A DNA stretch of 64,000 nucleotides from Mobula hypostoma (Eukaryota): contig NC_086108.1 of the NCBI RefSeq assembly GCF_963921235.1, forward strand, positions 65,350,001-65,414,000. Direction: 5' to 3'. The notes under the pieces were generated by a model. That model was given only the letters and a program-made list of their open reading frames with translations, was not told the DNA's origin and did no database searches. The position numbers were made by a program, and so were the translations under genes. Positions 1 to 64,000 of the stretch are shown one piece after another. How positions within the stretch are numbered: position 1 is the first letter of the stretch; each line of letters begins with the position of its first letter.

Positions 1-2165
1 GCTTCCAGAAATTCCAGCCATTGCTGCTCTGCCAACATCCCTACCAGTGTTCTTTTCCATCAATTCTGGCCAGCTCCTCTCTCATGCCTCTGTAATTCCC
101 TTTATTTCGCTGTAATGTGGTCACTTGCCCCTCAGGATCTTTTGACCTTTCAGCTTCTAATCAATTCTGGGTCATCGCACAAAACTCAACCCAGAACAGT
201 TGATTCTCTAATGGGCTCAACCACGAACTGCTCTAAATAGCCATCTCACATGCACTCTAGAAATTCTCCACCCTGGAATCCAGCGCCAACCTGATTTTCC
301 AATCTCCCTGCATATTGAAGTCCCCCATGACTATTGTAACATTCCTCTTTAGCATGCATTTTCTATCTCCCGTTGTAATTTGTAGGCTACATCTTGACTA
401 TCTTTTGGGGTCTGTGTACAACTTCCATCAGGGTCTTTTTACCCTTGCAGTTCCTTAGCTCTATTCATATGATTTAACACCTTCTGACCCTATGTCACCT
501 CTTTCTAATGATCTTTTATCAATAGAACAGCACTGCCCCTTCTGCCTTCCTGCCTGTCCTTTCAATAAAATATGCATCCTTGCACATTAAGCTCTCAGCT
601 ATAATCTTATAGTCATGATTCTGTGATGCCTACAACATCATACACGGTAATCTGCAACTGTGCTGCAAGTTCCATATACTGCATGCATTCAAATACACCT
701 TCAGTGCTGCATTCACCCTTTTTGATTTTGTCTGTCTTTTATGTTATAACTCAGGCCTGTTGACTGAGGTATGGTACAACCGCAGTTTTATAAGACCGCA
801 ACATTACTTCATGGCTATTGAAATCAATCCTTCAACTAAGGAAGGCCACATACTATACATCTTCTTAACCACCCTATCAACTTTCACAGCAACTTTGAGG
901 TATCTATGGATGTGGACACCAAAATCCCTGTTCCTCAACACTGTTGAGAATCTTGCCATTAACTCTGTATTGGAGAAGATGGCGGTGTGACACAGCGCGC
1001 AGCAGCCACTCTGGTGAATGATAGTTGTAATCTGTCAAGTAGGGTGCCGTGCACAATCCTGATTTGATGAAGACAGACGTGAGAGCATGGAGGAACATCT
1101 GGAGAAATTTCTGAAATGCCTTTTTCACTGCCACTGCTACAGTGTGATCCAGAATCTCCGGAGAAGGCCCTGAGTCCTCGGCTTTGCTTGTTGCTCGGTG
1201 GCCGGGATGAGATCGAAGCGCTCGGGAGGCTGTATCGGAGGGGCTGGTCGGAGGCTCGACGTTTTTGGATGGACTCAGGGTCAGCTGTGGTCGGGCGCTT
1301 CCAATGCATTGGCAGTTGTTGGCGCCTGGAGGTTTATGGCAGGGAGAGTTTCTCCCTTTTGCCGCCCGCTATCGGGAGTCGATCGGAACTTTGAGACTTT
1401 GTTTTACCATGCCCATGGTCTGCTCTTTATCAAATTATGGTATTGTTCTGTACTGCTGTAACTATATGTTATAATTATGTGGTCTTGTCAGTGTTAGTCT
1501 TTGGTTTGTCCTGTTTTTATTTGTGATATCACTCTAGAGGAACATTGTATTATTTCTTAATGCATTTCTAAATGACAATAAGCGAGGACTGAATGTCCTC
1601 ACAATCTAATCTAATCTACTTTGTCTTCAAGATCAATCTTCCAATGTATCACTTCACACTTTACTGGATTGAACTCCATCTGCCACTTCTCAGCCCAGCT
1701 GTGCATCCTACCAATGTCCTGTGGTAACCCATTACAACCTTCTGCACTATCCACAACTCCACCAACATTCGTGTTATCTGCAAATTTACTGAACCACTCT
1801 TCTATTTCTTCATCCAAGTCATTTATAAAAATCACAAAGAGCAGGGGATCCAGAACAGATCCCTGTGGAATACCACTGGGGCTTCCAGAGAGAATATGCT
1901 CCATCTACTACCCATCCTCTGCTTTTTGTGGGTAAACTAATTCCCAATCCATGCAGCCAAGTTTCCTCAGATCCCACGCCTCCAGGCTTTGCTGAATAAA
2001 TCTACCAAGAGGAACGGGTCAAACTCATTTCCAAAACCCTTTTACACATCTCTTGCTCTACATCAATTTGCTTTGTCATATCCTCAATGAATTCAATCCA
2101 GTTTATGAGGCATGACCTGCCCCTCACAAAGCTATACTAACCATCCTTAATCAGACTAATCCCTA
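1..2165 (-). mobile_element. Decayed CR1-type LINE fragments (endonuclease and RT), interrupted by an insertion
   Basis: ORF 1611-1904 contains GIPQGSVL..LFVIFINDLD..SKFADNT..WAEKWQMEFNP. Endonuclease-like remnants at 1-720. Confidence 0.8.
974..1618 (+). mobile_element. Non-autonomous non-LTR element (SINE-like) with an (AATCT)n tail
   Basis: Starts AGAAGATGGCGG, has a CpG-rich body, ends AATAAG...(AATCT)3, and interrupts CR1 sequence. Confidence 0.6.
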
Positions 2166-2262
2166 TTCAAGGAAAGCAATGTTGGCATCTTAGAAAAATT
2201 GCTATAAGATGTCCTTTTAATTTGAATTGTCCTATTATAATTAATTTTAAAAAGACACGTAC

Positions 2263-2336
2263 CAAAGGTAGTATTATTTGTGCAGTTTTCTGGCTCTTGT
2301 GTTATATCACTTATCTTGGGAGCATCACAGATATAT
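2263..2336 (-). CDS. TM2D1: TM2D1 coding exon 2 (74 nt); gene continues past the window start
   Basis: Encodes (Q)YICDAPKISDITQEPENCTNNTTF, matching TM2D1 YICKDPKINDATQEPVNCTN. Acceptor TGTAG at 2341-2337, donor GTACGT from 2262. Confidence 0.92.
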
Positions 2337-3328
2337 CTACAGCAATAGTTAAGGAACTTTCTTGTTTTTACAAATTCTGTACAAACATACATGATTATAT
2401 ATCATGTTTTACTCATTAATATTTCAAATTGCTCACTATTATAACAAACCCATTGTTTAAAATATTTTCAAATGATTTAATAGTAAAGGAAAGGTACGTC
2501 GCATCCGGAATTTCTCTGGTCAGCGGAAGATTTCCCTCCACGCCTCTCTGATGTAGTGGGGAACCGCATAAGAGGCAAGTTACAGCAGTGGTTTGCCATT
2601 GCCTTCTGCCGGGTGAGTTTCCAAGAGATCATTAGCTTGTAATGCAGCACGGATGCAGGGGAGTCGGCTGGATTCGAACTTGAGACCTTTCGTTCCGAAG
2701 TCTGGCAATGACGCCACTACGCCACCAGCTGGGTCCGATTTAATAGTATTGTTTACAATTACATATTTATATATTAATTTAATTTGTATTATGCTCAGAA
2801 GAAACCTACACACTTCCATAACCCCAAAAAACCCTCAATTTAATACCGATCTTGGTGTACTAGTAAATTTCGGTACAACACATATTGCAATAAGCAAAAT
2901 TGGTATGTTAAAATTACGGTCGCCTTAACCTTACTGGCTGTCGTTAATAAGGGAAAGCATTAAAGCTCGGTATAAAAGTTATGCACCGCGTCAATGTATT
3001 TATTATACATACACACACTATTATCGTACAATGGAGATAAAGCATTCGGAATCTTTTAGTTCCTCTCGTTTATATATTAGTTTTTAGTGCGACCAGTTTA
3101 CTAGCCGATCACGGAAAAGAAACGCCTTCTAAGTGCCATATTTTATAAGAAAATCTTATTCATTAGCGTCACTCCGGCTCCTTAAGCAGAATCAGCCGAG
3201 AACAGAACCTGATCATGGAAAGAATAAACAACTTGTTCCTACTTGTGACTTCTAACAAAACCACCGAACCTGCTTATCCCGACAAACAATTTACCCACAA
3301 AAAACAATGACGATAATATAAAGGATAT
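2337..3328 (-). other. TM2D1: U12-type (minor spliceosome) intron with AT-AG termini
   Basis: 5' site ATATCCTTT (3328-3320), branch site TTCCTTAAC (2356-2348), terminal AG at 2338-2337. Splicing here restores G-Q-Y-I-C. Confidence 0.88.
2486..2736 (-). mobile_element. tRNA-headed SINE with RTE-type body
   Basis: A box TGGCGTAGTGG, B box GTTCGAATCC, RTE-like GAAGGCAATGGCAAACCAC. 12-bp TSD GATTTAATAGTA at 2474-2485 and 2737-2748. Confidence 0.85.
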
Positions 3329-3444
3329 TGCCCAAGTCGCAGTTCCTCGCATTTTTCGACATCAACAGAAAGAACATTTAACAAATAAGGACACAGGAAG
3401 GCAGTCGACAGCCACAGCGACCACCGCTCCCTGGGCAACGCCAT
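3329..3444 (-). CDS. TM2D1: TM2 domain-containing protein 1, coding exon 1
   Basis: ATG at 3444 in AAGATGGCG context. Encodes MALPRERWSLWLSTAFLCPYLLNVLSVDVEKCEELRLG(Q): a signal-peptide-like stretch followed by a match to TM2D1 KCEDLKVGQY. Ends in phase 2 before ATATCCTTT. An in-frame upstream ATG lies at 3453. Confidence 0.9.
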
Positions 3445-3760
3445 CTTGAACATAATCACATGACCACCAAGACGGAAGCGCGTTAGAGATTTACTCCCAG
3501 AACACACTTCGGTTCGGAAGGTTATCGAACTAAACTGCAGAATCGGTTGCTGTTTCTTAATGGTCCCTCCCAACCGAAAATTACTTAATTCTGAGTTGGC
3601 TGATGGTGCTAGTGAAAGACACTAGGTCAGTGGGGAGAGGTGTGCGCTCATAATTGCTGTTTTTTTTGGGTTTCTCAATGCCACCCCAAAGCTCTTCTCA
3701 TTTTGGGTTGTCAAGAGTTAGAGGATTCCGATCTGTCCGTGCGAATGTTACACGTTTTTT
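3445..3760 (-). promoter_or_regulatory. Putative TM2D1 promoter/5'UTR
   Basis: CpG-enriched segment directly upstream of the ATG with several CGGAAG/CTTCGG ETS-like motifs. TSS not determined. Confidence 0.5.
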
Positions 3761-4280
3761 TCTCCCAAGGAGGCTTTGAGATCATTGACTAATAATTAAA
3801 TAACAATAATAAAAAAATCCTTGCGTAATAAAACAATGGAGGGTTCTGGGGTGTGTAGGAGAGAAGGGTTAGATTGATTGTGGAATAGGCTTCCTATAAG
3901 TCAGTACAACATTGTGGGCAGAAGGGTTTAATTTCTGAAGTCAAACTGGTAACCTTTGCCATGAAGGAGCTTGGAACAGAGTGCTGGCTGCTGGATCTGG
4001 GAAGACGTGGAGTGCTAATTGGATTCAACTGGTTATAATAGATCTTCAGTGTTAGGGATGTTGGCTTGGAACCATTGGTCATTTGTCCTTTCAGTGGATT
4101 TGGAGGATTTTGCAGAGATAGCACAGGTGGTATGTCTTTAGAAGCTTGAGGTCCCTGCATAAATCAAAAGTGTACAGGAGGGCAGGGTTCACTGCTGTCA
4201 AGTAAATCATGAGCTACATATTGGATTCAAAGTCCTAATCTTTGAATATGGCCTTAGAGGGCTTTAAGTTGTGCTGGCAC

Positions 4281-4781
4281 TGTTGTTGCGTGAACAAAGT
4301 CACCAGAGGGAAGCTCTGGTAGGTATGAAGCAGACTCTTTATTCGACAAAATATCACAAATAAACTGACAGCCTTTGGAGTTATGAGAGAGTGTGCAGAG
4401 GAAAAGGGAGGGAGGTCCTTTTGGAGCAAAAGATTGCCTGGCCCCAACATTACATGCTAAAGATCAAAGGTAAATTCAGGCTAAGCTCAAAGGACAATTC
4501 CATATTTACAATGCTTCCTTTGAACCACATGTTACCATTTCAAACCCACCATCACACCTCCCTGTTTGCACCTATATTACAGACACCTAAATACATACAA
4601 GTACCAAATTTAAATTAGCATAGTCTGTTCTTCCAATTAACCCGGTTCACAGTAATTGGAACGCAGTGTTCAGAGATGCACTTTAGATTTAATCCACAAT
4701 CCGTATTCAAATCTGAAGTCTAGTGGCTGAAGTCAGTAAAGCTATTTACTACATGTACTATCGCCAAAAAATCACTCAACA
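4281..4781 (-). mobile_element. Probable solo LTR
   Basis: TGTTG...CAACA termini, flanks GGCAC/GGCGT, minus-strand AATAAA near 4340. Confidence 0.6.
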
Positions 4782-4803
4782 GGCGTATTGAAGAGGATGT
4801 TAA

Positions 4804-4963
4804 AATTGAGAGGTGATTTTATACATATGGGGGTTGATGAGTCCAGCCATGGGCCTTTATTATGAAGGACATTGTAACTGAGAGGTGACTTTATACATAT
4901 GGGGGGTGATGAGTCCGGCCATGGGCCTTTATTATGAAGGGCAGTGTAATTGAGAGGTGACTT
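4804..4963. repeat. Tandem repeat, 72-bp unit, about 2.2 copies
   Basis: Units begin at 4804, 4876 and 4948 with AA(T/C)TGAGAGGTGA. Confidence 0.9.
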
Positions 4964-5170
4964 CAGTTTTGCAGATATGATTTGAATGAGTAGACCATTA
5001 CAAAAATCTACACAAACTAGAGGACATTAGTTTAAGGGGCAAGAGATTTAGAGGGGATCTGAAGGGGTACTTTTCACCCAGAAAGTGGTTAGCACCTGGT
5101 ATGCATTTCTGGCTAATGGTGGAAGCAGAGATACTGAGAGCATTGAAGAAGTGTCGAGGAAAGCACTTAA

Positions 5171-5263
5171 GCAACATACGCAAATTGCTGGAGGAACTCA
5201 GCAGGCCAGGCAGCATCTATGGAAAAGAGTACAGTTGATGTTTCAGGCCAAAACCCTTTGAGA
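5171..5263 (-). mobile_element. Short Penelope-like terminal fragment inserted in a CR1 3' end
   Basis: GCTGGAGGAACTCAGCAGGCCAGGCAGCATCTAT family end. TSD AAAGCACTTAA at 5160-5170 and 5264-5274. Confidence 0.8.
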
Positions 5264-5871
5264 AAAGCACTTAAAACACCCAGTCATAGAAAGCTACAGG
5301 TCAAGTGCTGAAAGTTGGGATTAATGTGGGTGTTCATTGGTCTGTGTAAACATAGTGGGTCGAATCACCTGGTTCCATGCTGTATGACTTTCTCCAAAAA
5401 TGACTTGGAGCTCACCCTCTCAATTTCTGTTGCTGATCTTACAATGGCTTGGTAACTAAAGATGAAGTAGTTTGTTTCTGGTGTAGAGGTGACTAAGTTA
5501 AATAATTTCCCATTTGTCCCACAGTTTAATTCTGTTCCACTCAGAAGCTTAGTAAAAGAAAGGTGCAACAATTTTGGTGACAAAGACGATAAAAGTGCTG
5601 GGACAATCATGCAGCTTTGTTTGATAACAGTTTGCATTTGACTAGTACTGTAAAGCATCTTTTCATTTCGATCAGGACTCATATGCCATCATAAAGCAGA
5701 CAGAAGTGAATTTCTGTGGGTAGTCCAATTTGAGAAAGATGCTTCAGAGTCTTTTTCTATTGATGGAGTCAAAGACCTTTGTGAAGTTAAAGAAAAGTAT
5801 TAAGATTGATACTGCTCTCTGTATATCCCTTGGGACCGAATCACAATCTTCTGGAAAGACAACTACAATTA

Positions 5872-8188
5872 GTTAGGACAAGTGACGGAAGTCTGTGTAG
5901 GGGAGCACTTTGGTTCCAGTGATCATAACACCATTAGTTTCAACTTGATTATGGATAAAGATAGATCTGGTCCTAGGGTTGAGGTTCTAAACTGGAAGAA
6001 GGCCAAATTTGAAGAAATGAGAAAGGATCTAAAATGCGTGGACTGGGACAGGTTGTTCTCTGGCAAGGACGTGATCGGTAAGTGGGAAGCCTTCAAAGGA
6101 GAAATTTTGAGAGTGCAGAGCTTGTATGTTCCTGTCAGGATTAAAGGCAAAGTGATTAGGAATAAGGAACCTTGGTTCTCGAGGGATATTGCAACTCTGA
6201 TAAAGAAGAAGAGAGTTGTATGACATGTATAGGAAACAGAGAGTAAATAAGGCGCTTGAGGAGTATAAAGAGTGCAAGAAAATATTTAAGAAGGAATTCA
6301 GGAGGGCTAAAAGAAGACATGAGGTTGCCTTGGCAGTCAAAGTGAAGGATAATCCAAAGAGCTTTTACATGTATATTAAGAGTAAAAGGATTGTCAGGGA
6401 TAAAATTGGTTCTCTTGAAGATCAGAGTGGTCAGCTATGTGCGGAACCAAAAGAAGTGGGGGAGATCTTAAATGGTTTTTTTGTGTCTGTATTTACTAAG
6501 GAAACTGGCATGAAGTCTATGGAATTAAGGGAAACAAGTAGTGAGATCATGGAAACTGTACAGATTGAAAAGGAGGAGGTGCTTGCTATCTTGAGGCAAA
6601 TTAAAGTGATTAAAGTGGATAAATCCCCAGGACCTGACAGGGTATTCCCTCGGACCTTGAAGGAGACTAGTGTTGAAATTGCAGGGGCCCTGGCAGATAT
6701 ACTTAAAATGTCGGTGTCTACAGGTGAGGTGCCGGAGGATTGGAGAATGGCTCATGTTGTTCTGTTGTTTAAAAAAGGATTGAAAAGTAATCCGGGAAAT
6801 TATAGGCTGGTAAATTTGTCGTCGGTAGTGGGTAAGTTATTGGAGGGTGTACTAAGAGACAGAATCTACAAGCATTTGGATAGACAGGGACTTTTTAGGG
6901 AGAGTCAACATGGCTTTGTGCACGGTAGGTCGTGTTTGACCAATCTATTGGAGTTTTTCGAGGAAGTTACCAGGAAAGTGGATGAAGGGAAGACAGTGGA
7001 TGTTGTCTACATGGACTTCAGTAAGGCCTTTGACAAGGTCCTGCATGGGAGGTTAGTTAGGAAAATTCAGTCGCTAAGTATATATGGAGAGGTGGTAAAT
7101 TGGATTAGAGATTGGCTCAATGGAAGAAGCCAAAGAGTGGTAGTAGAGAATTGCTTCTCAAAATGGAAGCCTGTGACTAGTGGTGTGCCACAGGAATCAG
7201 TGCTGGGTCCATTGTTATTTGTCATCTATATCAATAATCTGGATGATAATGTGGTAAATTGGATCAGCAAATTTGCTGATGATACAAAGATTGGAGGTGT
7301 AGTGGACAGTGAGGAAGGTTTTCAAAGCTTGCAGAGGGATTTGGACCAGCTGGAAAAATGGGCTGAAAAATGGCAGATGGAGTTTAATACAGACAAGTGT
7401 GAGGTATTGCACTTTGGAAGGACAAACCAAGGTAGAACATACAGGGTAAATGGTAAGGCACTGAGGAGGGCAGTGGAACAGAGGGATCTGGGAATACAGA
7501 TACAAAATTCCCTAAAAGTGGCGTCACAGGTAGATAGGGTCGTAAAGAGAGCTTTTGGTACATTGGCCTTTATTAATCAAAGTATTGAGTATAAGAGCTG
7601 GAATGTTATGATGAGGTTGTATAAGGCACTGGTGAGGCCGAATCTGGAGTATTGTGTTCAGTTTTGGTCACCAAATTACAAGAAGGATATTAATAGGGTT
7701 GAAAGAGTGCAGAGAAGGTTTACAAGGATGTTGCCGGGACTTGAGAAACTCAGTTACAGAGAAAGGTTGAATAAGTTAAGACTTTATTCCCTGGAGTGTA
7801 GAAGAATGAGGGGAGCTTTGATAGAGGTATATAAAATTATGATGGGTATAGATAGAGTGAATGCAAGCAGGCTTTTTCCACTAAGGCAAGGGGAGAAAAA
7901 AACCAGAGGACATGGGTTAAGGGTGAAGGGGGAAAAGTTTAAAGGGAACATTAGGGGAGGCTTCTTCACACAGAGAGTGGTGGAAATGTGGAATGAGCTG
8001 CCAAATGAGGTGGTAAATGCGGGTTCTTTTTTAACATTTAAGAATAAATTGGACAGATACATGGATGGGAGGTGTATGGAGGGATATGGTCCGTGTGCAG
8101 GTCAGTGGGACTAGGCAGAAAATGGTTCGGCACAGCCAAGGAGGGCCAAAAGGCCTGTTTCTGTGCTGTAGTTTTTCTATGGTTTCTA
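5872..8188 (+). mobile_element. Young 5'-truncated CR1-clade LINE with near-intact ORF2
   Basis: End of the AP endonuclease (GSSDHN), one frameshift near 6215, then a 632-aa ORF (6216-8114) with YMDFSKAFDKV and SKFADDTK. Short 3' UTR ends in TTCTATG-like repeats. Confidence 0.95.
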
Positions 8189-8556
8189 ATTCCAAAACCA
8201 ACTGTTTGGTCAGGGAAGAGGAGTGTTGGAGAGCCATGATAATAACTTTTCACATAGCTGACAGAAGTAGTTACCCCAAATGGACTTATATTTACTTTTC
8301 AATATGATTATAATTACTGAGTCTCTCAGATCTTCTTGAACATCCGTGCCCCCCCCCCAACTCACCATGCCATCCCCAACCATATCCTAGGTGTGGGAAA
8401 TGAGGTTGTGACTATGTGAATTTCGTAAGTTCCTTTCGAACAAATTGTAGAACTTCAGCAGTGATGCCTCCTGCTTCTTTTTATTTTCAGTCGGAGTGTG
8501 ACTTCTTAGGGTTCTTACCTGTCAGGGATGCTGGTCAGACTCAGCCAGAAAATTTG

Positions 8557-8900
8557 CTATGGAACTGAGTCAATAATATTCACATTCAGCACAAAGTCAT
8601 AGTTAAGTTGTTCTTTAAATAATTCCTTCCAGTGTGCCTCCCAAACCTTGATAAGTTCATTTGAATTCTGGCACTCAGTAGGATGTACTGCTGGATATTT
8701 GTTTTTCACAGTGCTGACGAATCTGTACGTCATGGTTATCATCGAGCTGCTGGATCTCCTCTGCTGTTTTCACCCACCATCTGTTCTTTAGGTCATGAGC
8801 TTTCTTTTTCACCTTGTCCTTCAAATACTATGAGCTACTCCTTTACTGTTGATCTTTTACTTAACTCTACCTTGTTTACTTGTTGTTTAACAAGTTGTGG
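8557..8900 (-). mobile_element. Old RTE-like LINE remnant
   Basis: ORF fragment HWKELFKEQLN..IDSVP resembles the RTE ORF2 linker. Confidence 0.4.
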
Positions 8901-9815
8901 ATGGCCTGAACAGTCTTAATAAGCCAGTTATGGCATTTCTGGAAATATGAGTTTTTACATAGTTGCTAACTATGCTGAACTTAAGGGCAATCTGTGCCAG
9001 GTGGTCACTTTATGCCTTCAGTTTGGTTCAAGATCATCAGGTTGTAATAAGGGATCTTAACGGAATTACCCTTTGGTGTCCTTGAGATGGGGACACTGGA
9101 TTAGGCAGTGATCACTCCCCATTATCACTGGTACCTATAATGTATTCATAACGCAGACATCTTGCAGTTTTTGATAACATATCCTGACAGGTGAGAATGC
9201 CAGCTGGGATGCTGCCATTAGGCTTAGTGATTTTCTCTGAGGGTGTTGGTTATGGCAAGACTGCGCTGTATACATTTCGTCAGGACCTTGATGAAGTTCA
9301 TTTTCCTTACTCCTCATTACCTTGTGCCTTGCCAGAAGATTGTATCTGTCACCTTGGCTTGATGGTGCTCAAGAAGACCTCCATTTCTCCTTTTGGGATG
9401 CAGGCTGGAGTGTGTGAACTGGGTAGAAGCCCTTCATGGCCACATCTGTAGTTTTCAGGCTCTGAGGATAAATGGGAATGACCATAGAATGTTAATTCTG
9501 CTTTTGAGACAGTTGGAACCGATTATGCATAAACACAAAAGTGAAATATTGATTTTGCATTAATATGGAACTGAATATTTTCAATAGTAAATACAAAACA
9601 GGCACAATATTCATCACTGCGTACATTTACAAAGCAGAAGGATCACTAAACACAGATATGAAACTGAAATACTAGTGACGGCACCAACATAATTATAAAG
9701 CACATCTCTGCATAGTTATAAACCTGAGGTGTAACTATAATCAATACAAAAAGGAAGCACAATTGTACATAAAATCTTGATATACACATTAAGTGCAACA
9801 CTGTAGCAGAAAGGT

Positions 9816-11547
9816 AATTGTGTATTTGATATTTCAATAATATCTGAGTAATCTTGTATAATCTTAAGCATTCCAGTTTATTTAAATCATTAATTACAGC
9901 TTATATGTAAAAATATGTTAATTGCATATGTTGTCACACTACCACGTGATGTGTACACCTCATTTAAAGTAAAGATGAAGTTACACCTTCATTCCCGAAC
10001 TGGACCCCAGAGTCTTTCTTTAATTTAATTTAATGTTTTGAAGTTACAAAACATCGCATTGGTGGAGAGGTATTTTTACAACAAACCCAAGACGGCTACC
10101 GACCTGATAAATGCAGCAAGATGTTCAACTTAAAAAAAAATGCAGCCAGGACCCAGTCTGGTACGTGTAGTGAGACGGCTGAGTTCTTAAAAAGATTGCA
10201 TGACAGCACATTTTCTTTGAACGATTTTTTAAAAAGTAAGAAAATGGAAAAATTCACATGTTCGTAAAGAGTGAGTTATGTCTAATAATAATCATTTAAG
10301 AAGAATCAGAAATGGTAGGCTAATTCAGAGAGACGGATGAGTTTGGTTACACAACAGGCCATTGGCTCATATGTACTGAGCTATTGGAATAGTATTTTGA
10401 AGCAAATGAAACAGCCATTGAGAAGCGCGTGCCAATTTTACTGTGTTTATTGGGTTTAAGTGAATGCAATTTGCTTTGAAGCTTGTCTGCTCCCACCAAA
10501 CCATCAGAAGTGAGCTTTGCTGTTGTAAAAGCAGATGCAAATTCCAAAGCCTAGCTGAATGAATGGAAGGCCAGAAAGAAAGAGGTCAGTGGAGATAGGA
10601 AAACAGAGGACTTGTCAGATGATGTTGAGAATGAAGAAACCAAGAGGAGCGATCAGATCATAAAGGGAGCAATAGAAGGATTAAAAAGAGAATACTTCAG
10701 TGAACTAAATGCACCGTCCAAGATCAAGATGCACAAAGTAGAAGATAAGTGGCACAGTAGTGCAGTGTGGTGACCCAGGTTCAATTCCTGCCACCTGCCT
10801 GTAAGGAGTTTGTACATTCTCTCTGAGACTGTGTGTGTTTCCAAAGACATACCATTTGGTAGGTTAATCAGTCATTGTAAATTGTCCCATGATTAGGCTC
10901 AGATTAAATCTGGGGGTCACTGGGCAGTATGACTTAAAAGGGACGGAAGGGCCTAGTCCATGCTGTATCTCAATAAAAATAGAAAGAAAAGGGAAGAAGG
11001 AAGGTGGCTACTGCTGTCAGAACCACTTCTTACAGAGTCAACTCCTACAACCCCTGCTGAGGAGGCCCCAGAACCTGAGATTGTTTCACAGCCAGAAGTC
11101 TCACCTGCCAAGTTGAGTGATTCCTACTTGTCAGGAACAACATTATTCCACAAGACATTCTCCACAGTGAAATCTTTAAGTCTGAATGGGACAATTTAAA
11201 ATTTACTATGCTATGGATGTCTTTATATAGTGGTTGTATTATACAGTATATTGTGTATATAGCATTCTATATTAAGTTTATAGCTAAGCAGGGAGGAGCG
11301 TTGTGTATTTGATATTTAAATAACATTTGAATAATCTTGATTATATTTTGTTTGATTAAGCATTCATGTTTGTTTGCATAATTCATTATGGGTTATATGT
11401 AAAAATACAGTAACTCCATACGTGATCATAATACCACGTGATACATGCGTGCCTACTTAGAGTAAAGATGATGATACACCTGTATTCCTGGACTCCCTGT
11501 GTCTTTCTTTGAAATAATTTAATGTTTTGAAGTTACAAAACATAACA
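9816..11547 (+). mobile_element. Internally deleted Gypsy LTR retrotransposon
   Basis: Diverged LTRs of about 245 bp (about 9816-10058 and 11299-11547), both ending GAAGTTACAAAACATnnCA. PBS-like TTGGTG follows the 5' LTR and PPT AAGCAGGGAGGAG precedes the 3' LTR. A gag remnant (YFEANE..EKRVPILL..APTKPSE) lies at about 10310-10520. Confidence 0.85.
10750..10980 (+). mobile_element. V-SINE/HE1-like SINE nested in the Gypsy element
   Basis: tRNA-like head (GGTTCAATTCC), GTAAGGAGTTTGTACATTCTC core, GAAGGGCCT..GCTGTATCTC tail. Confidence 0.75.
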
Positions 11548-11834
11548 ATAATACTTAAATGTTATTATATTCACTAATCAACAAGGAAGCCCAATCTTTA
11601 TTTAAATAAAATATTGGCACCAAGAATGTCTATTCATGTGTAACAGTACAGCATCAAAGCTCAATTAGACATGAATACAATACTCAAACACACTACAGTA
11701 GCAACACAGTGGTGCTTCAAGTACAGTAATAAACTATGAGAATAGGAAATGGGGAAATAAATGGAATAATGGGATTGCTCTGACACTCAATATGCACTTG
11801 TATTAAAACTGAAGTAAAGCTATACCTAGATTGG

Positions 11835-12065
11835 GGTGGCATGGGGCATGGTAGTGCAATGCTATTATAACGCCTGCAACAGAGGTTCATTTCTCACCTA
11901 CACCTATAAAGAGTTTGCAGATTCTCTGCATGACTGTGGGTTTTCTCCAGGTGCTCCAGTTTCCTACCACAATCCAAAAATTTATGGGTTAGTAGGTTAA
12001 CTGGCCACATGGATGTTACTGGGCAGCAACGGCCTGTTAGCATACTGCATCTCTATCTCTAAATA
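11835..12065 (+). mobile_element. V-SINE/HE1-like SINE
   Basis: Core GGGTTTTCTCCAGGTGCTCCAGTTTCCTACCACAATCCAAA. Confidence 0.75.
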
Positions 12066-13609
12066 AAAATAATTAAAATTGAAAAAAAATCTTCAAATAA
12101 AATAAATTTAAAACTATAATATTGTATCTACAATTAGACAAACAAAATAATGATATTCAACTACAGAATTGGATCTGTAAATTGGAGAAAAAAGTAATAG
12201 TCAAATTTGCTATCATTACCCAAAAACTGAACACAAATACTAATACCATGCAAATATGTTTTGCATTTACATAGAGAACTTACAATGTGATGGATTTTCA
12301 CTGTTGAAGGCCGGGGGCCTTGTTTGCCAAGTTCAGCTTTCTAAATACAGCAGCTAAAATTTCAAAAGATTAAATAATTGTGTTAAACTTCCAACTAATA
12401 TACTTTGTTTAGCTTTTGTCATAAGCAGAAGCCAGTTTTCAGTTCTTAATGTAAACTGAAAACAATAATCAGCCTTAAGTTAAAAGGACAGCTTAGTAAA
12501 CAAATATAGCAGAGACAAGCTGGCCCACAGCACAAGGCAATGGGGTTATATTAATGAGTTTGTTGCAAACCAGGCAACAACGGCTAAGTTAATTAGTTCA
12601 AAGAAGACCTGATTAATACTATTACTCAGCACATTAAATAGCTGAAAGGTTTGTGTACTCAAAAAGTCAGCTTCATAACATTAGTTGTAGGTATCTGGGA
12701 ATCTGTATCCCCATAAGCTTTTAGACCTGTGTGAAAAGGTATTTGAAAAAAAAATCATAATCATGTGAAGTTAACCAGGTGGCAGAAAATCAAAATAAAT
12801 GCGAGAGAAGTCAGACATTTTAGGAATGGTAAAGAATATGAAGAAGAATGATTGAAAGATGGTGAAATAGAATCCATTCTTCTCCCTTCGATTTCTATGA
12901 TGGATGATTCATTCATCTGCAACTCACTGTTATATCTTTTTAGCTCATAATTGCACCTGTGTTTTGGAAATCCTTTATGTTTTATATTGTTTGTAATTTG
13001 GAAATCCTATTTAAAAAAACTCTGTGAGCTTTAAATGTGTTTTAAGAATTTTATTTAAATGTAAACATGCATCACTAAAAATAAACTGTGTTTAAACTAC
13101 TTTGTTAGCTGGAAATTACTCCTCTTTGGGGAATCCACTACTCAAATAGTGGGTATTGGCATTTAAATTTGCTGTGGAGAATAAACAGGGAAGTGAATGA
13201 GTCTTTGAAGATTGGATAGTATAATCTCCTTCTAGTGAGACACATAGCTATCTGTCCCTGATAGAACTCTAGATCTTCATCTGAGTTTAGAACTTCACGG
13301 TCAGCAAGCCCAATACCATCACAACAATAGACATCTAACATAGGAACTCCTAGATCAGTTGGTCTTAAATCCATAATTGTGAAAATGCTGGAATACACCA
13401 AAAAGTATGTAAAGACATCAGAGTTCATAGAAAATCAGAGTATGATTAAATAGTAACAGCGTAATTTTAAGATCAGAAATCAGGTTTGACACTTTTGATA
13501 GCTTTCTGAGGATGGTGGGAAATAATAAAGATGTTACAAAGTTAATCATGCAGGTAAAATAGTAATCCAAGAGATGAATGGCAGCATATTAATTAAAAAT
13601 ATTAAATGT

Positions 13610-13900
13610 TTATTTATTTATTGAAATTCAGTGAGGAATACGCCCTTCTGGCCCTTTGAGCTGTGATGTCCAGCAACCTGAGATTTAACCCTATCCTAAT
13701 CATGAGACAATTTACAATGACTAATTAACCTACTAAATGGTATGTCTTTGAACTGTGGGAGAAACTGGAGCTCCCACAGAAAACCCACACATTCCTTGGG
13801 GAGAATGTACAGACACCTTACAGATAATGTCAAAATTGAACTCTAATGCTCTGAACTGTAATAGCATTGTGCTAACCACTATGCTACTGTGGCACCCAGT
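13610..13900 (-). mobile_element. V-SINE/HE1-like SINE
   Basis: Reverse complement of the V-SINE core (GTGGGAGAAACTGGAGC..AAACCCAC). Confidence 0.75.
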
Positions 13901-14154
13901 GTTAATGATTAAATAAACCATATTGTTTAAATGGTTAGAATTCTATAAAATAGAATAGTCTTTCTCAGTTTGGCACATGGTTATTGGTCTGTTGCGATAT
14001 GAATCAATATTGGGCTCTCAGCTATTTAGATGAAAAGAGAAATTGCCAGCCCTTGAACCTTCCTGATAGTACAAAACTGATTGGGAATGGGAACCGTGAG
14101 AAGCAAAACAGTTTGCAAAAAGATAGAGACACATTAAGCGGATAGACATAAAAC

Positions 14155-15022
14155 TGGTCGTCTTGTAAGTTTGCCAACCACACAACTATTGTTGGTAGAA
14201 CTTCAGGTGGTGATGAAGAGGCATACAGAAATGAGGTAGATCAGCTGGTTGAATGGTGACACAGCAACAACCTTGCACTCAAAATTGTTAGATCAGGGAA
14301 TTGATTGTAGACTTCAGGAAAGGGAAATCGAGGAAACACAGAGCAGTCCTCATCAAGGGATCAGAAATGGAAATGGTGAGCAGTTTCTAGTTCCTGGGTG
14401 TCAACATCTCTGAAGGTCTATCCCTGACCCAACATATTGATGTAATTGTAAAGAAGGTATGACAGTAGCTGTATTTCATTAGGAGTTTAAGGAGAATTGG
14501 CATGTCACTAAAGACACTTGCAAATTTCTACAATGTACCGTGAAGAGTATTGTAACTAGTTGTATCAGTATCTGCTATGGAGTAGTCACTACACAGGACC
14601 AGAAAGATCTGCAGAAAGTTGTAAACTCAGCCCACTCCATCAGGGGCACTAGTCTCCCCAGCATCAAGGACACCTTCAAAAGGTGACCCCTCATAAAGGC
14701 AGCATCCATCATTAAGGACCCCCATCACCCAGGACATCACCCTTTTCTTATTGCTACCATCAAGGAGGAGGTACAGGAGCCTGATGACACACACCCCATG
14801 TTTCAGGAAGAGCTTCTTTCCCTCCACCATCAGATTTTGGAACGTACAATGAACCCATAAACACAATGTTAATACTTTTCCCTCTGTTTTTGCACTATCT
14901 ATTTAGTTTTTTAATATATACTTCTTATTGTAATTTACAATTTTTATTAAGTATTGTGATGTATTGCTGCTGGAAAACAACAAATTTTATGTCATATGCC
15001 AGTGGTATTAAATCTGATTCTT
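14155..15022 (+). mobile_element. Rex1/Babar-clade LINE 3' fragment
   Basis: Decayed KFADDTT..ELIVDFRK..FLGVNIS..HPGH.LF.LLPSGRRYRS, followed by an AT-rich 3' tail. Confidence 0.8.
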
Positions 15023-15164
15023 ATAGGTGAGCACAATGTGGGATAGCGTACACTAACAGGAAAGTAATAAACAAAGATTTTTTTTAAATGGTGAAAAGGC
15101 AATAAATACTTGTGTGAAAAGGGATCCAAGTTTGCTAATTTTGAAATCCAGGAAGTAAATGCAG

Positions 15165-15800
15165 AATCATAATCAGGTTTATTATCACTGAATTATATGC
15201 CATGAAACTCCTGCCAGCTTATACTCCTTTCCTTCTCCCCACCTTCTATCTGGTTTCTTCCCACTATCTTTCGAGCTCTGGTGAAGGATCTTGGCCAGAA
15301 ACATTGACTGTTCATTTCCCTCCATAGATGCTGCCTGAACAGTTGAGTTCCTCAGGCACTTTGTGGGTATTATTTTTTATTGTTATTTGTTTTTTTTTGC
15401 AGCAACAGTTTAGTGCAAAGACATAAAATTACTATAAATTACAAAATAAATAAAGTGCAAAAAGGAAATATTGAGGTGCTGTTAAAAATCTGATGGAGGA
15501 GGGGAAGAAGCTGTTTCTAACTCCTTGACTGTGAGCTTTCAAGCTTTGTACCTCCTCCCCAATGTTAGGAACAAGAAGAGGGCATATCCCAGATAATGAA
15601 CGTCCTCAGTGAAGTATGAATCCTTCTTTGAAGCATCACCTCTTGAAGATGTTCTCAATACTGGGGATAGTTGTGCCCATGGTGGGACAAGCTGAGCCTA
15701 CAACTCTCTGCAGCCTCGTACGATTCTGTGCATTAGAGCCTCCATACCAGGCTTTCATACAACCAGCCAGAATGCTCTCCATTGTGTACCTTTAGAAATA
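15165..15800 (-). mobile_element. Rex1/Babar LINE 3' fragment containing a Penelope-like terminal insert (about 15210-15372)
   Basis: Reverse complement of the same C-terminal motifs and tail as 14155-15022. Confidence 0.7.
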
Positions 15801-16384
15801 GATACATAGAGATAAAATAGAGTCAAGAAGATTTAAGCAATGGTAGTTACTGTTGAAAAGGAGTGGAGAACAAAATTAAGGACGTCTTGATCAGATTGAA
15901 TAGTGCTTTGATAAGATACCTTTGGGATAATGTGTGGGATTTTGTGCTCTGTACCCAAGAATGGATAGATTTGGTGCAATGTAGGTTTGCTACTTTGATT
16001 CTCAGAATTTGGGGGTTATCTTATGATTGAACAACCTAGGCCTATATCAGTGGAGCTAAGGTTATCTGATTAAAATGTATAAAGTTCAGCGAAAAGATGC
16101 TGGTTGGTTGTATCTCCTATGTCTTCATTTTATCAGTTGATATCAATAGAATTAGCTCTCTCACAGTGAGTCTATTTAACTTTAATTACATTTATTCTTT
16201 TGAGCCAATGTGATCTCATGTGACATAACTCCATGTAACACACCTTTCTTCATAACCATTAAGAAGAACAAAGGACATAGCAAGAGTTGGCCTTTTGGCT
16301 TTTCATGCCTGTCATAATTAAGTAAAGTCACGCTGTATTTTTACCTCAGCACTATTCTCATTCTCTTAATATCTATTAACCTAG

Positions 16385-16900
16385 TCAAAGTTCAAAGTAC
16401 ATTTTTAAACTCAAAGTATATATATGTCACAATATAAAACCCAATGATTCATTCTCCTGTGGGCATACTCAGCAAATCTATAGAACAGTAACTACAACAG
16501 GATCAATAAAAGATCAACCAGAGTGCACAAGACAACAAGCTGTGCAAATGCAAATATAAATAAATAGTAATAAATAATGACAACATGAGATGAAGAGTCC
16601 TTAGTGTGAGGTCACTGGTTGTGGGAACATTTCAATGATGGGGCAAGTGGTGTGTAGTTACCTCCTTTTATTCAAGAGACTTATGGATGAGGGGTAGTTG
16701 ACTGTTCCTGAACCTGGTGGTGTGAGTCCTGAGGCTTTCGCACCTTCTCCCTGATGGCAGCAGTGAGAAGAGAGCATGACCTAGGTGGTGGGGATCTCTG
16801 ATGATGGATGCAACTTTCCTAAGAGTGTTTCATGTAGATGTGCTCAATGGTAGGGAGGACTTTACCTGTGATGTACTGGGCCAAATCCACGACCTTTTTA
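16385..16900 (-). mobile_element. Rex1/Babar LINE 3' fragment
   Basis: Reverse-complement LLPSGR..SLRTHTTRFRNS, with a (TTTGAAC)n tail. Confidence 0.75.
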
Positions 16901-17024
16901 TAGTGGCTGAGCATTAACAGCTGTCATCTATTTTAACAGCTGACCCTGGTTATAGCCAAGAGAAACACCAACTGCTTGTTGATCCCTGAAAATTCTGTAT
17001 ATTTTGTTGCGATTCTCTCATTCT

Positions 17025-18048
17025 CCGGTGCCCCACAAGGCTGTGTACTCAGTCCCCTGCTGTACTCACTGTACACCCATGATTGTGTAGCCAAGTTTCC
17101 ATCAAACTCAATACATAAGCTTCTGATGACACAACAATTGTAGGCCGTATCTCAGGTAATGATGAGTTTGAAAACAGAGAGGAAATTAAGAACCTGGTGG
17201 CATGGTGTGAAGACAATAACCTATCCCTCAACGTCAGCAAGACGAAGGAATTGGTTGTTGTCTTCAGAGGAGTAGCGGACCTCACGACCCAATTTACATC
17301 GGTGGTGTGCAAGTGGAACAGGTCAAAAGCTTTAAGTTCCTTGGGGTCAATATCACAAATGACATGACTTGGTCCAACCAAGCAGAGTTCACTGCCAAGA
17401 AGGCCCACCAGCGCCTTTACTTCCTGAGAAAACTAAAGAAATTTGGCCTGTCCCCTAAAACCCTCACTAATTTTTATAGATGCACCGTAGAAAGCATTCT
17501 TCTAGGGTGCATCACAACCTGGTATGGAAGTTGTCCTGTCCAAGACCGAAAGAATCTGCAGAAGATCATGAACACGGCACAGCACATGACACAAACCAAT
17601 CTTCCGTCCTTGGACTCACTTTACACCGCACGCTGTCGGAGCAGTGCTGCCAGGATAATCAAGGACACGACCCACCCAGCCAACACACTTTTCGTCCCTC
17701 TTCCCTCCGGGAGAAGGCTCAGGAGCTTGAAGACTTCTATGGCCAGATTTGGGAACAGCTTCTTTCCAACTGTGATAAGAGTGCTGAATGGATCCTGACC
17801 CGGATCTGGGCCGTACCCTCCAAATATCCGGACCTGCCTCTCAGTTTTTTTGCATTACCTTACTTTCCATTTTTCTATTTTCTATTCATGATTTTTAATT
17901 TAAATTTTTAATATTTACTAATTTTTACTATTTTTAATATTTGATATTTGTAATCCAGGTAGCGGGAAGCGCAGAATCAAATATCGCTGTGATTATTGTA
18001 TGTTCTAGTATCAATTGTTTGGGGACAATAAAATATAAGTATAAAGTA
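17025..18048 (+). mobile_element. Young Rex1/Babar LINE 3' part
   Basis: GAPQGCVLSPLLYSLYT RT motif. Open ORF 17307-17798 (FKFLGVNIT..QRLYFLRKLKKFG..PLPSGRR..NSFFP). The tail is also present inverted at about 63497-63576. Confidence 0.9.
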
Positions 18049-18350
18049 TTCTTCAAAACTCTAGCAAACATTACCCCAGAAAACTCAACCATTTAGTCCA
18101 GTATTTGATTTGGAACCTTTACTGCACTCAAGTACAACCTTCTGAAAAGAGAGCCTATATATATATTTTGTGTGCAGGGGAAAGGGTCAATGTGCCTGTT
18201 CTGTATTTGTTGTTTTTTTGTGCCGGGAGGGGGGATTTGGGGGTTGATAATCATGCTGCAATTCTTTTCTTTCTTGGTTTCATGGCTACCCGGAGAGGCA
18301 GAATTTCAGAGTTGTATACTTTGATAATAAGTGAACCTTTGAACTATCTT

Positions 18351-18498
18351 TTGGATCTCCCCCTCCCCCTTTCAAATCTCTTACTAGCTCTTCCTTCAGT
18401 TAGTCCTGACGAAGGGTCTCGGCCTGAAACGTCCACTGTACCTCTTCCTAGAGATGCTACCTGGCCTGCTGCGTTCACCAGCAACTTTGATGTGTGTT
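18351..18498 (+). mobile_element. Penelope-like solo terminal repeat with hammerhead motif
   Basis: TSD CTTTGAACTATCTT at 18337-18350 and 18499-18512. Hammerhead motif at 18402-18437. Confidence 0.85.
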
Positions 18499-19189
18499 CT
18501 TTGAACTATCTTCTAGTTTGCTTCACGATGATTTGATATATATTGCAGCGAGCTGCCCCTATTCTTGTAGTTAAATCACATTACAATAAAAGCTAATACA
18601 CATTTGTCTTTCTAATTGTTTCCTGCACTTGCATGCTAACTTTCAGCAATTCTTGCACTGCACTGCCACCTGGCTTTGTATCATTAGCAAACTTGAATCC
18701 ATTAAATATGAACTCATACAGATTGAATATTTTTGACCACCAAAACTTAAGGTGAAAGTTAACCCAAGTTATTTTCTTCTTGCTAAAGATCATTCCATTT
18801 TCTGGGGTCCTCTATATGATACCTTTCTGTTGGGAACATACACAACCATGACTTGCACCTTCCTTTTTTACTCTGACCTATGTTTATGCTCTTTGCACTT
18901 TTCAGAGTGTTTTCTTTGATTTTAATTCATTTTTTCATGCTTTCTTTACAGAGTAATCTAATTTTATGTTTTTTAAAGTTTAAAATCTTCCACTTTCAAT
19001 GCTTTTTTGTACAGTCCAGTCTCCACTCGATCCCACAACCCCCACCCCCAGAAGGCTTAGGTCTTTCTGCCCTTTTTAATATAAACGCCCTAGAATTCCG
19101 AACTTGTATATCACCACGTTATCGCATTCGTTTGAAGAATCATTTTGAATTTACAGATAAAGCTCCTGTTAACAAATATTTCTATCTCG

Positions 19190-19720
19190 CTGGACTGTAC
19201 GGGTGGGGAAAATGTTTCCATTTGCTGGTGGTTGCCAAAGAAACTTCGGCCTGGCTGATCTTCCAGCGCGGAGGAGGCCCGGCCTGTGTCCCCAGCTTGT
19301 CCCAGGAGGAACTGAGGCCCAACACACAATTCGAGTTCACCTGTCCCCCGCCTTCTAAAATGTCCCAGGGATACCTTTCCTCAGGCCCGTCCCGACTCAT
19401 CACCCAGTCCCAGTCCAGGACAGGTGACACTGCCCGCTCCCGCTCCCGGAGGAGGTGACTCACTGCCCCGGTCGATTTCCTGTCTCAGGTGAGCTGTGAA
19501 TCACTTCCGCTCGGGCTGGCAGGTGAGGTCGGATTTTCGCTGAGGCCGCTAAACTGAGGGGGGACGGAAAGGTAAAGTTGTAGGTGTCTGGCCGCATTGC
19601 CCGGGGCTTAGCGAACAAAGTTAGCGCAGTAATTGAAAGCCGCGGGGCGGCCACAGTGGTCGCTTTGTGCGATCGGGTCTCGGCCAGTGGACGGGTGTGA
19701 TAATCGCCGCCGTCCCCAAG
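19190..19720 (+). promoter_or_regulatory. CpG island: putative PATJ promoter and non-coding first exon
   Basis: Strong GC/CpG enrichment in AT-rich surroundings, with a CCCCGCC GC box and a CACTTCCG ETS motif. Candidate donors are CAG|GTGAGG (about 19522) and AAG|GTAAAG (about 19571), roughly 1.9 kb upstream of the ATG exon. Confidence 0.7.
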
Positions 19721-20884
19721 TTAGAGGAGAGTAAAGTTTGCTCATTCGAGAGGAAGTGGCACTCTCACTAAAGACTCTTTATATGTGGACGGATAGATTG
19801 GTGTTTTATTTCCCTTGTTTGATTTTAGAATATTGAATTACAATACTGAATTAAAATTTGCTTACGTCTTCAATTTTCTGTATTGACACAGAATCACTTA
19901 AAATAAGGGTAATTTGGCATGTAAAAATTTCATCTAGAAGTTCAGTGAATCTTTTTTTTAATGTTGCTGGCACTGTATTCTCAGTCTTTCAGTTGTACAA
20001 ATATTCTTATAGTTAAACAGTCGGATGTATATTATACTAAAGTATTTACAATAAATTAGAAAAAGAACGCAATGTTGGATTAATTCGGCAAGGTCAGTCA
20101 GCAATGATTGAAATTGAGATTATTTCCAGTCTAACAAAAACATGTTTTTAATTTCAGGTTTTCATCTACTGAAATATTGTGCTTTTTATATTTTATGCAA
20201 AACAATTCTTTTCATTTTTATGTACATTTTGACATTATAAGATTTAGATTTCCAGCTTCATTACAGTAAATAAGGTCTGTGAACAACAGTAGAGAACCTT
20301 TTTAAAAAAGTTATTTTATTTTCTGTTTACTTTTGCAGTAAGGTGTAATTGTAATGGCTGAAGTTACTTATAAACAAATACAGTAACAAAATCGATTAAT
20401 GATTGACTGAAATAAATACAAATGGCAGAGACTATCAACAGGTTAAAAGTTATTCCAAATCAAGCAAAATTAGTTGATATTTCAGATAGAAATATTTACC
20501 CAAATTAAAACTGATTATAGAAAAACATCATTTAAAAAGAATAAGTTAATGTTTACATAGTGCTTTACCTACTATGAAGCACCCATAATAGTCTATAGCA
20601 AAAGAAGTATCTTTGGTGTTTATGTTCCAGTCCTAGGAAAAGTAACAGATCATTTGTTGCCTGTTCTTATTTGAGTACTGCTTTAAGGTTTTTATGTTGA
20701 AGTGGTAGAGCTAAATAGTGCCCATTTTAACCTGTCATCATATTAAACGTAGGGGAATTTGGGGGTTGATGATTGTGCTGTCTTTTCTTTTTCTTTCTTG
20801 GTTTCATGGCTACCCAGAGAATTAAAGAATTTCAGAGTTGTATACTTTAATGATACAATGGACCTTTGAACCTTTTATGTAGAA

Positions 20885-21142
20885 GCTGGAGAGCACTCTT
20901 TCCCAAAGAGTGGTGAATGTCTGGAATTCTCTGCCCAATGAAGCAGTGGAGGCTACCCCAGTAAATATATTTAAGACAAGGCTGGATAGATTTTTGCATA
21001 GTAGGGGAATTAAGGATTATGGGGAAAAGACAGGTAGGTGGAGATGAGTCCATGGTCAGATCAGCCATGATCTTATTGAATGGCAGGGCAGGCTCAATGG
21101 GCCAGATGGTCTGCTCCTGCTCCTATTTCTTATGTTCTTATG
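20885..21142 (+). mobile_element. CR1 LINE 3' end
   Basis: FSQRVVNVWNSLP-type C-terminus, 3' UTR and (TTCTTATG)n tail. Confidence 0.85.
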
Positions 21143-21445
21143 TAAATCCTATTTTTGAATGTATTGACAGGGCTCTGTGTGGCTGACGAAAAGTTCATTT
21201 AAAAAAGGTGTAAACTTTCTCAATGTTTACAGTCTTTTCCTTTAAGTGCTTAAGTATAGATTTTATCAATTTTAAAATTGACTTAATCAGTCTCTGAAGT
21301 ACCGTCATGCAATGTAGTAAAGCAATATTAATATAGAAATAAAATTGATTTGAATTGGTTGCTGTATGGATATGATATTTCACATTTCTAACATTTCTTT
21401 CATTACAGATTCTTTAAAAAATACCGTACAACGGAAGATATAATC

Positions 21446-21467
21446 ATGCCAGAGAATCCTTTAGCAG
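21446..21467 (+). CDS. PATJ: PATJ first coding exon (exon spans 21409-21467)
   Basis: Acceptor ttacag at 21408. ATG CCA GAG AAT CCT TTA GCA G|gtac gives MPENPLA, matching the PATJ N-terminus MPENPA. Confidence 0.88.
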
Positions 21468-21879
21468 GTACTTTCTCAATCCATTAGGGTTTTTTTTTTG
21501 TTTTATCTCCCAATGAAATATTAGCAGTCTATTATAGTGTCTTGAAGTTTTTGAGAATTCTTGTTTGTTGTACCTTTTTTCTTCTCTTGTCATGATTGAA
21601 CATATTAACATAGAAAATCTATTGTCATCCACTCTAATGACACTGCCTTATCAGCTGGTCCAGCCCCATTGCCAGTTTTGCCTTCCTTGGCCATAAGGCC
21701 AATGAGCTTGCTCTGCCTCTCAACCCCATTCCTTTCAAATAAAAAATACTTTTTTCAGCTTTAAATTGATTTATAAGACATGATACCCCCAAGCGTGAGA
21801 AAGGATGCAGATCCAAATTGTGCTGGACACAAAATGTTTACTAACTTCAGGTATCTCATGACTGACTCATTGTGAGTAG

Positions 21880-23175
21880 TAGCAAATTTATTGTCAAATG
21901 CACAAATACATGTATGTATAGGTTAAATGAGAAAGATCATCACAATCACATAGCATCAGGTCCACAACATTCAAGAAAAAAATACATGTTTATACAAGAA
22001 AGAACATAATTAGAATGAAAAATGTTCATAGTATTGCAAAGTGGTCATAGTGCTGTTGTCCTGCGAAGGTGATTAGAGTTGTGCAGGTTAGCTCATGAGT
22101 AGAATGATAGCATAGTGGTTAACACATCACTTCAGAGCACCAGCTTTCACTCATTAGGGTTCAATTCATGTTTTTCCCTGTAAGGAGTTTGTATGTTCTC
22201 CCTGTGACCTTGTAGGTTTCCTCCGGGTGCTCTGGTTTCCTTCCACATTCCTAAAATTTACAGTTAATGTTAGTGAGCTGTGGGCATGCTACGTTGGTGC
22301 CAGAAGCATGGTTAGACCAGCGGACTGCCCAACTGATTTGATTTAACACAAAATGACACATTTTACTGTATGTTTTAATGTACATGTGAGAAATAAAGCT
22401 AATCTTCAGAATGATTGATAGGAAGCAGTGTTCTTGCACCTTCTGCCCAATGAAGGTACAAGAAGATAGAATGGCCTGGATCTTTGACAATAATTGTTGT
22501 CTTCTTGAGTCAGCATCTCGTAGCTGCTACCAGTGGTGGGGAGAGACGTGCCAGTAATGTAGTAGTGGTTGAGTCTACTATGCTCTTCTCCTTCATGTGA
22601 TTCTGAGCATTTGAATTATCATTCCAGAGCATGATGCAACCAGTCAGGATACTTTCAGTGGTGTATCTGTAGAAATTTGTTGGTGTGTTCAGTGACAACT
22701 TGAACATCCTTAACCTTCTAAGAAAATAAAGACACCAGCATACCTTCCTTATGATTGCATCTATGCCCAGGGCAGGTAATCCAAAATGTCAGTGCCCAGG
22801 AATTTAAAACAGTTTACCAATGTAGATTGGTAACTTTCTGCCGTCCTTCCCCTTCATGAGGTCAAAAATCAGCTCTTTAGTTTTGATAACACTGAGTGAG
22901 AGGTGCTGAATTGTCTAACTACACTGGTGTCACTGGAGCTGGGCACAGCCACACAGTCATGTGTGTGTAGGAAGCAGAGGCACACTTGTGTTGATGGTCA
23001 ATGAGGAGGAGATGTAGCTTCCAGTTTTCACTGTCTGAGATCTGCCAAAGTGGAAGTAGAGGATCCAGTTGCAGAGGGAAGTGCAAAGGCCCACCTCTTG
23101 AAGGTTATTATTGCATTTATACGTGATGATCGTGTTGAATTCCAAACTAGTCAATGAACAGCAGCCTGACATATG
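21880..23175 (-). mobile_element. Old Rex1/Babar LINE with a nested V-SINE (about 22105-22410)
   Basis: ORF remnant TNFYRYTTESILTGCI..W. SINE core GGTTTCCTCCGGGTGCTCTGGTTTCC. Confidence 0.7.
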
Positions 23176-23719
23176 TGTTCTGGTGGTGCTGTTTTATATT
23201 ACTTTTTACAGTAAGGGGATTGGTATAGTTTCATCAATAGAATGTAGAAGGAGAAATGTGGGAAGCATATTTTGAGGAAATCCATATTAGATACAAGACT
23301 GAATATTTTGTTGTAATTTTCCTTTGTGGTTTTTAAAAATTTATACACTGTTTTCTTTGACTTTGAATGACCTGACTATAATTAATTATAATTTAGTTTA
23401 ATTTCTTTTGCCATTACATTTTCATCTACAACTTGGTGCTCTCCATCCTAAAATGCTTCAACTCTGCTCTGCTGCAGAATCTCTGACTGAACAAGTCTAC
23501 CATTCATGCCACTCATATCAGCCACTTCCCAGTTTCACCATTTCTACATCAAACCTTCAACTTCCACATTTCGATATGCCTGCTCTACTAATATGTCCTT
23601 CATTCCAATATTTTATTCTACAACACAATTGATAGATTACAATGCATGGTGTTACAAGTGCTTACAGGGATGCAATTAACTAATGCTAATTTTTTTTCAA
23701 TTAAATTTTCATTACACAG

Positions 23720-23889
23720 TCGATAAACAGCAGGTATTGCAAGCTCTGGGTCGCTTGCAGACACGATTACATGAGAGAGGAGATTCATCTCAACATGAGA
23801 AGCTAAACATTTTCCGTGATACAATTGAAAGCCCTTTGTTCAATCAAATAATAACCCTTCAGCATTCCATCAAACAGTTGAAGAAACAG
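23720..23889 (+). CDS. PATJ: PATJ exon, L27 domain
   Basis: (V)[58 protein letters not shown] acceptor; donor is GCAAGT. Confidence 0.93.
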
Positions 23890-24377
23890 GCAAGTGCTTA
23901 AATCGTTTTTGTTATTGCATGTTTGATTCCATCTTCATGAAATCCACTTAAAAATATAGTTCATTGTGAGGTGTGAAATGCTTGATCTAACTTTTGCAAA
24001 ATTATGTTTATTTGAATACTAATTTACAAGATAACTTTGGCTTACCTTGTGCTGTTCACAATTTAGATTTGCCATGATGTTACTAAGTTTCAGTCAGATA
24101 GCTGTGTTGTATAATCTTACATTCCTTTTTTTTGTTTTACATATTAAAATCACTTATTCTTTTTACACTTGTCCATATTATGCAGCAATCAATTTAGAGT
24201 GAGTACGATATCGCCCCTTAATTTTATTTTTCAGAGAATCTTTTATGATTTGGAACAGGTATTTATACTGTCCCATTTTGGATTTCTTAGAAAAACCTAT
24301 TTTTTGGTGTATCAATTTTATTACAGAGTGCAGTTGCTGCTGGATTTAAAATAACTTAATTTAGTATCTGTCCACAG

Positions 24378-24590
24378 CTGAACCGCATGTCCACAAATGC
24401 ATCGTCTGATTTTGACTTTTCACAAACGGGACTCTTGGTGTTCAATGCAGAACATTCTATCAATAAGGCAGCTCTAGCAGAAGATGCGAAACTATTTCCA
24501 GATACTCCATTTTATGACCAAACAAGATCATTGCAGACCCCTGAAAGAACACAAGAGGAATTTGATAATATTATTCAAATTTTAGCTCAG
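24378..24590 (+). CDS. PATJ: PATJ exon, L27-PDZ1 linker
   Basis: LNRMSTNASSDFDFSQTGLLVF...EEFDNIIQILAQ. cag acceptor, gttagt donor, 213 nt, phase 0/0. Confidence 0.92.
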
Positions 24591-25102
24591 GTTAGTGTTT
24601 ATTTTTTTTAACATGGTGCGATAAATTAATATTAGACTGACAAACAGCACTTCGATACTGTTTAAAAATGGTGGGGTATGATTATGATAATACTAGCTTG
24701 TCTTGAGAATTTGAAATTTTAATCATTCTTGTGCTAAGTGGTGAAAACGAAACAGTAAACACGGAATTGCAAGAATATGGTTATTTTTATAACTTTTTTT
24801 CGAAATTGCTCCTTTTGTGTGAATGTTGATAAGGGTGTTCAGGTGCATCACAGACAGAGATGTACATTTTCAAATTATCCCTACTTAATGATTGGCTAAT
24901 TTAATCACAGTTGTACAGTTTCAATGATTTTTTTTGAGAAATTCTGCATAATACTGTTAATTATCTACTTTCCATTTAGATATATGCATGTAATTGCAAA
25001 TGTCCTTGTTAAATCAGTTGTTAGGCTAATTAGATATTTATGTATAACAACTATAATCAAATATTTGCCTGTATTAATTCCACTTTTGAAATTATTCATC
25101 AG

Positions 25103-25242
25103 GGAAGACAAGTAGAACATGTTGAATTGCACAAACCAGTAACTGGAGGCCTAGGATTCAGTGTGGTTGGTCTTAAAAATGATAATTTGGATGAACTTGG
25201 TATTTTTATACGGGAAATACAGAAAGGAAGCATTGCAGAGAG
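25103..25242 (+). CDS. PATJ: PATJ exon, PDZ1 N-half
   Basis: GRQVEHVELHKPVTGGLGFSVVGLKNDNLDELGIFIREIQKGSIAE(R), with the GLGF motif. AG/GT flanks. Confidence 0.95.
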
Positions 25243-26304
25243 GTAAAATTATGCTTTAATTACATCTGGTACTAATAATCTTGAAGCTTAAATTTAGAAA
25301 ATTAATCTGTGAATTTTTTGAGAAATTACATTGTGCTATTATGTTCCAATTGTGTTCATATTTTCTTATAAAAGAATTGTCCAATGCAACTGATTAATTT
25401 TTGGAATAACCTGCTATATTGTGTGTATCTGTTATTTTGTGGGAATATAACTTCATTTAGCATCTTTGACTCATTGACCTTGAAGGCATTTATCAGATAA
25501 TTTGCATCAGAATTAAATATTGTAGCTTTGAGTAGGCATGTTCTTAACTGCTTAATCATCATCAGATTATGAAGACATAGCAAAGTGTATTGAGCATCTG
25601 GGACCTAAGTGAACAGAGTTGCTGTGTAACCTCTGAATTAATTAGATTGAAGATTTGTCAAATAAAATTAGCAAGGACTAAATGTTGCTTCAATTAAGAG
25701 TGGAACTGTACAGGCAGAGAAATAAAGGGGATAAGGAAGAATTAATTTTATGGCAGAAACAAAAGAAGGAAAATACGTTGTTTTTATTTTAGATCTATAA
25801 CATCAATTAAGACCTAAAATGGAGGGATTCCGCACTTGCTGTAGGATGAACTATTAACACTCTCCTTGCCATTGATGTTAATTGATTTCTTGGAAGTTCA
25901 TATGCTGTAATTGATAATTAGCTAGTCTTCTATTAGTTCCAAAATGTTGAGACAGCTCAAATTACTGCAATCTGAATTAAGGACCTTGGGCAGTCCAGCC
26001 ACAGCTGTTGATCTGTAGGAATACAGGCAGGATTTACATTTGCATTAAGAGGCCAAGTTCCAAGCCATCGTCAGTGCATTCACCTCAGCATGAGAGAATA
26101 TGCAACTTAGCACAGCAAGGCAAAGGTTATCTACTGCCCTGCTTCTGCTGTACGTAATGAAGTTTGTAGACCCTGAAAAAGTGGAGGACTTGTCATGACT
26201 CAAGTTTATTTGTTATGTGTACGTCTAAATATACAGTGTCATGTGTTGATTGCGTTAACAATCAACACACTTGAGCGTGTGCTGGGGGCAGCCGCATGTG
26301 TCAA

Positions 26305-27954
26305 TAGACAATAGACATATGTGCAGGAGTAGGCCATTCAGTCCTTCGAGCCAGCAGCACCATTCACTGTGATCATGGCTGATCATCCACAATCAGTACC
26401 CCGTTCCTGCTCCCCATATCCCTTCACTCCGCTATCTTTATCTAACTCTTTTTTGAAAGAATCCAGAGAATTGTCCTCCACTGCCTTCTGAGGCAGAGCA
26501 TTCCACAGAACCACAGCCCTCCGTGTGAAAAAGTTTTTCCTGAACTCCATTCTAAATTGTCTACCCCCTATTCTTAAACTGTGGCCTCTGGTTCTGGACT
26601 CTCCCAACATTGGGAACATGTTTCCTGCCTCTAGCATGTCAAATCCCTTAATAATCTTATGTTTCAATCAGATCCCCTCTCATCCTTCTCAACTCCAGTG
26701 TATACAACCCCAGTCGCTCCAATCTTTCAACATATGACAGTCCCGCCATCCCGGGAATTATCTCATGAACCTACGCTGCACTCCCTCAATAGCTAGAATG
26801 TCCTTCCTCAAATTTGGAGACCAGAACTGTACACAATACCCCAGGTGTGATCTCACCAGGGCCCTGTACAACTGCAGAAGGACCTCTTTGCTCCTAAACT
26901 CAACTCCCCTTGTTATGAAGGCCAACATGCCATTAGCTTTCTTCACTGCCTGCTGTACCTGTGTGCTTATTTTCAATGACTGATGAACAAGGACACCTAG
27001 ATCTCGTTGTACTTCCCCTTTTCCTAACGACTCCATTCAGATAGTAATCTGCCTCCCTGTTCTTGCCACTAAAGTGGATACCTCACATTTATCCACATTA
27101 AACTGCATCTGTCATGCATCTGCCCACTCGCTCAACCTGTCCAAGTCACCCAGCATTCTCATAACATCCTCCTCACATTTCACACTGCCACCCAGCTTTG
27201 TGTCATCTGCAAATTTCCTAATGTTACTTTTAATCCTTTCATCTAAATCATTCATGTATATTGTAAATAGCTGCGGTGCCAGCACCGACCCTTGTGGTAT
27301 CCCACTAGTCACTGCCTGCCATTCTGTAAAGGACCCATTAATCCCTACTGTTTGTTTCCTGTCTGCCAACCAATTTCCTATCCATGTCAGTATCCTACCC
27401 CCCTACCATTTGCTCTAATTTTGCACACTAACCTCCTACGTGGGACCTTATCAAAGGCTTTCTGAAAGTCCGGGTACACTACATCCACTGGCTTTCCCAT
27501 GTCCATTTTCATAGTTACATTCTCAAAAAATTCCAGAAGATTAATCAAGCATGATTTCCCCTTCGTAAATCCATGCTGACTCGGACCTATCCTGCCACTG
27601 CTATCCAAATATGCCGCTATTTCATCTTTTATAATTGATTCCAGCATCTTCCCCACCACTGATGTCAGACTAACTGGTCTATAATTGCCTGTTTTCTCTC
27701 TCCCTCCTTTCTTAAAAAGTGGGATAACATAAGCTACCCTCCAATCCGCAGGAACTGATCGTGAATCTATTGAACATTGGAAAATGATTACCAATGCATC
27801 CATGATTTCTAGAGCCACCTTCTTAAGTACCCTGGGATGTAGACCATCAGGCCCTGGGGATTTATGAACCTTCAGTCCCATCAGTTTACCTAACACCATT
27901 TTCTGCCTGATGCAAATTTCATTCAGTTCCTCTGTTACCCTCGGTCCTCTGGCC
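26305..27954 (-). mobile_element. 5'-truncated CR1 LINE
   Basis: RT ORF pieces (KSPGPDGLHPRVLK, NYRPVSLTS, DFQKAFDKVP, KFADDTK). TSD CATGTGTCAA at 26295-26304 and 27955-27964. Confidence 0.93.
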
Positions 27955-28931
27955 CATGTGTCAAACACATTCTGGTGCCATCCTAGCATGTCTGCAATGC
28001 TCCGGGGAACAGTACATAACTCAATAAGCATCAAACAACAACAGCAAAAACAAGCTTCATTCCTTCCTCCCACCCACACATATACACAGTCTAACCCCAT
28101 GATAGACCTCCAGTTCCATCCCCCACCAGACATGATTCAGGCCTGCTAACATAATGCATTTCATTGTATGTGTCAATGTACATATGACAAATAAATTAAT
28201 CTGAATCCTGCATCACCTGTAGGGGCTGTTTAGGTCCCTGCATGGGGGTGAGGAAGGAGTTGTAGGACAGGTGTGTACCTGCTCTGGTCACCCAGTTCCT
28301 CCTGCACATATCCACTAACACCCTCATTAGTACTGGCTGTCTCTGTTCTCTTTCAGCCCAGCGGAAGGGTCTTGACCCAAAACATCGACTTTCCTATTCC
28401 CTTTACAGATACTGCCTGCCCCATTGTGTTCCCCCAGCAGATTAATTTTTAATGCTCAAGGATTCATTGTTTCTCCAACTCCAGGCTTTGACATGATCAA
28501 GTGAACATGACATTTTCTTCACCACATTATTAATGTGGTGCCTTTAACCTTCCATTCCTAAACCTAATGTTGTCTTCTTTTACTTGGTGTAATTCTTTTG
28601 GCTTCTCAGTTGGCTTCCATGAAATGCCTTTGTGCAGGTTACAATGTTATTTGTGTTTTATAAATGCTGTTTTATGTTTTATCAGATACTTCGTGAGAAT
28701 TGCATTTAAAGTGATTAAATATGCTCAATAATATTACTGAATTTGAATATGAGTTAAATGTTTGAAAACTTTTGGTTCATTGTCATCCTCCAACTTATGA
28801 ACAAGGCTTGTCCTTGTTAATAGCTTTACATTATATTTTTTATTAAAAATGTCCTGCAAAACATTAGATAGTTGAAAATTACAACCTTTTTTTGGCCAAA
28901 ACTCATATCATTTTGTTTGTTTTGTTCATAG

Positions 28932-29127
28932 GGATGGCAGATTACAAGAACAAGATCAGATATTGGCCTTGAATCATACACCATTGGATGAGACTGTTTC
29001 TCACCAAGAAGCCATTGCAATGCTCCAGCAGACCAAAGGATCAGTGCATTTGGTGGTTGCCAGAGGATCTCCTCACAGGACCCCCTCCCCAACAGATATG
29101 GCAACGTTACCTTTCTCTTCACAATCA
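28932..29127 (+). CDS. PATJ: PATJ exon, PDZ1 C-half
   Basis: [45 protein letters not shown]...SSQS. Donor gtaagt. Confidence 0.95.
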
Positions 29128-29257
29128 GTAAGTTCTGATTGGTTTTACAGAAGTCAGAGTAAAAGTAAAACTTAAGTCTTAATTTTGGTGTTAACATGCT
29201 CTCTTATAAAGAAGCTGAAAAATTTAGGAATTTCTTTTGCCTTCTGAAATTTATCTA

Positions 29258-29555
29258 AGGGGATTCATAGCCCATTCTTTAGTTAGAGCCTTCAGCATTT
29301 TGGGCATCGAGGGAGAGAGGAAGAGGAGAGCCATCCGCAGTACCACTGATGCGGCAGAGAGGGCCTCAAGATGGCTGTGGCTCAAAAGAGGGGAGCCATG
29401 GAGTCATAAGTAGCTAGCCATCTGGACACAAGCTGGGGTCTGATTAGCCCCGGCTGGGTCACCTGGAGGAGGTTGTATGATGTTGAAAGACCTGAAACAC
29501 TGATGATTCCTGGAACATCACTGATGTCCAGAAGCATCAATAGATGTATGTACAC
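29258..29555 (+). mobile_element. 3' end of a HERO-like (restriction-like endonuclease) non-LTR retrotransposon
   Basis: Translates GFIAHSLVRAFSILGIEGERKRRAIRSTTDAAERASRWLWLKRGEPWSHK* (stop 29411-29413), followed by a 3' UTR. Confidence 0.7.
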
Positions 29556-29639
29556 AGCAAATTATTACCATTAAATAACAGTGTGACTATCAGTGTGCTT
29601 TGAGTGGCTGGTAATGGATTGTATAAAATCCCATGTTTC

Positions 29640-30856
29640 AGCTACTTGAGCCCCTATCCAGTTTGCCTACTGCTCAAACCAGACCACTGCTGATGCCAGA
29701 GCTTTGGCCCTCCACCCTGTCCTGTCCAACCTAAAAAAGTAATGCCTCATACGTCTGGATGTTGTTCATTGACTTCAGCTCAGCGCTTAACACAGTTGTC
29801 CCTCAGAGGACGGTGGGTAAACTGGCCTGTTTGGATGGAAAGTCCCAGTCAGTTCAAGTTGACAGCAACATCTCAAGCTCCAGCATGCTGAGCCCAGAGT
29901 TGCGTGCTCCATATGCTGCTGTTCGTGCTGTTGACTCACAACTGTACTGCCACATTCATCGCAAATCACATCATCAAGTTCTCTGATGATACTACTACAG
30001 TGGTTTGCCTCATCAGCAACAATTATGAGTTACCATACAGAGAAGAGGCGTTTCTAATGGTGTGAGAACAACAACCTGGGTCTCAACATGGGCAAGACAA
30101 AACAGATGATTGTGGACTTTGGTAAGGCACGGGTTGAGCACTCTCAATTGCACTTCAATGGCTCTGCTGTGAAGAGAGTGAAGATCACAAAGTTCCTTCA
30201 TGTGCACATAATGGATAATCTATGCTGGACCCACAACACCTCTTCATTAGTCAGAAAGGTGCAGCAGAGTCTACACTTTCTGAGGAGAATGAGGCGTGCA
30301 AAGCTCCCCGCCCCATTCTAGTAAATTTCTAAAGGAGCACCACTGACAGTGTCCTGTCTGGTTGCGTCACTGTGTAGTACAGATTCTGTAAGGCATCGGA
30401 CCACGGGACCCTATAGAGGACAGTAAAAACCACCGAGTGGATCACTGGGGCCTCCCTTCCCCCTATTTATGATTTTTCCCGGGTGCATTTGAGATGAAGG
30501 GCCCAAAGCATTACTGAAGATCCTTACTACCCATCCCACAATCTCTTTGACCCACTACCATCAGGGAGGAGGTACCAAAGCATCAGGAGGAGGACTGCCA
30601 GACTGAGTAACAGTTTATTTGCTCAGGCTGTGAGACTAATAAATACCCTACCACCACCGAGGTCTCGTCACTAGCACAGAGCTGTTTACCTGTGCTGCAC
30701 TTCACTGCATTCATTTTGAATTTTATTAACTTATTTATAGTATAATATTTTGGTTTATGTACTGTATGTAATGTATGTTGTGTAGGTGCACCATAGTCCA
30801 GAGATACATTGTATATATGCATGGTTAAATGACCAGTAAGTTTGAACTTGAACTTG
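29640..30856 (+). mobile_element. Rex1/Babar LINE RT plus tail
   Basis: MLFIDFSSA, IIKFSDDTT, KTKQMIVDF motifs and a (TTGAAC)n tail. Confidence 0.85.
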
Positions 30857-32712
30857 GATAGGTAACTAAGAATTATTGGAACAAAGTGAGAGAAAATTTC
30901 TAAAATTTTTGAATTAATAGGATGAGGCTGTGGATCCTGCCTGCAATCCTGCATTTATTTTCAACTCTAATTGTACCTGAATAAGGAAGCAGTAAGGGCC
31001 AACTGCATTTGCGGATCTTAGTTAAGGATGGCAGCTTCCCTTTCCTGAAGGGCATTAATGAACTAGGTAGATTTGTATGATCCAAAAAACAAACTACTGG
31101 AAGAACTTGGTGAGTACAGTGCAGCTATTGAGGCAAAGAGATATGTCTTCCCTCTTCACTCTCAATCTTGATTCAGGGTCTTGATACAAAACGCTGATCA
31201 TCTCTTTTCCACCACAGATGCTGCCTTACCCACTGAGTAACTTCTTCCAGCAGTTTTTTAAAAATCTAGATTCTTGCATCTGCAGTCTCTCGTGTCTCAA
31301 TTGTCAAATCGTTATACCATGGATTTGGTGATGTCTGAAATTGTGTAATTCATAAAACTTGGAAGTCTCTGGTATTCTCAAGCAATATATTTGAGCTGTA
31401 GTTTCTATCTAAAGTCATATTAAATAACTCAAAACTCAGCATTCTTTCAACTAACTCGCAGAAGTACGTCCACATTTCCTTCAAAGGCATAGATTTAAAC
31501 AGTGGACATGGAGGAAGACCATAACCTCATTTTTTTAATTTATTGGTCGAGTTCAATCTTGACATCCTGTCTGGTTACCACGTCAGGCTCATCCTACTCT
31601 AACCTGATGTTTGATTTTGCTTTCAGTAGATTTCACCAGTTAGTATTCAGAGGTAGTAATTGAAGATTACTTTTTCCTTGTTTATTTTAGCCAGACAGCG
31701 TCTAAGTTAGAACTGGAACATATCTTTTTCAACTAAAATATTAGAATATTGGAAGTGCTGATTTAAAGTGCCCAACGTGTAGTCGGTTCTTTTGTCTCTG
31801 ACTCCTATCACTTCTCTCGTTTAATCTTCTGGTATATATTCAGACCGTTTCTGCTTTGAAATCACGGTAGAAGCCAAAGTAAGCTTACAGTTGCGTATCT
31901 GCTCTACTCATCCGCTTTCTACAATCACCACTCTTCCTGTCCAGTTCATCAGCTGCTGGAACGCTCATCTGTTACTGTTTTGGGACTGAAATGTACCAAT
32001 ACACTCCTGTTCATCCTCCCATATGTCACCACACTTCAGATAGTAATCAAAAACTTTGTCTCTACCTAGAGCTCCAACCATCCCATTCACCAATTTACTT
32101 CTATATTTAATGATCATTTAAAAATATGTTCATGCTGTGCTACACAAATGGATGATCTGAGGCAAAGTTACTTCTTGAAAACAATCCAATAAACTAAAAA
32201 AATACAAATCAATTTCTTCAGATATTCTCCAGCTTTCAGGTTCCATATCTTAAGCCAGGTGTTCGTATCATGTAGCAAAGTTAATAGCAATTGAATATCG
32301 TACCAACAATTGTTATTGAAAACAAATTTTTAAAATAAATTCCACTTTTTGCTAGATAACCAAGTACTAATCGATATTGCACTTTAGTTCTGAATGTCAG
32401 TCTGTTACGGTTCAGTCACATATTTAACCAGGAATGGCATTGATAAACAATCAAAAACTAATTCATTTCGATGTACAACATGTAGCCCTACAGTCACAAT
32501 CTTTAAAGTGAGATATTCCTATTATTGTTGATTTTTTTAATGTCACAGACTCTGCTTTTAGCATAAATAGAAACTAAATAATATGGTTATATAACTTGGT
32601 AAGTTGAGCTGCCTCAAATAGCAGTTTTGAAAAGTAATTGTTATTGAGGGCTAGTTTACAGATCAGCCACCTTGTAAGGATTGATTTTTGACTTGTTTTT
32701 CATTCTTCCTAG

Positions 32713-32841
32713 ACACAGTGGGGGCATGTGGAAGAAATTGAGTTGGTCAGTGATGGGTCAGGCCTCGGATTTGGAATTGTAGGAGGAAAGCCAACTGGAG
32801 TAATTGTGAAAACTGTTGTTCCTGGAGGATTAGCTGATCGG
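32713..32841 (+). CDS. PATJ: PATJ exon, PDZ2 N-half
   Basis: [47 protein letters not shown] flanks, 129 nt. Confidence 0.95.
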
Positions 32842-33712
32842 GTAATTTTTTTTCATTTTTGTTATCATAGAAGTTTGAGTATTTGCTATTAGATTTTCAA
32901 GTTGTGTGTCATTATACTGTATGTCGTGCCTATCATAGAAAAGATCTTAAATGTTATAGGATTTTTAAAATTTAGCCTTGATTTTCATTAATTGTCAGTT
33001 TTCTAAATAATTTTAAGCCAGTAGAAACATTAATGTTACATTAAGACTGGGTGGCACGGTAGTGGTAGTGTAGCAGGTAGCATAATGCTATTACAGTGCC
33101 AGAGACTTGGGATCAATTCCTCCGCTATCCGTACATTGCAATGATAAATGGTTTAGACAGTGAATTGATTACACAGATGTAAGTGGGAGTGTGGGCTTGT
33201 TGGGCCTGAAGGACCTGTTACCATGCTGTATATCTAAATAAATAAAAAAAATTGGGAAGTTACAAAATTAAGCACCATTTTTAGATTTTTACCAAATGAA
33301 AGCTAATAAATAATTTCCTTTTTCCAGTCTTTAGATTTTTTATATAACTAGATATAGTTAAATAGTACTTATCAAATAGGGGAACTGATGAGAAACCTCA
33401 TATTTTTGTGCAAGAATATAATTTGGATAGTATAATTATGAACCTAACAAATGCTGAATTGCAGTTTATTGAAGTCATGTTCATATGTCAGTGCTTCTGC
33501 TGTTTATGGAGCCAGAAGATGAGACTGATGATTTGGGATGCTATTGACAATTCTGCTCTTTAGTTTGTTGCTAGGAGTAGTGTCAGTTATTTGTCCATTT
33601 CCTTCCCTCCGGGTAGGTGCCAGCCTTTTCGTGAGTGCTTCGACAGTAAGTGGACATTAAATTTGTTTTTGTGAAAACATAGCATTATAGGAGTACATGG
33701 CAATGCTTACGA

Positions 33713-34685
33713 GTGTATTCTTTCCATCCATTGTGCTGTTTTTGCCAAAACGTAATTCTCCACAACTTCTGCCGTATCCACAGGGATCATACTACCAAAC
33801 ATGTTTTTATCTCACCCCACCTTCTCTCCGCTTTCCAGAGGGATCGCACCCACCGCGATTTCTGTGTCCATTTGTCCTTCCCCACTAATCTTCCTCCCGG
33901 CACTCAGCCCTGCAAGTGGCCAAAGTGTTCCACCTGCGCATTCACCTTCTCCATTACCTCCTCTCATGGCCCCAAACAGTCCTTCCAGGTGAAGCAACGC
34001 TTCACCTACCAATCTGGGGTCACCTGTTGTGTCCTATGCTTCCTATGCAGCCTCCTCCACATTGGTGAGACCTGTCGTAAATTGGGGGAACTGCTTCGCT
34101 GAGCACTTCCACTCCACCTGCCAAAAGTGGAACTTCCTGACGACAAACATTTAAATTCCATTTCTTGTTCTGACATGTTGGTCCATGGTTTCCTCTTGTG
34201 CCATGATGAGGTTACCCTCATGGTGGAGGAACAAGGGCTTATGTTCCATCTGGGTGGCCACCAACTTGATAGCATGAATATCGATTTCTACTTCTGGTTT
34301 AAAAAAAAAATTCTCCCTCTCCTCTCTTCTTATATTCCTTGCTCTGGCCTCTTGCCTCTTCTGACCTGTCAGTCACCTCCCCCTGTGTCCCACCCCCCTT
34401 TCTTTAATCCTTCGCTCTACTCCCCTCTCCTATCGGATTCCTTCCTCTCCCTTTACCTTACCTACCCACCTGGCTTTACTTATCACCTTCTAGCTATCTT
34501 CCTTCCCCTTGACCCTCTTTACTCTGGCATCTTCCCCCTTCCTTTCCAGTTCTGAAGAAATGTTTTGGCCTGAAATGTCGACTGTTTATTCATTTCCATA
34601 GATGCTGCTTGACCAGCTGAATTCTGGTAGCATTTTGTATGTGTTGCTCTGGATTTCCAGCATCTGCAGAATTTCTCATGTTTAT
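33713..34685 (+). mobile_element. Penelope-like element 3' part (GIY-YIG endonuclease plus terminal repeat)
   Basis: GPKQSFQVKQRFT..CSLLHIGETCRKLGE, a pyrimidine-rich tract, and a degenerate hammerhead at about 34548-34583. Confidence 0.85.
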
Positions 34686-34702
34686 GATTTGCTGTTTCCT
34701 TT

Positions 34703-34945
34703 AACACACATCAAAGTTGCTGGTGAACGCAGCAGGCCAGGCAGCATCTCTAGGAAGAGGTACAGTCGACATTTCAGGCCGAGACCCTTCGTCTAACTCT
34801 TCCTTCAGTTAGTCCTGACGAAGGGTCTCGGCCTGAAACGTCGACTGTATCTTTTCCTAGAGATGCTGCCTGGCCTGCTGCGTTCACCAGCAACTTTGAT
34901 GTGTGTTGCTTGAAATTCCAGCATCTGCAGAATTCCTGTTGCTTA
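34703..34945 (+). mobile_element. Fold-back Penelope-like terminal repeat insertion
   Basis: Inverted arms at 34703-34793 and 34817-34907. TSD CTGTTTCCTTT at 34692-34702 and 34946-34956. Confidence 0.9.
34811..34846 (+). ncRNA. Minimal type I hammerhead ribozyme motif (Penelope-associated)
   Basis: AGTC-CTGACGA-AGGGTCTCGGCCT-GAAA-CGTC-GACT: helix I AGTC/GACT, CUGANGA and GAAA core, palindromic ACGT in place of helix III, and a GUC triplet. Confidence 0.75.
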
Positions 34946-35204
34946 CTGTTTCCTTTGTTCCTTTTGTTTGTTTTTTCCTTGTATTAACAGATCATGTAAT
35001 GAATCCTTTCATTCATTGTAATTTTCCTATTTTTTTCCTTTTTTCTTTTCAGCAAGTACAACAAGCAGCATAGTTTATTAAATAAGAAGTCTTTCAGAAT
35101 TTGGGTCCCAGGAAAACTATTTAAAATCTTGATTATGATTAGGCTTCATTTCTAACTTAAAAAAAAGAAACATTTCCTGTGGCCACATTTTCATTTTATT
35201 ATAG

Positions 35205-35805
35205 GAAAATCATGTCTGAGGCCTGAGGTCTCTGTCAATCAGAGTTGACCATGGATATTGTGTCTTAGCAGTCTAGATACGCAAGCCTGGGCAGTATGAT
35301 ATTGAGAGCAAGCAGTTGTCCATGTAGCAAGCTCCCCCTCTCTCCACCCATTGAATGAACCCAAAGGAACAACAAAGACTGATACAGTTGGTATCAGCAG
35401 TGTCACAGGAGTTGCCAGTCAGCATTGAACTCAATGCAGGACTGCCTTAGGGGCTCCAGCTCTGGATTTTGCCCATGGTGTTTACTCCCGAAGCCTTCCC
35501 CATGAGCGGATGTATCTGCAAGGCAGCAGAGGTTTGAGATCACAGTTTTCCTTCTAGATGAGCTGCCAACCACGGCTGACGAGCCCCATCTCTCGGAAAT
35601 GACTGGTTTTATGTCTCCAGTCATCTGCCTTTGTCCCTTCTGTCAGTAGAAACGGTTCTGCCTGGCTTAGTAGCTAAACTACATGTGAAGGCCAGGAGTT
35701 GCACTTGGTTATCAGAGGCTATTTGAGGTGCGCACCCTTGGGAATGTTTAGTAGGTAGTGAGAGCTTGTCCCCAATACTACCCCTTGCTATAACAACCTT
35801 AAGAA
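35205..35805 (-). mobile_element. Non-coding RTE-related element
   Basis: GTTTTCCTTCTAGATGAGCTGCCAACCACGGCTGACGAGCCC resembles the reverse complement of an RTE 5'UTR motif. GC-richer than the flanks. Confidence 0.45.
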
Positions 35806-36539
35806 ACCATAATATATTGGAATATGATAATAGTCACTAGGTTTTATATCTGTTATCTGCTGGATTAGGCAGTATCAATGGTGTACCATTTATTTTGCAC
35901 TGGTAACCAAGGAGGAATATGTGCCATTAGCTATCCATTATATTTCCCACTTGATATTTGAGCAGTGAATGTTGGGAACACAATAGATGACAACTGAGTG
36001 TGCATTTAGCATAACCAACCTAATGAATGCAAAAGATAAGTATCATAAATTTCTTATCAACGTTTCATTGAAGAGCTATTGTGCATATTAAAGAAAGTAT
36101 AACTTAATCATTTTCTATTCCCTTTAATTTTCAAGTAATAAAGTCAAAATTTATTATCGTATTCACAAGGCCATGCATACATGGGAGCAATGAAAAACTT
36201 ACTTGTAGCAGCATCACAGGCACATGGCATCATAAAAGCTGTTTTTCTGAGAAAAACATTAATTAAACAATATAAGAAAGAAAAAATTACAACAAAAAAC
36301 AAGGTCCATTTTAATGCAAAGTGATGAAAATGGTCATCATGTTGGCTACATTGTAGTGATTAGGATTATGCAAGTTGATTCATGAACTGAATGGCTGAAG
36401 AGAAGCAGATGTTCTTGAACCTGGTGTTGTGGAACTTCAGGCTTGTGTCTGACGGTAGCCGCAAGAATGGCCTAGATGGTGGGGATCTTTGCTTATGCAT
36501 GTTGCCTTCTTAAGACATTACAGCACCTCCTGTAGAGAG

Positions 36540-39500
36540 AACATAGAACAGTACACAGAAACAGGCCCTTCGACCCACTATGAAGTGCTGAACCAATTTA
36601 ATTAGTAATCAAATGGTTAACTAAACTAATCCCTCCTGCCTATACTTTGTCCATATCCCTCCATTTCCCTCACCTTCATGTGCCTATCTAAATGTCTCTT
36701 AAAAGTCCCTAATGTATCTGCCTCTACCACCACAGCAGAAAGCGCATTCAGGCACCCATTACTTTCTGTGTTCTTTTAAAAAAACTTGCCCCTCTCATTT
36801 CCTTTGAACTTATCTCTTCTCACTTTAAATGCGTGTCTTCTGGTATTAGACATTTAAGCCCTGGGAAAAAGATACTGACTACCCACTCTATCTATGCCTC
36901 TCATATTCTTATAAGCTTCTATCAGATCTTCCCTCCACTGCTCCAGTGAAAACAATCCAATTTTGTCCAACCTCTCGTTATAGCACATTCCCTGTAATCC
37001 AGGCAGCATCCTGGTAAGCCTCTCCAAAACCTCAACATCCAACAGTGGGGTGACCAGAGCTGTATGCAATACTCCAGGTGCAGCCTAACTAGAGTTTTAT
37101 AAAGATTTATTGTAACTTCCTTACTTTAGACCTCAATGCCTCGACTAACCAAGAATGCATAAGCTGCCGTAACCACCCTATCAACCTATGTAGCCGCTTT
37201 CAGAACTTGGACCCCAAGATCCTTCTGCTCATCAACACTGTTAAGGGTCTTGTTCTCAATAGTGTATTGTCTCTTTGCATTTGACCTTCGAAGGTACAAC
37301 ATTCACATTTGGTGTTGTTAAACTCCATCTACCAATTCCCTGTATTTGCAATTGATCCATATCCCGCTGTACTCTTTGCTAATCTTCTGCACTAATCACA
37401 CACCATCAATCTTCATATGAACTGCAGTTTTCCTAACCTACTCATTTACATTTTCATCCAGGTCATTTACATACATCACAAACACCAGAGGTCCCAGTCC
37501 AGATCTCGGTGGAACACCACTAATCACAGACCTCCAGCTAGAATAAATCCCTTTGACCATGTCGTGGTTTCTTGTTTCTTACAAACAACAAGGAGACGCA
37601 GAAAATCCTTCAAGAAGTTTTAAACTTTAATTTGCAAATCAAAGCTGAGACAATCAGAAAGCTAGTAGCTGACTGCCCATCGAGGCTTGTACACAGCATT
37701 TTTTATAGCAATCTCCTATCTTAGCTACATTATCATATCCAGACGGCCTGTGATCACAAATCATCAATACATCTGCTCTCGACCTTCCACTATTGTTTTA
37801 CTCCCCAATTTAATTATGTCCTAGTTTACTTTTTAGATCAGGTGTCCCCTCATCCCTAACCACAGTTATTTCTTAATTGGTCTTGTTTTGACATGCTGCC
37901 ACATATTTCATTACCCTACTCGCCACCGTTATCTTCCTACTTGGTTTCATTCTAGTTCTCTTCCTGAATTAATAGTGATTAGGTCAAAAGTCATGGCTAC
38001 ATAGTGAATACTTTCCACTGAACTAGTAGCAGTTACATAGTGAATATAGAAAATACAATGTCCCTTTGAGTAAATGCTGTAACAATGTGTACATTTGGGT
38101 AAATACTGCTGAGTAAATATTGTAAATACTGTAATACATAGAAAATACAATGTATGCATTTACATTTTCCAATAACCACTGCCCTGTCTCTTCTATGAAC
38201 AAGTCAGTTCTGAATTGAAACGGTCAGTTCACCATGGATCTTATTCATCTTCATCTTTTGAATGAGCCACCCATGAGGAACCTTGTCAAACACCTTACTA
38301 AAATACATGTAGACAACATCCACAGCTCTACCTTCATCAATCACTCTCACTACCTCATCAAAAAATTCAAAGCCAGTTAGTAAGACACAACTTGCCCTGC
38401 ACAAAGCCATGCTGGCTATCCCTAATTAGGCCATTGTTTTCCAAATCCTCATAAATCCTATCCCTAAGAATTCTCTCCAGTACCTTCCCTACCACTGACT
38501 TGAGACTCACCAGTCTATAGTTTCCAGGGTTATTCCTGGTTCACTTATTGATTGATGGAACAACATTATCTACTCACCAGTCCTCTACAACTTCACCTGT
38601 GGTTAGAGAGCATAGAGATATTGGTCAAGGGCCCAGCAATCTCATTCTGTTCCCTCTCTCAATAACCTGGGGTATATCCCTTCACACAATGGGGACCTAT
38701 CCACCATAATTCTCTTTAAGAAACCCAACACTAAATTCTCCTTTATCTCAATGCCCCAGCCTAATAATACTCTCAGCATGGATCCCCCTATCCTCCACAT
38801 CCGTCTCCTTGGTCAATAATAATGTAAAGCACTCATTAAGGACCTCACTCACATCCTCCATATCCAAGCATATGTTTTGCCCTTTATCCGTAGTGGTCTT
38901 CCCCTCTCCCTAGTCATCCTCTTGTTCTTGATGTATATAAAGAATATCTTTATCCTACTTGCCAAAGACATTTCATGGCCCCTTCTGGCTTTCCTACTTC
39001 CATTCTTGAGTTCTTTTTTTGGCTTGTTTATAATCTTCAAAGGTTCTGTTTGATTCTACTTCCTAAGATTTACATAATATTCCTTTTCCTTGACTGAGTT
39101 ATCACCTCTCTCGACACCCAAGGTTCTCACCTTTCCATCCTTGTCTTTAATTTTGATTCGAACAATTGTCTTTAAACACTCTCCACATGTCCGATGTGGG
39201 CTTGCCTAAAACAGCTGTTCCCAATTAACTGTCCCTAGTTCCTGCCTAATGCTTTATCTTATCGATAGCTTCAGTAAAACTTAAGGAATTGTGGTCACCA
39301 TTTCCAAACTGCTCACCCACTGCTGGGTTGCTCACCTGGCCAGGCTCACTAGCCAACACCAAGCCCAGCACTGCCCCTCTTCCTGTTGGAATCTCTACGT
39401 ATAAATTTAAGGGAAACACTTCTTCTGGATGCATTTAACAAATTCTGCCCCTCTAAACTAAGAAGGTCCCAGTTTATATTTGGGAGGTTGAAGTCTCCCA

Positions 39501-39585
39501 TGACAGCAACCCTATTAGTTTTACACCTTTCCTTAATCTGCCTGCATATCTGTTCATTAATGTTCCAGTAGCTATTGGAGGGATA
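36540..39585 (-). mobile_element. Decayed CR1 LINE (endonuclease to 3' end), interrupted by a solo LTR
   Basis: ORF remnants GEQFGNGDHNSLSF, DVVYMYFSKVFDKVPHG and TRMLPGL. Confidence 0.9.
37560..38174 (-). mobile_element. Solo LTR (615 bp)
   Basis: Starts TGT and ends AATA. 4-bp TSD ACCA at 37556-37559 and 38175-38178. On the minus strand a TATA box (CTATAAAA, about 37700) precedes ATTAAA (about 37630). CR1 sequence resumes on both sides. Confidence 0.75.
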
Positions 39586-39668
39586 CTACCGACGATGGAT
39601 GTACCCATTACGGGCATAAGATTTAATTGTTTGCGTTAAGTGACAAACATTTTATTGCATGTTTGTAG

Positions 39669-39872
39669 GATGGACGGCTTAAGACTGGTGATCGTATACT
39701 ACAGATTGGAGGCACAAATGTCCAGGAGATGGGAAGTGAACAGATTGCTCAGGTCTTGAGGAACTGTGGTAATCGAGTTTGCATGGTGGTGGCCAGAGAT
39801 CCTCAGGATGATTTTTCCTCTGACTATTTAAATGTTGTTCCTTCCATGTCAACTCGGGAACATTCCAATAGT
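39669..39872 (+). CDS. PATJ: PATJ exon, PDZ2 C-half
   Basis: [45 protein letters not shown]...HSNS. Donor gtgagt. Confidence 0.94.
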
Positions 39873-40549
39873 GTGAGTACCACTGATCTGCAATAATAGC
39901 ATAAAATTCAAGTTTTATTTTTCCAATTATAAATTTTTTGTCTATCAAACTGAGGATTATTCCTGTTTAGTAACTGGGCTCAAATCTTTAAAAAAATAGC
40001 ATTTTTAATTTACTATAAATAAAGAATAATTAAAAGGAACTAGCCTGAGACATTGCAGCCGAACTTATTATAATGAATTCATAATTCATGTTTATTCAGC
40101 TTCCATGTATTGTTGATTTTAGTAAATATGCAAAGTATTATGTTAACAATTACCACAATTATGATGATGTAATCCTCAACATTTTCTTTGGGAGCAATAG
40201 AGAGAGCAGGAATATGATCTTGAGTTAGAAGATTTGTCATGATCATACTGAGTGATAGAGCATATTCAAAAAGCGTATTGGCCTATGTCTGTTAATTGTT
40301 TTTGTATGTGAATCTGTGCCATTTTTGGGAACTGTAAAGCAGTAACAATATTTACCTCAAAATAATACATATACACGTTCACTTTGAGAAGTGGCAATTC
40401 TAATTATACTTGTGTGGAAGGTGGCTCATTGAAAACCATCTATTTCTAGTTGGAAAGGACCTAACTAATAACGTGCTCACCTTTGCACAGTTGGGTTCTG
40501 ATCACATCACTTGGTTCAGAGCCATAATCAGGTTTAATATCACTGACAT

Positions 40550-41527
40550 ATGTTATTTGTTTCACTGAACAAACTGCTGCTGTAAGAATAGATGGAGAAG
40601 TGAGTCAGTTTACGAAAATCAAGAGAGGCGTTAGACAAGGAGTGTTTTCTTCCCTGATTTATTTAATGTGTACAATGAAACAATATTACAAAAAATAAGA
40701 CACATCTTGGGAATCAAAGTTGGCAGTGAAAACATCAATAATTTCAGATATGCAGATGACACTGTTAATTGCAAGTACGGAGGAAGAACTTCAAAACTTA
40801 ATTGATATAATTGTTGAAGAAAGTGCAAAAATGGGTCTATCTATCAATTGCAAAAAGACAGAATGTATGGTGATATCCAAAAAGAAGGAGAATCCTATCT
40901 GCAGGCTGAGAATAAATGGGAAAGACATAAAACTAGTACAGAACTTTTGCTACTTAAGAAACTGGGTGACATCAGATGGCAGGTCCGACTTGGACATCAA
41001 AAGAAGAATGGGAATGGGAAAAGGCACCTTTACGAGAATGAACTGTATACTGACCAATACTAAACTAGGCATGACAACCCACCTCAGAGTACTGAAATAT
41101 TAACGTTCATCCAGTTATGTTATATGGCTTAGAATGTTGGACAATATCTAGTAACATGAGGAAACGAATAGTAGTAGCAGAGATATGGTTTTTGAGGAGA
41201 ATGCAAAGAATATCATGGACGAAATGAATATTTGATGAGGATGTCATGAACAGAGCAAACACAAAAAGAGATATAATGTATGAGATCATGAAAAGGCAAC
41301 ATAATTTCATTGGACATGTGATTAGGAAAGAGGAGTTAGAATGCACAGTAATTATGGGAAAGATTGAAGGGAAGAAAGCAAGAGGAAGACAAAGACAAAT
41401 GATGATGGGGACAATAGCCAGAGAACTGGAAATGAATACCAATGAATTGACCCACTTGACCCGAAACAGGAGTGTGTGGGCCATGGCAGTCAAAGCTCAA
41501 AATGGGCATGGCACCTGATGATGATGT
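40550..41527 (+). mobile_element. RTE-clade LINE 3' part
   Basis: GVRQG..SPDLFNVY, NNFRYADDT, GLSINCKKTECMVI and GKIEGKKARGRQR motifs, with a (TGA)n tail. Nested in the tail of a minus-strand Rex1 element (about 40525-42000). Confidence 0.9.
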
Positions 41528-42377
41528 TATAATATTTATTGTTTTGTGGCAGCATTACAGTGCAATGCATAAAAATACTCTAAATTACAGTAAGAAATAT
41601 GTATTAAAAATTAATTTAAATAGGTATTGCATAAAGAGAGCAAAAATAGTGAGGTAGTGTTCATGGGTTGGTTCATATTCCATTCAGAAATCTGGTGGTG
41701 AAGTGGTAGAAGTTGTTCCTAACATATTGAGTTTGTGTCTTCAGACTCCTGTATCTCCTCCATGATGGTAGTAATAAGAAGAGAGCATATCCTGGGTGAT
41801 GGGGATTGTTAAAACTGGATGCAATCTTTTTGAGGCGTTGCCATTTGGAGATGTCCTGGATGCTCAGGAGGCTCGTGCCCATAATAGGGTAGGCTCAGTT
41901 TGTGACCCTCTGCAGCTTTTTCTGATCCTGTGCTCCTCCATACCAGACAGTGATACAACCAGTTAGAATGCTCTCCACGGGACATCTGTAGAAATTTGCT
42001 AGTCTTTTCCAGTCTCTTATCACAGCCTAGATATAAATTTATCAAAAGAGCTGAATTTAGAGCTGAGCTGAGAGTGATTGACTTTGATATTAAGGCACAT
42101 TTTGTCTGAGCATTATAGAAAGCAGCCATCTTAGTCAGTATGAAAACTCTCTTTCTAGCTGAAATAATTTCCAATACAAAGGAAAGTGGCAGCTGTTGTT
42201 GGAGGACTATCATCTGCCAGATTTTAATGCCTGAGATTCTCACGAGTGCCTAGGTTCAGCTACCAGCAGCTTCATCAGTAACACTTGGATCAGAGACAAG
42301 GGTGTTCTCTAATGATTGCATGGTGTGCTGATTACTTGCAACAGCCCAGGTATAACATGAACTGGATGATACTTAGG

Positions 42378-42860
42378 TATCACACACAAAATGCTGGAGG
42401 AACGCACCAGGCCAGACAGCCTCTATAGAAAAGATCAAACAGTCAACATTTTGGGCTGAGACCCTTCACCAGGACTGGAAAAAATTGCCCCCCTCCCTCT
42501 TCCCTCTTCTTATTGCCCATCACCTCCCTCTGGCGCTCCTTCTCCTTCCCTTTCTTTCATGGTCTTCTACCCTCTCCTGTCAGATTCCCCCCTTCTCCAG
42601 CCCTTTATCTCTTTCACCAAACAACTTTCCAGCTCTTTACTTCACCCCCCCCCACCTCCCGGTTTCACCTATCATCTCCCACCTTATACATCTTCCTCCC
42701 GCCCCCCATCTTGCTCTGACTTCTCATCATTTTTTCCCAGTCCTGATGAAGGGTCTCAGCCTGAAATTATGACTGTTTAATCTTTTCCGTAGACGCTGCT
42801 GAGTTCCTGCAGAATTTTGTCTGTGTTGCTTTGGATATTCAGCGTATGCAGATTTTCTTG
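42378..42860 (+). mobile_element. Fold-back Penelope-like terminal insertion
   Basis: Inverted short arm at about 42381-42484 and a degenerate hammerhead at 42739-42774. TSD TGGATGATA(C/T)TTAGG at 42363-42377 and 42861-42875. Confidence 0.85.
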
Positions 42861-43984
42861 TGGATGATATTTAGGGTTAGACTGAAAAATGGTAAGTAAT
42901 AAATGTATCACAAAGAAATGGGCAATGGCTGACTTGAACAAGAAAACATCCAACCATCTTCTCTTGTTATTCAATGTTACTTCTGTCACTAAATCTTCCA
43001 CCATCAGATTTCTGTGGTCCTTGACCAGACACTTGCATTGAACTGCCAAATAAATATCATGGCGACAAAGGTTCATCAGGTGTACAGTGTTCTACAATAT
43101 GAGACTCCATATTTTTCAAAGTCTTTGCACTAGTACAAGTTGAATATGATTAAATTCTCTCCATTTGGCTCAAGGGTGCAGCTTGAACGGCACCTAAAAA
43201 GTTAATACAAACTGGGACAAAGGTGCATGCTTGAATTGAGACCACATTCAATCACCCGAAATGTTCATAACCTCCAGCACCAGCATGGCATGCCTGTAAT
43301 GCATACTTTTTACAAAATGCATTGCAGCAACTTGTGAAGATTTCTTTGATAATATCTCCCAAATCCATGCTCTTTATCATCCAGAGGAATGGCAATATGA
43401 GAGTATTGACCTTCCAAGTTGCACTCCATCTGACTTGCTGTTCCTTCATTGTTATTTGGCTCAGATTCCAAAATTGTCTTGATAAATGTATTGGAGTTTT
43501 CACAACATTCATTGGAGACCAAATGTCGACTAATACTTACTTAAGTCCATCACCCCTACTGGGGCAGCAGCAGCTCACCAGAGTTCTCTGTCCTGGGCCA
43601 GTCTTTCAAGTTATCCCGGGTGTAGCCCATCTGCTCCTTCCTCTCCCAGGGATGAGGCCTTTGGAGTTTCTACTGGTATTTCTGTACCATTAGATTTTTA
43701 CGGGAAACGGTTTCTAGCCTTGTGTCCAACCCTCATCTTTTTGCAGCCGGGCTTTCATCTGTCCATGGTGGAGTTAAATGTCAGCTATTGGAGTATGGTA
43801 AATGCTCTTCCCTACAACACCTAGATGTCACGAATTAAGATAATTTAAAACCATACATTTAAAAATAAAATACTAGTTTTCTAAACATGTTTAAAGAAGC
43901 GTGCATCGATAGCTGGGTTTAATCACAGAAAACTTTCGGCCCACATGAGGTATCTGGCCGATTACTAAAGACTTATTTTGATTA

Positions 43985-45497
43985 ACTGGTTGGTGCGTTC
44001 ACCATTATCTTTAACCTCTGACTTGCGCATTCTGAGGTACCCAAGCAGGCTTCAATATTTTATGGCAGTGCCTAAGGAAAAACATGGTAACTTGCCTCAA
44101 TGATTATCGTCCGGTAGCACTTGCATCCACTGTGATGAAGTGGTTTGAGAGGTTGGTGAGGAAAATTATCAACTCCTGCCTGAGAAGTGACTTGGATTCA
44201 CTCCAATTTGCCTACCATGATAACAGGTCAACAGCAGATGCCATCTCATTGACTCTTCACTCAATCCTGAAATGTCTGGACAGTGAAGATGCATACATCA
44301 GGATGCTCTTCATTGACTATAGCTCAGCATTCAGCACTATCATCCCCTCAAAACTAAATCAATAAGCTTCAAGTCTTAGGCCTCAATACCTCCTTGTGCA
44401 ACTGGATCTTCAATGTCTTCACTTGCAGACCACAGTCAGTTTGGATTGGCACCAACATCTCCCCCACAACCACACTTAGTGCAGGTGCACCACAAGGCTG
44501 TGTGGTTAATCATGTGCTCTAGTCGCTGTATACTTACAACTGTGAGGCTAAGCACAGTTCCTGTGCCATATTTAAGTTTGCTGATGACAACACTGTCATT
44601 GGCGGGATCAAGGTAGTGACAAATCAGCATATAGGAGGGAGATTGAAAATCTGGCTGAGTGGTGCTAGAGTAACAACTTCTCACCAGAGGTCCATAAGCC
44701 AATCTTCATTAGGGGGAGGGTTTCAGAGGTGGAAAGAGTAAGCAACTTTAAATTCCTCACTGTTATCATTTCAGAAAATCTGTCCTGACCACAGCAGCGC
44801 CTCTATTTCTGTAGAAGTTTGCAAATATTCGGCATATCATCTGAAACTCTGACAAACATCTATAGATGTGTGGTGAAGAGTGTATTGACTGGTTGCATCA
44901 TGTCCTGGCATGAAAACACCAATGTCCTTGTATGGAGAATCCTATAAAAAGTAGCGGATATGGCCCAATCCATCACGGGTAAAGCTCTCCTAACTATTGA
45001 GCACATCTACAAGGAGTGCTGTCGCAGAAATGCCACATCCATTATCAAGAACCCTGCAGGTCATGCTCTCTTCTCACTGCTGCCATTAGGAAGGGGTACA
45101 GGAGCCTCAGGACCCACACCACTAGGTTCAGGAACAGTTATTATTCTTCAACCATCAGACCCTTGAACCAGAGAGGGTAACATTACTCAACTTCACTCAC
45201 CCAATCACTGAACTGTTCCCACTGAACTGCACTCACTTTCACAAACTTTTCATCTTATGTTCTTGATATTTAATGATTGTTTATTATTATTATTATTTCT
45301 TTTTTTTCTCTCACTTTGTATTTGCAGAGTTTGTTTTTTTGACATTAGCTGTTTTCTGCCCTGTTGCGTGTGGTCTTTCGTTAATTCTATGTGTTTCTTG
45401 TATTTTCTGTGTTTCCCTGCAAGAAAATGAATCTCATGGTTGTATATGGTGACATATATATAAGTTGATAATCAATTCACTTTTAATTTTGAACTTT
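43985..45497 (+). mobile_element. Rex1/Babar LINE RT plus tail
   Basis: LNDYRPVALAS..LQFAY..RSTADAI..MLFIDYSSAF and FKFADDNT motifs. Confidence 0.9.
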
Positions 45498-45509
45498 GGT
45501 TTTGCATTC

Positions 45510-45865
45510 TGAGGAACAGCAGTACAGCACAGAAAGAGGCTCTTTGGCCCACCGAGTCATTACTGACCATCAACTACACATTTATGCTAACCCTACATTA
45601 ATCCCAGAATATAGTCTCCCTACATTTTCATAGATTGTCCCAAGATTCTACTGCTCACCTACACTTCTATATTTCTAGTGGGCAATTAGCTACCAACCCA
45701 CCCATCTTTGGCATGAGGGAGGAGACTAGAGGAGGTGGAGGAAAGGTAGTAATCACAGGGCAGAGGCGCAATCTCTACACACACAGGACCTGAGGTCATG
45801 ATTGAACTTGGGTCTCTGGTACAGTTGGGGCAGTGGTGTTGCAAACTGCACCATTGTGTCACCCA
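45510..45865 (-). mobile_element. V-SINE/HE1-like SINE
   Basis: Reverse-complement tRNA head and CR1-like tail (ACAGCACAGAAAGAGGC). Confidence 0.65.
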
Positions 45866-46479
45866 ATAATTTTGCCATGTTTGGGTTTAAGCTCATTGTT
45901 GTGAGCTTGGTTCAAGTAGGAAAGGCAGTGTTCAGTTTAAACATTTGAGTTGGCCTCCTGCTATTTTCCACAATAGTGCTTTTTTAATCTGACTGATCCA
46001 ATTCACTTGGGGTCTCGGGGTAAATGGCCTTGCTTTGCTAGATGTGAGTGCCAAATTATCTTTTGATATGTAAACTAAGTTGTTGCTTCTCTGAGTTAAT
46101 GGGCATATGTTGTAGAACTTTAAATACTGCTATAAAGTTCTCTGTTTGATATTTGAAGTTCCGCAAGTATGTATAGCAGATTAATGTTAGCTGTAGCCTG
46201 TGTTTGTCTTTGTGAAGCTTGTAGCTACATAAATTATCCTCTGTGGTGAATGGTTAGGATTGCTTCTGTTTCCCTCATGGGATGAATACATTCTGCAGAG
46301 CAATTTGGGGCTCTACATCCTTTACAGGGGTTGCTAATATTCAGAGAACTGGGCTAAATTATCGTTGATGAATTTCACTGGATTCCCCAGCTTCTCATTT
46401 TGGTATTAGGAAAGAGGTGTACACGGTCAAATTGATCCATAACTGCATCTGAGATTATTGCTGCTTGTACATATGGGAG

Positions 46480-49400
46480 TGGGGGGCTGTAGTAAGAATG
46501 AGCAACCAATCCATGCCACTGTGAGCAGCAAAGGACTAAATTAAAATGTGGAACAAAAACCTAATAAACTCTGGATTGTTACCTGAGCCTCTTGCAAATT
46601 GGCACAGGATTAATGAGATCAGAGAGTTAAATGCATGGCTTGTAGATTGTTGTGGGAGAAGTAGGTTTGAATTTGTGGGACATTGGCACCAGTATTGGGG
46701 AAAGAGGGAGCTGTTCCGATGTGACAAGCTCCACCTGAACCAGGCTGAGTTCAGGATCCTGGAAATCGCACTACTAAGGTTGTCGATAGGGTTTTAAACT
46801 AAGTAGTAGGTGGGTGAGCTCAACAGTTTGGAGAAGAACGGACAAAGTTAAAGGGAAGGAGAATGCTGGAGAGGTTACTGAAGTCTCCAGAATAAAGAAT
46901 AAGACCAAGTTTCGAAAGGGATAAAAATTTAATTTCAGGCAACATGGAGATAAAATTGAGAAGAAGGGTGGTGAATGCAGAACTGGAGGTGTTTTCTTTG
47001 AACGTATGCAGTATATGAAATAAGGTAGAGTGGTTAGAAATCAGCAGCTATGGTGTTGTGGGCATTACTGAGTCATGGCTGAAAGGAGATCACTGCTGGG
47101 AGCTGAACATCCAAGGATGCATATCCTATTGGAAAAGTGGGCAGAGGGGTTGGGGTGGCTCTGTTGGTTTTAAAGATAAAGAAATAAAGTCCTTAAAATG
47201 AATTGACACAGGATGAGAAGATGTTAAATCCTTGTGGGCAGTGTTAAGAAAATGCAAATGTAAAAAGACTCTGATGGGTCTTTAGAGACATCCGAGCAGT
47301 AGCCAAGATATGGGATACAAATTACAATGGGAACGAGAAGACATAAAAAGGGCAATGGTAGGATGCTCATGGGGGAATTTTAATATGCAGATACTGTAGT
47401 TAGGAAAAATCAGGTTGATACTGGATCCCAAGATGAGAAATTTGTACAATGTCTACATGATGGGTTTTTAGAGCAGCTTGCGGTTGAGCCCAGCAGAAAA
47501 ACGTAAATTCTAGATTTGGTGTTGTGCAATGAACCAGATTTCACTACAGAGTCTATGGTAAAGGAACCTTTTCAGGAGAGTGATCATTGTATGATAGAAT
47601 TTAACCTGCAGTTTGAGAGGGAGAAGTTAAAATCAGATGTATTGGTTCTACATTTGAGTAAAGGTAATTACAGAGGCATGAGAGAGGAGCTGGCCTAAGC
47701 TGATTGGAAGGGGACACCTGCGGGGATGACCAGAGGGCATTAATAGTTGGAGTTTCTGGGAATAATTCAGCAGGTGTAGGATTGGTTCATTCCAAAGAAG
47801 AAGAGGCATTCTAAAGAGAGAATGAGGCAACTGTGGCGGACAAGGGAAATCAAAGACAAGATAAAAGCAAAAGAAAGGGCATACAATATAGCAAAATTAG
47901 TGGGGAGCTAGAGGATGTTTGTAAAAACCAACAGAAGTCAACAATAAAGCACTGAAAAAAAAAGATGAAATATGGTGTTAGCTAGCCAATATTATATAAC
48001 AGTATACCAAAAGTTTTTTTTTAAGATATACTGTATAAAGAGTACAAGTGAGGCAAGAGCGGTCATTGGGCTGTTGGAAAATGACGCTGGAGAGTTAGTA
48101 ATGAGGTACAAAGAAATAGTATATGAATTGAATAAGTATTTTGCTTCAATCTTCACTATGGAAAACACTATTAGCATGCCGAAAAATTTGAGAGAGTCGG
48201 GGCAGAAAGGATTGGAGTTGCTATTAGTAAAGATTAGGTGCTTGGGAATATGAAAGGTCTGAATGTAGATAAGACACTTGGACCAGATGGAATACACTCC
48301 AGGGTTCTGAAAGGAGCAGCTGAAGAGATTGTGGAGGCATTAGTAGTGATTTTTCAAGAATCACTAGATTCTGGAATGGTTCTGAAGGACTGGAAAATCA
48401 CAAATGACTAAGAAGGGAGGGAGGCAGAGGAAAGGAAATTATGGGCCAGTTAGCTTGATTTCAGTGGTTGATAAGATGTTAGAGTCTATTATTAAGGATG
48501 AGGTTTCAAGAGGCAAATGGTGAAATAGGCCGAAGTCAGCATGGTTTTAATAAGGGAAAAGCTTGCCTGACATATCCGTTGGAATACCTGGAAGAAGTAA
48601 CAGGCAGGATAGACAAGGGAGAATCAAGGTATGTTGTTTACTTGGATTTTCAGAAGGCTTTAACAATGTACTGTACATGAGTTTGCTAATCAAGACAGGA
48701 GTCCGTTGTATTACATGAAAGATACTAGAATGGACAAAAGATTGGCTGACTGGCAGAACCCAAAGAGTGACAATGAAGTGGACCATTTCTGGTTGGTTGC
48801 TGGTGACTGGTGGTGTTCCGCAGGGGTCTGTATTGGGTTTGCTACTTTTTGTGTTATACGTTAATGATCTGGATATCAGAATTGATAGCATTGTGGCCAA
48901 GTTTGTGGATGCTACAATTAGGTGAAGGGGCAGGTAGTATTGAGGAAATAAGGAGTCTGCAGAAGGACTTGGACAGATTTAGAGACTAGGCAAAGACTTG
49001 GAACATAGAACACAGCACAGAGAAGTATATTGTCCTGCAGTTTGGTTGGCAGAATTAAAGGTGCAGACTATTTTCCAAATAGGGAGCAAATTCAGAAATC
49101 AGAGGGCAAGGAAACTTGGAAGTTCTGCTGCAGGATTCCATAAAAATTATAGAAGGATTATTGGAAGTTGAGTCATTAGTAAGGAGGGCAAATGCAATGT
49201 TAGCATTCATTTTGAGAGGACTAGAATATAAAAGCAAACGTGTAATGCTGAGATTTTATAAGGCATTGGTCAGATGTCACTTGAAATACTGTGAGCAGTT
49301 TTGGGTTTCATCCCGAAGTAAGGATGTGCTGACATTGGAGAGGGTCTAGAGGAGAATTACGAGACTGATCCCTGGAATAAAAGGGTTAATGAATGAGGAC

Positions 49401-49822
49401 CATTCGATGGCTCTGAGCCTTTACTCCCTGGAATTTAGAAGAATGATGGGATCTCATTGAAACCTACTGAATATTGAAAGGTCTGGATAGAATGGACCTG
49501 GAGAGAATATTTCCAATTGTGGGGAGGGTCTAAGACTAGAGAGCACAGCCTCAGAATAGAAGTACATTCCTTTAGAATAGGGAGGAGGAGAAATTTTAGC
49601 CAGAGAGTGGTGAACCTATGAAATTTATTGCCACAGATAGCTGTGGAGATCAAATCATAGAGTATATTTAAAGTGAAGTTCTTGACTATTAAGGGTGTCT
49701 AAAGTATTAGGGAGAAGGCAGGAGAATGGCATTAAGATGGAAAATAAATAAATCAAGCACGATCAAATAGTGGAGCAGACTCAATGAGCTGAAAAACCTA
49801 ATTCTTCTCCTTTTGATCTGTG
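46480..49822 (+). mobile_element. Long decayed CR1 LINE: ORF1 esterase end plus full ORF2
   Basis: SGLLPEP..ELNAWL..FEFVGHWHQYWGKRELFRCDKLHLN (SGNH-like), then endonuclease (GITESWL, SDHCMIEF) and RT remnants, and a 3' UTR. Confidence 0.9.
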
Positions 49823-51244
49823 TTGTTGTTTCTTTTTTTTGAAGTGTTCTCTTCAGTCTATTGGTTGTTTGGTCCAGCATCTGATCTATCCAATATTTTA
49901 GTGTAGGTCTTAATAACAACACTATGTTTAATTTTACTGTTGATTCTATTGTATGGATCAGGTTCTGTATGCTGTGAATTACAGAATAAACTTTAGTTCT
50001 GCTTCTCTTTTAACTTTTGTTTCTCTCTTTATATTAGTTTGTAAATAAGGTTTGGAAAATTCTCAAGTGTTTTTGCATTTTATTGGAGCTATATGGTATT
50101 TGTCCATTGCAAGAATCAGCAATTAGGAGATATGCAACTTTTTTCCATCTTTTAAGGCTTTGTTATGGTTAGAACTTGGATTAATGTGAATCTACAGAGT
50201 TATGCTACAACTTTTGTTTCTATTTCATCCATCCACCTTGAAATTGACTTTGTCTCCCAGAGATGAAAGAACAGTGTTCCAGTACAGCCTCTTATTTCTT
50301 GAAATCTGTAATATGCCTCATGAAAAAGGTCACATATTAATGCTACATCCCCAATTAAAAATAAAGCTTAACAAAGTTAATAGTCTTTGAACTTGTATTT
50401 TGAATGATAATACCTATTAAAATTGTTGTAAGAATATAAATACAAGTGCTATGTATTTTATCAATTAATTGATCACTGATGTAACCTGGGAGGAGCACCA
50501 GCTACTGTCGTTTCAATAACAGAAAAAGAGATAATTTAGTTGAAATGACCAGACAAATTCTTTGAACTAATAATTGAACACACATTTATGTTAATACCCA
50601 CATGGTTATCAGCACCGAATGTTTAAACAAACTCCCATTTATTGGCACTGTCCATTAGTCCCCATTTAAGTGGAAGTTGATAGATATTGAGAGGTCATTT
50701 TCTCTGACCTGTGAGTCCACATGCATGGCAGAGGATTCGAGAGAAATATTTGGTGTTTTAGGACTGATGATTGAGCTTTGTAATTAATTGAAATACTCTC
50801 CTCTGGAAAGCTGTGGATATTGAATCAATGTACATATTCCATGTTCATTTATTGATGCCTTCTTCAACTTACTCATTACTCTGTCCCAATTCCCATTTTC
50901 TTGTCTAAGGATGCTCTTTAAAGAAAAATAATTTTTAAAAATCACAGGAAATTTGGTAGTTTAGGTACTAAATAACATCAATGGTAACTTAATTTTTCCA
51001 AGGCAAAAAGTTCTAGACTTATCTGTATAATCAATTACTAAATTATCTGAATCTTATACAGACAGAGGAGGAGAAATTGGGGTGTCAGTTTGCCATACAC
51101 TGAGTATTGTCTGATCAATATTTTAACTCCATTCTTTTTTGTTCCATATTCTTTCACGTGGTCATCAGCAAGAAATGAATTGATTTGAATAAAAATTTCA
51201 TTAAAAGCTTTGACTGCTTGTAGAATCTCATTAAAATAATTGCA

Positions 51245-53305
51245 GACACAAGAGGAAATCTGCAGATGCTGGAAATCCAAGCAACACCCACAAAATGCTG
51301 GAGGAACTCAGCAGGCCAAGCAGCAGATGTAGAAAAAAGTTCAGTCGATGTTTCAGACTGAAAACCTACGGCAGGACTGGGGGAAGAAAGCTGAGGAGTA
51401 AGTTTAAAAAGTGGGGAGGGGGAGAGAGAAACACAAGGTGATAGGTGTAACCTCAAGGGGAAGGGATGAAGTAAAGAGCTAGGAAGTTGGTTGGTGAAAG
51501 AGGCTGAAGGCCTTGGAAGAAAGAAAAGGTGGGAGGAGCACTAGAGGGAGGTGATTAGCGGACAGGGAGATAAGGTGAGAAAGGGAAAAGGGGATGGGAA
51601 AAGGTGAAGAAGGGGGTTGGAGGGGTTGGGTGGCATTACCGGAAATTCGAGAAATTGATGTTCATGCCATCAGGTTGGAGGCTACCCAAACGGAATATAA
51701 GGTGTTTTTCCTCCAACCTGAGTGTGGCCTCATCACAATAGTGGAGGAGGCCAAGGATAGACATATCAGAATGGGAATGAGAAGTGGAATTAAAATAGGT
51801 GGCCACTGAGAGATCCCGGCTTTTTATGGTGGATGGATTGTAGGTGTTCAGCGAAATGGTGTACCAATCTACGTCAGATGTCACCGATTTACAGGAGACC
51901 ACAGCGGGAGCACCGGACACAATACATGACCCCAACAAATGCACAGTGTTGCCTCACCTGGGGGACTGTTTAGGGCCCTGGATGGTAGTGAAGGAGGAGG
52001 TGAAGGGGCAGGTGTAGCGTTTGTTCAGCTTGCAAGGATAAGTGCCAGGTGGGAGATCAGTGGGCAGGGACTAATGGACAAGTGAGTCATGTAGATTGAA
52101 AAGCCTCACCTATACCTCTTCCAACCCTGTTACTTGTAAAAACACTATCCCCCTTCTCTCAATTCCTCCGTCTGCGCCGCATCTGCTCTCAGGATGATGA
52201 AGCTTTTCATTCTTGAACAAAGGGGATGTCCTCCTTTTTCAAAGAAAGAGGCTTTCCTTCCTCCACCATCAATGCTGCCCTCAACCGTATCTCTTCCATT
52301 TCACGCACGTCTGCTCTTACCTCATCCTCCCACCACACTACCAGGGATAGGGTTCCTCTTGTCCTCCCCTACCACCCTACCAGCCTCCATGTCCAGAACA
52401 TAGTTCTTTGAAGCTTTCGCCATCTCCAGCGGGATCCCACCATCAAGCACATCTCCCCTCCCACTTTCTGCTTTCTGCAGGGATCCCTATGTGACTCCCT
52501 TGTCCATTTGTCCCTCCCCACTGATCTTCCTCCTGCAACTTATCCTTGCAAGCAGAACAAGTGCTACATCTGCCCCTACATCTCCTCCCTCACTACCATT
52601 CAGGGCCCTAAACAGTCCTTCAGGTGAGGTAACTCTTCACCTGTGAGTCTGTTGGGGTCAGATACTGTATCCAGTGCTCCTGTTGTGGCCTCCTGTATAT
52701 GGGTGAGACCCGTCGTAGATTGGGAGCCCGCTTCGCCGAGCACCTACACTTCATCCGCCGGAAAAAGCAGTGGCTACCCATTTTAATTCCACTTCCCATT
52801 TTTTCCATTCTGATATGTCTATCCATGGCCTCCTCCACTGTCGTGATGAGGCCACACTTGGGTTGAAGGAACAACGCCTTGTATTTCGTTTGGGTGGTCT
52901 CCAACCTGATGGCATGAACATTGGTTCCTTGAAATTCCCATAATGCCCCCCACAACCCTCTCCTTCATTTCCTATCCCCCTTTCCCTTTCTCACCTTATC
53001 TCCTTGCATGCCCATTGCCTCCCTCTGGTGCTCCCCCCCCCCCACCCTTTTCTTAGTTCCTTGGCCTTCTGTCTCTTTCACCAACCAACTTCCCAGCTCT
53101 TTTACTTCATCCCTTCCCCTCCGGGTTTTACCTATCACCTTGTGTTTCTCTCTCCCCTCTCCCCTCTCCCCACCTTTTAAATCTACTCATCAGTTTTTCT
53201 TCCCCAGTTCTTTCAAAGAGTTTTGGCCTGAATTATATCGACTTTACTTTTCTCTATTGATGATGCCTGTTCTGCTGAGTTCCTCCAGCATTTTGTGTGT
53301 GTTGC
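51245..53305. mobile_element. Inverted pair of Penelope-like 3' halves
   Basis: Minus arm about 51245-52095, plus arm about 52100-53305. The plus arm encodes YCIQCSCCGLLYMGETRRRLGARFAEH (GIY-YIG). Confidence 0.9.
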
Positions 53306-53425
53306 TCATTTCTGTAATAATCGGGTTGATTATAAGGATATTCTGTATATTTTTAAAATGACTTTTTATGCTCCATATAAGGTGAGATTCATGAAAATAT
53401 TTTTTATTGAAATGCTTTATTTTAG

Positions 53426-53525
53426 ATTTCTTCAGATGATTATGAAATTAATGATGTTGAACTCAAAAGAGATGGACAAAGCCTGGGCATTACAGTTGTT
53501 GGTTATGTTGGTGCTTCTCAAAGTG
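53426..53525 (+). CDS. PATJ: PATJ exon, PDZ3 start
   Basis: ISSDDYEINDVELKRDGQSLGITVVGYVGASQS. Acceptor ttttag, donor gtgagt. Confidence 0.9.
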
Positions 53526-54875
53526 GTGAGTTCACAATTCAAAAAAAAAATTATGGATGAAGAAGATATAAAGCCATGGGTTTACTTAGATTAGAAGGAT
53601 GTGATCCAAAACAAATCACCCTGCCTCTTTTTGTTTTCCTCCTTACACTGATTCAAGTATTTCTCCACTCTTCCTTGAATGATACCTGACTATAAATTGC
53701 TGCTATTTGTGATATTTATGAAAATTATCATATTTCTCTGACTCTGAAATGGTATGAATGGTAACCTAAAAGCTGTTGCGAAATTTACACAATGATTGAG
53801 AACTTCATTGATGAGGTTAACACCACAGCTTTCTTGGGTTTTCCTGTGTCTAGCTGTAAGGAAACTGACATTTTTGGCCTTTATTGATGGATTGCATGCT
53901 CATGTGGTTATTACAGTGTAACAGAGCAATTGGGGTCTTTCTAGTTATTTCTTAAAGTGTCATAAAGTAATGCAAGAATTACTCTTCCTGCTATAGGGGA
54001 ATGTTGTCAGTGAATGAATGGATGCTGTGTTGGTGGGATCAGTGTGAGAGAATTTTCCCACTGAGTGAGAAATACCTGGGTCAACTGGTGAAGAATAATC
54101 TCTATACGAGACATGTTTTTGTGTAGCGGCTATGGCGGATTGTTGTTATAGAAAGCCTTTTGCAATAGTCAATGTTTCCGGAACAAATTTACCATGGAGA
54201 TCTTTGTAAAGACATGTTTGTAAAACTGTGAACCATGAGGAACTTTGTAGTGCAAACAGATGCTCGTGCATGCTCTAGTAGGCTGAAGGAAAAGTAGGTG
54301 ATGTCTTCGTTCTTTTGAGATCCCAAGAAGAAATTTGGAATTATACAGAGGTCTGAAGTATAGAGTGACCATGACCTTGATCTTTATGGACAAAGGAAAC
54401 AAGGCACACATATCAGGTTTTTTCTGAAGTTGTAGGTGGCCACAGACCTCAGAGAAGATGATGAATGCAGTTTGAGTGTTGGTTCTTTGAAAATAGCAAT
54501 GTTTGGGAAAACAATGTTAACAAATCCTTGTGTTTTTGTGAGTAAATATGAACTGTTGTTTTGTGCCTGCAGAAGAGTTGGAGCTGGCTTGAGAGGTTAA
54601 AAATCTCTCAGTAAGTGAAGGTTGTGTGTTGGAATATTAGATGGTACAGGAGTAGGCCCTTCAGCCCATAATGTCTCTGCCAACTAGTTGGAACTAGTTT
54701 GGAGATGTACCAATTCAACCTAATTCCATCTGCCTGTTTGTACTCAATATCCTCCACTCCTTGCCTGTCCCTGTCCCTTTGCCTGTCCAAGTTCCTATTT
54801 AAATGTTGCTATGGTACACTATTAGAATTGCTGGTGAAATTATTAAACAATATAATTCAATACTATAATTTTCAG

Positions 54876-54964
54876 ATACATCTGGAATTTTTGTGAAAAG
54901 CATAATACCAGGGAGTGCGGCAGAACAAAGTGGATGCATTCAAGTTCAAGATAGGATTATTGCT
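54876..54964 (+). CDS. PATJ: PATJ exon, PDZ3 middle
   Basis: (D)[29 protein letters not shown]. Acceptor ttcag, donor gtaagt. Confidence 0.94.
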
Positions 54965-55067
54965 GTAAGTAACATCTTATACCTTGAATTGTATTTCTGA
55001 CATTGGATTGTGGGTTATTCTTCATAGTTGCCTTAATTAATAAAAACATCACTTGAAATACTTAGAG

Positions 55068-55655
55068 TGAGAAGCAAACTTCTCAAAGAACTTAGCAAGT
55101 CATACTACATCTGTGGAGGCTGTGGATGGTATTTTGATTGGAAACCCCGCATCAGGACTGAGTGTGCGGGGGAGAAAGATAACCAATCGAAGGAGTTGAG
55201 ACAGTGGTTCGCAAGTGACAGGTAGAATGATCTGAGAAGGTAAGTGATTGCTGGAGATGGCAGGTGAGGGAGGAGAGGAATGGTGTCAGGAGATATTGGC
55301 TGCTAGGTGGAGATAGATAAGGACAAAGGGCTAAAAATGTTTGACTTTGCTGTTCTCCCCTCCCCCACCTGACTGCATCTGTTCATCATCCTACTTCCTA
55401 CCGTGTTCCAGCTGTTGCATCCCAGCCCCTGCGTCACCCTCTGTCCCACTGTTTATCCTATCCCTCTTCTATGTCTATCTCACTCTTGATGAAATAAATG
55501 ATGAAATGAAAGAGAGCACTGTTAACTCCTGATGAAAGGTCTCAACCCGAAACAGATCATTCTTTTGCCTCCACAGATGCTGCTGCACCAACTAATTTCC
55601 TTCAGTAGTTTGTCTTTTGCTCCAGATTCTAGCATCTGCAGTCTGTTGGATTTCC
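55068..55655. mobile_element. Old fold-back Penelope-like remnant
   Basis: Inverted family ends with degenerate CTGATGA...GAAAC at about 55529-55553. Confidence 0.65.
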
Positions 55656-58600
55656 AATAGAGATAGCTAGCCTTTAAAGCATTTTAGACATAAGTTGTAC
55701 AAATTGCTCATCATTTCTTTTGTGTTTTATCATTAACAACCATTCTGTTGAATCTAATTTGCACTTGCATTTCACTTAGTTCATTATTAATACAGAATTT
55801 GGATTCTTTGACCGCTTTTGTTTAATTTTACAGTTCAGTTATACAAAAATACATCAAATAGAAGATTGTGTGGTTTGACGAAGCATTTTTAAAAACAGTT
55901 TTCCAGCATGTTTTTTGTCCTTAAGGAAAGGCTGGGTTTTGTCAGGTGACTCACAGGATCTGTTGGTGGTTGATGCCATAAAGTCAAGAATTTACTTGGT
56001 TCTAAATTTAGGAGATGATATTATTTTATATTTTAATTATTTGAAGGCAATAGCTTTAGTTCTATATCCTCATGCAAGGGGTATTCAATTGAATGATGTA
56101 TTTATTAAACAAATGAAATCATTGGTCAATATGGTAAAAATGATTATTTGTTTTATTCATTTTTGATAATGGCTGAGACTGGGAAGAACAACAGTTCCTA
56201 CGGTTCCTATGTTCGTACTCACCAGTAATGACGGATTTGCTATCTATTTTAACGTTGAGGTAGTATGTGACGAATGGAGTAGGCAGATGGTGGTTTTGCC
56301 ATGCACGTGAATCCTTTGTCGTCTTTAATATGATAGAAGTTGCAGATTAGAATGTTTTATAGGAGGAGCCAAAGTGAACAAGTAGACATTTTGTAGATCA
56401 AGGATGGCCAATCCGTGGTGCACGTGGCAAAAGTGGCCCATTGGATGATTAGAAGTGGCGCATTGCACCCCAATGATAATAATAAAAAAGTAAGCCTACT
56501 CATGTAAAAAGTGTTAACCAAAAACCGATTTGTAGAAAAAAAATCTTTAACAGGAATTCAAGTAACTTCGAGCTAGAAATGGGTTTTACTGAGAATAAAT
56601 CTAAAACTTAGCAATTATTTTTAGCAATTTTATTATTTCATGCACATCTTTTGGTGAATGTTATCTTCTTCCACATTAATCTGTTTTTAATTCAGAGAAA
56701 ATGTTCAGTGAGTCAAACTAGGAAAGAAGGACTTTTGTTCTGCACTTGTTCCATAACTGTTCCATACAGGTTTGATACTTAATCGATCCTGAGGCGCCAG
56801 GCGTCTGCACCAGCGGTGTGTCGCAGGTTTTTGCCAGTCAGTTTACAATTGGCACTCGTGCGCTACGGAGTTGTGCTGTGTTTGTCCTTTGTGAACATTT
56901 GCAGTTTTGCACTTTTTTGAAAATTAAGCCTTGCTTTTACATTCAGTTACCCATCACAGTGCAAAAGAAAATGAGCAAAAGAAAAGCAAAAATTGATGGT
57001 AAGCGTGAATTCAATGAACAGTGGGAAAATGAGTTCTTATTTATAGCAGGTCCATCAGGAAAACCATTGTGCATTGTTTGTGAAAACACTTTCTCACATA
57101 GTACAAGACATGATCTTAATAGACACTGTAGAACACAATATCAGACTGAAATAGAAGGAAAACTGAAGCTGGTGCTTGGGTCTGAGTTACGGAAAGAATA
57201 TGTCATTAAGAAAAAGGAAGAAATCAAAAGAAGACAAAATATATTTGTTAAAAGAATTTGTGAAAGATTGGTGATGACAGAAGCGTCCTATGAAATTGCT
57301 TTAGTGGTGACCAAAAAACGGAAGTCTTTCTCTGATGGAGAAGAAATTGTTAAGCCTTGTCTCCAAATATTTGCAAGATGTCTTGGTGATAAAAATATCG
57401 AAAGGAAAGTAGGCGAAATTGCTCTGTCAAAGCAAACAGTTAGGAGACGCGAAGAACTCTATCAAACAGTTAGGAGACGCACCAAAGACGCACCGATGAA
57501 AGACCTTGTCCATGTTTGTACTTTCTTTTCTTTAGCTTTGGACGAATCTGCTGACATATGTGATGTAACCCAGTTAAGCATTTTTATAAGAGGAATTGAT
57601 GATAATTTTAGCGTCTTTGAAGAACTTATCGGTCTTGAGTCGCTTCATGGAAAAACAAGAGGATCAGACATATTTGCAAAGTAAAATCAGGCCTAGAAAA
57701 TCTACAACTAGATTCTAGTAAACTGATCGGTGTTTGTACTGAAGGAGTGCCGTCAATGATAGGTAAAGCCGCTGGGACTACAACTTCGCTTGAAAACTTT
57801 TTAGGTCGTCCTCTACTAAAATATCACTGCATTATACACCAAGAGTCACTGTGTGGAAAAACTTTACATTTGCAGCATGTTATGTTACTGGTTGTGAAAT
57901 GTGTGAATAAAATTAGAGGAAGAGGATTTAAACAGGTGAGAATTCAGAGAATATTGTGAAATATTAGATCTGGAATATGGCGATCTTGTCCTTCATTGTG
58001 AGGTGAGCTGGCTTTCTAGAGGACAGGCTCTGAGTAGATTTTGGAAACTGAAAAATGTTGTTCATAATTTTCTAGAAGAGAAAAATGAGCTGCCTGAGGA
58101 AAGAACCCTTTTATGTGATAACAATTGGCTATTTGATTTAGTATTTTTAGTTGATGTTTCCAGCCATCTCAATGATCTAAATTTGAAACTCCAGGGCAAG
58201 AACCAATTGTTTCCTAGCTTAGTAAATGATATCAATGCATTCAAGATGAAGTTAAAACTGTTCACCTCTCAGTTAGAGAATGAGGATTTGAGCCAGTTTC
58301 TGCACTTAAAAGAGCAGAGTGAATGTGCTGGAGATAATGACAATTTTACAAAATATATTGAAAAAAATCAGGTTATTGCAAGAGTCATTTGAAAGTCGTT
58401 TCGTGATTTTGCTTAAGAAGAAGACTGCATTCTTGCGCTTATAAACCCATTTTCACTTAGTGGACAAAAAATCATGAAGATGGAACTTATTGATGAAAAC
58501 AAATTCATTATTGAACATGAAGTTTGATGAGCTTCCCTCAGTCCCAAATGCTTCTGACATGATTAATTTCTGACAATCATTACCCTGTGAACATTTTCCA

Positions 58601-59002
58601 GAACTAAGAAAATTTGCCCAGAGTTATACCAGGCAACAGACATAAAAAGTGCTGGTGAATGCAGCAGGCCAGGCAGCATCTATAGGAAGAGGTATAGTTG
58701 ACGTATCGGGCCGAGACCCTTCGTCAGGACTAACTGAAAGAGTATATAGTAAGAGATTTGAAATTGGGAGGGGGAGGGGGAGATCTGAAATGATAGGAGA
58801 AGACAGGAGGGGAAGGGATGGAGCTAAGAGCTGGAAAGTTGATTGGCAAAAGGGATACGAAGCTGGAGAAGGGAGAGAATCACGGAATGGTAGGCCTAGG
58901 GAGAAAGAAAGGTGGGGGGGGCGAAGCCCAGAGGGTGGGCAAGGGGTTATAGTGAGAGGGACAGAGGGAGAAAAAAAAGAGGGGCGGGGGAGGAGAGGAG
59001 AG

Positions 59003-59003
59003 A

Positions 59004-59042
<39 letters not shown>

Positions 59043-59044
59043 AT
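59003..59044. repeat. (AAAT)n microsatellite
   Basis: About 10 perfect units. Confidence 0.95.
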
Positions 59045-59635
59045 AGGGATGGTGTACAAAGGGGAGGTGGGGCATTAACGGAAGTTAGAGAAGTCAGTGT
59101 TCATGCCATCAGTTTGGAGGCTACCCAGACGGAATATAACGTGTTGTTCCTCCAACCTGAGTGTGGCTTCATCTTGACAGAAGAGGAGACCATGGATAGA
59201 CATATCAGAATGGGAATGGGGTGTAGAATTAAAATGTGTGTCCTCCTCTACTGTCAAGATGAAGCCACACTCAGGTTGGAGGAATAACATCTCATATTCT
59301 GTCTGGGTAGCCTCCAACCTGATGGCATGAGCATTGACTTCTCCAACTTCCGTTAATGCCCCACCTCCCCTTCGTACCCTATCCCTTATTTATTTATTTA
59401 TGTATTATTTTTTCTCCCTCTGTCCCTCTCACTATAACCCCTTTCCCATCCTCTGGGCTTTTCTCCCTAGGCCTCCCGTCCCATAATCCTCTCCCTTCTC
59501 CAGCCACATATCCCTTTTGCCAATCAACTTTCCAGCTCTTAGCTCCATCCCTCCCCCTCCTGTCTTCTCCTATCATTTCGGATCTCCCCCTCCACCCTCC
59601 CACTTACAAATCTCTTACTATCTCTTCTTTCAGTT

Positions 59636-59671
59636 AGTCCTGACGAAGGGTCTCAGCCCGAAACGTCGACT
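59636..59671 (+). ncRNA. Minimal type I hammerhead ribozyme motif
   Basis: AGTC-CTGACGA-AGGGTCTCAGCCC-GAAA-CGTC-GACT, with helix II GGGU/GCCC and an intact core. Confidence 0.75.
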
Positions 59672-60350
59672 GTTCCTCTTCCTATAGATGCTGCCTGGCC
59701 TGCTGCGTTCACCAGCATTTTTTGTGTGTGTTGCTTGAATTTCCAGCATCTGCAGATTTCCTCGTGTTTGCCCAGAGTTATATCTGTTGTTTCGGAACGA
59801 TGTGCAGATGTGAACAAGCATTTTCAGCCATGAAGTTGATTAAAAATACTGACTGACTGATTCAAATTTGAAGAATTCTCTGCTGCTCTAAGTAAATAAT
59901 TTAACTCCAAACATTAAAAGTTTGGCGAAATCAAAGCAGACTCAAAAGTCTCATTAAGGTAAGTAATGTTTATCTCGTTTTTATATTAAATAAATATATC
60001 ATGTAAAAATGCTAAATATGTGTATATTAACCTGAATGGGGGTACAAGAGTTGTATGGCGCATCTGAACTCACGCGTAAAAAAATTGACACATGGAATGT
60101 AAAAGGTTGGCCACCCCTGTTGTAGATGGTACACATTGCCGTCTCTGTGTGTCGTAGAATGTTAAGTTACTTGTGAAGCATGCTGTTTTGCACTGAATGG
60201 AGTCGTTTAAGTATTGTTGGAGTTGCACTCATCCAGACAGATGGAAAGTATTTCATTATACCACTAATTTGTGCCCTTTTTAATAGTGGAAAGGCTTTGG
60301 AGTGTCAAGAGGTGAATTATTTGCTGTAAAATATCCAGCCTGTGACCTTT

Positions 60351-60422
60351 TTATGTAGTCACATAATTTGTGCTTATTCCAGTTGAACAGCTGGAATAGC
60401 CACAAATTATGTGACTACATAA
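60351..60422. repeat. Near-perfect 72-nt palindrome/hairpin
   Basis: 35-nt arms (60351-60385 and 60388-60422), 32/35 Watson-Crick complementary. Confidence 0.93.
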
Positions 60423-60974
60423 TCTCCCAGGGTGTTGTCACTTGGCGATGGCAATAAAGTCCAGTGAGTCCATGCTGAGTTGAGAGACTAGATCCATTTC
60501 TCATTCTGCCTCTCACTTTATGCCAACTATTGCTGGTGTTTGTAGAATAGGCCCATTCAATTGACTGAGGTTGCTGACTTTGATTGAAAAGTTAAAGTGC
60601 CTATATTTTAATTAATACTGAGGTTTGAGATTTATTTAGTTCAACTAAAAGTGTTTTCAATTTATTATTTTTTAATCGTTTTAATTATTTTTTTGTTTTT
60701 TAATTAAATATATTTAATTAGCTTTTAAATGCCCTTCATTATCAGAGATATTTAGAAATGCTGAAATTCTTTTGACAGCATTAACCATAGAAAGGCATTC
60801 TCGGGAGCTGGGCCTCGATTTGACATATGAAACCCAGTTGTCACCAGTTGCAGCTGTAGCTGTTCTGCAAAATAGTTGTCTGCCTGTGATGACTTGGTTT
60901 CAGATTGAGGTCAGTTAGCCTTCTAGGATGGTAGAAAGTTAATGTGACTTGTCAGCATCATTTGGAGGGTAAAT

Positions 60975-61330
60975 ATGGGCACAGCGACACAGCTCGTAGA
61001 CCTTCTGCCTCGTGGCTTTAGACTTCAGTCCTGATCTCTTGTTTGATTAAAGTAGAGTTTTGCACAATCTCCCTATGCCAGTGTGGTTTTCCTGTAGGTG
61101 CGCTGGTTTCTTCTTGCATCCCAAAAGTGTGCTCATTGATATATTAATTGGCTGCCGTGAGTTGCCTCTAGCATGGAGTTAAGTGGTAGAATCTTACAGG
61201 TGTTGGAAGTGAGGGGTTAATAAAATGGGATGAGGTGTAGATGTGAAATGGTGCCTAATGGTTCCTTTGGACTTTGTATGCAAAGGGGCCTGTTTCTGTG
61301 TTGTGTGACTTTGACTGTATGACTTTCACT
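60975..61330 (+). mobile_element. Old V-SINE/HE1-like SINE
   Basis: GTGTGGTTTTCCTGTAGGTGCGCTGGTTTC core and GGGCCTGTTTCTGTGTTGT tail. Confidence 0.7.
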
Positions 61331-62521
61331 CTTAAGTGAGGCATTGTCGAAATGAGTATTATCCAGCCCATTTTAATTTATCTTCAATTAGTTTACAGTA
61401 TTTTCTTCCAGAATTTAATCCCTTGGTAGAAAATCACTTTAAATTGTTAGGTATTACATGATATGAATGAAATTACATAGTATATGATAAATTATTGATC
61501 TGATAATATTTCCATTGATACTGTCAGGATCTTGAAAATTCTTAATCGGAGGTCACTCATAGTTGTTATAGTACTTATGCTGATATTCTGAGATCTGCAT
61601 TCCCCTCCCAGCTGAATGAGCTGTGATAAATGGCATTATCTTTCAGTTTGGAGTTTGCCCAGTATTAGCCTTTGCATAAGTCAGACATCTTCACTAATGT
61701 TAATATTGGTTAGTAGTTCCCTTTTCGTTCAAATATTGGAGAACACGACCTATATTTGAACAAAAAAATCAGGATGTTGCTCTAGCTTATTAATTTAAAG
61801 TATCTGAAGCTTGTTATTAATATTTTTGAAGCATTTTAGGATTTCTCAGATATTTAACATTAATTGATTAGTTTAGGATTGGTCAAAGTGGGTACTTGAA
61901 AAGACAATTTGCATTTCATAACTTGGAGGATATTTTCTTATGCACTGTGACTCTGACTTTTCATGTTACTTTATTTTATTGCCTGTCTCAGAAACATTCA
62001 AAGCATTTAAATGAAGAAAATGTATATAAACGTGGCAACTCTGGTCATGAGTTAACCTCCCAGAATTTTTTGAGAGGATTTTGTATTAGCTGATCTATGT
62101 GATGCCATTTTCACATTAGGAACACCACATGAAGTCTTGCTGTAGAATATCTCCTAACGTTTATACAAGGGCAGTCACTGGAGAAGGACGCACATTTCTG
62201 ACAAGACTTTTTTCCTCCGAGAAGTTTTGTACCAATGTAAAAGAAAACAAAATACATAATTTTCTTATTATTTTTAAATTCAACATATTTTGAAATACTT
62301 GTTTGAGAGGAGCACGGAATTGTCAACAGCAACACCTGGATTTCAGTGGATATTCCAGAAATTGTTGTGTAGTTTGTGGTATAATTTGCTCACATTAAAA
62401 CAGCAATGGCAAAAATTCAGGCCATTTGATTAAGTTTGTGTTGCTTTGTTTTCTCATATAAGGAGCTTTAATTTCTGAGTTATGTGGAGTTTTAGTTTCA
62501 TTTTCATTGATGTTTTTGTAG

Positions 62522-62651
62522 GTTGATGGCGTAGACATTCAAGGATTTACTAACCAAGAAGCAATTGATGCTTTACGAAACACTGGAAAAACTGTCAACC
62601 TTACCCTAGCCAGGAAGAAAAACATTAATGTCTACGAATCCTTTGAAAAGG
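62522..62651 (+). CDS. PATJ: PATJ exon, PDZ3 end; gene continues past the window end
   Basis: [47 protein letters not shown] flanks. All ten exon phases join into one open frame. Confidence 0.94.
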
Positions 62652-64000
62652 GTAATTTATATAGTACTTTCAACTTGAATAAAATTTAACTGCTTATATA
62701 AAATTCCAAATATATTCACTGTTACTTTTCTAGAGAGATTGATTTGGACAAAACAATTATCTTTTACATTAAGTTACAATAACCAGATATTGTTATTGCT
62801 GGAAAAATAACCTAAAATCCCATATAATCATTGAATCATTGTCTCAAAAGAATAAATTTGACTTTGGCTTCCCTTCAAATAATTGATTTGTTGGGTTTGG
62901 AAATTCTGCAGAAATGTGTCATTCTTTAAGATGTTACATTTGTTGAATTATTTTGGTTTTCTTATACTTGGAATAGAAAATATTTTGGAGTTCAGGAATT
63001 TTTTTTATTATTGTCTATAATGCTTTATTGTAAAATAGAATTGTGTAAACCCGTGGCTCTGATTTATCATTTGTTCTTGCCTAGCTTACGAACTGCATTC
63101 ACCCTTACCTAAGCAGATCCATTTATTTATGTGATGAATTAAGGAAGTATTCAAGTGTAATTGAAAGCAGAAACTGCTGGCAGTGCTCAGATGTTATCTG
63201 TGGAAAGAGAAGAATTCATTTCGATTGGTGACCTTCACAACTGGGAAAAGCTAGAAAATAAGTTTTATGATGCAGCAAAAGGATAGAGAAGAAAAATAAA
63301 ATGATGGTGCCTGATGAAATGGAAGGAAGGAGAAATTCAATTTATAGAGGAAAAAGGGTTGGTAATGAGACAAGAAAAAGAACATTAGATAAGTATCAAG
63401 AAGCTGAAAGTACGAATAGCAGAACCATTATCTGAGGGATGCATGAAAGCAAACCTATCAGAAGTGGAAAGAACATAGTTGAGGAGCAGTCAACTATAAT
63501 ACTTTATACTTTATTGTCGCCAAACAATTGATACTAGAACGTACAATCATCACAGCGATATTTGATTCTGTGCTTTGCATAATGGAGAAGAGTCCACACC
63601 GGCAAAAGGAAAGTATAGGAACAGGTGTTGGATAGAGAAGCTGATAATAAGAGAAAATATTGGAATTCTAAAAAAGGGAATGGGGTAAGAAGAGGAGTAA
63701 AGTTAGTTGTGAAATGTAGTGAGTTCACTGGAAGATAGTTACTGGATGGTTTACAGAAATGAAGATAGAGAAACTGAGAAAGGAAATGGAAAAGTTTGAC
63801 ATGGGATGAAGAAATGAAGCTTAAAATTGGCAGTAATGTTGATAATCTGTTCCTGCTTGGTACAAGAGCAGGAAATATGCCAAGGAAAAGTTGGAGCAGA
63901 TCGGATCATGAGTGAAGCATAACTGCTCACCACCATAGCTTACATTGCTTAATCTTTTACTTGCAAGGTGTGAATGTAGTGAAAAGAGTAATTGTGCAAT

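Follow-up and report, generated by a model that had tools for sequence, protein, structure and literature searches.

The analysed stretch of 64 kb (hereafter the window) is free of any N and carries the 5' part of the TM2D1 gene on its minus strand. The exon 1 translation, 42 aa long, is 100% identical to the start of P0003, the TM2 domain-containing protein 1 of Mobula hypostoma, and shows 87% and 72% identity to two other batoid TM2D1 proteins. The exon 2 translation corresponds to P0003 residues 43-66, so that both exons translate identically to this RefSeq protein. Exon 1 encodes a hydrophobic leader, after which the cysteine-rich ectodomain begins. The assignment follows from identity to named TM2D1 proteins with Pfam PF05154, the TM2 domain itself being encoded outside the window. 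Judged by these translations, the exons are those of ray TM2D1, as the original prediction had stated. The features discussed below, all on the minus strand, are as follows.

3329..3453, minus strand: TM2D1 exon 1, coding part, with an ATG at 3453 and a second in-frame ATG at 3444
2337..3328, minus strand: intron 1, 992 nt, phase 2, AT-AG termini (992-nt joint in runs X1, X2 and X11; placed by splice consensus)
3320..3328, minus strand: U12-type 5' splice site, A-type, ATATCCTTT (from the sequence; sole [AG]TATCCTTT in the window)
2486..2736, minus strand: SINE-like repeat (~250 bp) within intron 1, with the copies of a perfect 12-bp direct repeat on either side (2474-2485 and 2737-2748)
2348..2356, minus strand: U12-type branch site TTCCTTAAC (from the sequence; same 9-mer in the human ortholog)
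2337..2338, minus strand: 3' splice site AG, 11 nt past the branch motif (from the sequence)
2263..2336, minus strand: TM2D1 exon 2, 74 nt (translation matches P0003; GT donor next)
2257..2262, minus strand: intron 2 donor GTACGT, of major-class appearance (from the sequence)

The surroundings of the gene offer several further observations. On the plus strand, a PDZ-domain coding exon lies at 28876-29175, with InaD-like protein (PATJ) as its best solved-structure match (E = 3e-17). This PATJ-like gene is on the opposite strand and runs away from TM2D1; in human, the order of TM2D1 and PATJ is presumably head-to-head. The SINE-like repeat within intron 1 forms no part of the splice signals. Its head appears by eye to contain what we take to be A-box- and B-box-like motifs, and ARAGORN finds no tRNA in the window, the SINE head included. 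Four other stretches, 6204-8114 (+), 26383-28136 (-), 17220-17798 (+) and 56776-58392 (+), were recognised by eye from their translations as mobile-element remnants. We read them as LINE remnants of reverse-transcriptase-like coding, one of which keeps an open frame of 636 residues, together with a disrupted stretch that resembles a DNA transposase.

Read along the minus strand, exon 1 ends with ...GGGCA at 3329 and intron 1 opens with ATATCCTTTA at 3328. The donor ATATCCTTT (3328-3320) matches the extended U12 5' splice site RTATCCTT, and the branch site TTCCTTAAC (2356-2348) matches the U12 consensus TTCCTTRAC, which would make position 2349 the branch adenosine. The terminal AG is the sole AG or AC that ends 1-32 nt past the branch motif, and the distance of 11 nt from this motif to exon 2 falls within the optimum of 11-13 nt (PMC3584512). 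A polypyrimidine tract is absent, as only 6/9 bases between the branch motif and the AG are pyrimidines, in an interrupted run, and the sequence upstream of the branch motif is A-rich. The consensus donor, the perfect branch site 11 nt before exon 2 and the missing polypyrimidine tract had all been predicted, and each can be read directly from the DNA. With AT as its first and AG as its last bases in the assembly, the intron belongs to the AT-AG subtype, and by every sequence feature tested it is a U12 A-type intron.

The position of the borders requires some care, because the intron can be placed in five equivalent ways. Shifts of +1 to +4 leave the mRNA unchanged and give the termini TA..GA, AT..AT, TC..TA and CC..AT, none of them in register with the donor consensus, while a shift to the left is impossible. 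The +2 placement (AT..AT) was considered and rejected, its donor being out of register with the consensus. The AT-AG placement was chosen since the splice signals are present at this placement only. The expectation that placements shifted along the ATAT repeat lack splice consensus is hence borne out. Across the junction the reading frame stays open through GQYIC, in phase 2, as had been anticipated, and the 7/7 proteins of the ray cluster agree.

Both the donor and the branch motif occur once on the two strands of the 64 kb. From base composition, 1.17 and 0.76 occurrences are expected, i.e., about one of each, so that the mere presence of either motif is unremarkable. Their placement is another matter. 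With the ATAT that exon 2 shares taken as given, the donor tail would stand in its position by chance with a probability of ~1e-3, and a branch motif would fall within 10 offsets of the acceptor with one of ~6e-5.

As regards secondary structure, a 10-bp helix is predicted between 3430-3439 and 3327-3336 on the minus strand, in which the coding start pairs across the border of exon 1 and intron 1, taking in the last bases of the exon and the first two of the intron. This helix leaves donor positions +3 to +10 unpaired, and its length is at background level.

Sequencing runs allow for a comparison of the predicted junction with assembled contigs. Thirteen runs share a small part of the stretch, none of them recorded as RNA, and 4/13 were examined as contigs; their RNA status is the tool's guess. 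In contigs of 3/4 runs (X1, X2 and X11), an exact 992-nt joint connects 3329 to 2336, in agreement with the predicted junction, with 4 bases that fit either side. These runs represent three coded organisms from three studies and provide one joining contig each, at depths of 125, 92 and 35. The contigs cover exon 1 at 3325-3450/3466 and run on past 2263 into sequence without a match in the window, i.e., exon 3; a search for exon 3 within the window likewise gave 0 matches. Run X8 contributes only a 152-nt exon 1 contig, which ends at 3325 without the joint. At the 5' end of the intron, contigs of the four runs reach no further than the 4 ambiguous bases. The joint thus fixes the junction to the five equivalent placements, the AT-AG one among them. 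It says nothing on the intron ends of the runs themselves, because these ends are uncovered and at least X1 and X11 carry exon letters that depart from those of the window. Contigs cannot measure retention, and uncovered intron ends are no evidence on it. Separately, many diverged contigs from all four runs pile up on the SINE-like repeat, at 2485-2736.

The same contigs bear on the possibility that the major spliceosome removes the intron, either from a GT donor close by or by treating it as an AT-AG intron of U2 type. The intron does end in YAG, and three in-frame, stop-free GT donors are available at -54, +30 and +45. In human, failure of minor splicing brings alternative donors into use, as given in the column 'AD' of the supplements of PMC8280824. 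However, the only joint listed in the four runs skips 992 nt, a length that would not result from any GT donor, which contradicts the use of such a donor as the main form. No main junction with a different GT donor, the outcome that had been named as speaking against the prediction, is found among the joints listed, and no other joints are listed in the four runs examined. Between conserved cysteines, use of the GT donors would furthermore cost the protein 18 residues or add 10-15 to it. The lack of a polypyrimidine tract, along with a donor and a branch site of U12 consensus, also argues against a U2-type intron. Removal by the major spliceosome is accordingly extremely improbable.

Protein models of other vertebrates provide an additional view on this junction. 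We examined 126 vertebrate proteins, comprising the best 120 of 635 hits and 6 cluster members, and 121/126 read GQ-[YF]-x-C across the junction. One of the 126 has a different first exon. Another 4/126, all outside cartilaginous fishes, read GQYP, i.e., they continue into the donor. These models (P0114, P0116, P0118 and P0122, from snake, frog, bird and goby) read into an RTATCC donor, and represent an apparent mis-annotation at the TM2D1 U12 intron. They may also point indirectly to conservation of the donor in those lineages, although they cannot tell AT from GT donors, as both give Gln. The original prediction had warned that gene predictors mis-model such introns. As 7/7 ray-cluster proteins show the correct GQYIC junction, the RefSeq models of rays being right at this point, this worry does not apply to the ray lineage. 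For annotation, the TM2D1 junction is a spot where some vertebrate models enter the donor (4/126 of those examined), and the ray models are right. Two isoforms deviate in other ways: the shark isoform P0022 is without exon 1 and joins other sequence at ICET, and the stingray isoform P0011 misses five residues at the exon 2-3 border.

The human ortholog offers the closest comparison. Human TM2D1 intron 1 (chr1:61723787-61724956, minus strand, 1170 nt) appears as a U12 AT_AC intron in the 'U12 A-type' sheet among the supplements of PMC8280824, so that the orthologous intron is U12-type in another species. In the same source, 48 h of CENATAC depletion raise its retention from 0.21 to 0.85, and ZRSR2-mutant samples show a retention of 0.64 against 0.14. 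The human ortholog of the ray intron depends on CENATAC and ZRSR2 and responds strongly to minor-spliceosome defects. The two introns share the gene, the codon position and exon border, the first seven donor bases (ATATCCT), an identical TTCCTTAAC and the ATATAT start of exon 2, and they are of similar length, 1170 nt in human and 992 nt in the ray. They differ at donor position +8, which is consensus in the ray and off consensus in human, and in the distance from the branch motif to the intron end, 12 nt in human vs 11 nt in the ray. Since the human intron ends in AC, the ray differs by its last intron base, G instead of C. The comparison of ortholog termini that had been proposed, made here with human only, thus upholds the shared U12 class and reveals a different last base. 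A degenerate pattern of branch site plus exon 2, matched against metagenome contigs, gave at least 117 matches, and 0 of the 117 listed continue as TM2D1 exon 2.

The AC end in human raises the question of whether the ray carries an ordinary AT-AC U12 intron, with a terminal G that was miscalled in the assembly or is a variant of one individual. The contigs of the four runs leave the last intron bases uncovered, and the terminal G therefore rests on the assembly alone. On the other hand, the window is without N and both exons are identical in translation to the RefSeq protein. The plausible per-base error of a chromosome-scale assembly is far below ~7%. Natural AG ends are far more frequent than this error: AT_AG makes up 14 of about 205 human A-type rows, about 7%, in the supplements of PMC8280824, a part of these rows possibly being alternative acceptors. 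That the terminal G is a miscall or a private allele is for these reasons very unlikely. The same proportion qualifies the earlier description of AT-AG as very rare; judged by these supplements, the subtype is indeed uncommon, but it is not exotic.

A further reading accepts the AT-AG termini in DNA and assumes A-to-I editing of the donor A, upon which the minor spliceosome would read the intron as GT-AG. Such editing has been published for two U12-like AT-AG introns, in human NUP210 and CRYZL1 (PMC4176328, Table 2), and the same paper also notes AT-AG sites without editing. In the ray, folding predicts a paired donor A (probability 0.95), which closes the 10-bp helix with the exon 1 start. 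However, over the 344 A positions of the pre-mRNA the helix length ranges from 7 to 17 bp with a median of 10 bp, and shuffled sequences fold at least as well as the region (z = +1.04). Neither a long inverted repeat nor a long double-stranded structure over the donor, as in the editing class, was found in exon 1, intron 1 and exon 2. Moreover, the human ortholog retains A at +1 with an AC end. Taken together, editing of the donor has only a slight probability.

We consider it very probable that the ray intron is the conserved vertebrate TM2D1 minor (U12-type) intron 1 of A-type (AT-AN), with G as its last base vs C in human. The predicted U12 intron with AT-AG ends at 2337..3328 finds its confirmation in the agreement of splice signals and assembly termini and in the catalogued U12 status of the human ortholog. 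From the established pathway, the U11/U12 di-snRNP would bind the ATATCCTTT donor and the TTCCTTAAC branch site together, after which U6atac would take the place of U11. CENATAC would be needed, as with other A-type introns. The 3' end would be set by the distance from the branch site, with G tolerated as the last base. The G itself might represent a nearly neutral single C-to-G change from an AT-AC ancestor. We propose that it has been kept because the donor and branch site are full consensus and any other AG or AC is out of reach. The direction of the change is a guess from subtype frequencies, as termini were compared in two species only, ray and human.

By itself, the finding is small, adding one more case of A-type minor introns that tolerate a varied last base. 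A broader scenario, which we regard as rather unlikely, is that AT-AG is fixed throughout an old clade of rays or of cartilaginous fishes, other vertebrates having AT-AC and perhaps also GT-AG. In that case, the subtype switch from AT-AC to GT-AG would have a natural and long-lived intermediate in TM2D1 intron 1, a usable example of an intermediate that is supposedly disfavoured. The intron would also offer a ready series for finding out which terminal base sets CENATAC dependence and retention.

Introns with AT-AG termini form a known subtype. In PMC8280824, A-type introns are defined as AT-AC, AT-AA, AT-AG or AT-AT, and 92% of them are affected by CENATAC depletion. Sheth 2006 (PMC1557818) counts 11 AT-AG U12 introns in human and 8 in mouse and puts AT-AG forward as a viable intermediate step in subtype switching, whereas PMC3584512, the source of the optimal branch-to-3' distance of 11-13 nt, calls it disfavoured and possibly poorly spliced. 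Among conserved animal minor introns, non-canonical termini amount to ~3.8%, most being one base off a canonical pair (PMC10639083). The original prediction had allowed that the intron may already be known in orthologs. This is true for the U12 status of the human intron, which however ends AT-AC, and a published record of AT-AG in TM2D1 was not found in a search that left MIDB, IAOD and several supplements outside its scope. TM2D1 was not found in the supplements of PMC11347168 and PMC2831892, nor in the searched supplement files of PMC6239176 and PMC4176328 (one file apiece lying outside the search). Main-text literature on TM2D1 with U12, minor intron or AT-AC gave nothing relevant, and literature on sharks and the minor spliceosome nothing relevant by title.

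The ray TM2D1 AT-AG intron is a real, ordinary case of known one-letter variation. Human U12 AT-AG introns, described in NUP210, XPO4, CUL4B, USP21, INPP5B, RAPGEFL1, TBC1D32, CCDC43, ACTR10 and others, have the same termini, donor and branch consensus and A-type (AT-AN) class. They differ in their host genes, TM2D1 being absent from the AT-AG cases listed in PMC1557818 and PMC8280824. For XPO4 and ACTR10, the mouse counterpart of the AT-AG intron is GT-AG; for ray TM2D1, the human counterpart is AT-AC. Cacna1h and 4930449E07Rik provide another parallel, the human intron being AT-AC and its mouse ortholog AT-AG in either gene (PMC1557818, Table 3). The orthologous U12 introns of these pairs likewise differ in just this one 3' base, there between human and mouse, and for TM2D1 between human and ray.

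Follow-up and report, generated by a model that had tools for sequence, protein, structure and literature searches.

The 64-kb stretch of DNA analysed here (the window) carries 17 arms of one terminal unit, which belong to 11 insertions and occupy approximately 10% of its bases. With a probability of about 0.86, these insertions are dead-on-arrival, 5′-truncated copies of an EN+ Neptune-type Penelope-like element (PLE) that represent several subfamilies and different ages, in a genome of stingray type (Table 1). The fold-back form, in which two arms lie in inverted orientation, is found in six of the 11 insertions and in three of the five young ones (5171, 18351, 34703, 42378 and 58629); the sequence-only reading had seen an inverted partial copy plus a full end in many insertions. 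Measurable arms range from 89 to 1209 nt and no two are alike, five of the 11 measured being of 89–152 nt. ORF sequence is reached by five of the 17 arms and is absent from the other 12, so the earlier description of the copies as non-coding units of 90–500 bp suits most of them and fails for those five.

Table 1. Positions of the insertions, their arms and the main features within them (window coordinates; TSD, target-site duplication; "cut", predicted hammerhead cut site).
Feature	Position	Strand	Description
E1, single arm, 89 nt	5171..5259	-	Short 3′ end; begins within CUGANGA box at 23 nt above cut; TSD 5156-5170 / 5260-5274
O15, old single arm	15212..15372	+	Short end, decayed hammerhead; left edge approximate
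E2, single arm, 148 nt	18351..18498	+	Short 3′ end; hammerhead core intact, helix I with one mismatch; begins 83 nt above cut; TSD 18337-18350 / 18499-18512
O28, old copy	28205..28466	mixed	Inverted ORF scrap 28286-28213 (-) adjoins decayed terminal unit 28337-28466 (+); edges approximate
O31, old fold-back	31083..31296	mixed	Right arm tailed; left arm (-) weak (E 0.012), short end, starts at most about 5 nt from cut
O34, old single arm, ~980 nt	33701..34684	+	ORF C-terminus (linker zinc finger, GIY-YIG), 3′ UTR, hammerhead (core intact), tail
E3, youngest fold-back	34703..34945	mixed	TSD 34689-34702 / 34943-34956
E3 left arm	34703-34793	-	Short end, 26 nt above cut
E3 right arm	34794-34945	+	Tail, intact motif, 49 nt above cut
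E4, fold-back	42378..42860	mixed	Left arm ~107 nt (-), short end; right arm ~376 nt (+), whole 3′ UTR and tail; TSD 42363-42377 / 42861-42875
O51/53, old fold-back, 2.06 kb	51245..53306	mixed	Broken ORF C-terminus in both arms
O51/53 left arm	51245-52097	-	Tail, 751 nt above cut
O51/53 right arm	52098-53306	+	Short end, 1142 nt above cut
Broken PLE ORF C-terminus	52100..52940	+	RT thumb, C-x4-C-x2-C linker, GIY-YIG with CCHH residues
O55, old fold-back, more distant subfamily	55068..55655	mixed	Right arm tailed; left arm probably short-ended (ambiguous); edges approximate
E5, fold-back, 1138 nt	58629..59766	mixed	TSD 58613-58628 / 59767-59782
E5 left arm	58629-59236	-	Short end, 537 nt above cut
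E5 right arm	59237-59766	+	Tail, 431 nt above cut
Best-preserved minimal type I hammerhead	59635..59672	+	Predicted cut 59667/59668; descriptor from the accessible part of PMC4209133
Optional tail between proximal and distal 3′ ends	59733..59766	+	~34-38 nt

The arms were collected with an nhmmer profile of the terminal unit built from 16 window sequences. The search returned 23 rows, of which 16 had E ≤ 2e-15 and one had E 0.012 (31137-31085, minus strand), and the six weakest (E 0.26–8.7) were dropped; the 16 strong rows match by construction, because the same sequences built the profile. The reversed window gave two rows, the better of them at E 1.9. The terminal unit was present in all of the older copies proposed previously (about 15210, 28350, 31090, 34550, 51245-53305 and 55068).

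The five young insertions had been placed correctly and are bordered by direct repeats in every case, as claimed at 11–16 bp: 15 bp with one mismatch or 11 bp exact (5171-5259/5263), 14 bp exact (18351-18498), 14 bp with one mismatch, 11 of them exact (34703-34945), 15 bp with one mismatch (42378-42860) and 16 bp exact (58629-59766). Random pairs of positions reached the same score in one of 150 trials, and gapped alignment of the flanks gave a null p ≤ 0.0015 in five of five young insertions. The same alignment did not rise above chance in the older copies (p ≥ 0.32 in six of six), which are therefore without a demonstrable TSD. The AT content around the five TSDs is 0.60–0.71, against 0.61 for the window. 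E3 lies approximately 10 nt beside an older copy, and the target of E5 is a putative hAT element, so labelled from a weak Spin-doc zinc-finger match upstream and from motifs; Pfam gave no match on the two pieces flanking E5.

The coding sequence and the hammerhead

The Penelope origin proposed from the letters alone was borne out, since in the longer arms the terminal unit is continuous with the C-terminal part of a Penelope-like ORF, with its RT thumb, linker and GIY-YIG domain. The pieces in the window cover the region from thumb to C-terminus and do not include the RT core; the one at 52100..52940 is interrupted by stops and frameshifts. They match proteins of 883–946 aa that have RVT_1 and GIY-YIG matches; the window's own GIY-YIG match is weak (E 0.021). 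An unindexed protein search found 1472 proteins at E ≤ 0.001, the closest named ones being from stingrays (73% identity to a Hypanus sabinus protein), and a word-indexed search with 33737-34099 gave no significant match among 32 candidates. The CCHH residues, two Cys that separate the GIY box from the YIG box plus two His further downstream, align with those of the homologues and come from a broken copy in which they are divided between two reading frames. The C-x4-C-x2-C linker, found in window copies and homologues, fits the pattern CX2-5CxxC, which is common to Neptune and Nematis and therefore not exclusive to Neptune; the element is probably of the Neptune type, a label based on its linker and on the host being a vertebrate. 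Neither a full-length element nor a tandem pLTR or direct pseudo-LTR is found in the window.

The motif upstream of the 3′ ends has the layout published for minimal hammerheads in the accessible part of PMC4209133, which upholds the identity first assigned to it. A strict descriptor matches three times in the window and never in 200 mononucleotide shuffles. Decay is extensive: the catalytic core is unchanged in four of 16 scored copies, and the core, both helices and the palindrome are all intact in two. Scored on every minimal-hammerhead feature, which adds the lack of helix III and the additional base preceding helix II to the core, helices I and II and the 15.2-16.2 palindrome, two of 16 copies are complete. 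The view that the copies share the motif in intact to decayed form needs correction, since some copies contain it only in part; E1 and the left arm of E3 start within the CUGANGA box.

Helix positions pair in 82% of 140 helix cells, against 15–44% in slid controls. Helix covariation, whose absence, together with a failure to cleave even as a dimer, had been named beforehand as counting against the proposal, was no higher than in shuffles (0.222 vs 0.237, with 341 of 500 shuffles at or above the observed value), in a set of 16 decayed copies that gives low power. The helix II base at C11.1 is often U (seven G-U and six G-C pairs of 16). Predicted nearest-neighbour energies favour an inactive rod, and folding z-scores were unremarkable in five of six folds. 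Rfam found no hammerhead family in the window; its sole match at E ≤ 1, to the L31 leader, is ascribed to chance.

A 2017 paper in RNA Biology reportedly describes the cleavage of PLE hammerheads as dimers. The paired motifs of the fold-backs sit on opposite strands and are therefore unable to form a dimer in cis; an inserted hammerhead, without a partner in cis, would simply decay.

The ends of the arms and the status of the terminal unit

At the 3′ side there are two fixed end points approximately 35 nt apart. The proximal one lies at +65 to +71 from the cut site (six arms) and the distal one at +99 to +105 (four arms, plus a fifth at +90, which carries a deletion of 9 nt). Because the hammerhead is simply 65–105 nt from these putative start points, it is included, whole or in part, in almost all of the scraps. 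Contigs of run X1 point weakly to the distal end as well: among the best 12 of 1003 loose-end rows, those at 59770-59771 are among the commonest, and their flanks are long, unrelated and AT-rich.

The 5′ ends are scattered, at 23, 26, 40, 49, 83, 286, 431, 537, 751, 879 and 1142 nt above the cut. None is shared among the 11 measurable arms, the nearest two being 3 nt apart, several having been placed by eye with an accuracy of a few bases. On this small sample, 11 different 5′ ends imply 5′-truncated copies and not a non-autonomous family of unit length. Random 5′ breakpoints are precisely what the sequence-only reading had said would speak against its proposal that the terminal unit behaves as a retroelement in its own right, and that proposal is left unsupported.

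Such an element would resemble a SINE or a retrozyme, its short RNA, perhaps excised by dimeric hammerheads, being copied in trans by the PLE protein. This reading is improbable, even though 12 of 17 arms lack the ORF, five of 11 measured arms are of 89–152 nt and one weak arm (O31 left) starts near the cut. As well as sharing no 5′ end, the arms form one nested series, short and long, with the same two 3′ points; the short arms carry the subfamily letters of the ORF-bearing ones; and two of them cannot be ribozyme units because they begin within the catalytic core. The opposite-strand motifs cannot make a dimer in cis, and none of the four tandem arrays in the window involves the terminal unit. 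Elsewhere, pLTR-derived tandem hammerhead repeats have been described in vertebrates, including one cartilaginous fish, and the pLTR by itself is able to mobilise other DNA in trans, according to the accessible parts of 10.64898/2026.07.22.740005 and PMC3846280, respectively.

The X1 contigs speak on both sides. A joint from 59746 to 59636, with a depth of 310 against 26–86 for single contigs, might represent a 111-nt unit repeated head to tail. Against this, the best 12 of 1003 loose-end rows list no mass start point of molecules, a weak sign from contigs, and summed depth, which is not copy number, weakly agrees, with a peak of 13.5 million in the ORF-end bin and 21.8–23.0 million in the terminal bins. 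With a small sample in which five of 11 arms end within 83 nt above the cut, a distribution that looks more bunched than a single exponential would suggest, other parts of the genome may harbour a short family as a minority.

One contig joint, one weak near-cut arm and the bunching of short arms at the hammerhead are hints of a tandem self-processing unit. There is a small chance that the ray lineage holds a minority family in which the ~110-nt hammerhead-to-tail unit exists as a tandem self-processing RNA, is copied in trans by the PLE and leaves some 5′ ends that record cleavage in vivo at the predicted site. If so, thousands of young two-armed insertions would provide a test of whether the ribozyme shapes the template, and the same insertions would test whether both nicked strands prime separate RNAs.

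As for abundance, 124,864 contigs of one sequencing run fall on a 564-base stretch. A metagenome scan found no locus with a 30-base motif; the 27 loci found with a 20-base word were rejected as chance, with matches of 20–34 bases mostly in GC-rich contigs.

The origin of the fold-backs

Inverted ends, as had been noted at the outset, belong to the insertion pattern published for PLEs (accessible part of 10.1101/2021.04.23.441226). In six of six fold-back pairs scored (five clear, one ambiguous), the tail word is on exactly one arm. The arms of E3 are 97% identical to each other, and the last ORF codons are present in both arms of E5. In five fold-backs, the lengths of the two arms are correlated in rank (Spearman 0.9, exact one-sided p 5/120). 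The short-ended arm of E5 and of O51/53 extends further 5′ and the tail is only on the other arm; each arm thus contains stretches missing from its partner, and therefore neither can be a copy of the other. This mutual non-nesting favours two separately primed cDNAs.

Earlier work has established that each of the two DNA strands is nicked by the PLE protein and that reverse transcription starts at two internal sites of the RNA, whose spacing equals the 30–40 nt tail (PMC11167929); that paper offers no explanation of the inverted copies, an architecture given as typical of PLEs in the accessible text of 10.1101/2021.04.23.441226 and PMC3846280. We infer a twin-priming step, in which two nicks 11–16 nt apart would each prime one cDNA from the element RNA, one starting at the distal site and the other at the proximal site. 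If both stopped early and joined head to head, the result would be a fold-back tailed on one side, and a single arm would be left where only one of the two cDNAs was kept.

A different origin for the fold-backs of the same element is self-priming, in which the cDNA or an antisense template folds and is copied back, as proposed for PLEs on an antisense template (PMC3846280, accessible part). The similar lengths and common subfamily of the two arms would fit, and in three of five fold-backs the tailed arm spans the whole of the short one, which could be a copy of it. The non-nested arms of E5 and O51/53, however, are not producible by simple copy-back of one cDNA, and no long palindrome is seen at the fold-back junctions shown, so that self-priming is rather unlikely.

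It is very improbable that the fold-backs are two independent insertions in the same spot or MITE-like DNA transposons with terminal inverted repeats. Inverted-repeat ends framed by a TSD would suit either, and the insertion of E3 approximately 10 nt from an older copy proves that close neighbours occur; yet a single TSD pair frames each of the three young fold-backs, both arms share subfamily and age, the tail sets one end apart from the other, length is not fixed, and the interior is a PLE ORF and not a transposase.

How inverted copies form and what the hammerhead does are open questions in PLEs (10.1101/2021.04.23.441226, accessible part; PMC11167929). Given many young two-armed insertions framed by TSDs, both become testable by counting.

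Comparison with known systems

Animal non-LTR retrozymes (accessible parts of PMC7229834 and 10.64898/2026.07.22.740005) are also PLE-related, hammerhead-bearing, non-coding and a few hundred bases long. They consist of a defined unit repeated head to tail, every repeat having its complete ribozyme, unlike the copies described here, which are single or head-to-head, free in length and often cut off within the core. The window contains no complete hammerhead in two or more consecutive tandem units and no defined unit length (arms of 89–1209 nt).

With the minimal hammerheads of metazoan PLEs, as far as the accessible part of PMC4209133 describes them, the window shares the type I layout with no helix III, the extra base between 9 and 10.1, G10.1 and palindromic 15.2-16.2, together with motifs that are for the most part single, dispersed and associated with truncated PLEs, alongside dual ones 100–700 bp apart on opposite strands. 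It differs in a helix II of 4 bp, against 7–8 bp in the Schistosoma families, and in the frequent U at C11.1; that part of the paper makes no mention of cartilaginous fish.

Poseidon PAc of Anolis carolinensis (PMC11167929) likewise has two fixed 3′ start points that define the tail, a hammerhead upstream of them and a predicted stem enclosing the proximal end. It belongs to another PLE clade, its ORF starts inside the hammerhead, and its start region is AC-rich, whereas the proximal end here is GU-rich.

The closest likeness in architecture is to canonical EN+ PLE units of Neptune and Nematis (accessible parts of 10.1101/2021.04.23.441226 and PMC3846280). Compared with these, the window lacks a full-length copy, a partial tandem and a microsatellite target, its density of copies is very high (~10%), and its TSDs are of 11–16 bp, against 8–10 bp in the rotifer cases. 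In common are strong 5′ truncation, an adjoining inverted 5′-truncated copy, a one-sided tail of 30–40 bp, a variable TSD, the linker zinc finger, the C-terminal GIY-YIG domain and a hammerhead in the terminal repeat. No description of the ray family was found in a search of the openly accessible literature; PLE copies that are truncated or folded back and bear a minimal hammerhead are an already known kind, and in annotation such fold-back copies should not be filed as MITEs or as new SINEs.

Insertions in the window

The window is eukaryotic DNA laden with repeats, with an AT content of 61%. The five insertions E1-E5, proposed from the sequence alone as flanked by target-site duplications of 11-16 bp, are real: a gapped flank test gave p ≤0.0015 in all five, and a duplication-level score arose in 1 of 150 trials with random position pairs. 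In the six older copies (O15, O28, O31, O34, O51/53 and O55) the same test found no duplication above chance (p ≥0.32). E5 offers an independent check. It splits a decayed DNA-transposon ORF near its C-terminus, where the left-flank reading frame stops one base short of the left duplication's end and the right-flank frame picks up two bases past the right one, so that reading phase is preserved between the two flanks of the empty site. A weak Spin-doc zinc-finger match (E 4e-4) lies in this ORF upstream of E5, and Pfam gave no match on the E5-flanking target, which by its motif may be the end of a hAT transposase.

Coordinates of the insertions and of other features in the window
Feature	Position	Observation
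E1	5171-5259/5263	direct repeats at edges (11-16 bp range for E1-E5)
E2	18351-18498	direct repeats at edges (same range)
E3	34703-34945	direct repeats at edges (same range)
E4	42378-42860	direct repeats at edges (same range)
E5	58629-59766	direct repeats at edges (same range)
Decayed DNA-transposon ORF	56776-58628, 59783-59853	split by E5
LINE ORF2 piece	5873-8114	unbroken 636-aa frame; RVT_1 match, E 1e-30
LINE scrap	~17049-17800	ALKBH8_N match
LINE scraps	~27000-28136, ~40700-41500, ~47900-49000	
Repeat pairs	9864-9950/11356-11442, 10842-10911/13681-13750, 17967-18038/63504-63575	70-90 nt, 77-93% alike
Tandem repeat	4807-4963	72-bp unit, 2.2 copies; unrelated to hammerhead unit
(TAAA)n/(ATTT)n microsatellite	59003-59045, 59379-59415	young-subfamily 3' UTR, directly past stop codon; length unequal between E5's two arms

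A profile search returned the 16 strong arms (copies of the terminal unit) that formed its training set and one new weak arm (31137-31085, E 0.012), six further weak rows being left out of the count; the best match in the reversed window had an E of 1.9. The 17 arms, in 11 insertions, span ~6.4 kb or 10% of the window, the edges of old copies being approximate. Arm-to-arm identity falls from 97% (E2, E3) to ~72-80% in old copies, which indicates several subfamilies or ages. The young fold-back E3 sits ~10-20 nt from the tail end of the older O34 (34684-34703), as fits the nicking that Penelope-like elements (PLEs) are reported to make close to their own terminal repeat. The three repeat pairs lie outside this family and are probably the ends of other transposons.

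Element identity and the hammerhead motif

In five arms the terminal unit is preceded by a pyrimidine-rich 3' UTR and, further upstream, by a broken ORF. A protein query from 52100-52624, with X placed at its two stops, matched 1472 proteins at E ≤0.001; the top named matches, two from Hypanus sabinus (73% and 69% identical) and one from Mobula hypostoma (65%), are annotated as uncharacterised. Among four full-length relatives scanned (883-946 aa), all had GIY-YIG matches and three had RVT_1 matches, with scores mostly near or under Pfam's cut-off, and alignment with homologues revealed an RT thumb, a C-x4-C-x2-C linker and a CCHH-type GIY-YIG. In 10.1101/2021.04.23.441226 these features are diagnostic of endonuclease-positive PLEs of the Neptune and Nematis types, and by them the element is a PLE of one of these two types. 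Its host would be a cartilaginous fish of stingray type.

The motif comprises a 5-bp helix I, CUGANGA, one extra A, a 4-bp helix II with a 4-base loop, GAAA, a CG palindrome replacing helix III, and UC at the predicted cut (59667/59668). This is the layout of the minimal hammerhead in PMC4209133, where such motifs are mostly single and linked to truncated PLEs, and at times form pairs with one motif on each strand, separated by 100-700 bp. The sequence-only reading had the copies share the motif in intact to decayed form; the catalytic core is unaltered in only 4 of 16 copies and the whole motif intact in 2, and the 5' ends of E1 and of E3's left arm fall inside the core. Rfam detected no hammerhead in the window, and a strict descriptor matched three times, against none in 200 shuffles. 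Helix pairing is retained in 82% of 140 cells, compared with 15-44% when slid; covariation did not exceed that of shuffles (341 of 500 at least as high), as expected for neutral decay from few masters. At position 59659 (hammerhead 11.1), T makes up 36% of summed depth in sequencing run X1 and 52% in X16; it turns a conserved G-C pair into G-U and could reflect CpG decay or a change in a subfamily master.

Predicted energies, which leave out tertiary contacts, favour a core-burying rod over the open monomer (-12.9 against -8.9 kcal/mol), and two rods are more stable than the drawn active dimer (-16.7 kcal/mol). This fits the low or protein-assisted activity described in PMC11167929 and PMC4209133. 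Since fold-back motifs lie on opposite strands, one transcript would be unable to form the dimer and would form a long hairpin instead.

Part of the queried stretch is present in 20 of 24 listed runs, at least half of its words in 11. On 59237-59800, X1 holds 124,864 contigs, with summed depth (not a copy number, and perhaps not independent of the window) peaking at 13.5 million where the ORF ends, 14.7 million over the UTR and 21.8-23.0 million over the terminal part. These contigs hint at many ORF-bearing copies. No pile-up of molecule starts or ends appears among the places listed; the loose ends listed include the distal 3' end (59770-59771) and 59636, where the loose letters look like UTR sequence from older subfamilies and would represent divergence rather than a breakpoint. 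Contig joints in X1 at 59746 to 59636 (depth 310) and, similarly, 59709 to 59636 and 59741 to 59628 may reflect head-to-tail copies of the terminal unit.

Arm ends and the origin of fold-backs

The 3' ends fall at two places, one 65 to 71 nt past the cut (E1, E2, the left arms of E3, E4 and E5, and O53R) and one at 99 to 105 nt (the right arms of E3 and E5, O51L and O34); the right arm of E4, with a 9-nt deletion, ends at 90 nt. The ~34-38 nt between them correspond to the 30-40 bp tail known for PLEs. The 5' ends, measurable in 11 of 17 arms and in several placed by eye to a few bases, precede the cut by 23, 26, 40, 49, 83, 286, 431, 537, 751, 879 and 1142 nt, and no two coincide. Counting against plain truncation are the five that lie within 83 nt of the cut, and the weak left arm of O31, whose 5' end is within ~5 nt of the predicted cut. 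This inverted arm (31083-31147) is heavily decayed and a single case in 17.

Six insertions are head-to-head fold-backs with 3' ends outward, and in all six the tail word occurs in one arm only (five clear, O55 ambiguous). Arm lengths rank together within fold-backs (Spearman 0.9, n=5, exact one-sided p 5/120, O31 values rough). Self-priming on an antisense template is an alternative origin, described in PMC3846280. The short arm is nested within its partner in E3, E4 and O31. E5 and O51/53 differ: their short-end arm runs deeper into the ORF and the tail is only in the opposite arm, so that neither arm can be copied from the other.

A PLE protein, a predicted dimer, cleaves and extends both DNA strands and begins reverse transcription at two internal RNA sites, which define the tail; hammerhead cleavage is dispensable for activity in vitro, with no RNA-seq ends at the cut (PMC11167929). 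The insertions here show target-site duplications, 3' ends at fixed points, variable 5' ends and, in two fold-backs, arms not nested in one another; twin cDNA priming is their simplest reading, one that PMC11167929 does not state for inverted copies. Each of two staggered nicks would prime one cDNA, one per RNA start site; both cDNAs would end prematurely after similar distances and be joined head to head during repair.

A 9-bp stem is possible between 59686-59694 and 59744-59752, and in six other tailed arms, pairing a word 3' of the hammerhead with the tail and enclosing the proximal 3' end; one of the 9 pairs has a two-sided change, in 1 of 7 copies, with a covariation term of about zero. 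A CCAGCA word stands just before each of both 3' ends. The putative stem may set the two RT start sites.

Comparison with known elements

The insertions are, with a probability of roughly 0.86, ordinary truncated and fold-back PLE copies. The sequence-only reading is partly supported: the insertions are real and belong to a PLE with a minimal hammerhead, whereas its separate non-autonomous family gains no support in this small sample, as no two of the 11 measurable 5' ends coincide and a tandem unit is absent from the window. On present evidence the insertions are neither a retrozyme nor a unit-length family. The literature search, with repeat databases and closed supplements outside its range, found no paper describing this ray PLE family.

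Tandem retrozymes, in PMC7229834 and 10.64898/2026.07.22.740005, are non-autonomous pLTR derivatives defined by a tandem unit, whereas no tandem array of the terminal unit occurs in the window. The latter source also states that PLE insertions mostly lack their 5' part and have one terminal repeat. The arrangement typical of PLEs in 10.1101/2021.04.23.441226, in which a strongly 5'-truncated copy adjoins an inverted truncated one and a tail of 30-40 bp is present at one end only, is likewise found here. The window element thus behaves as an endonuclease-positive PLE, and the features tested identify it as one.
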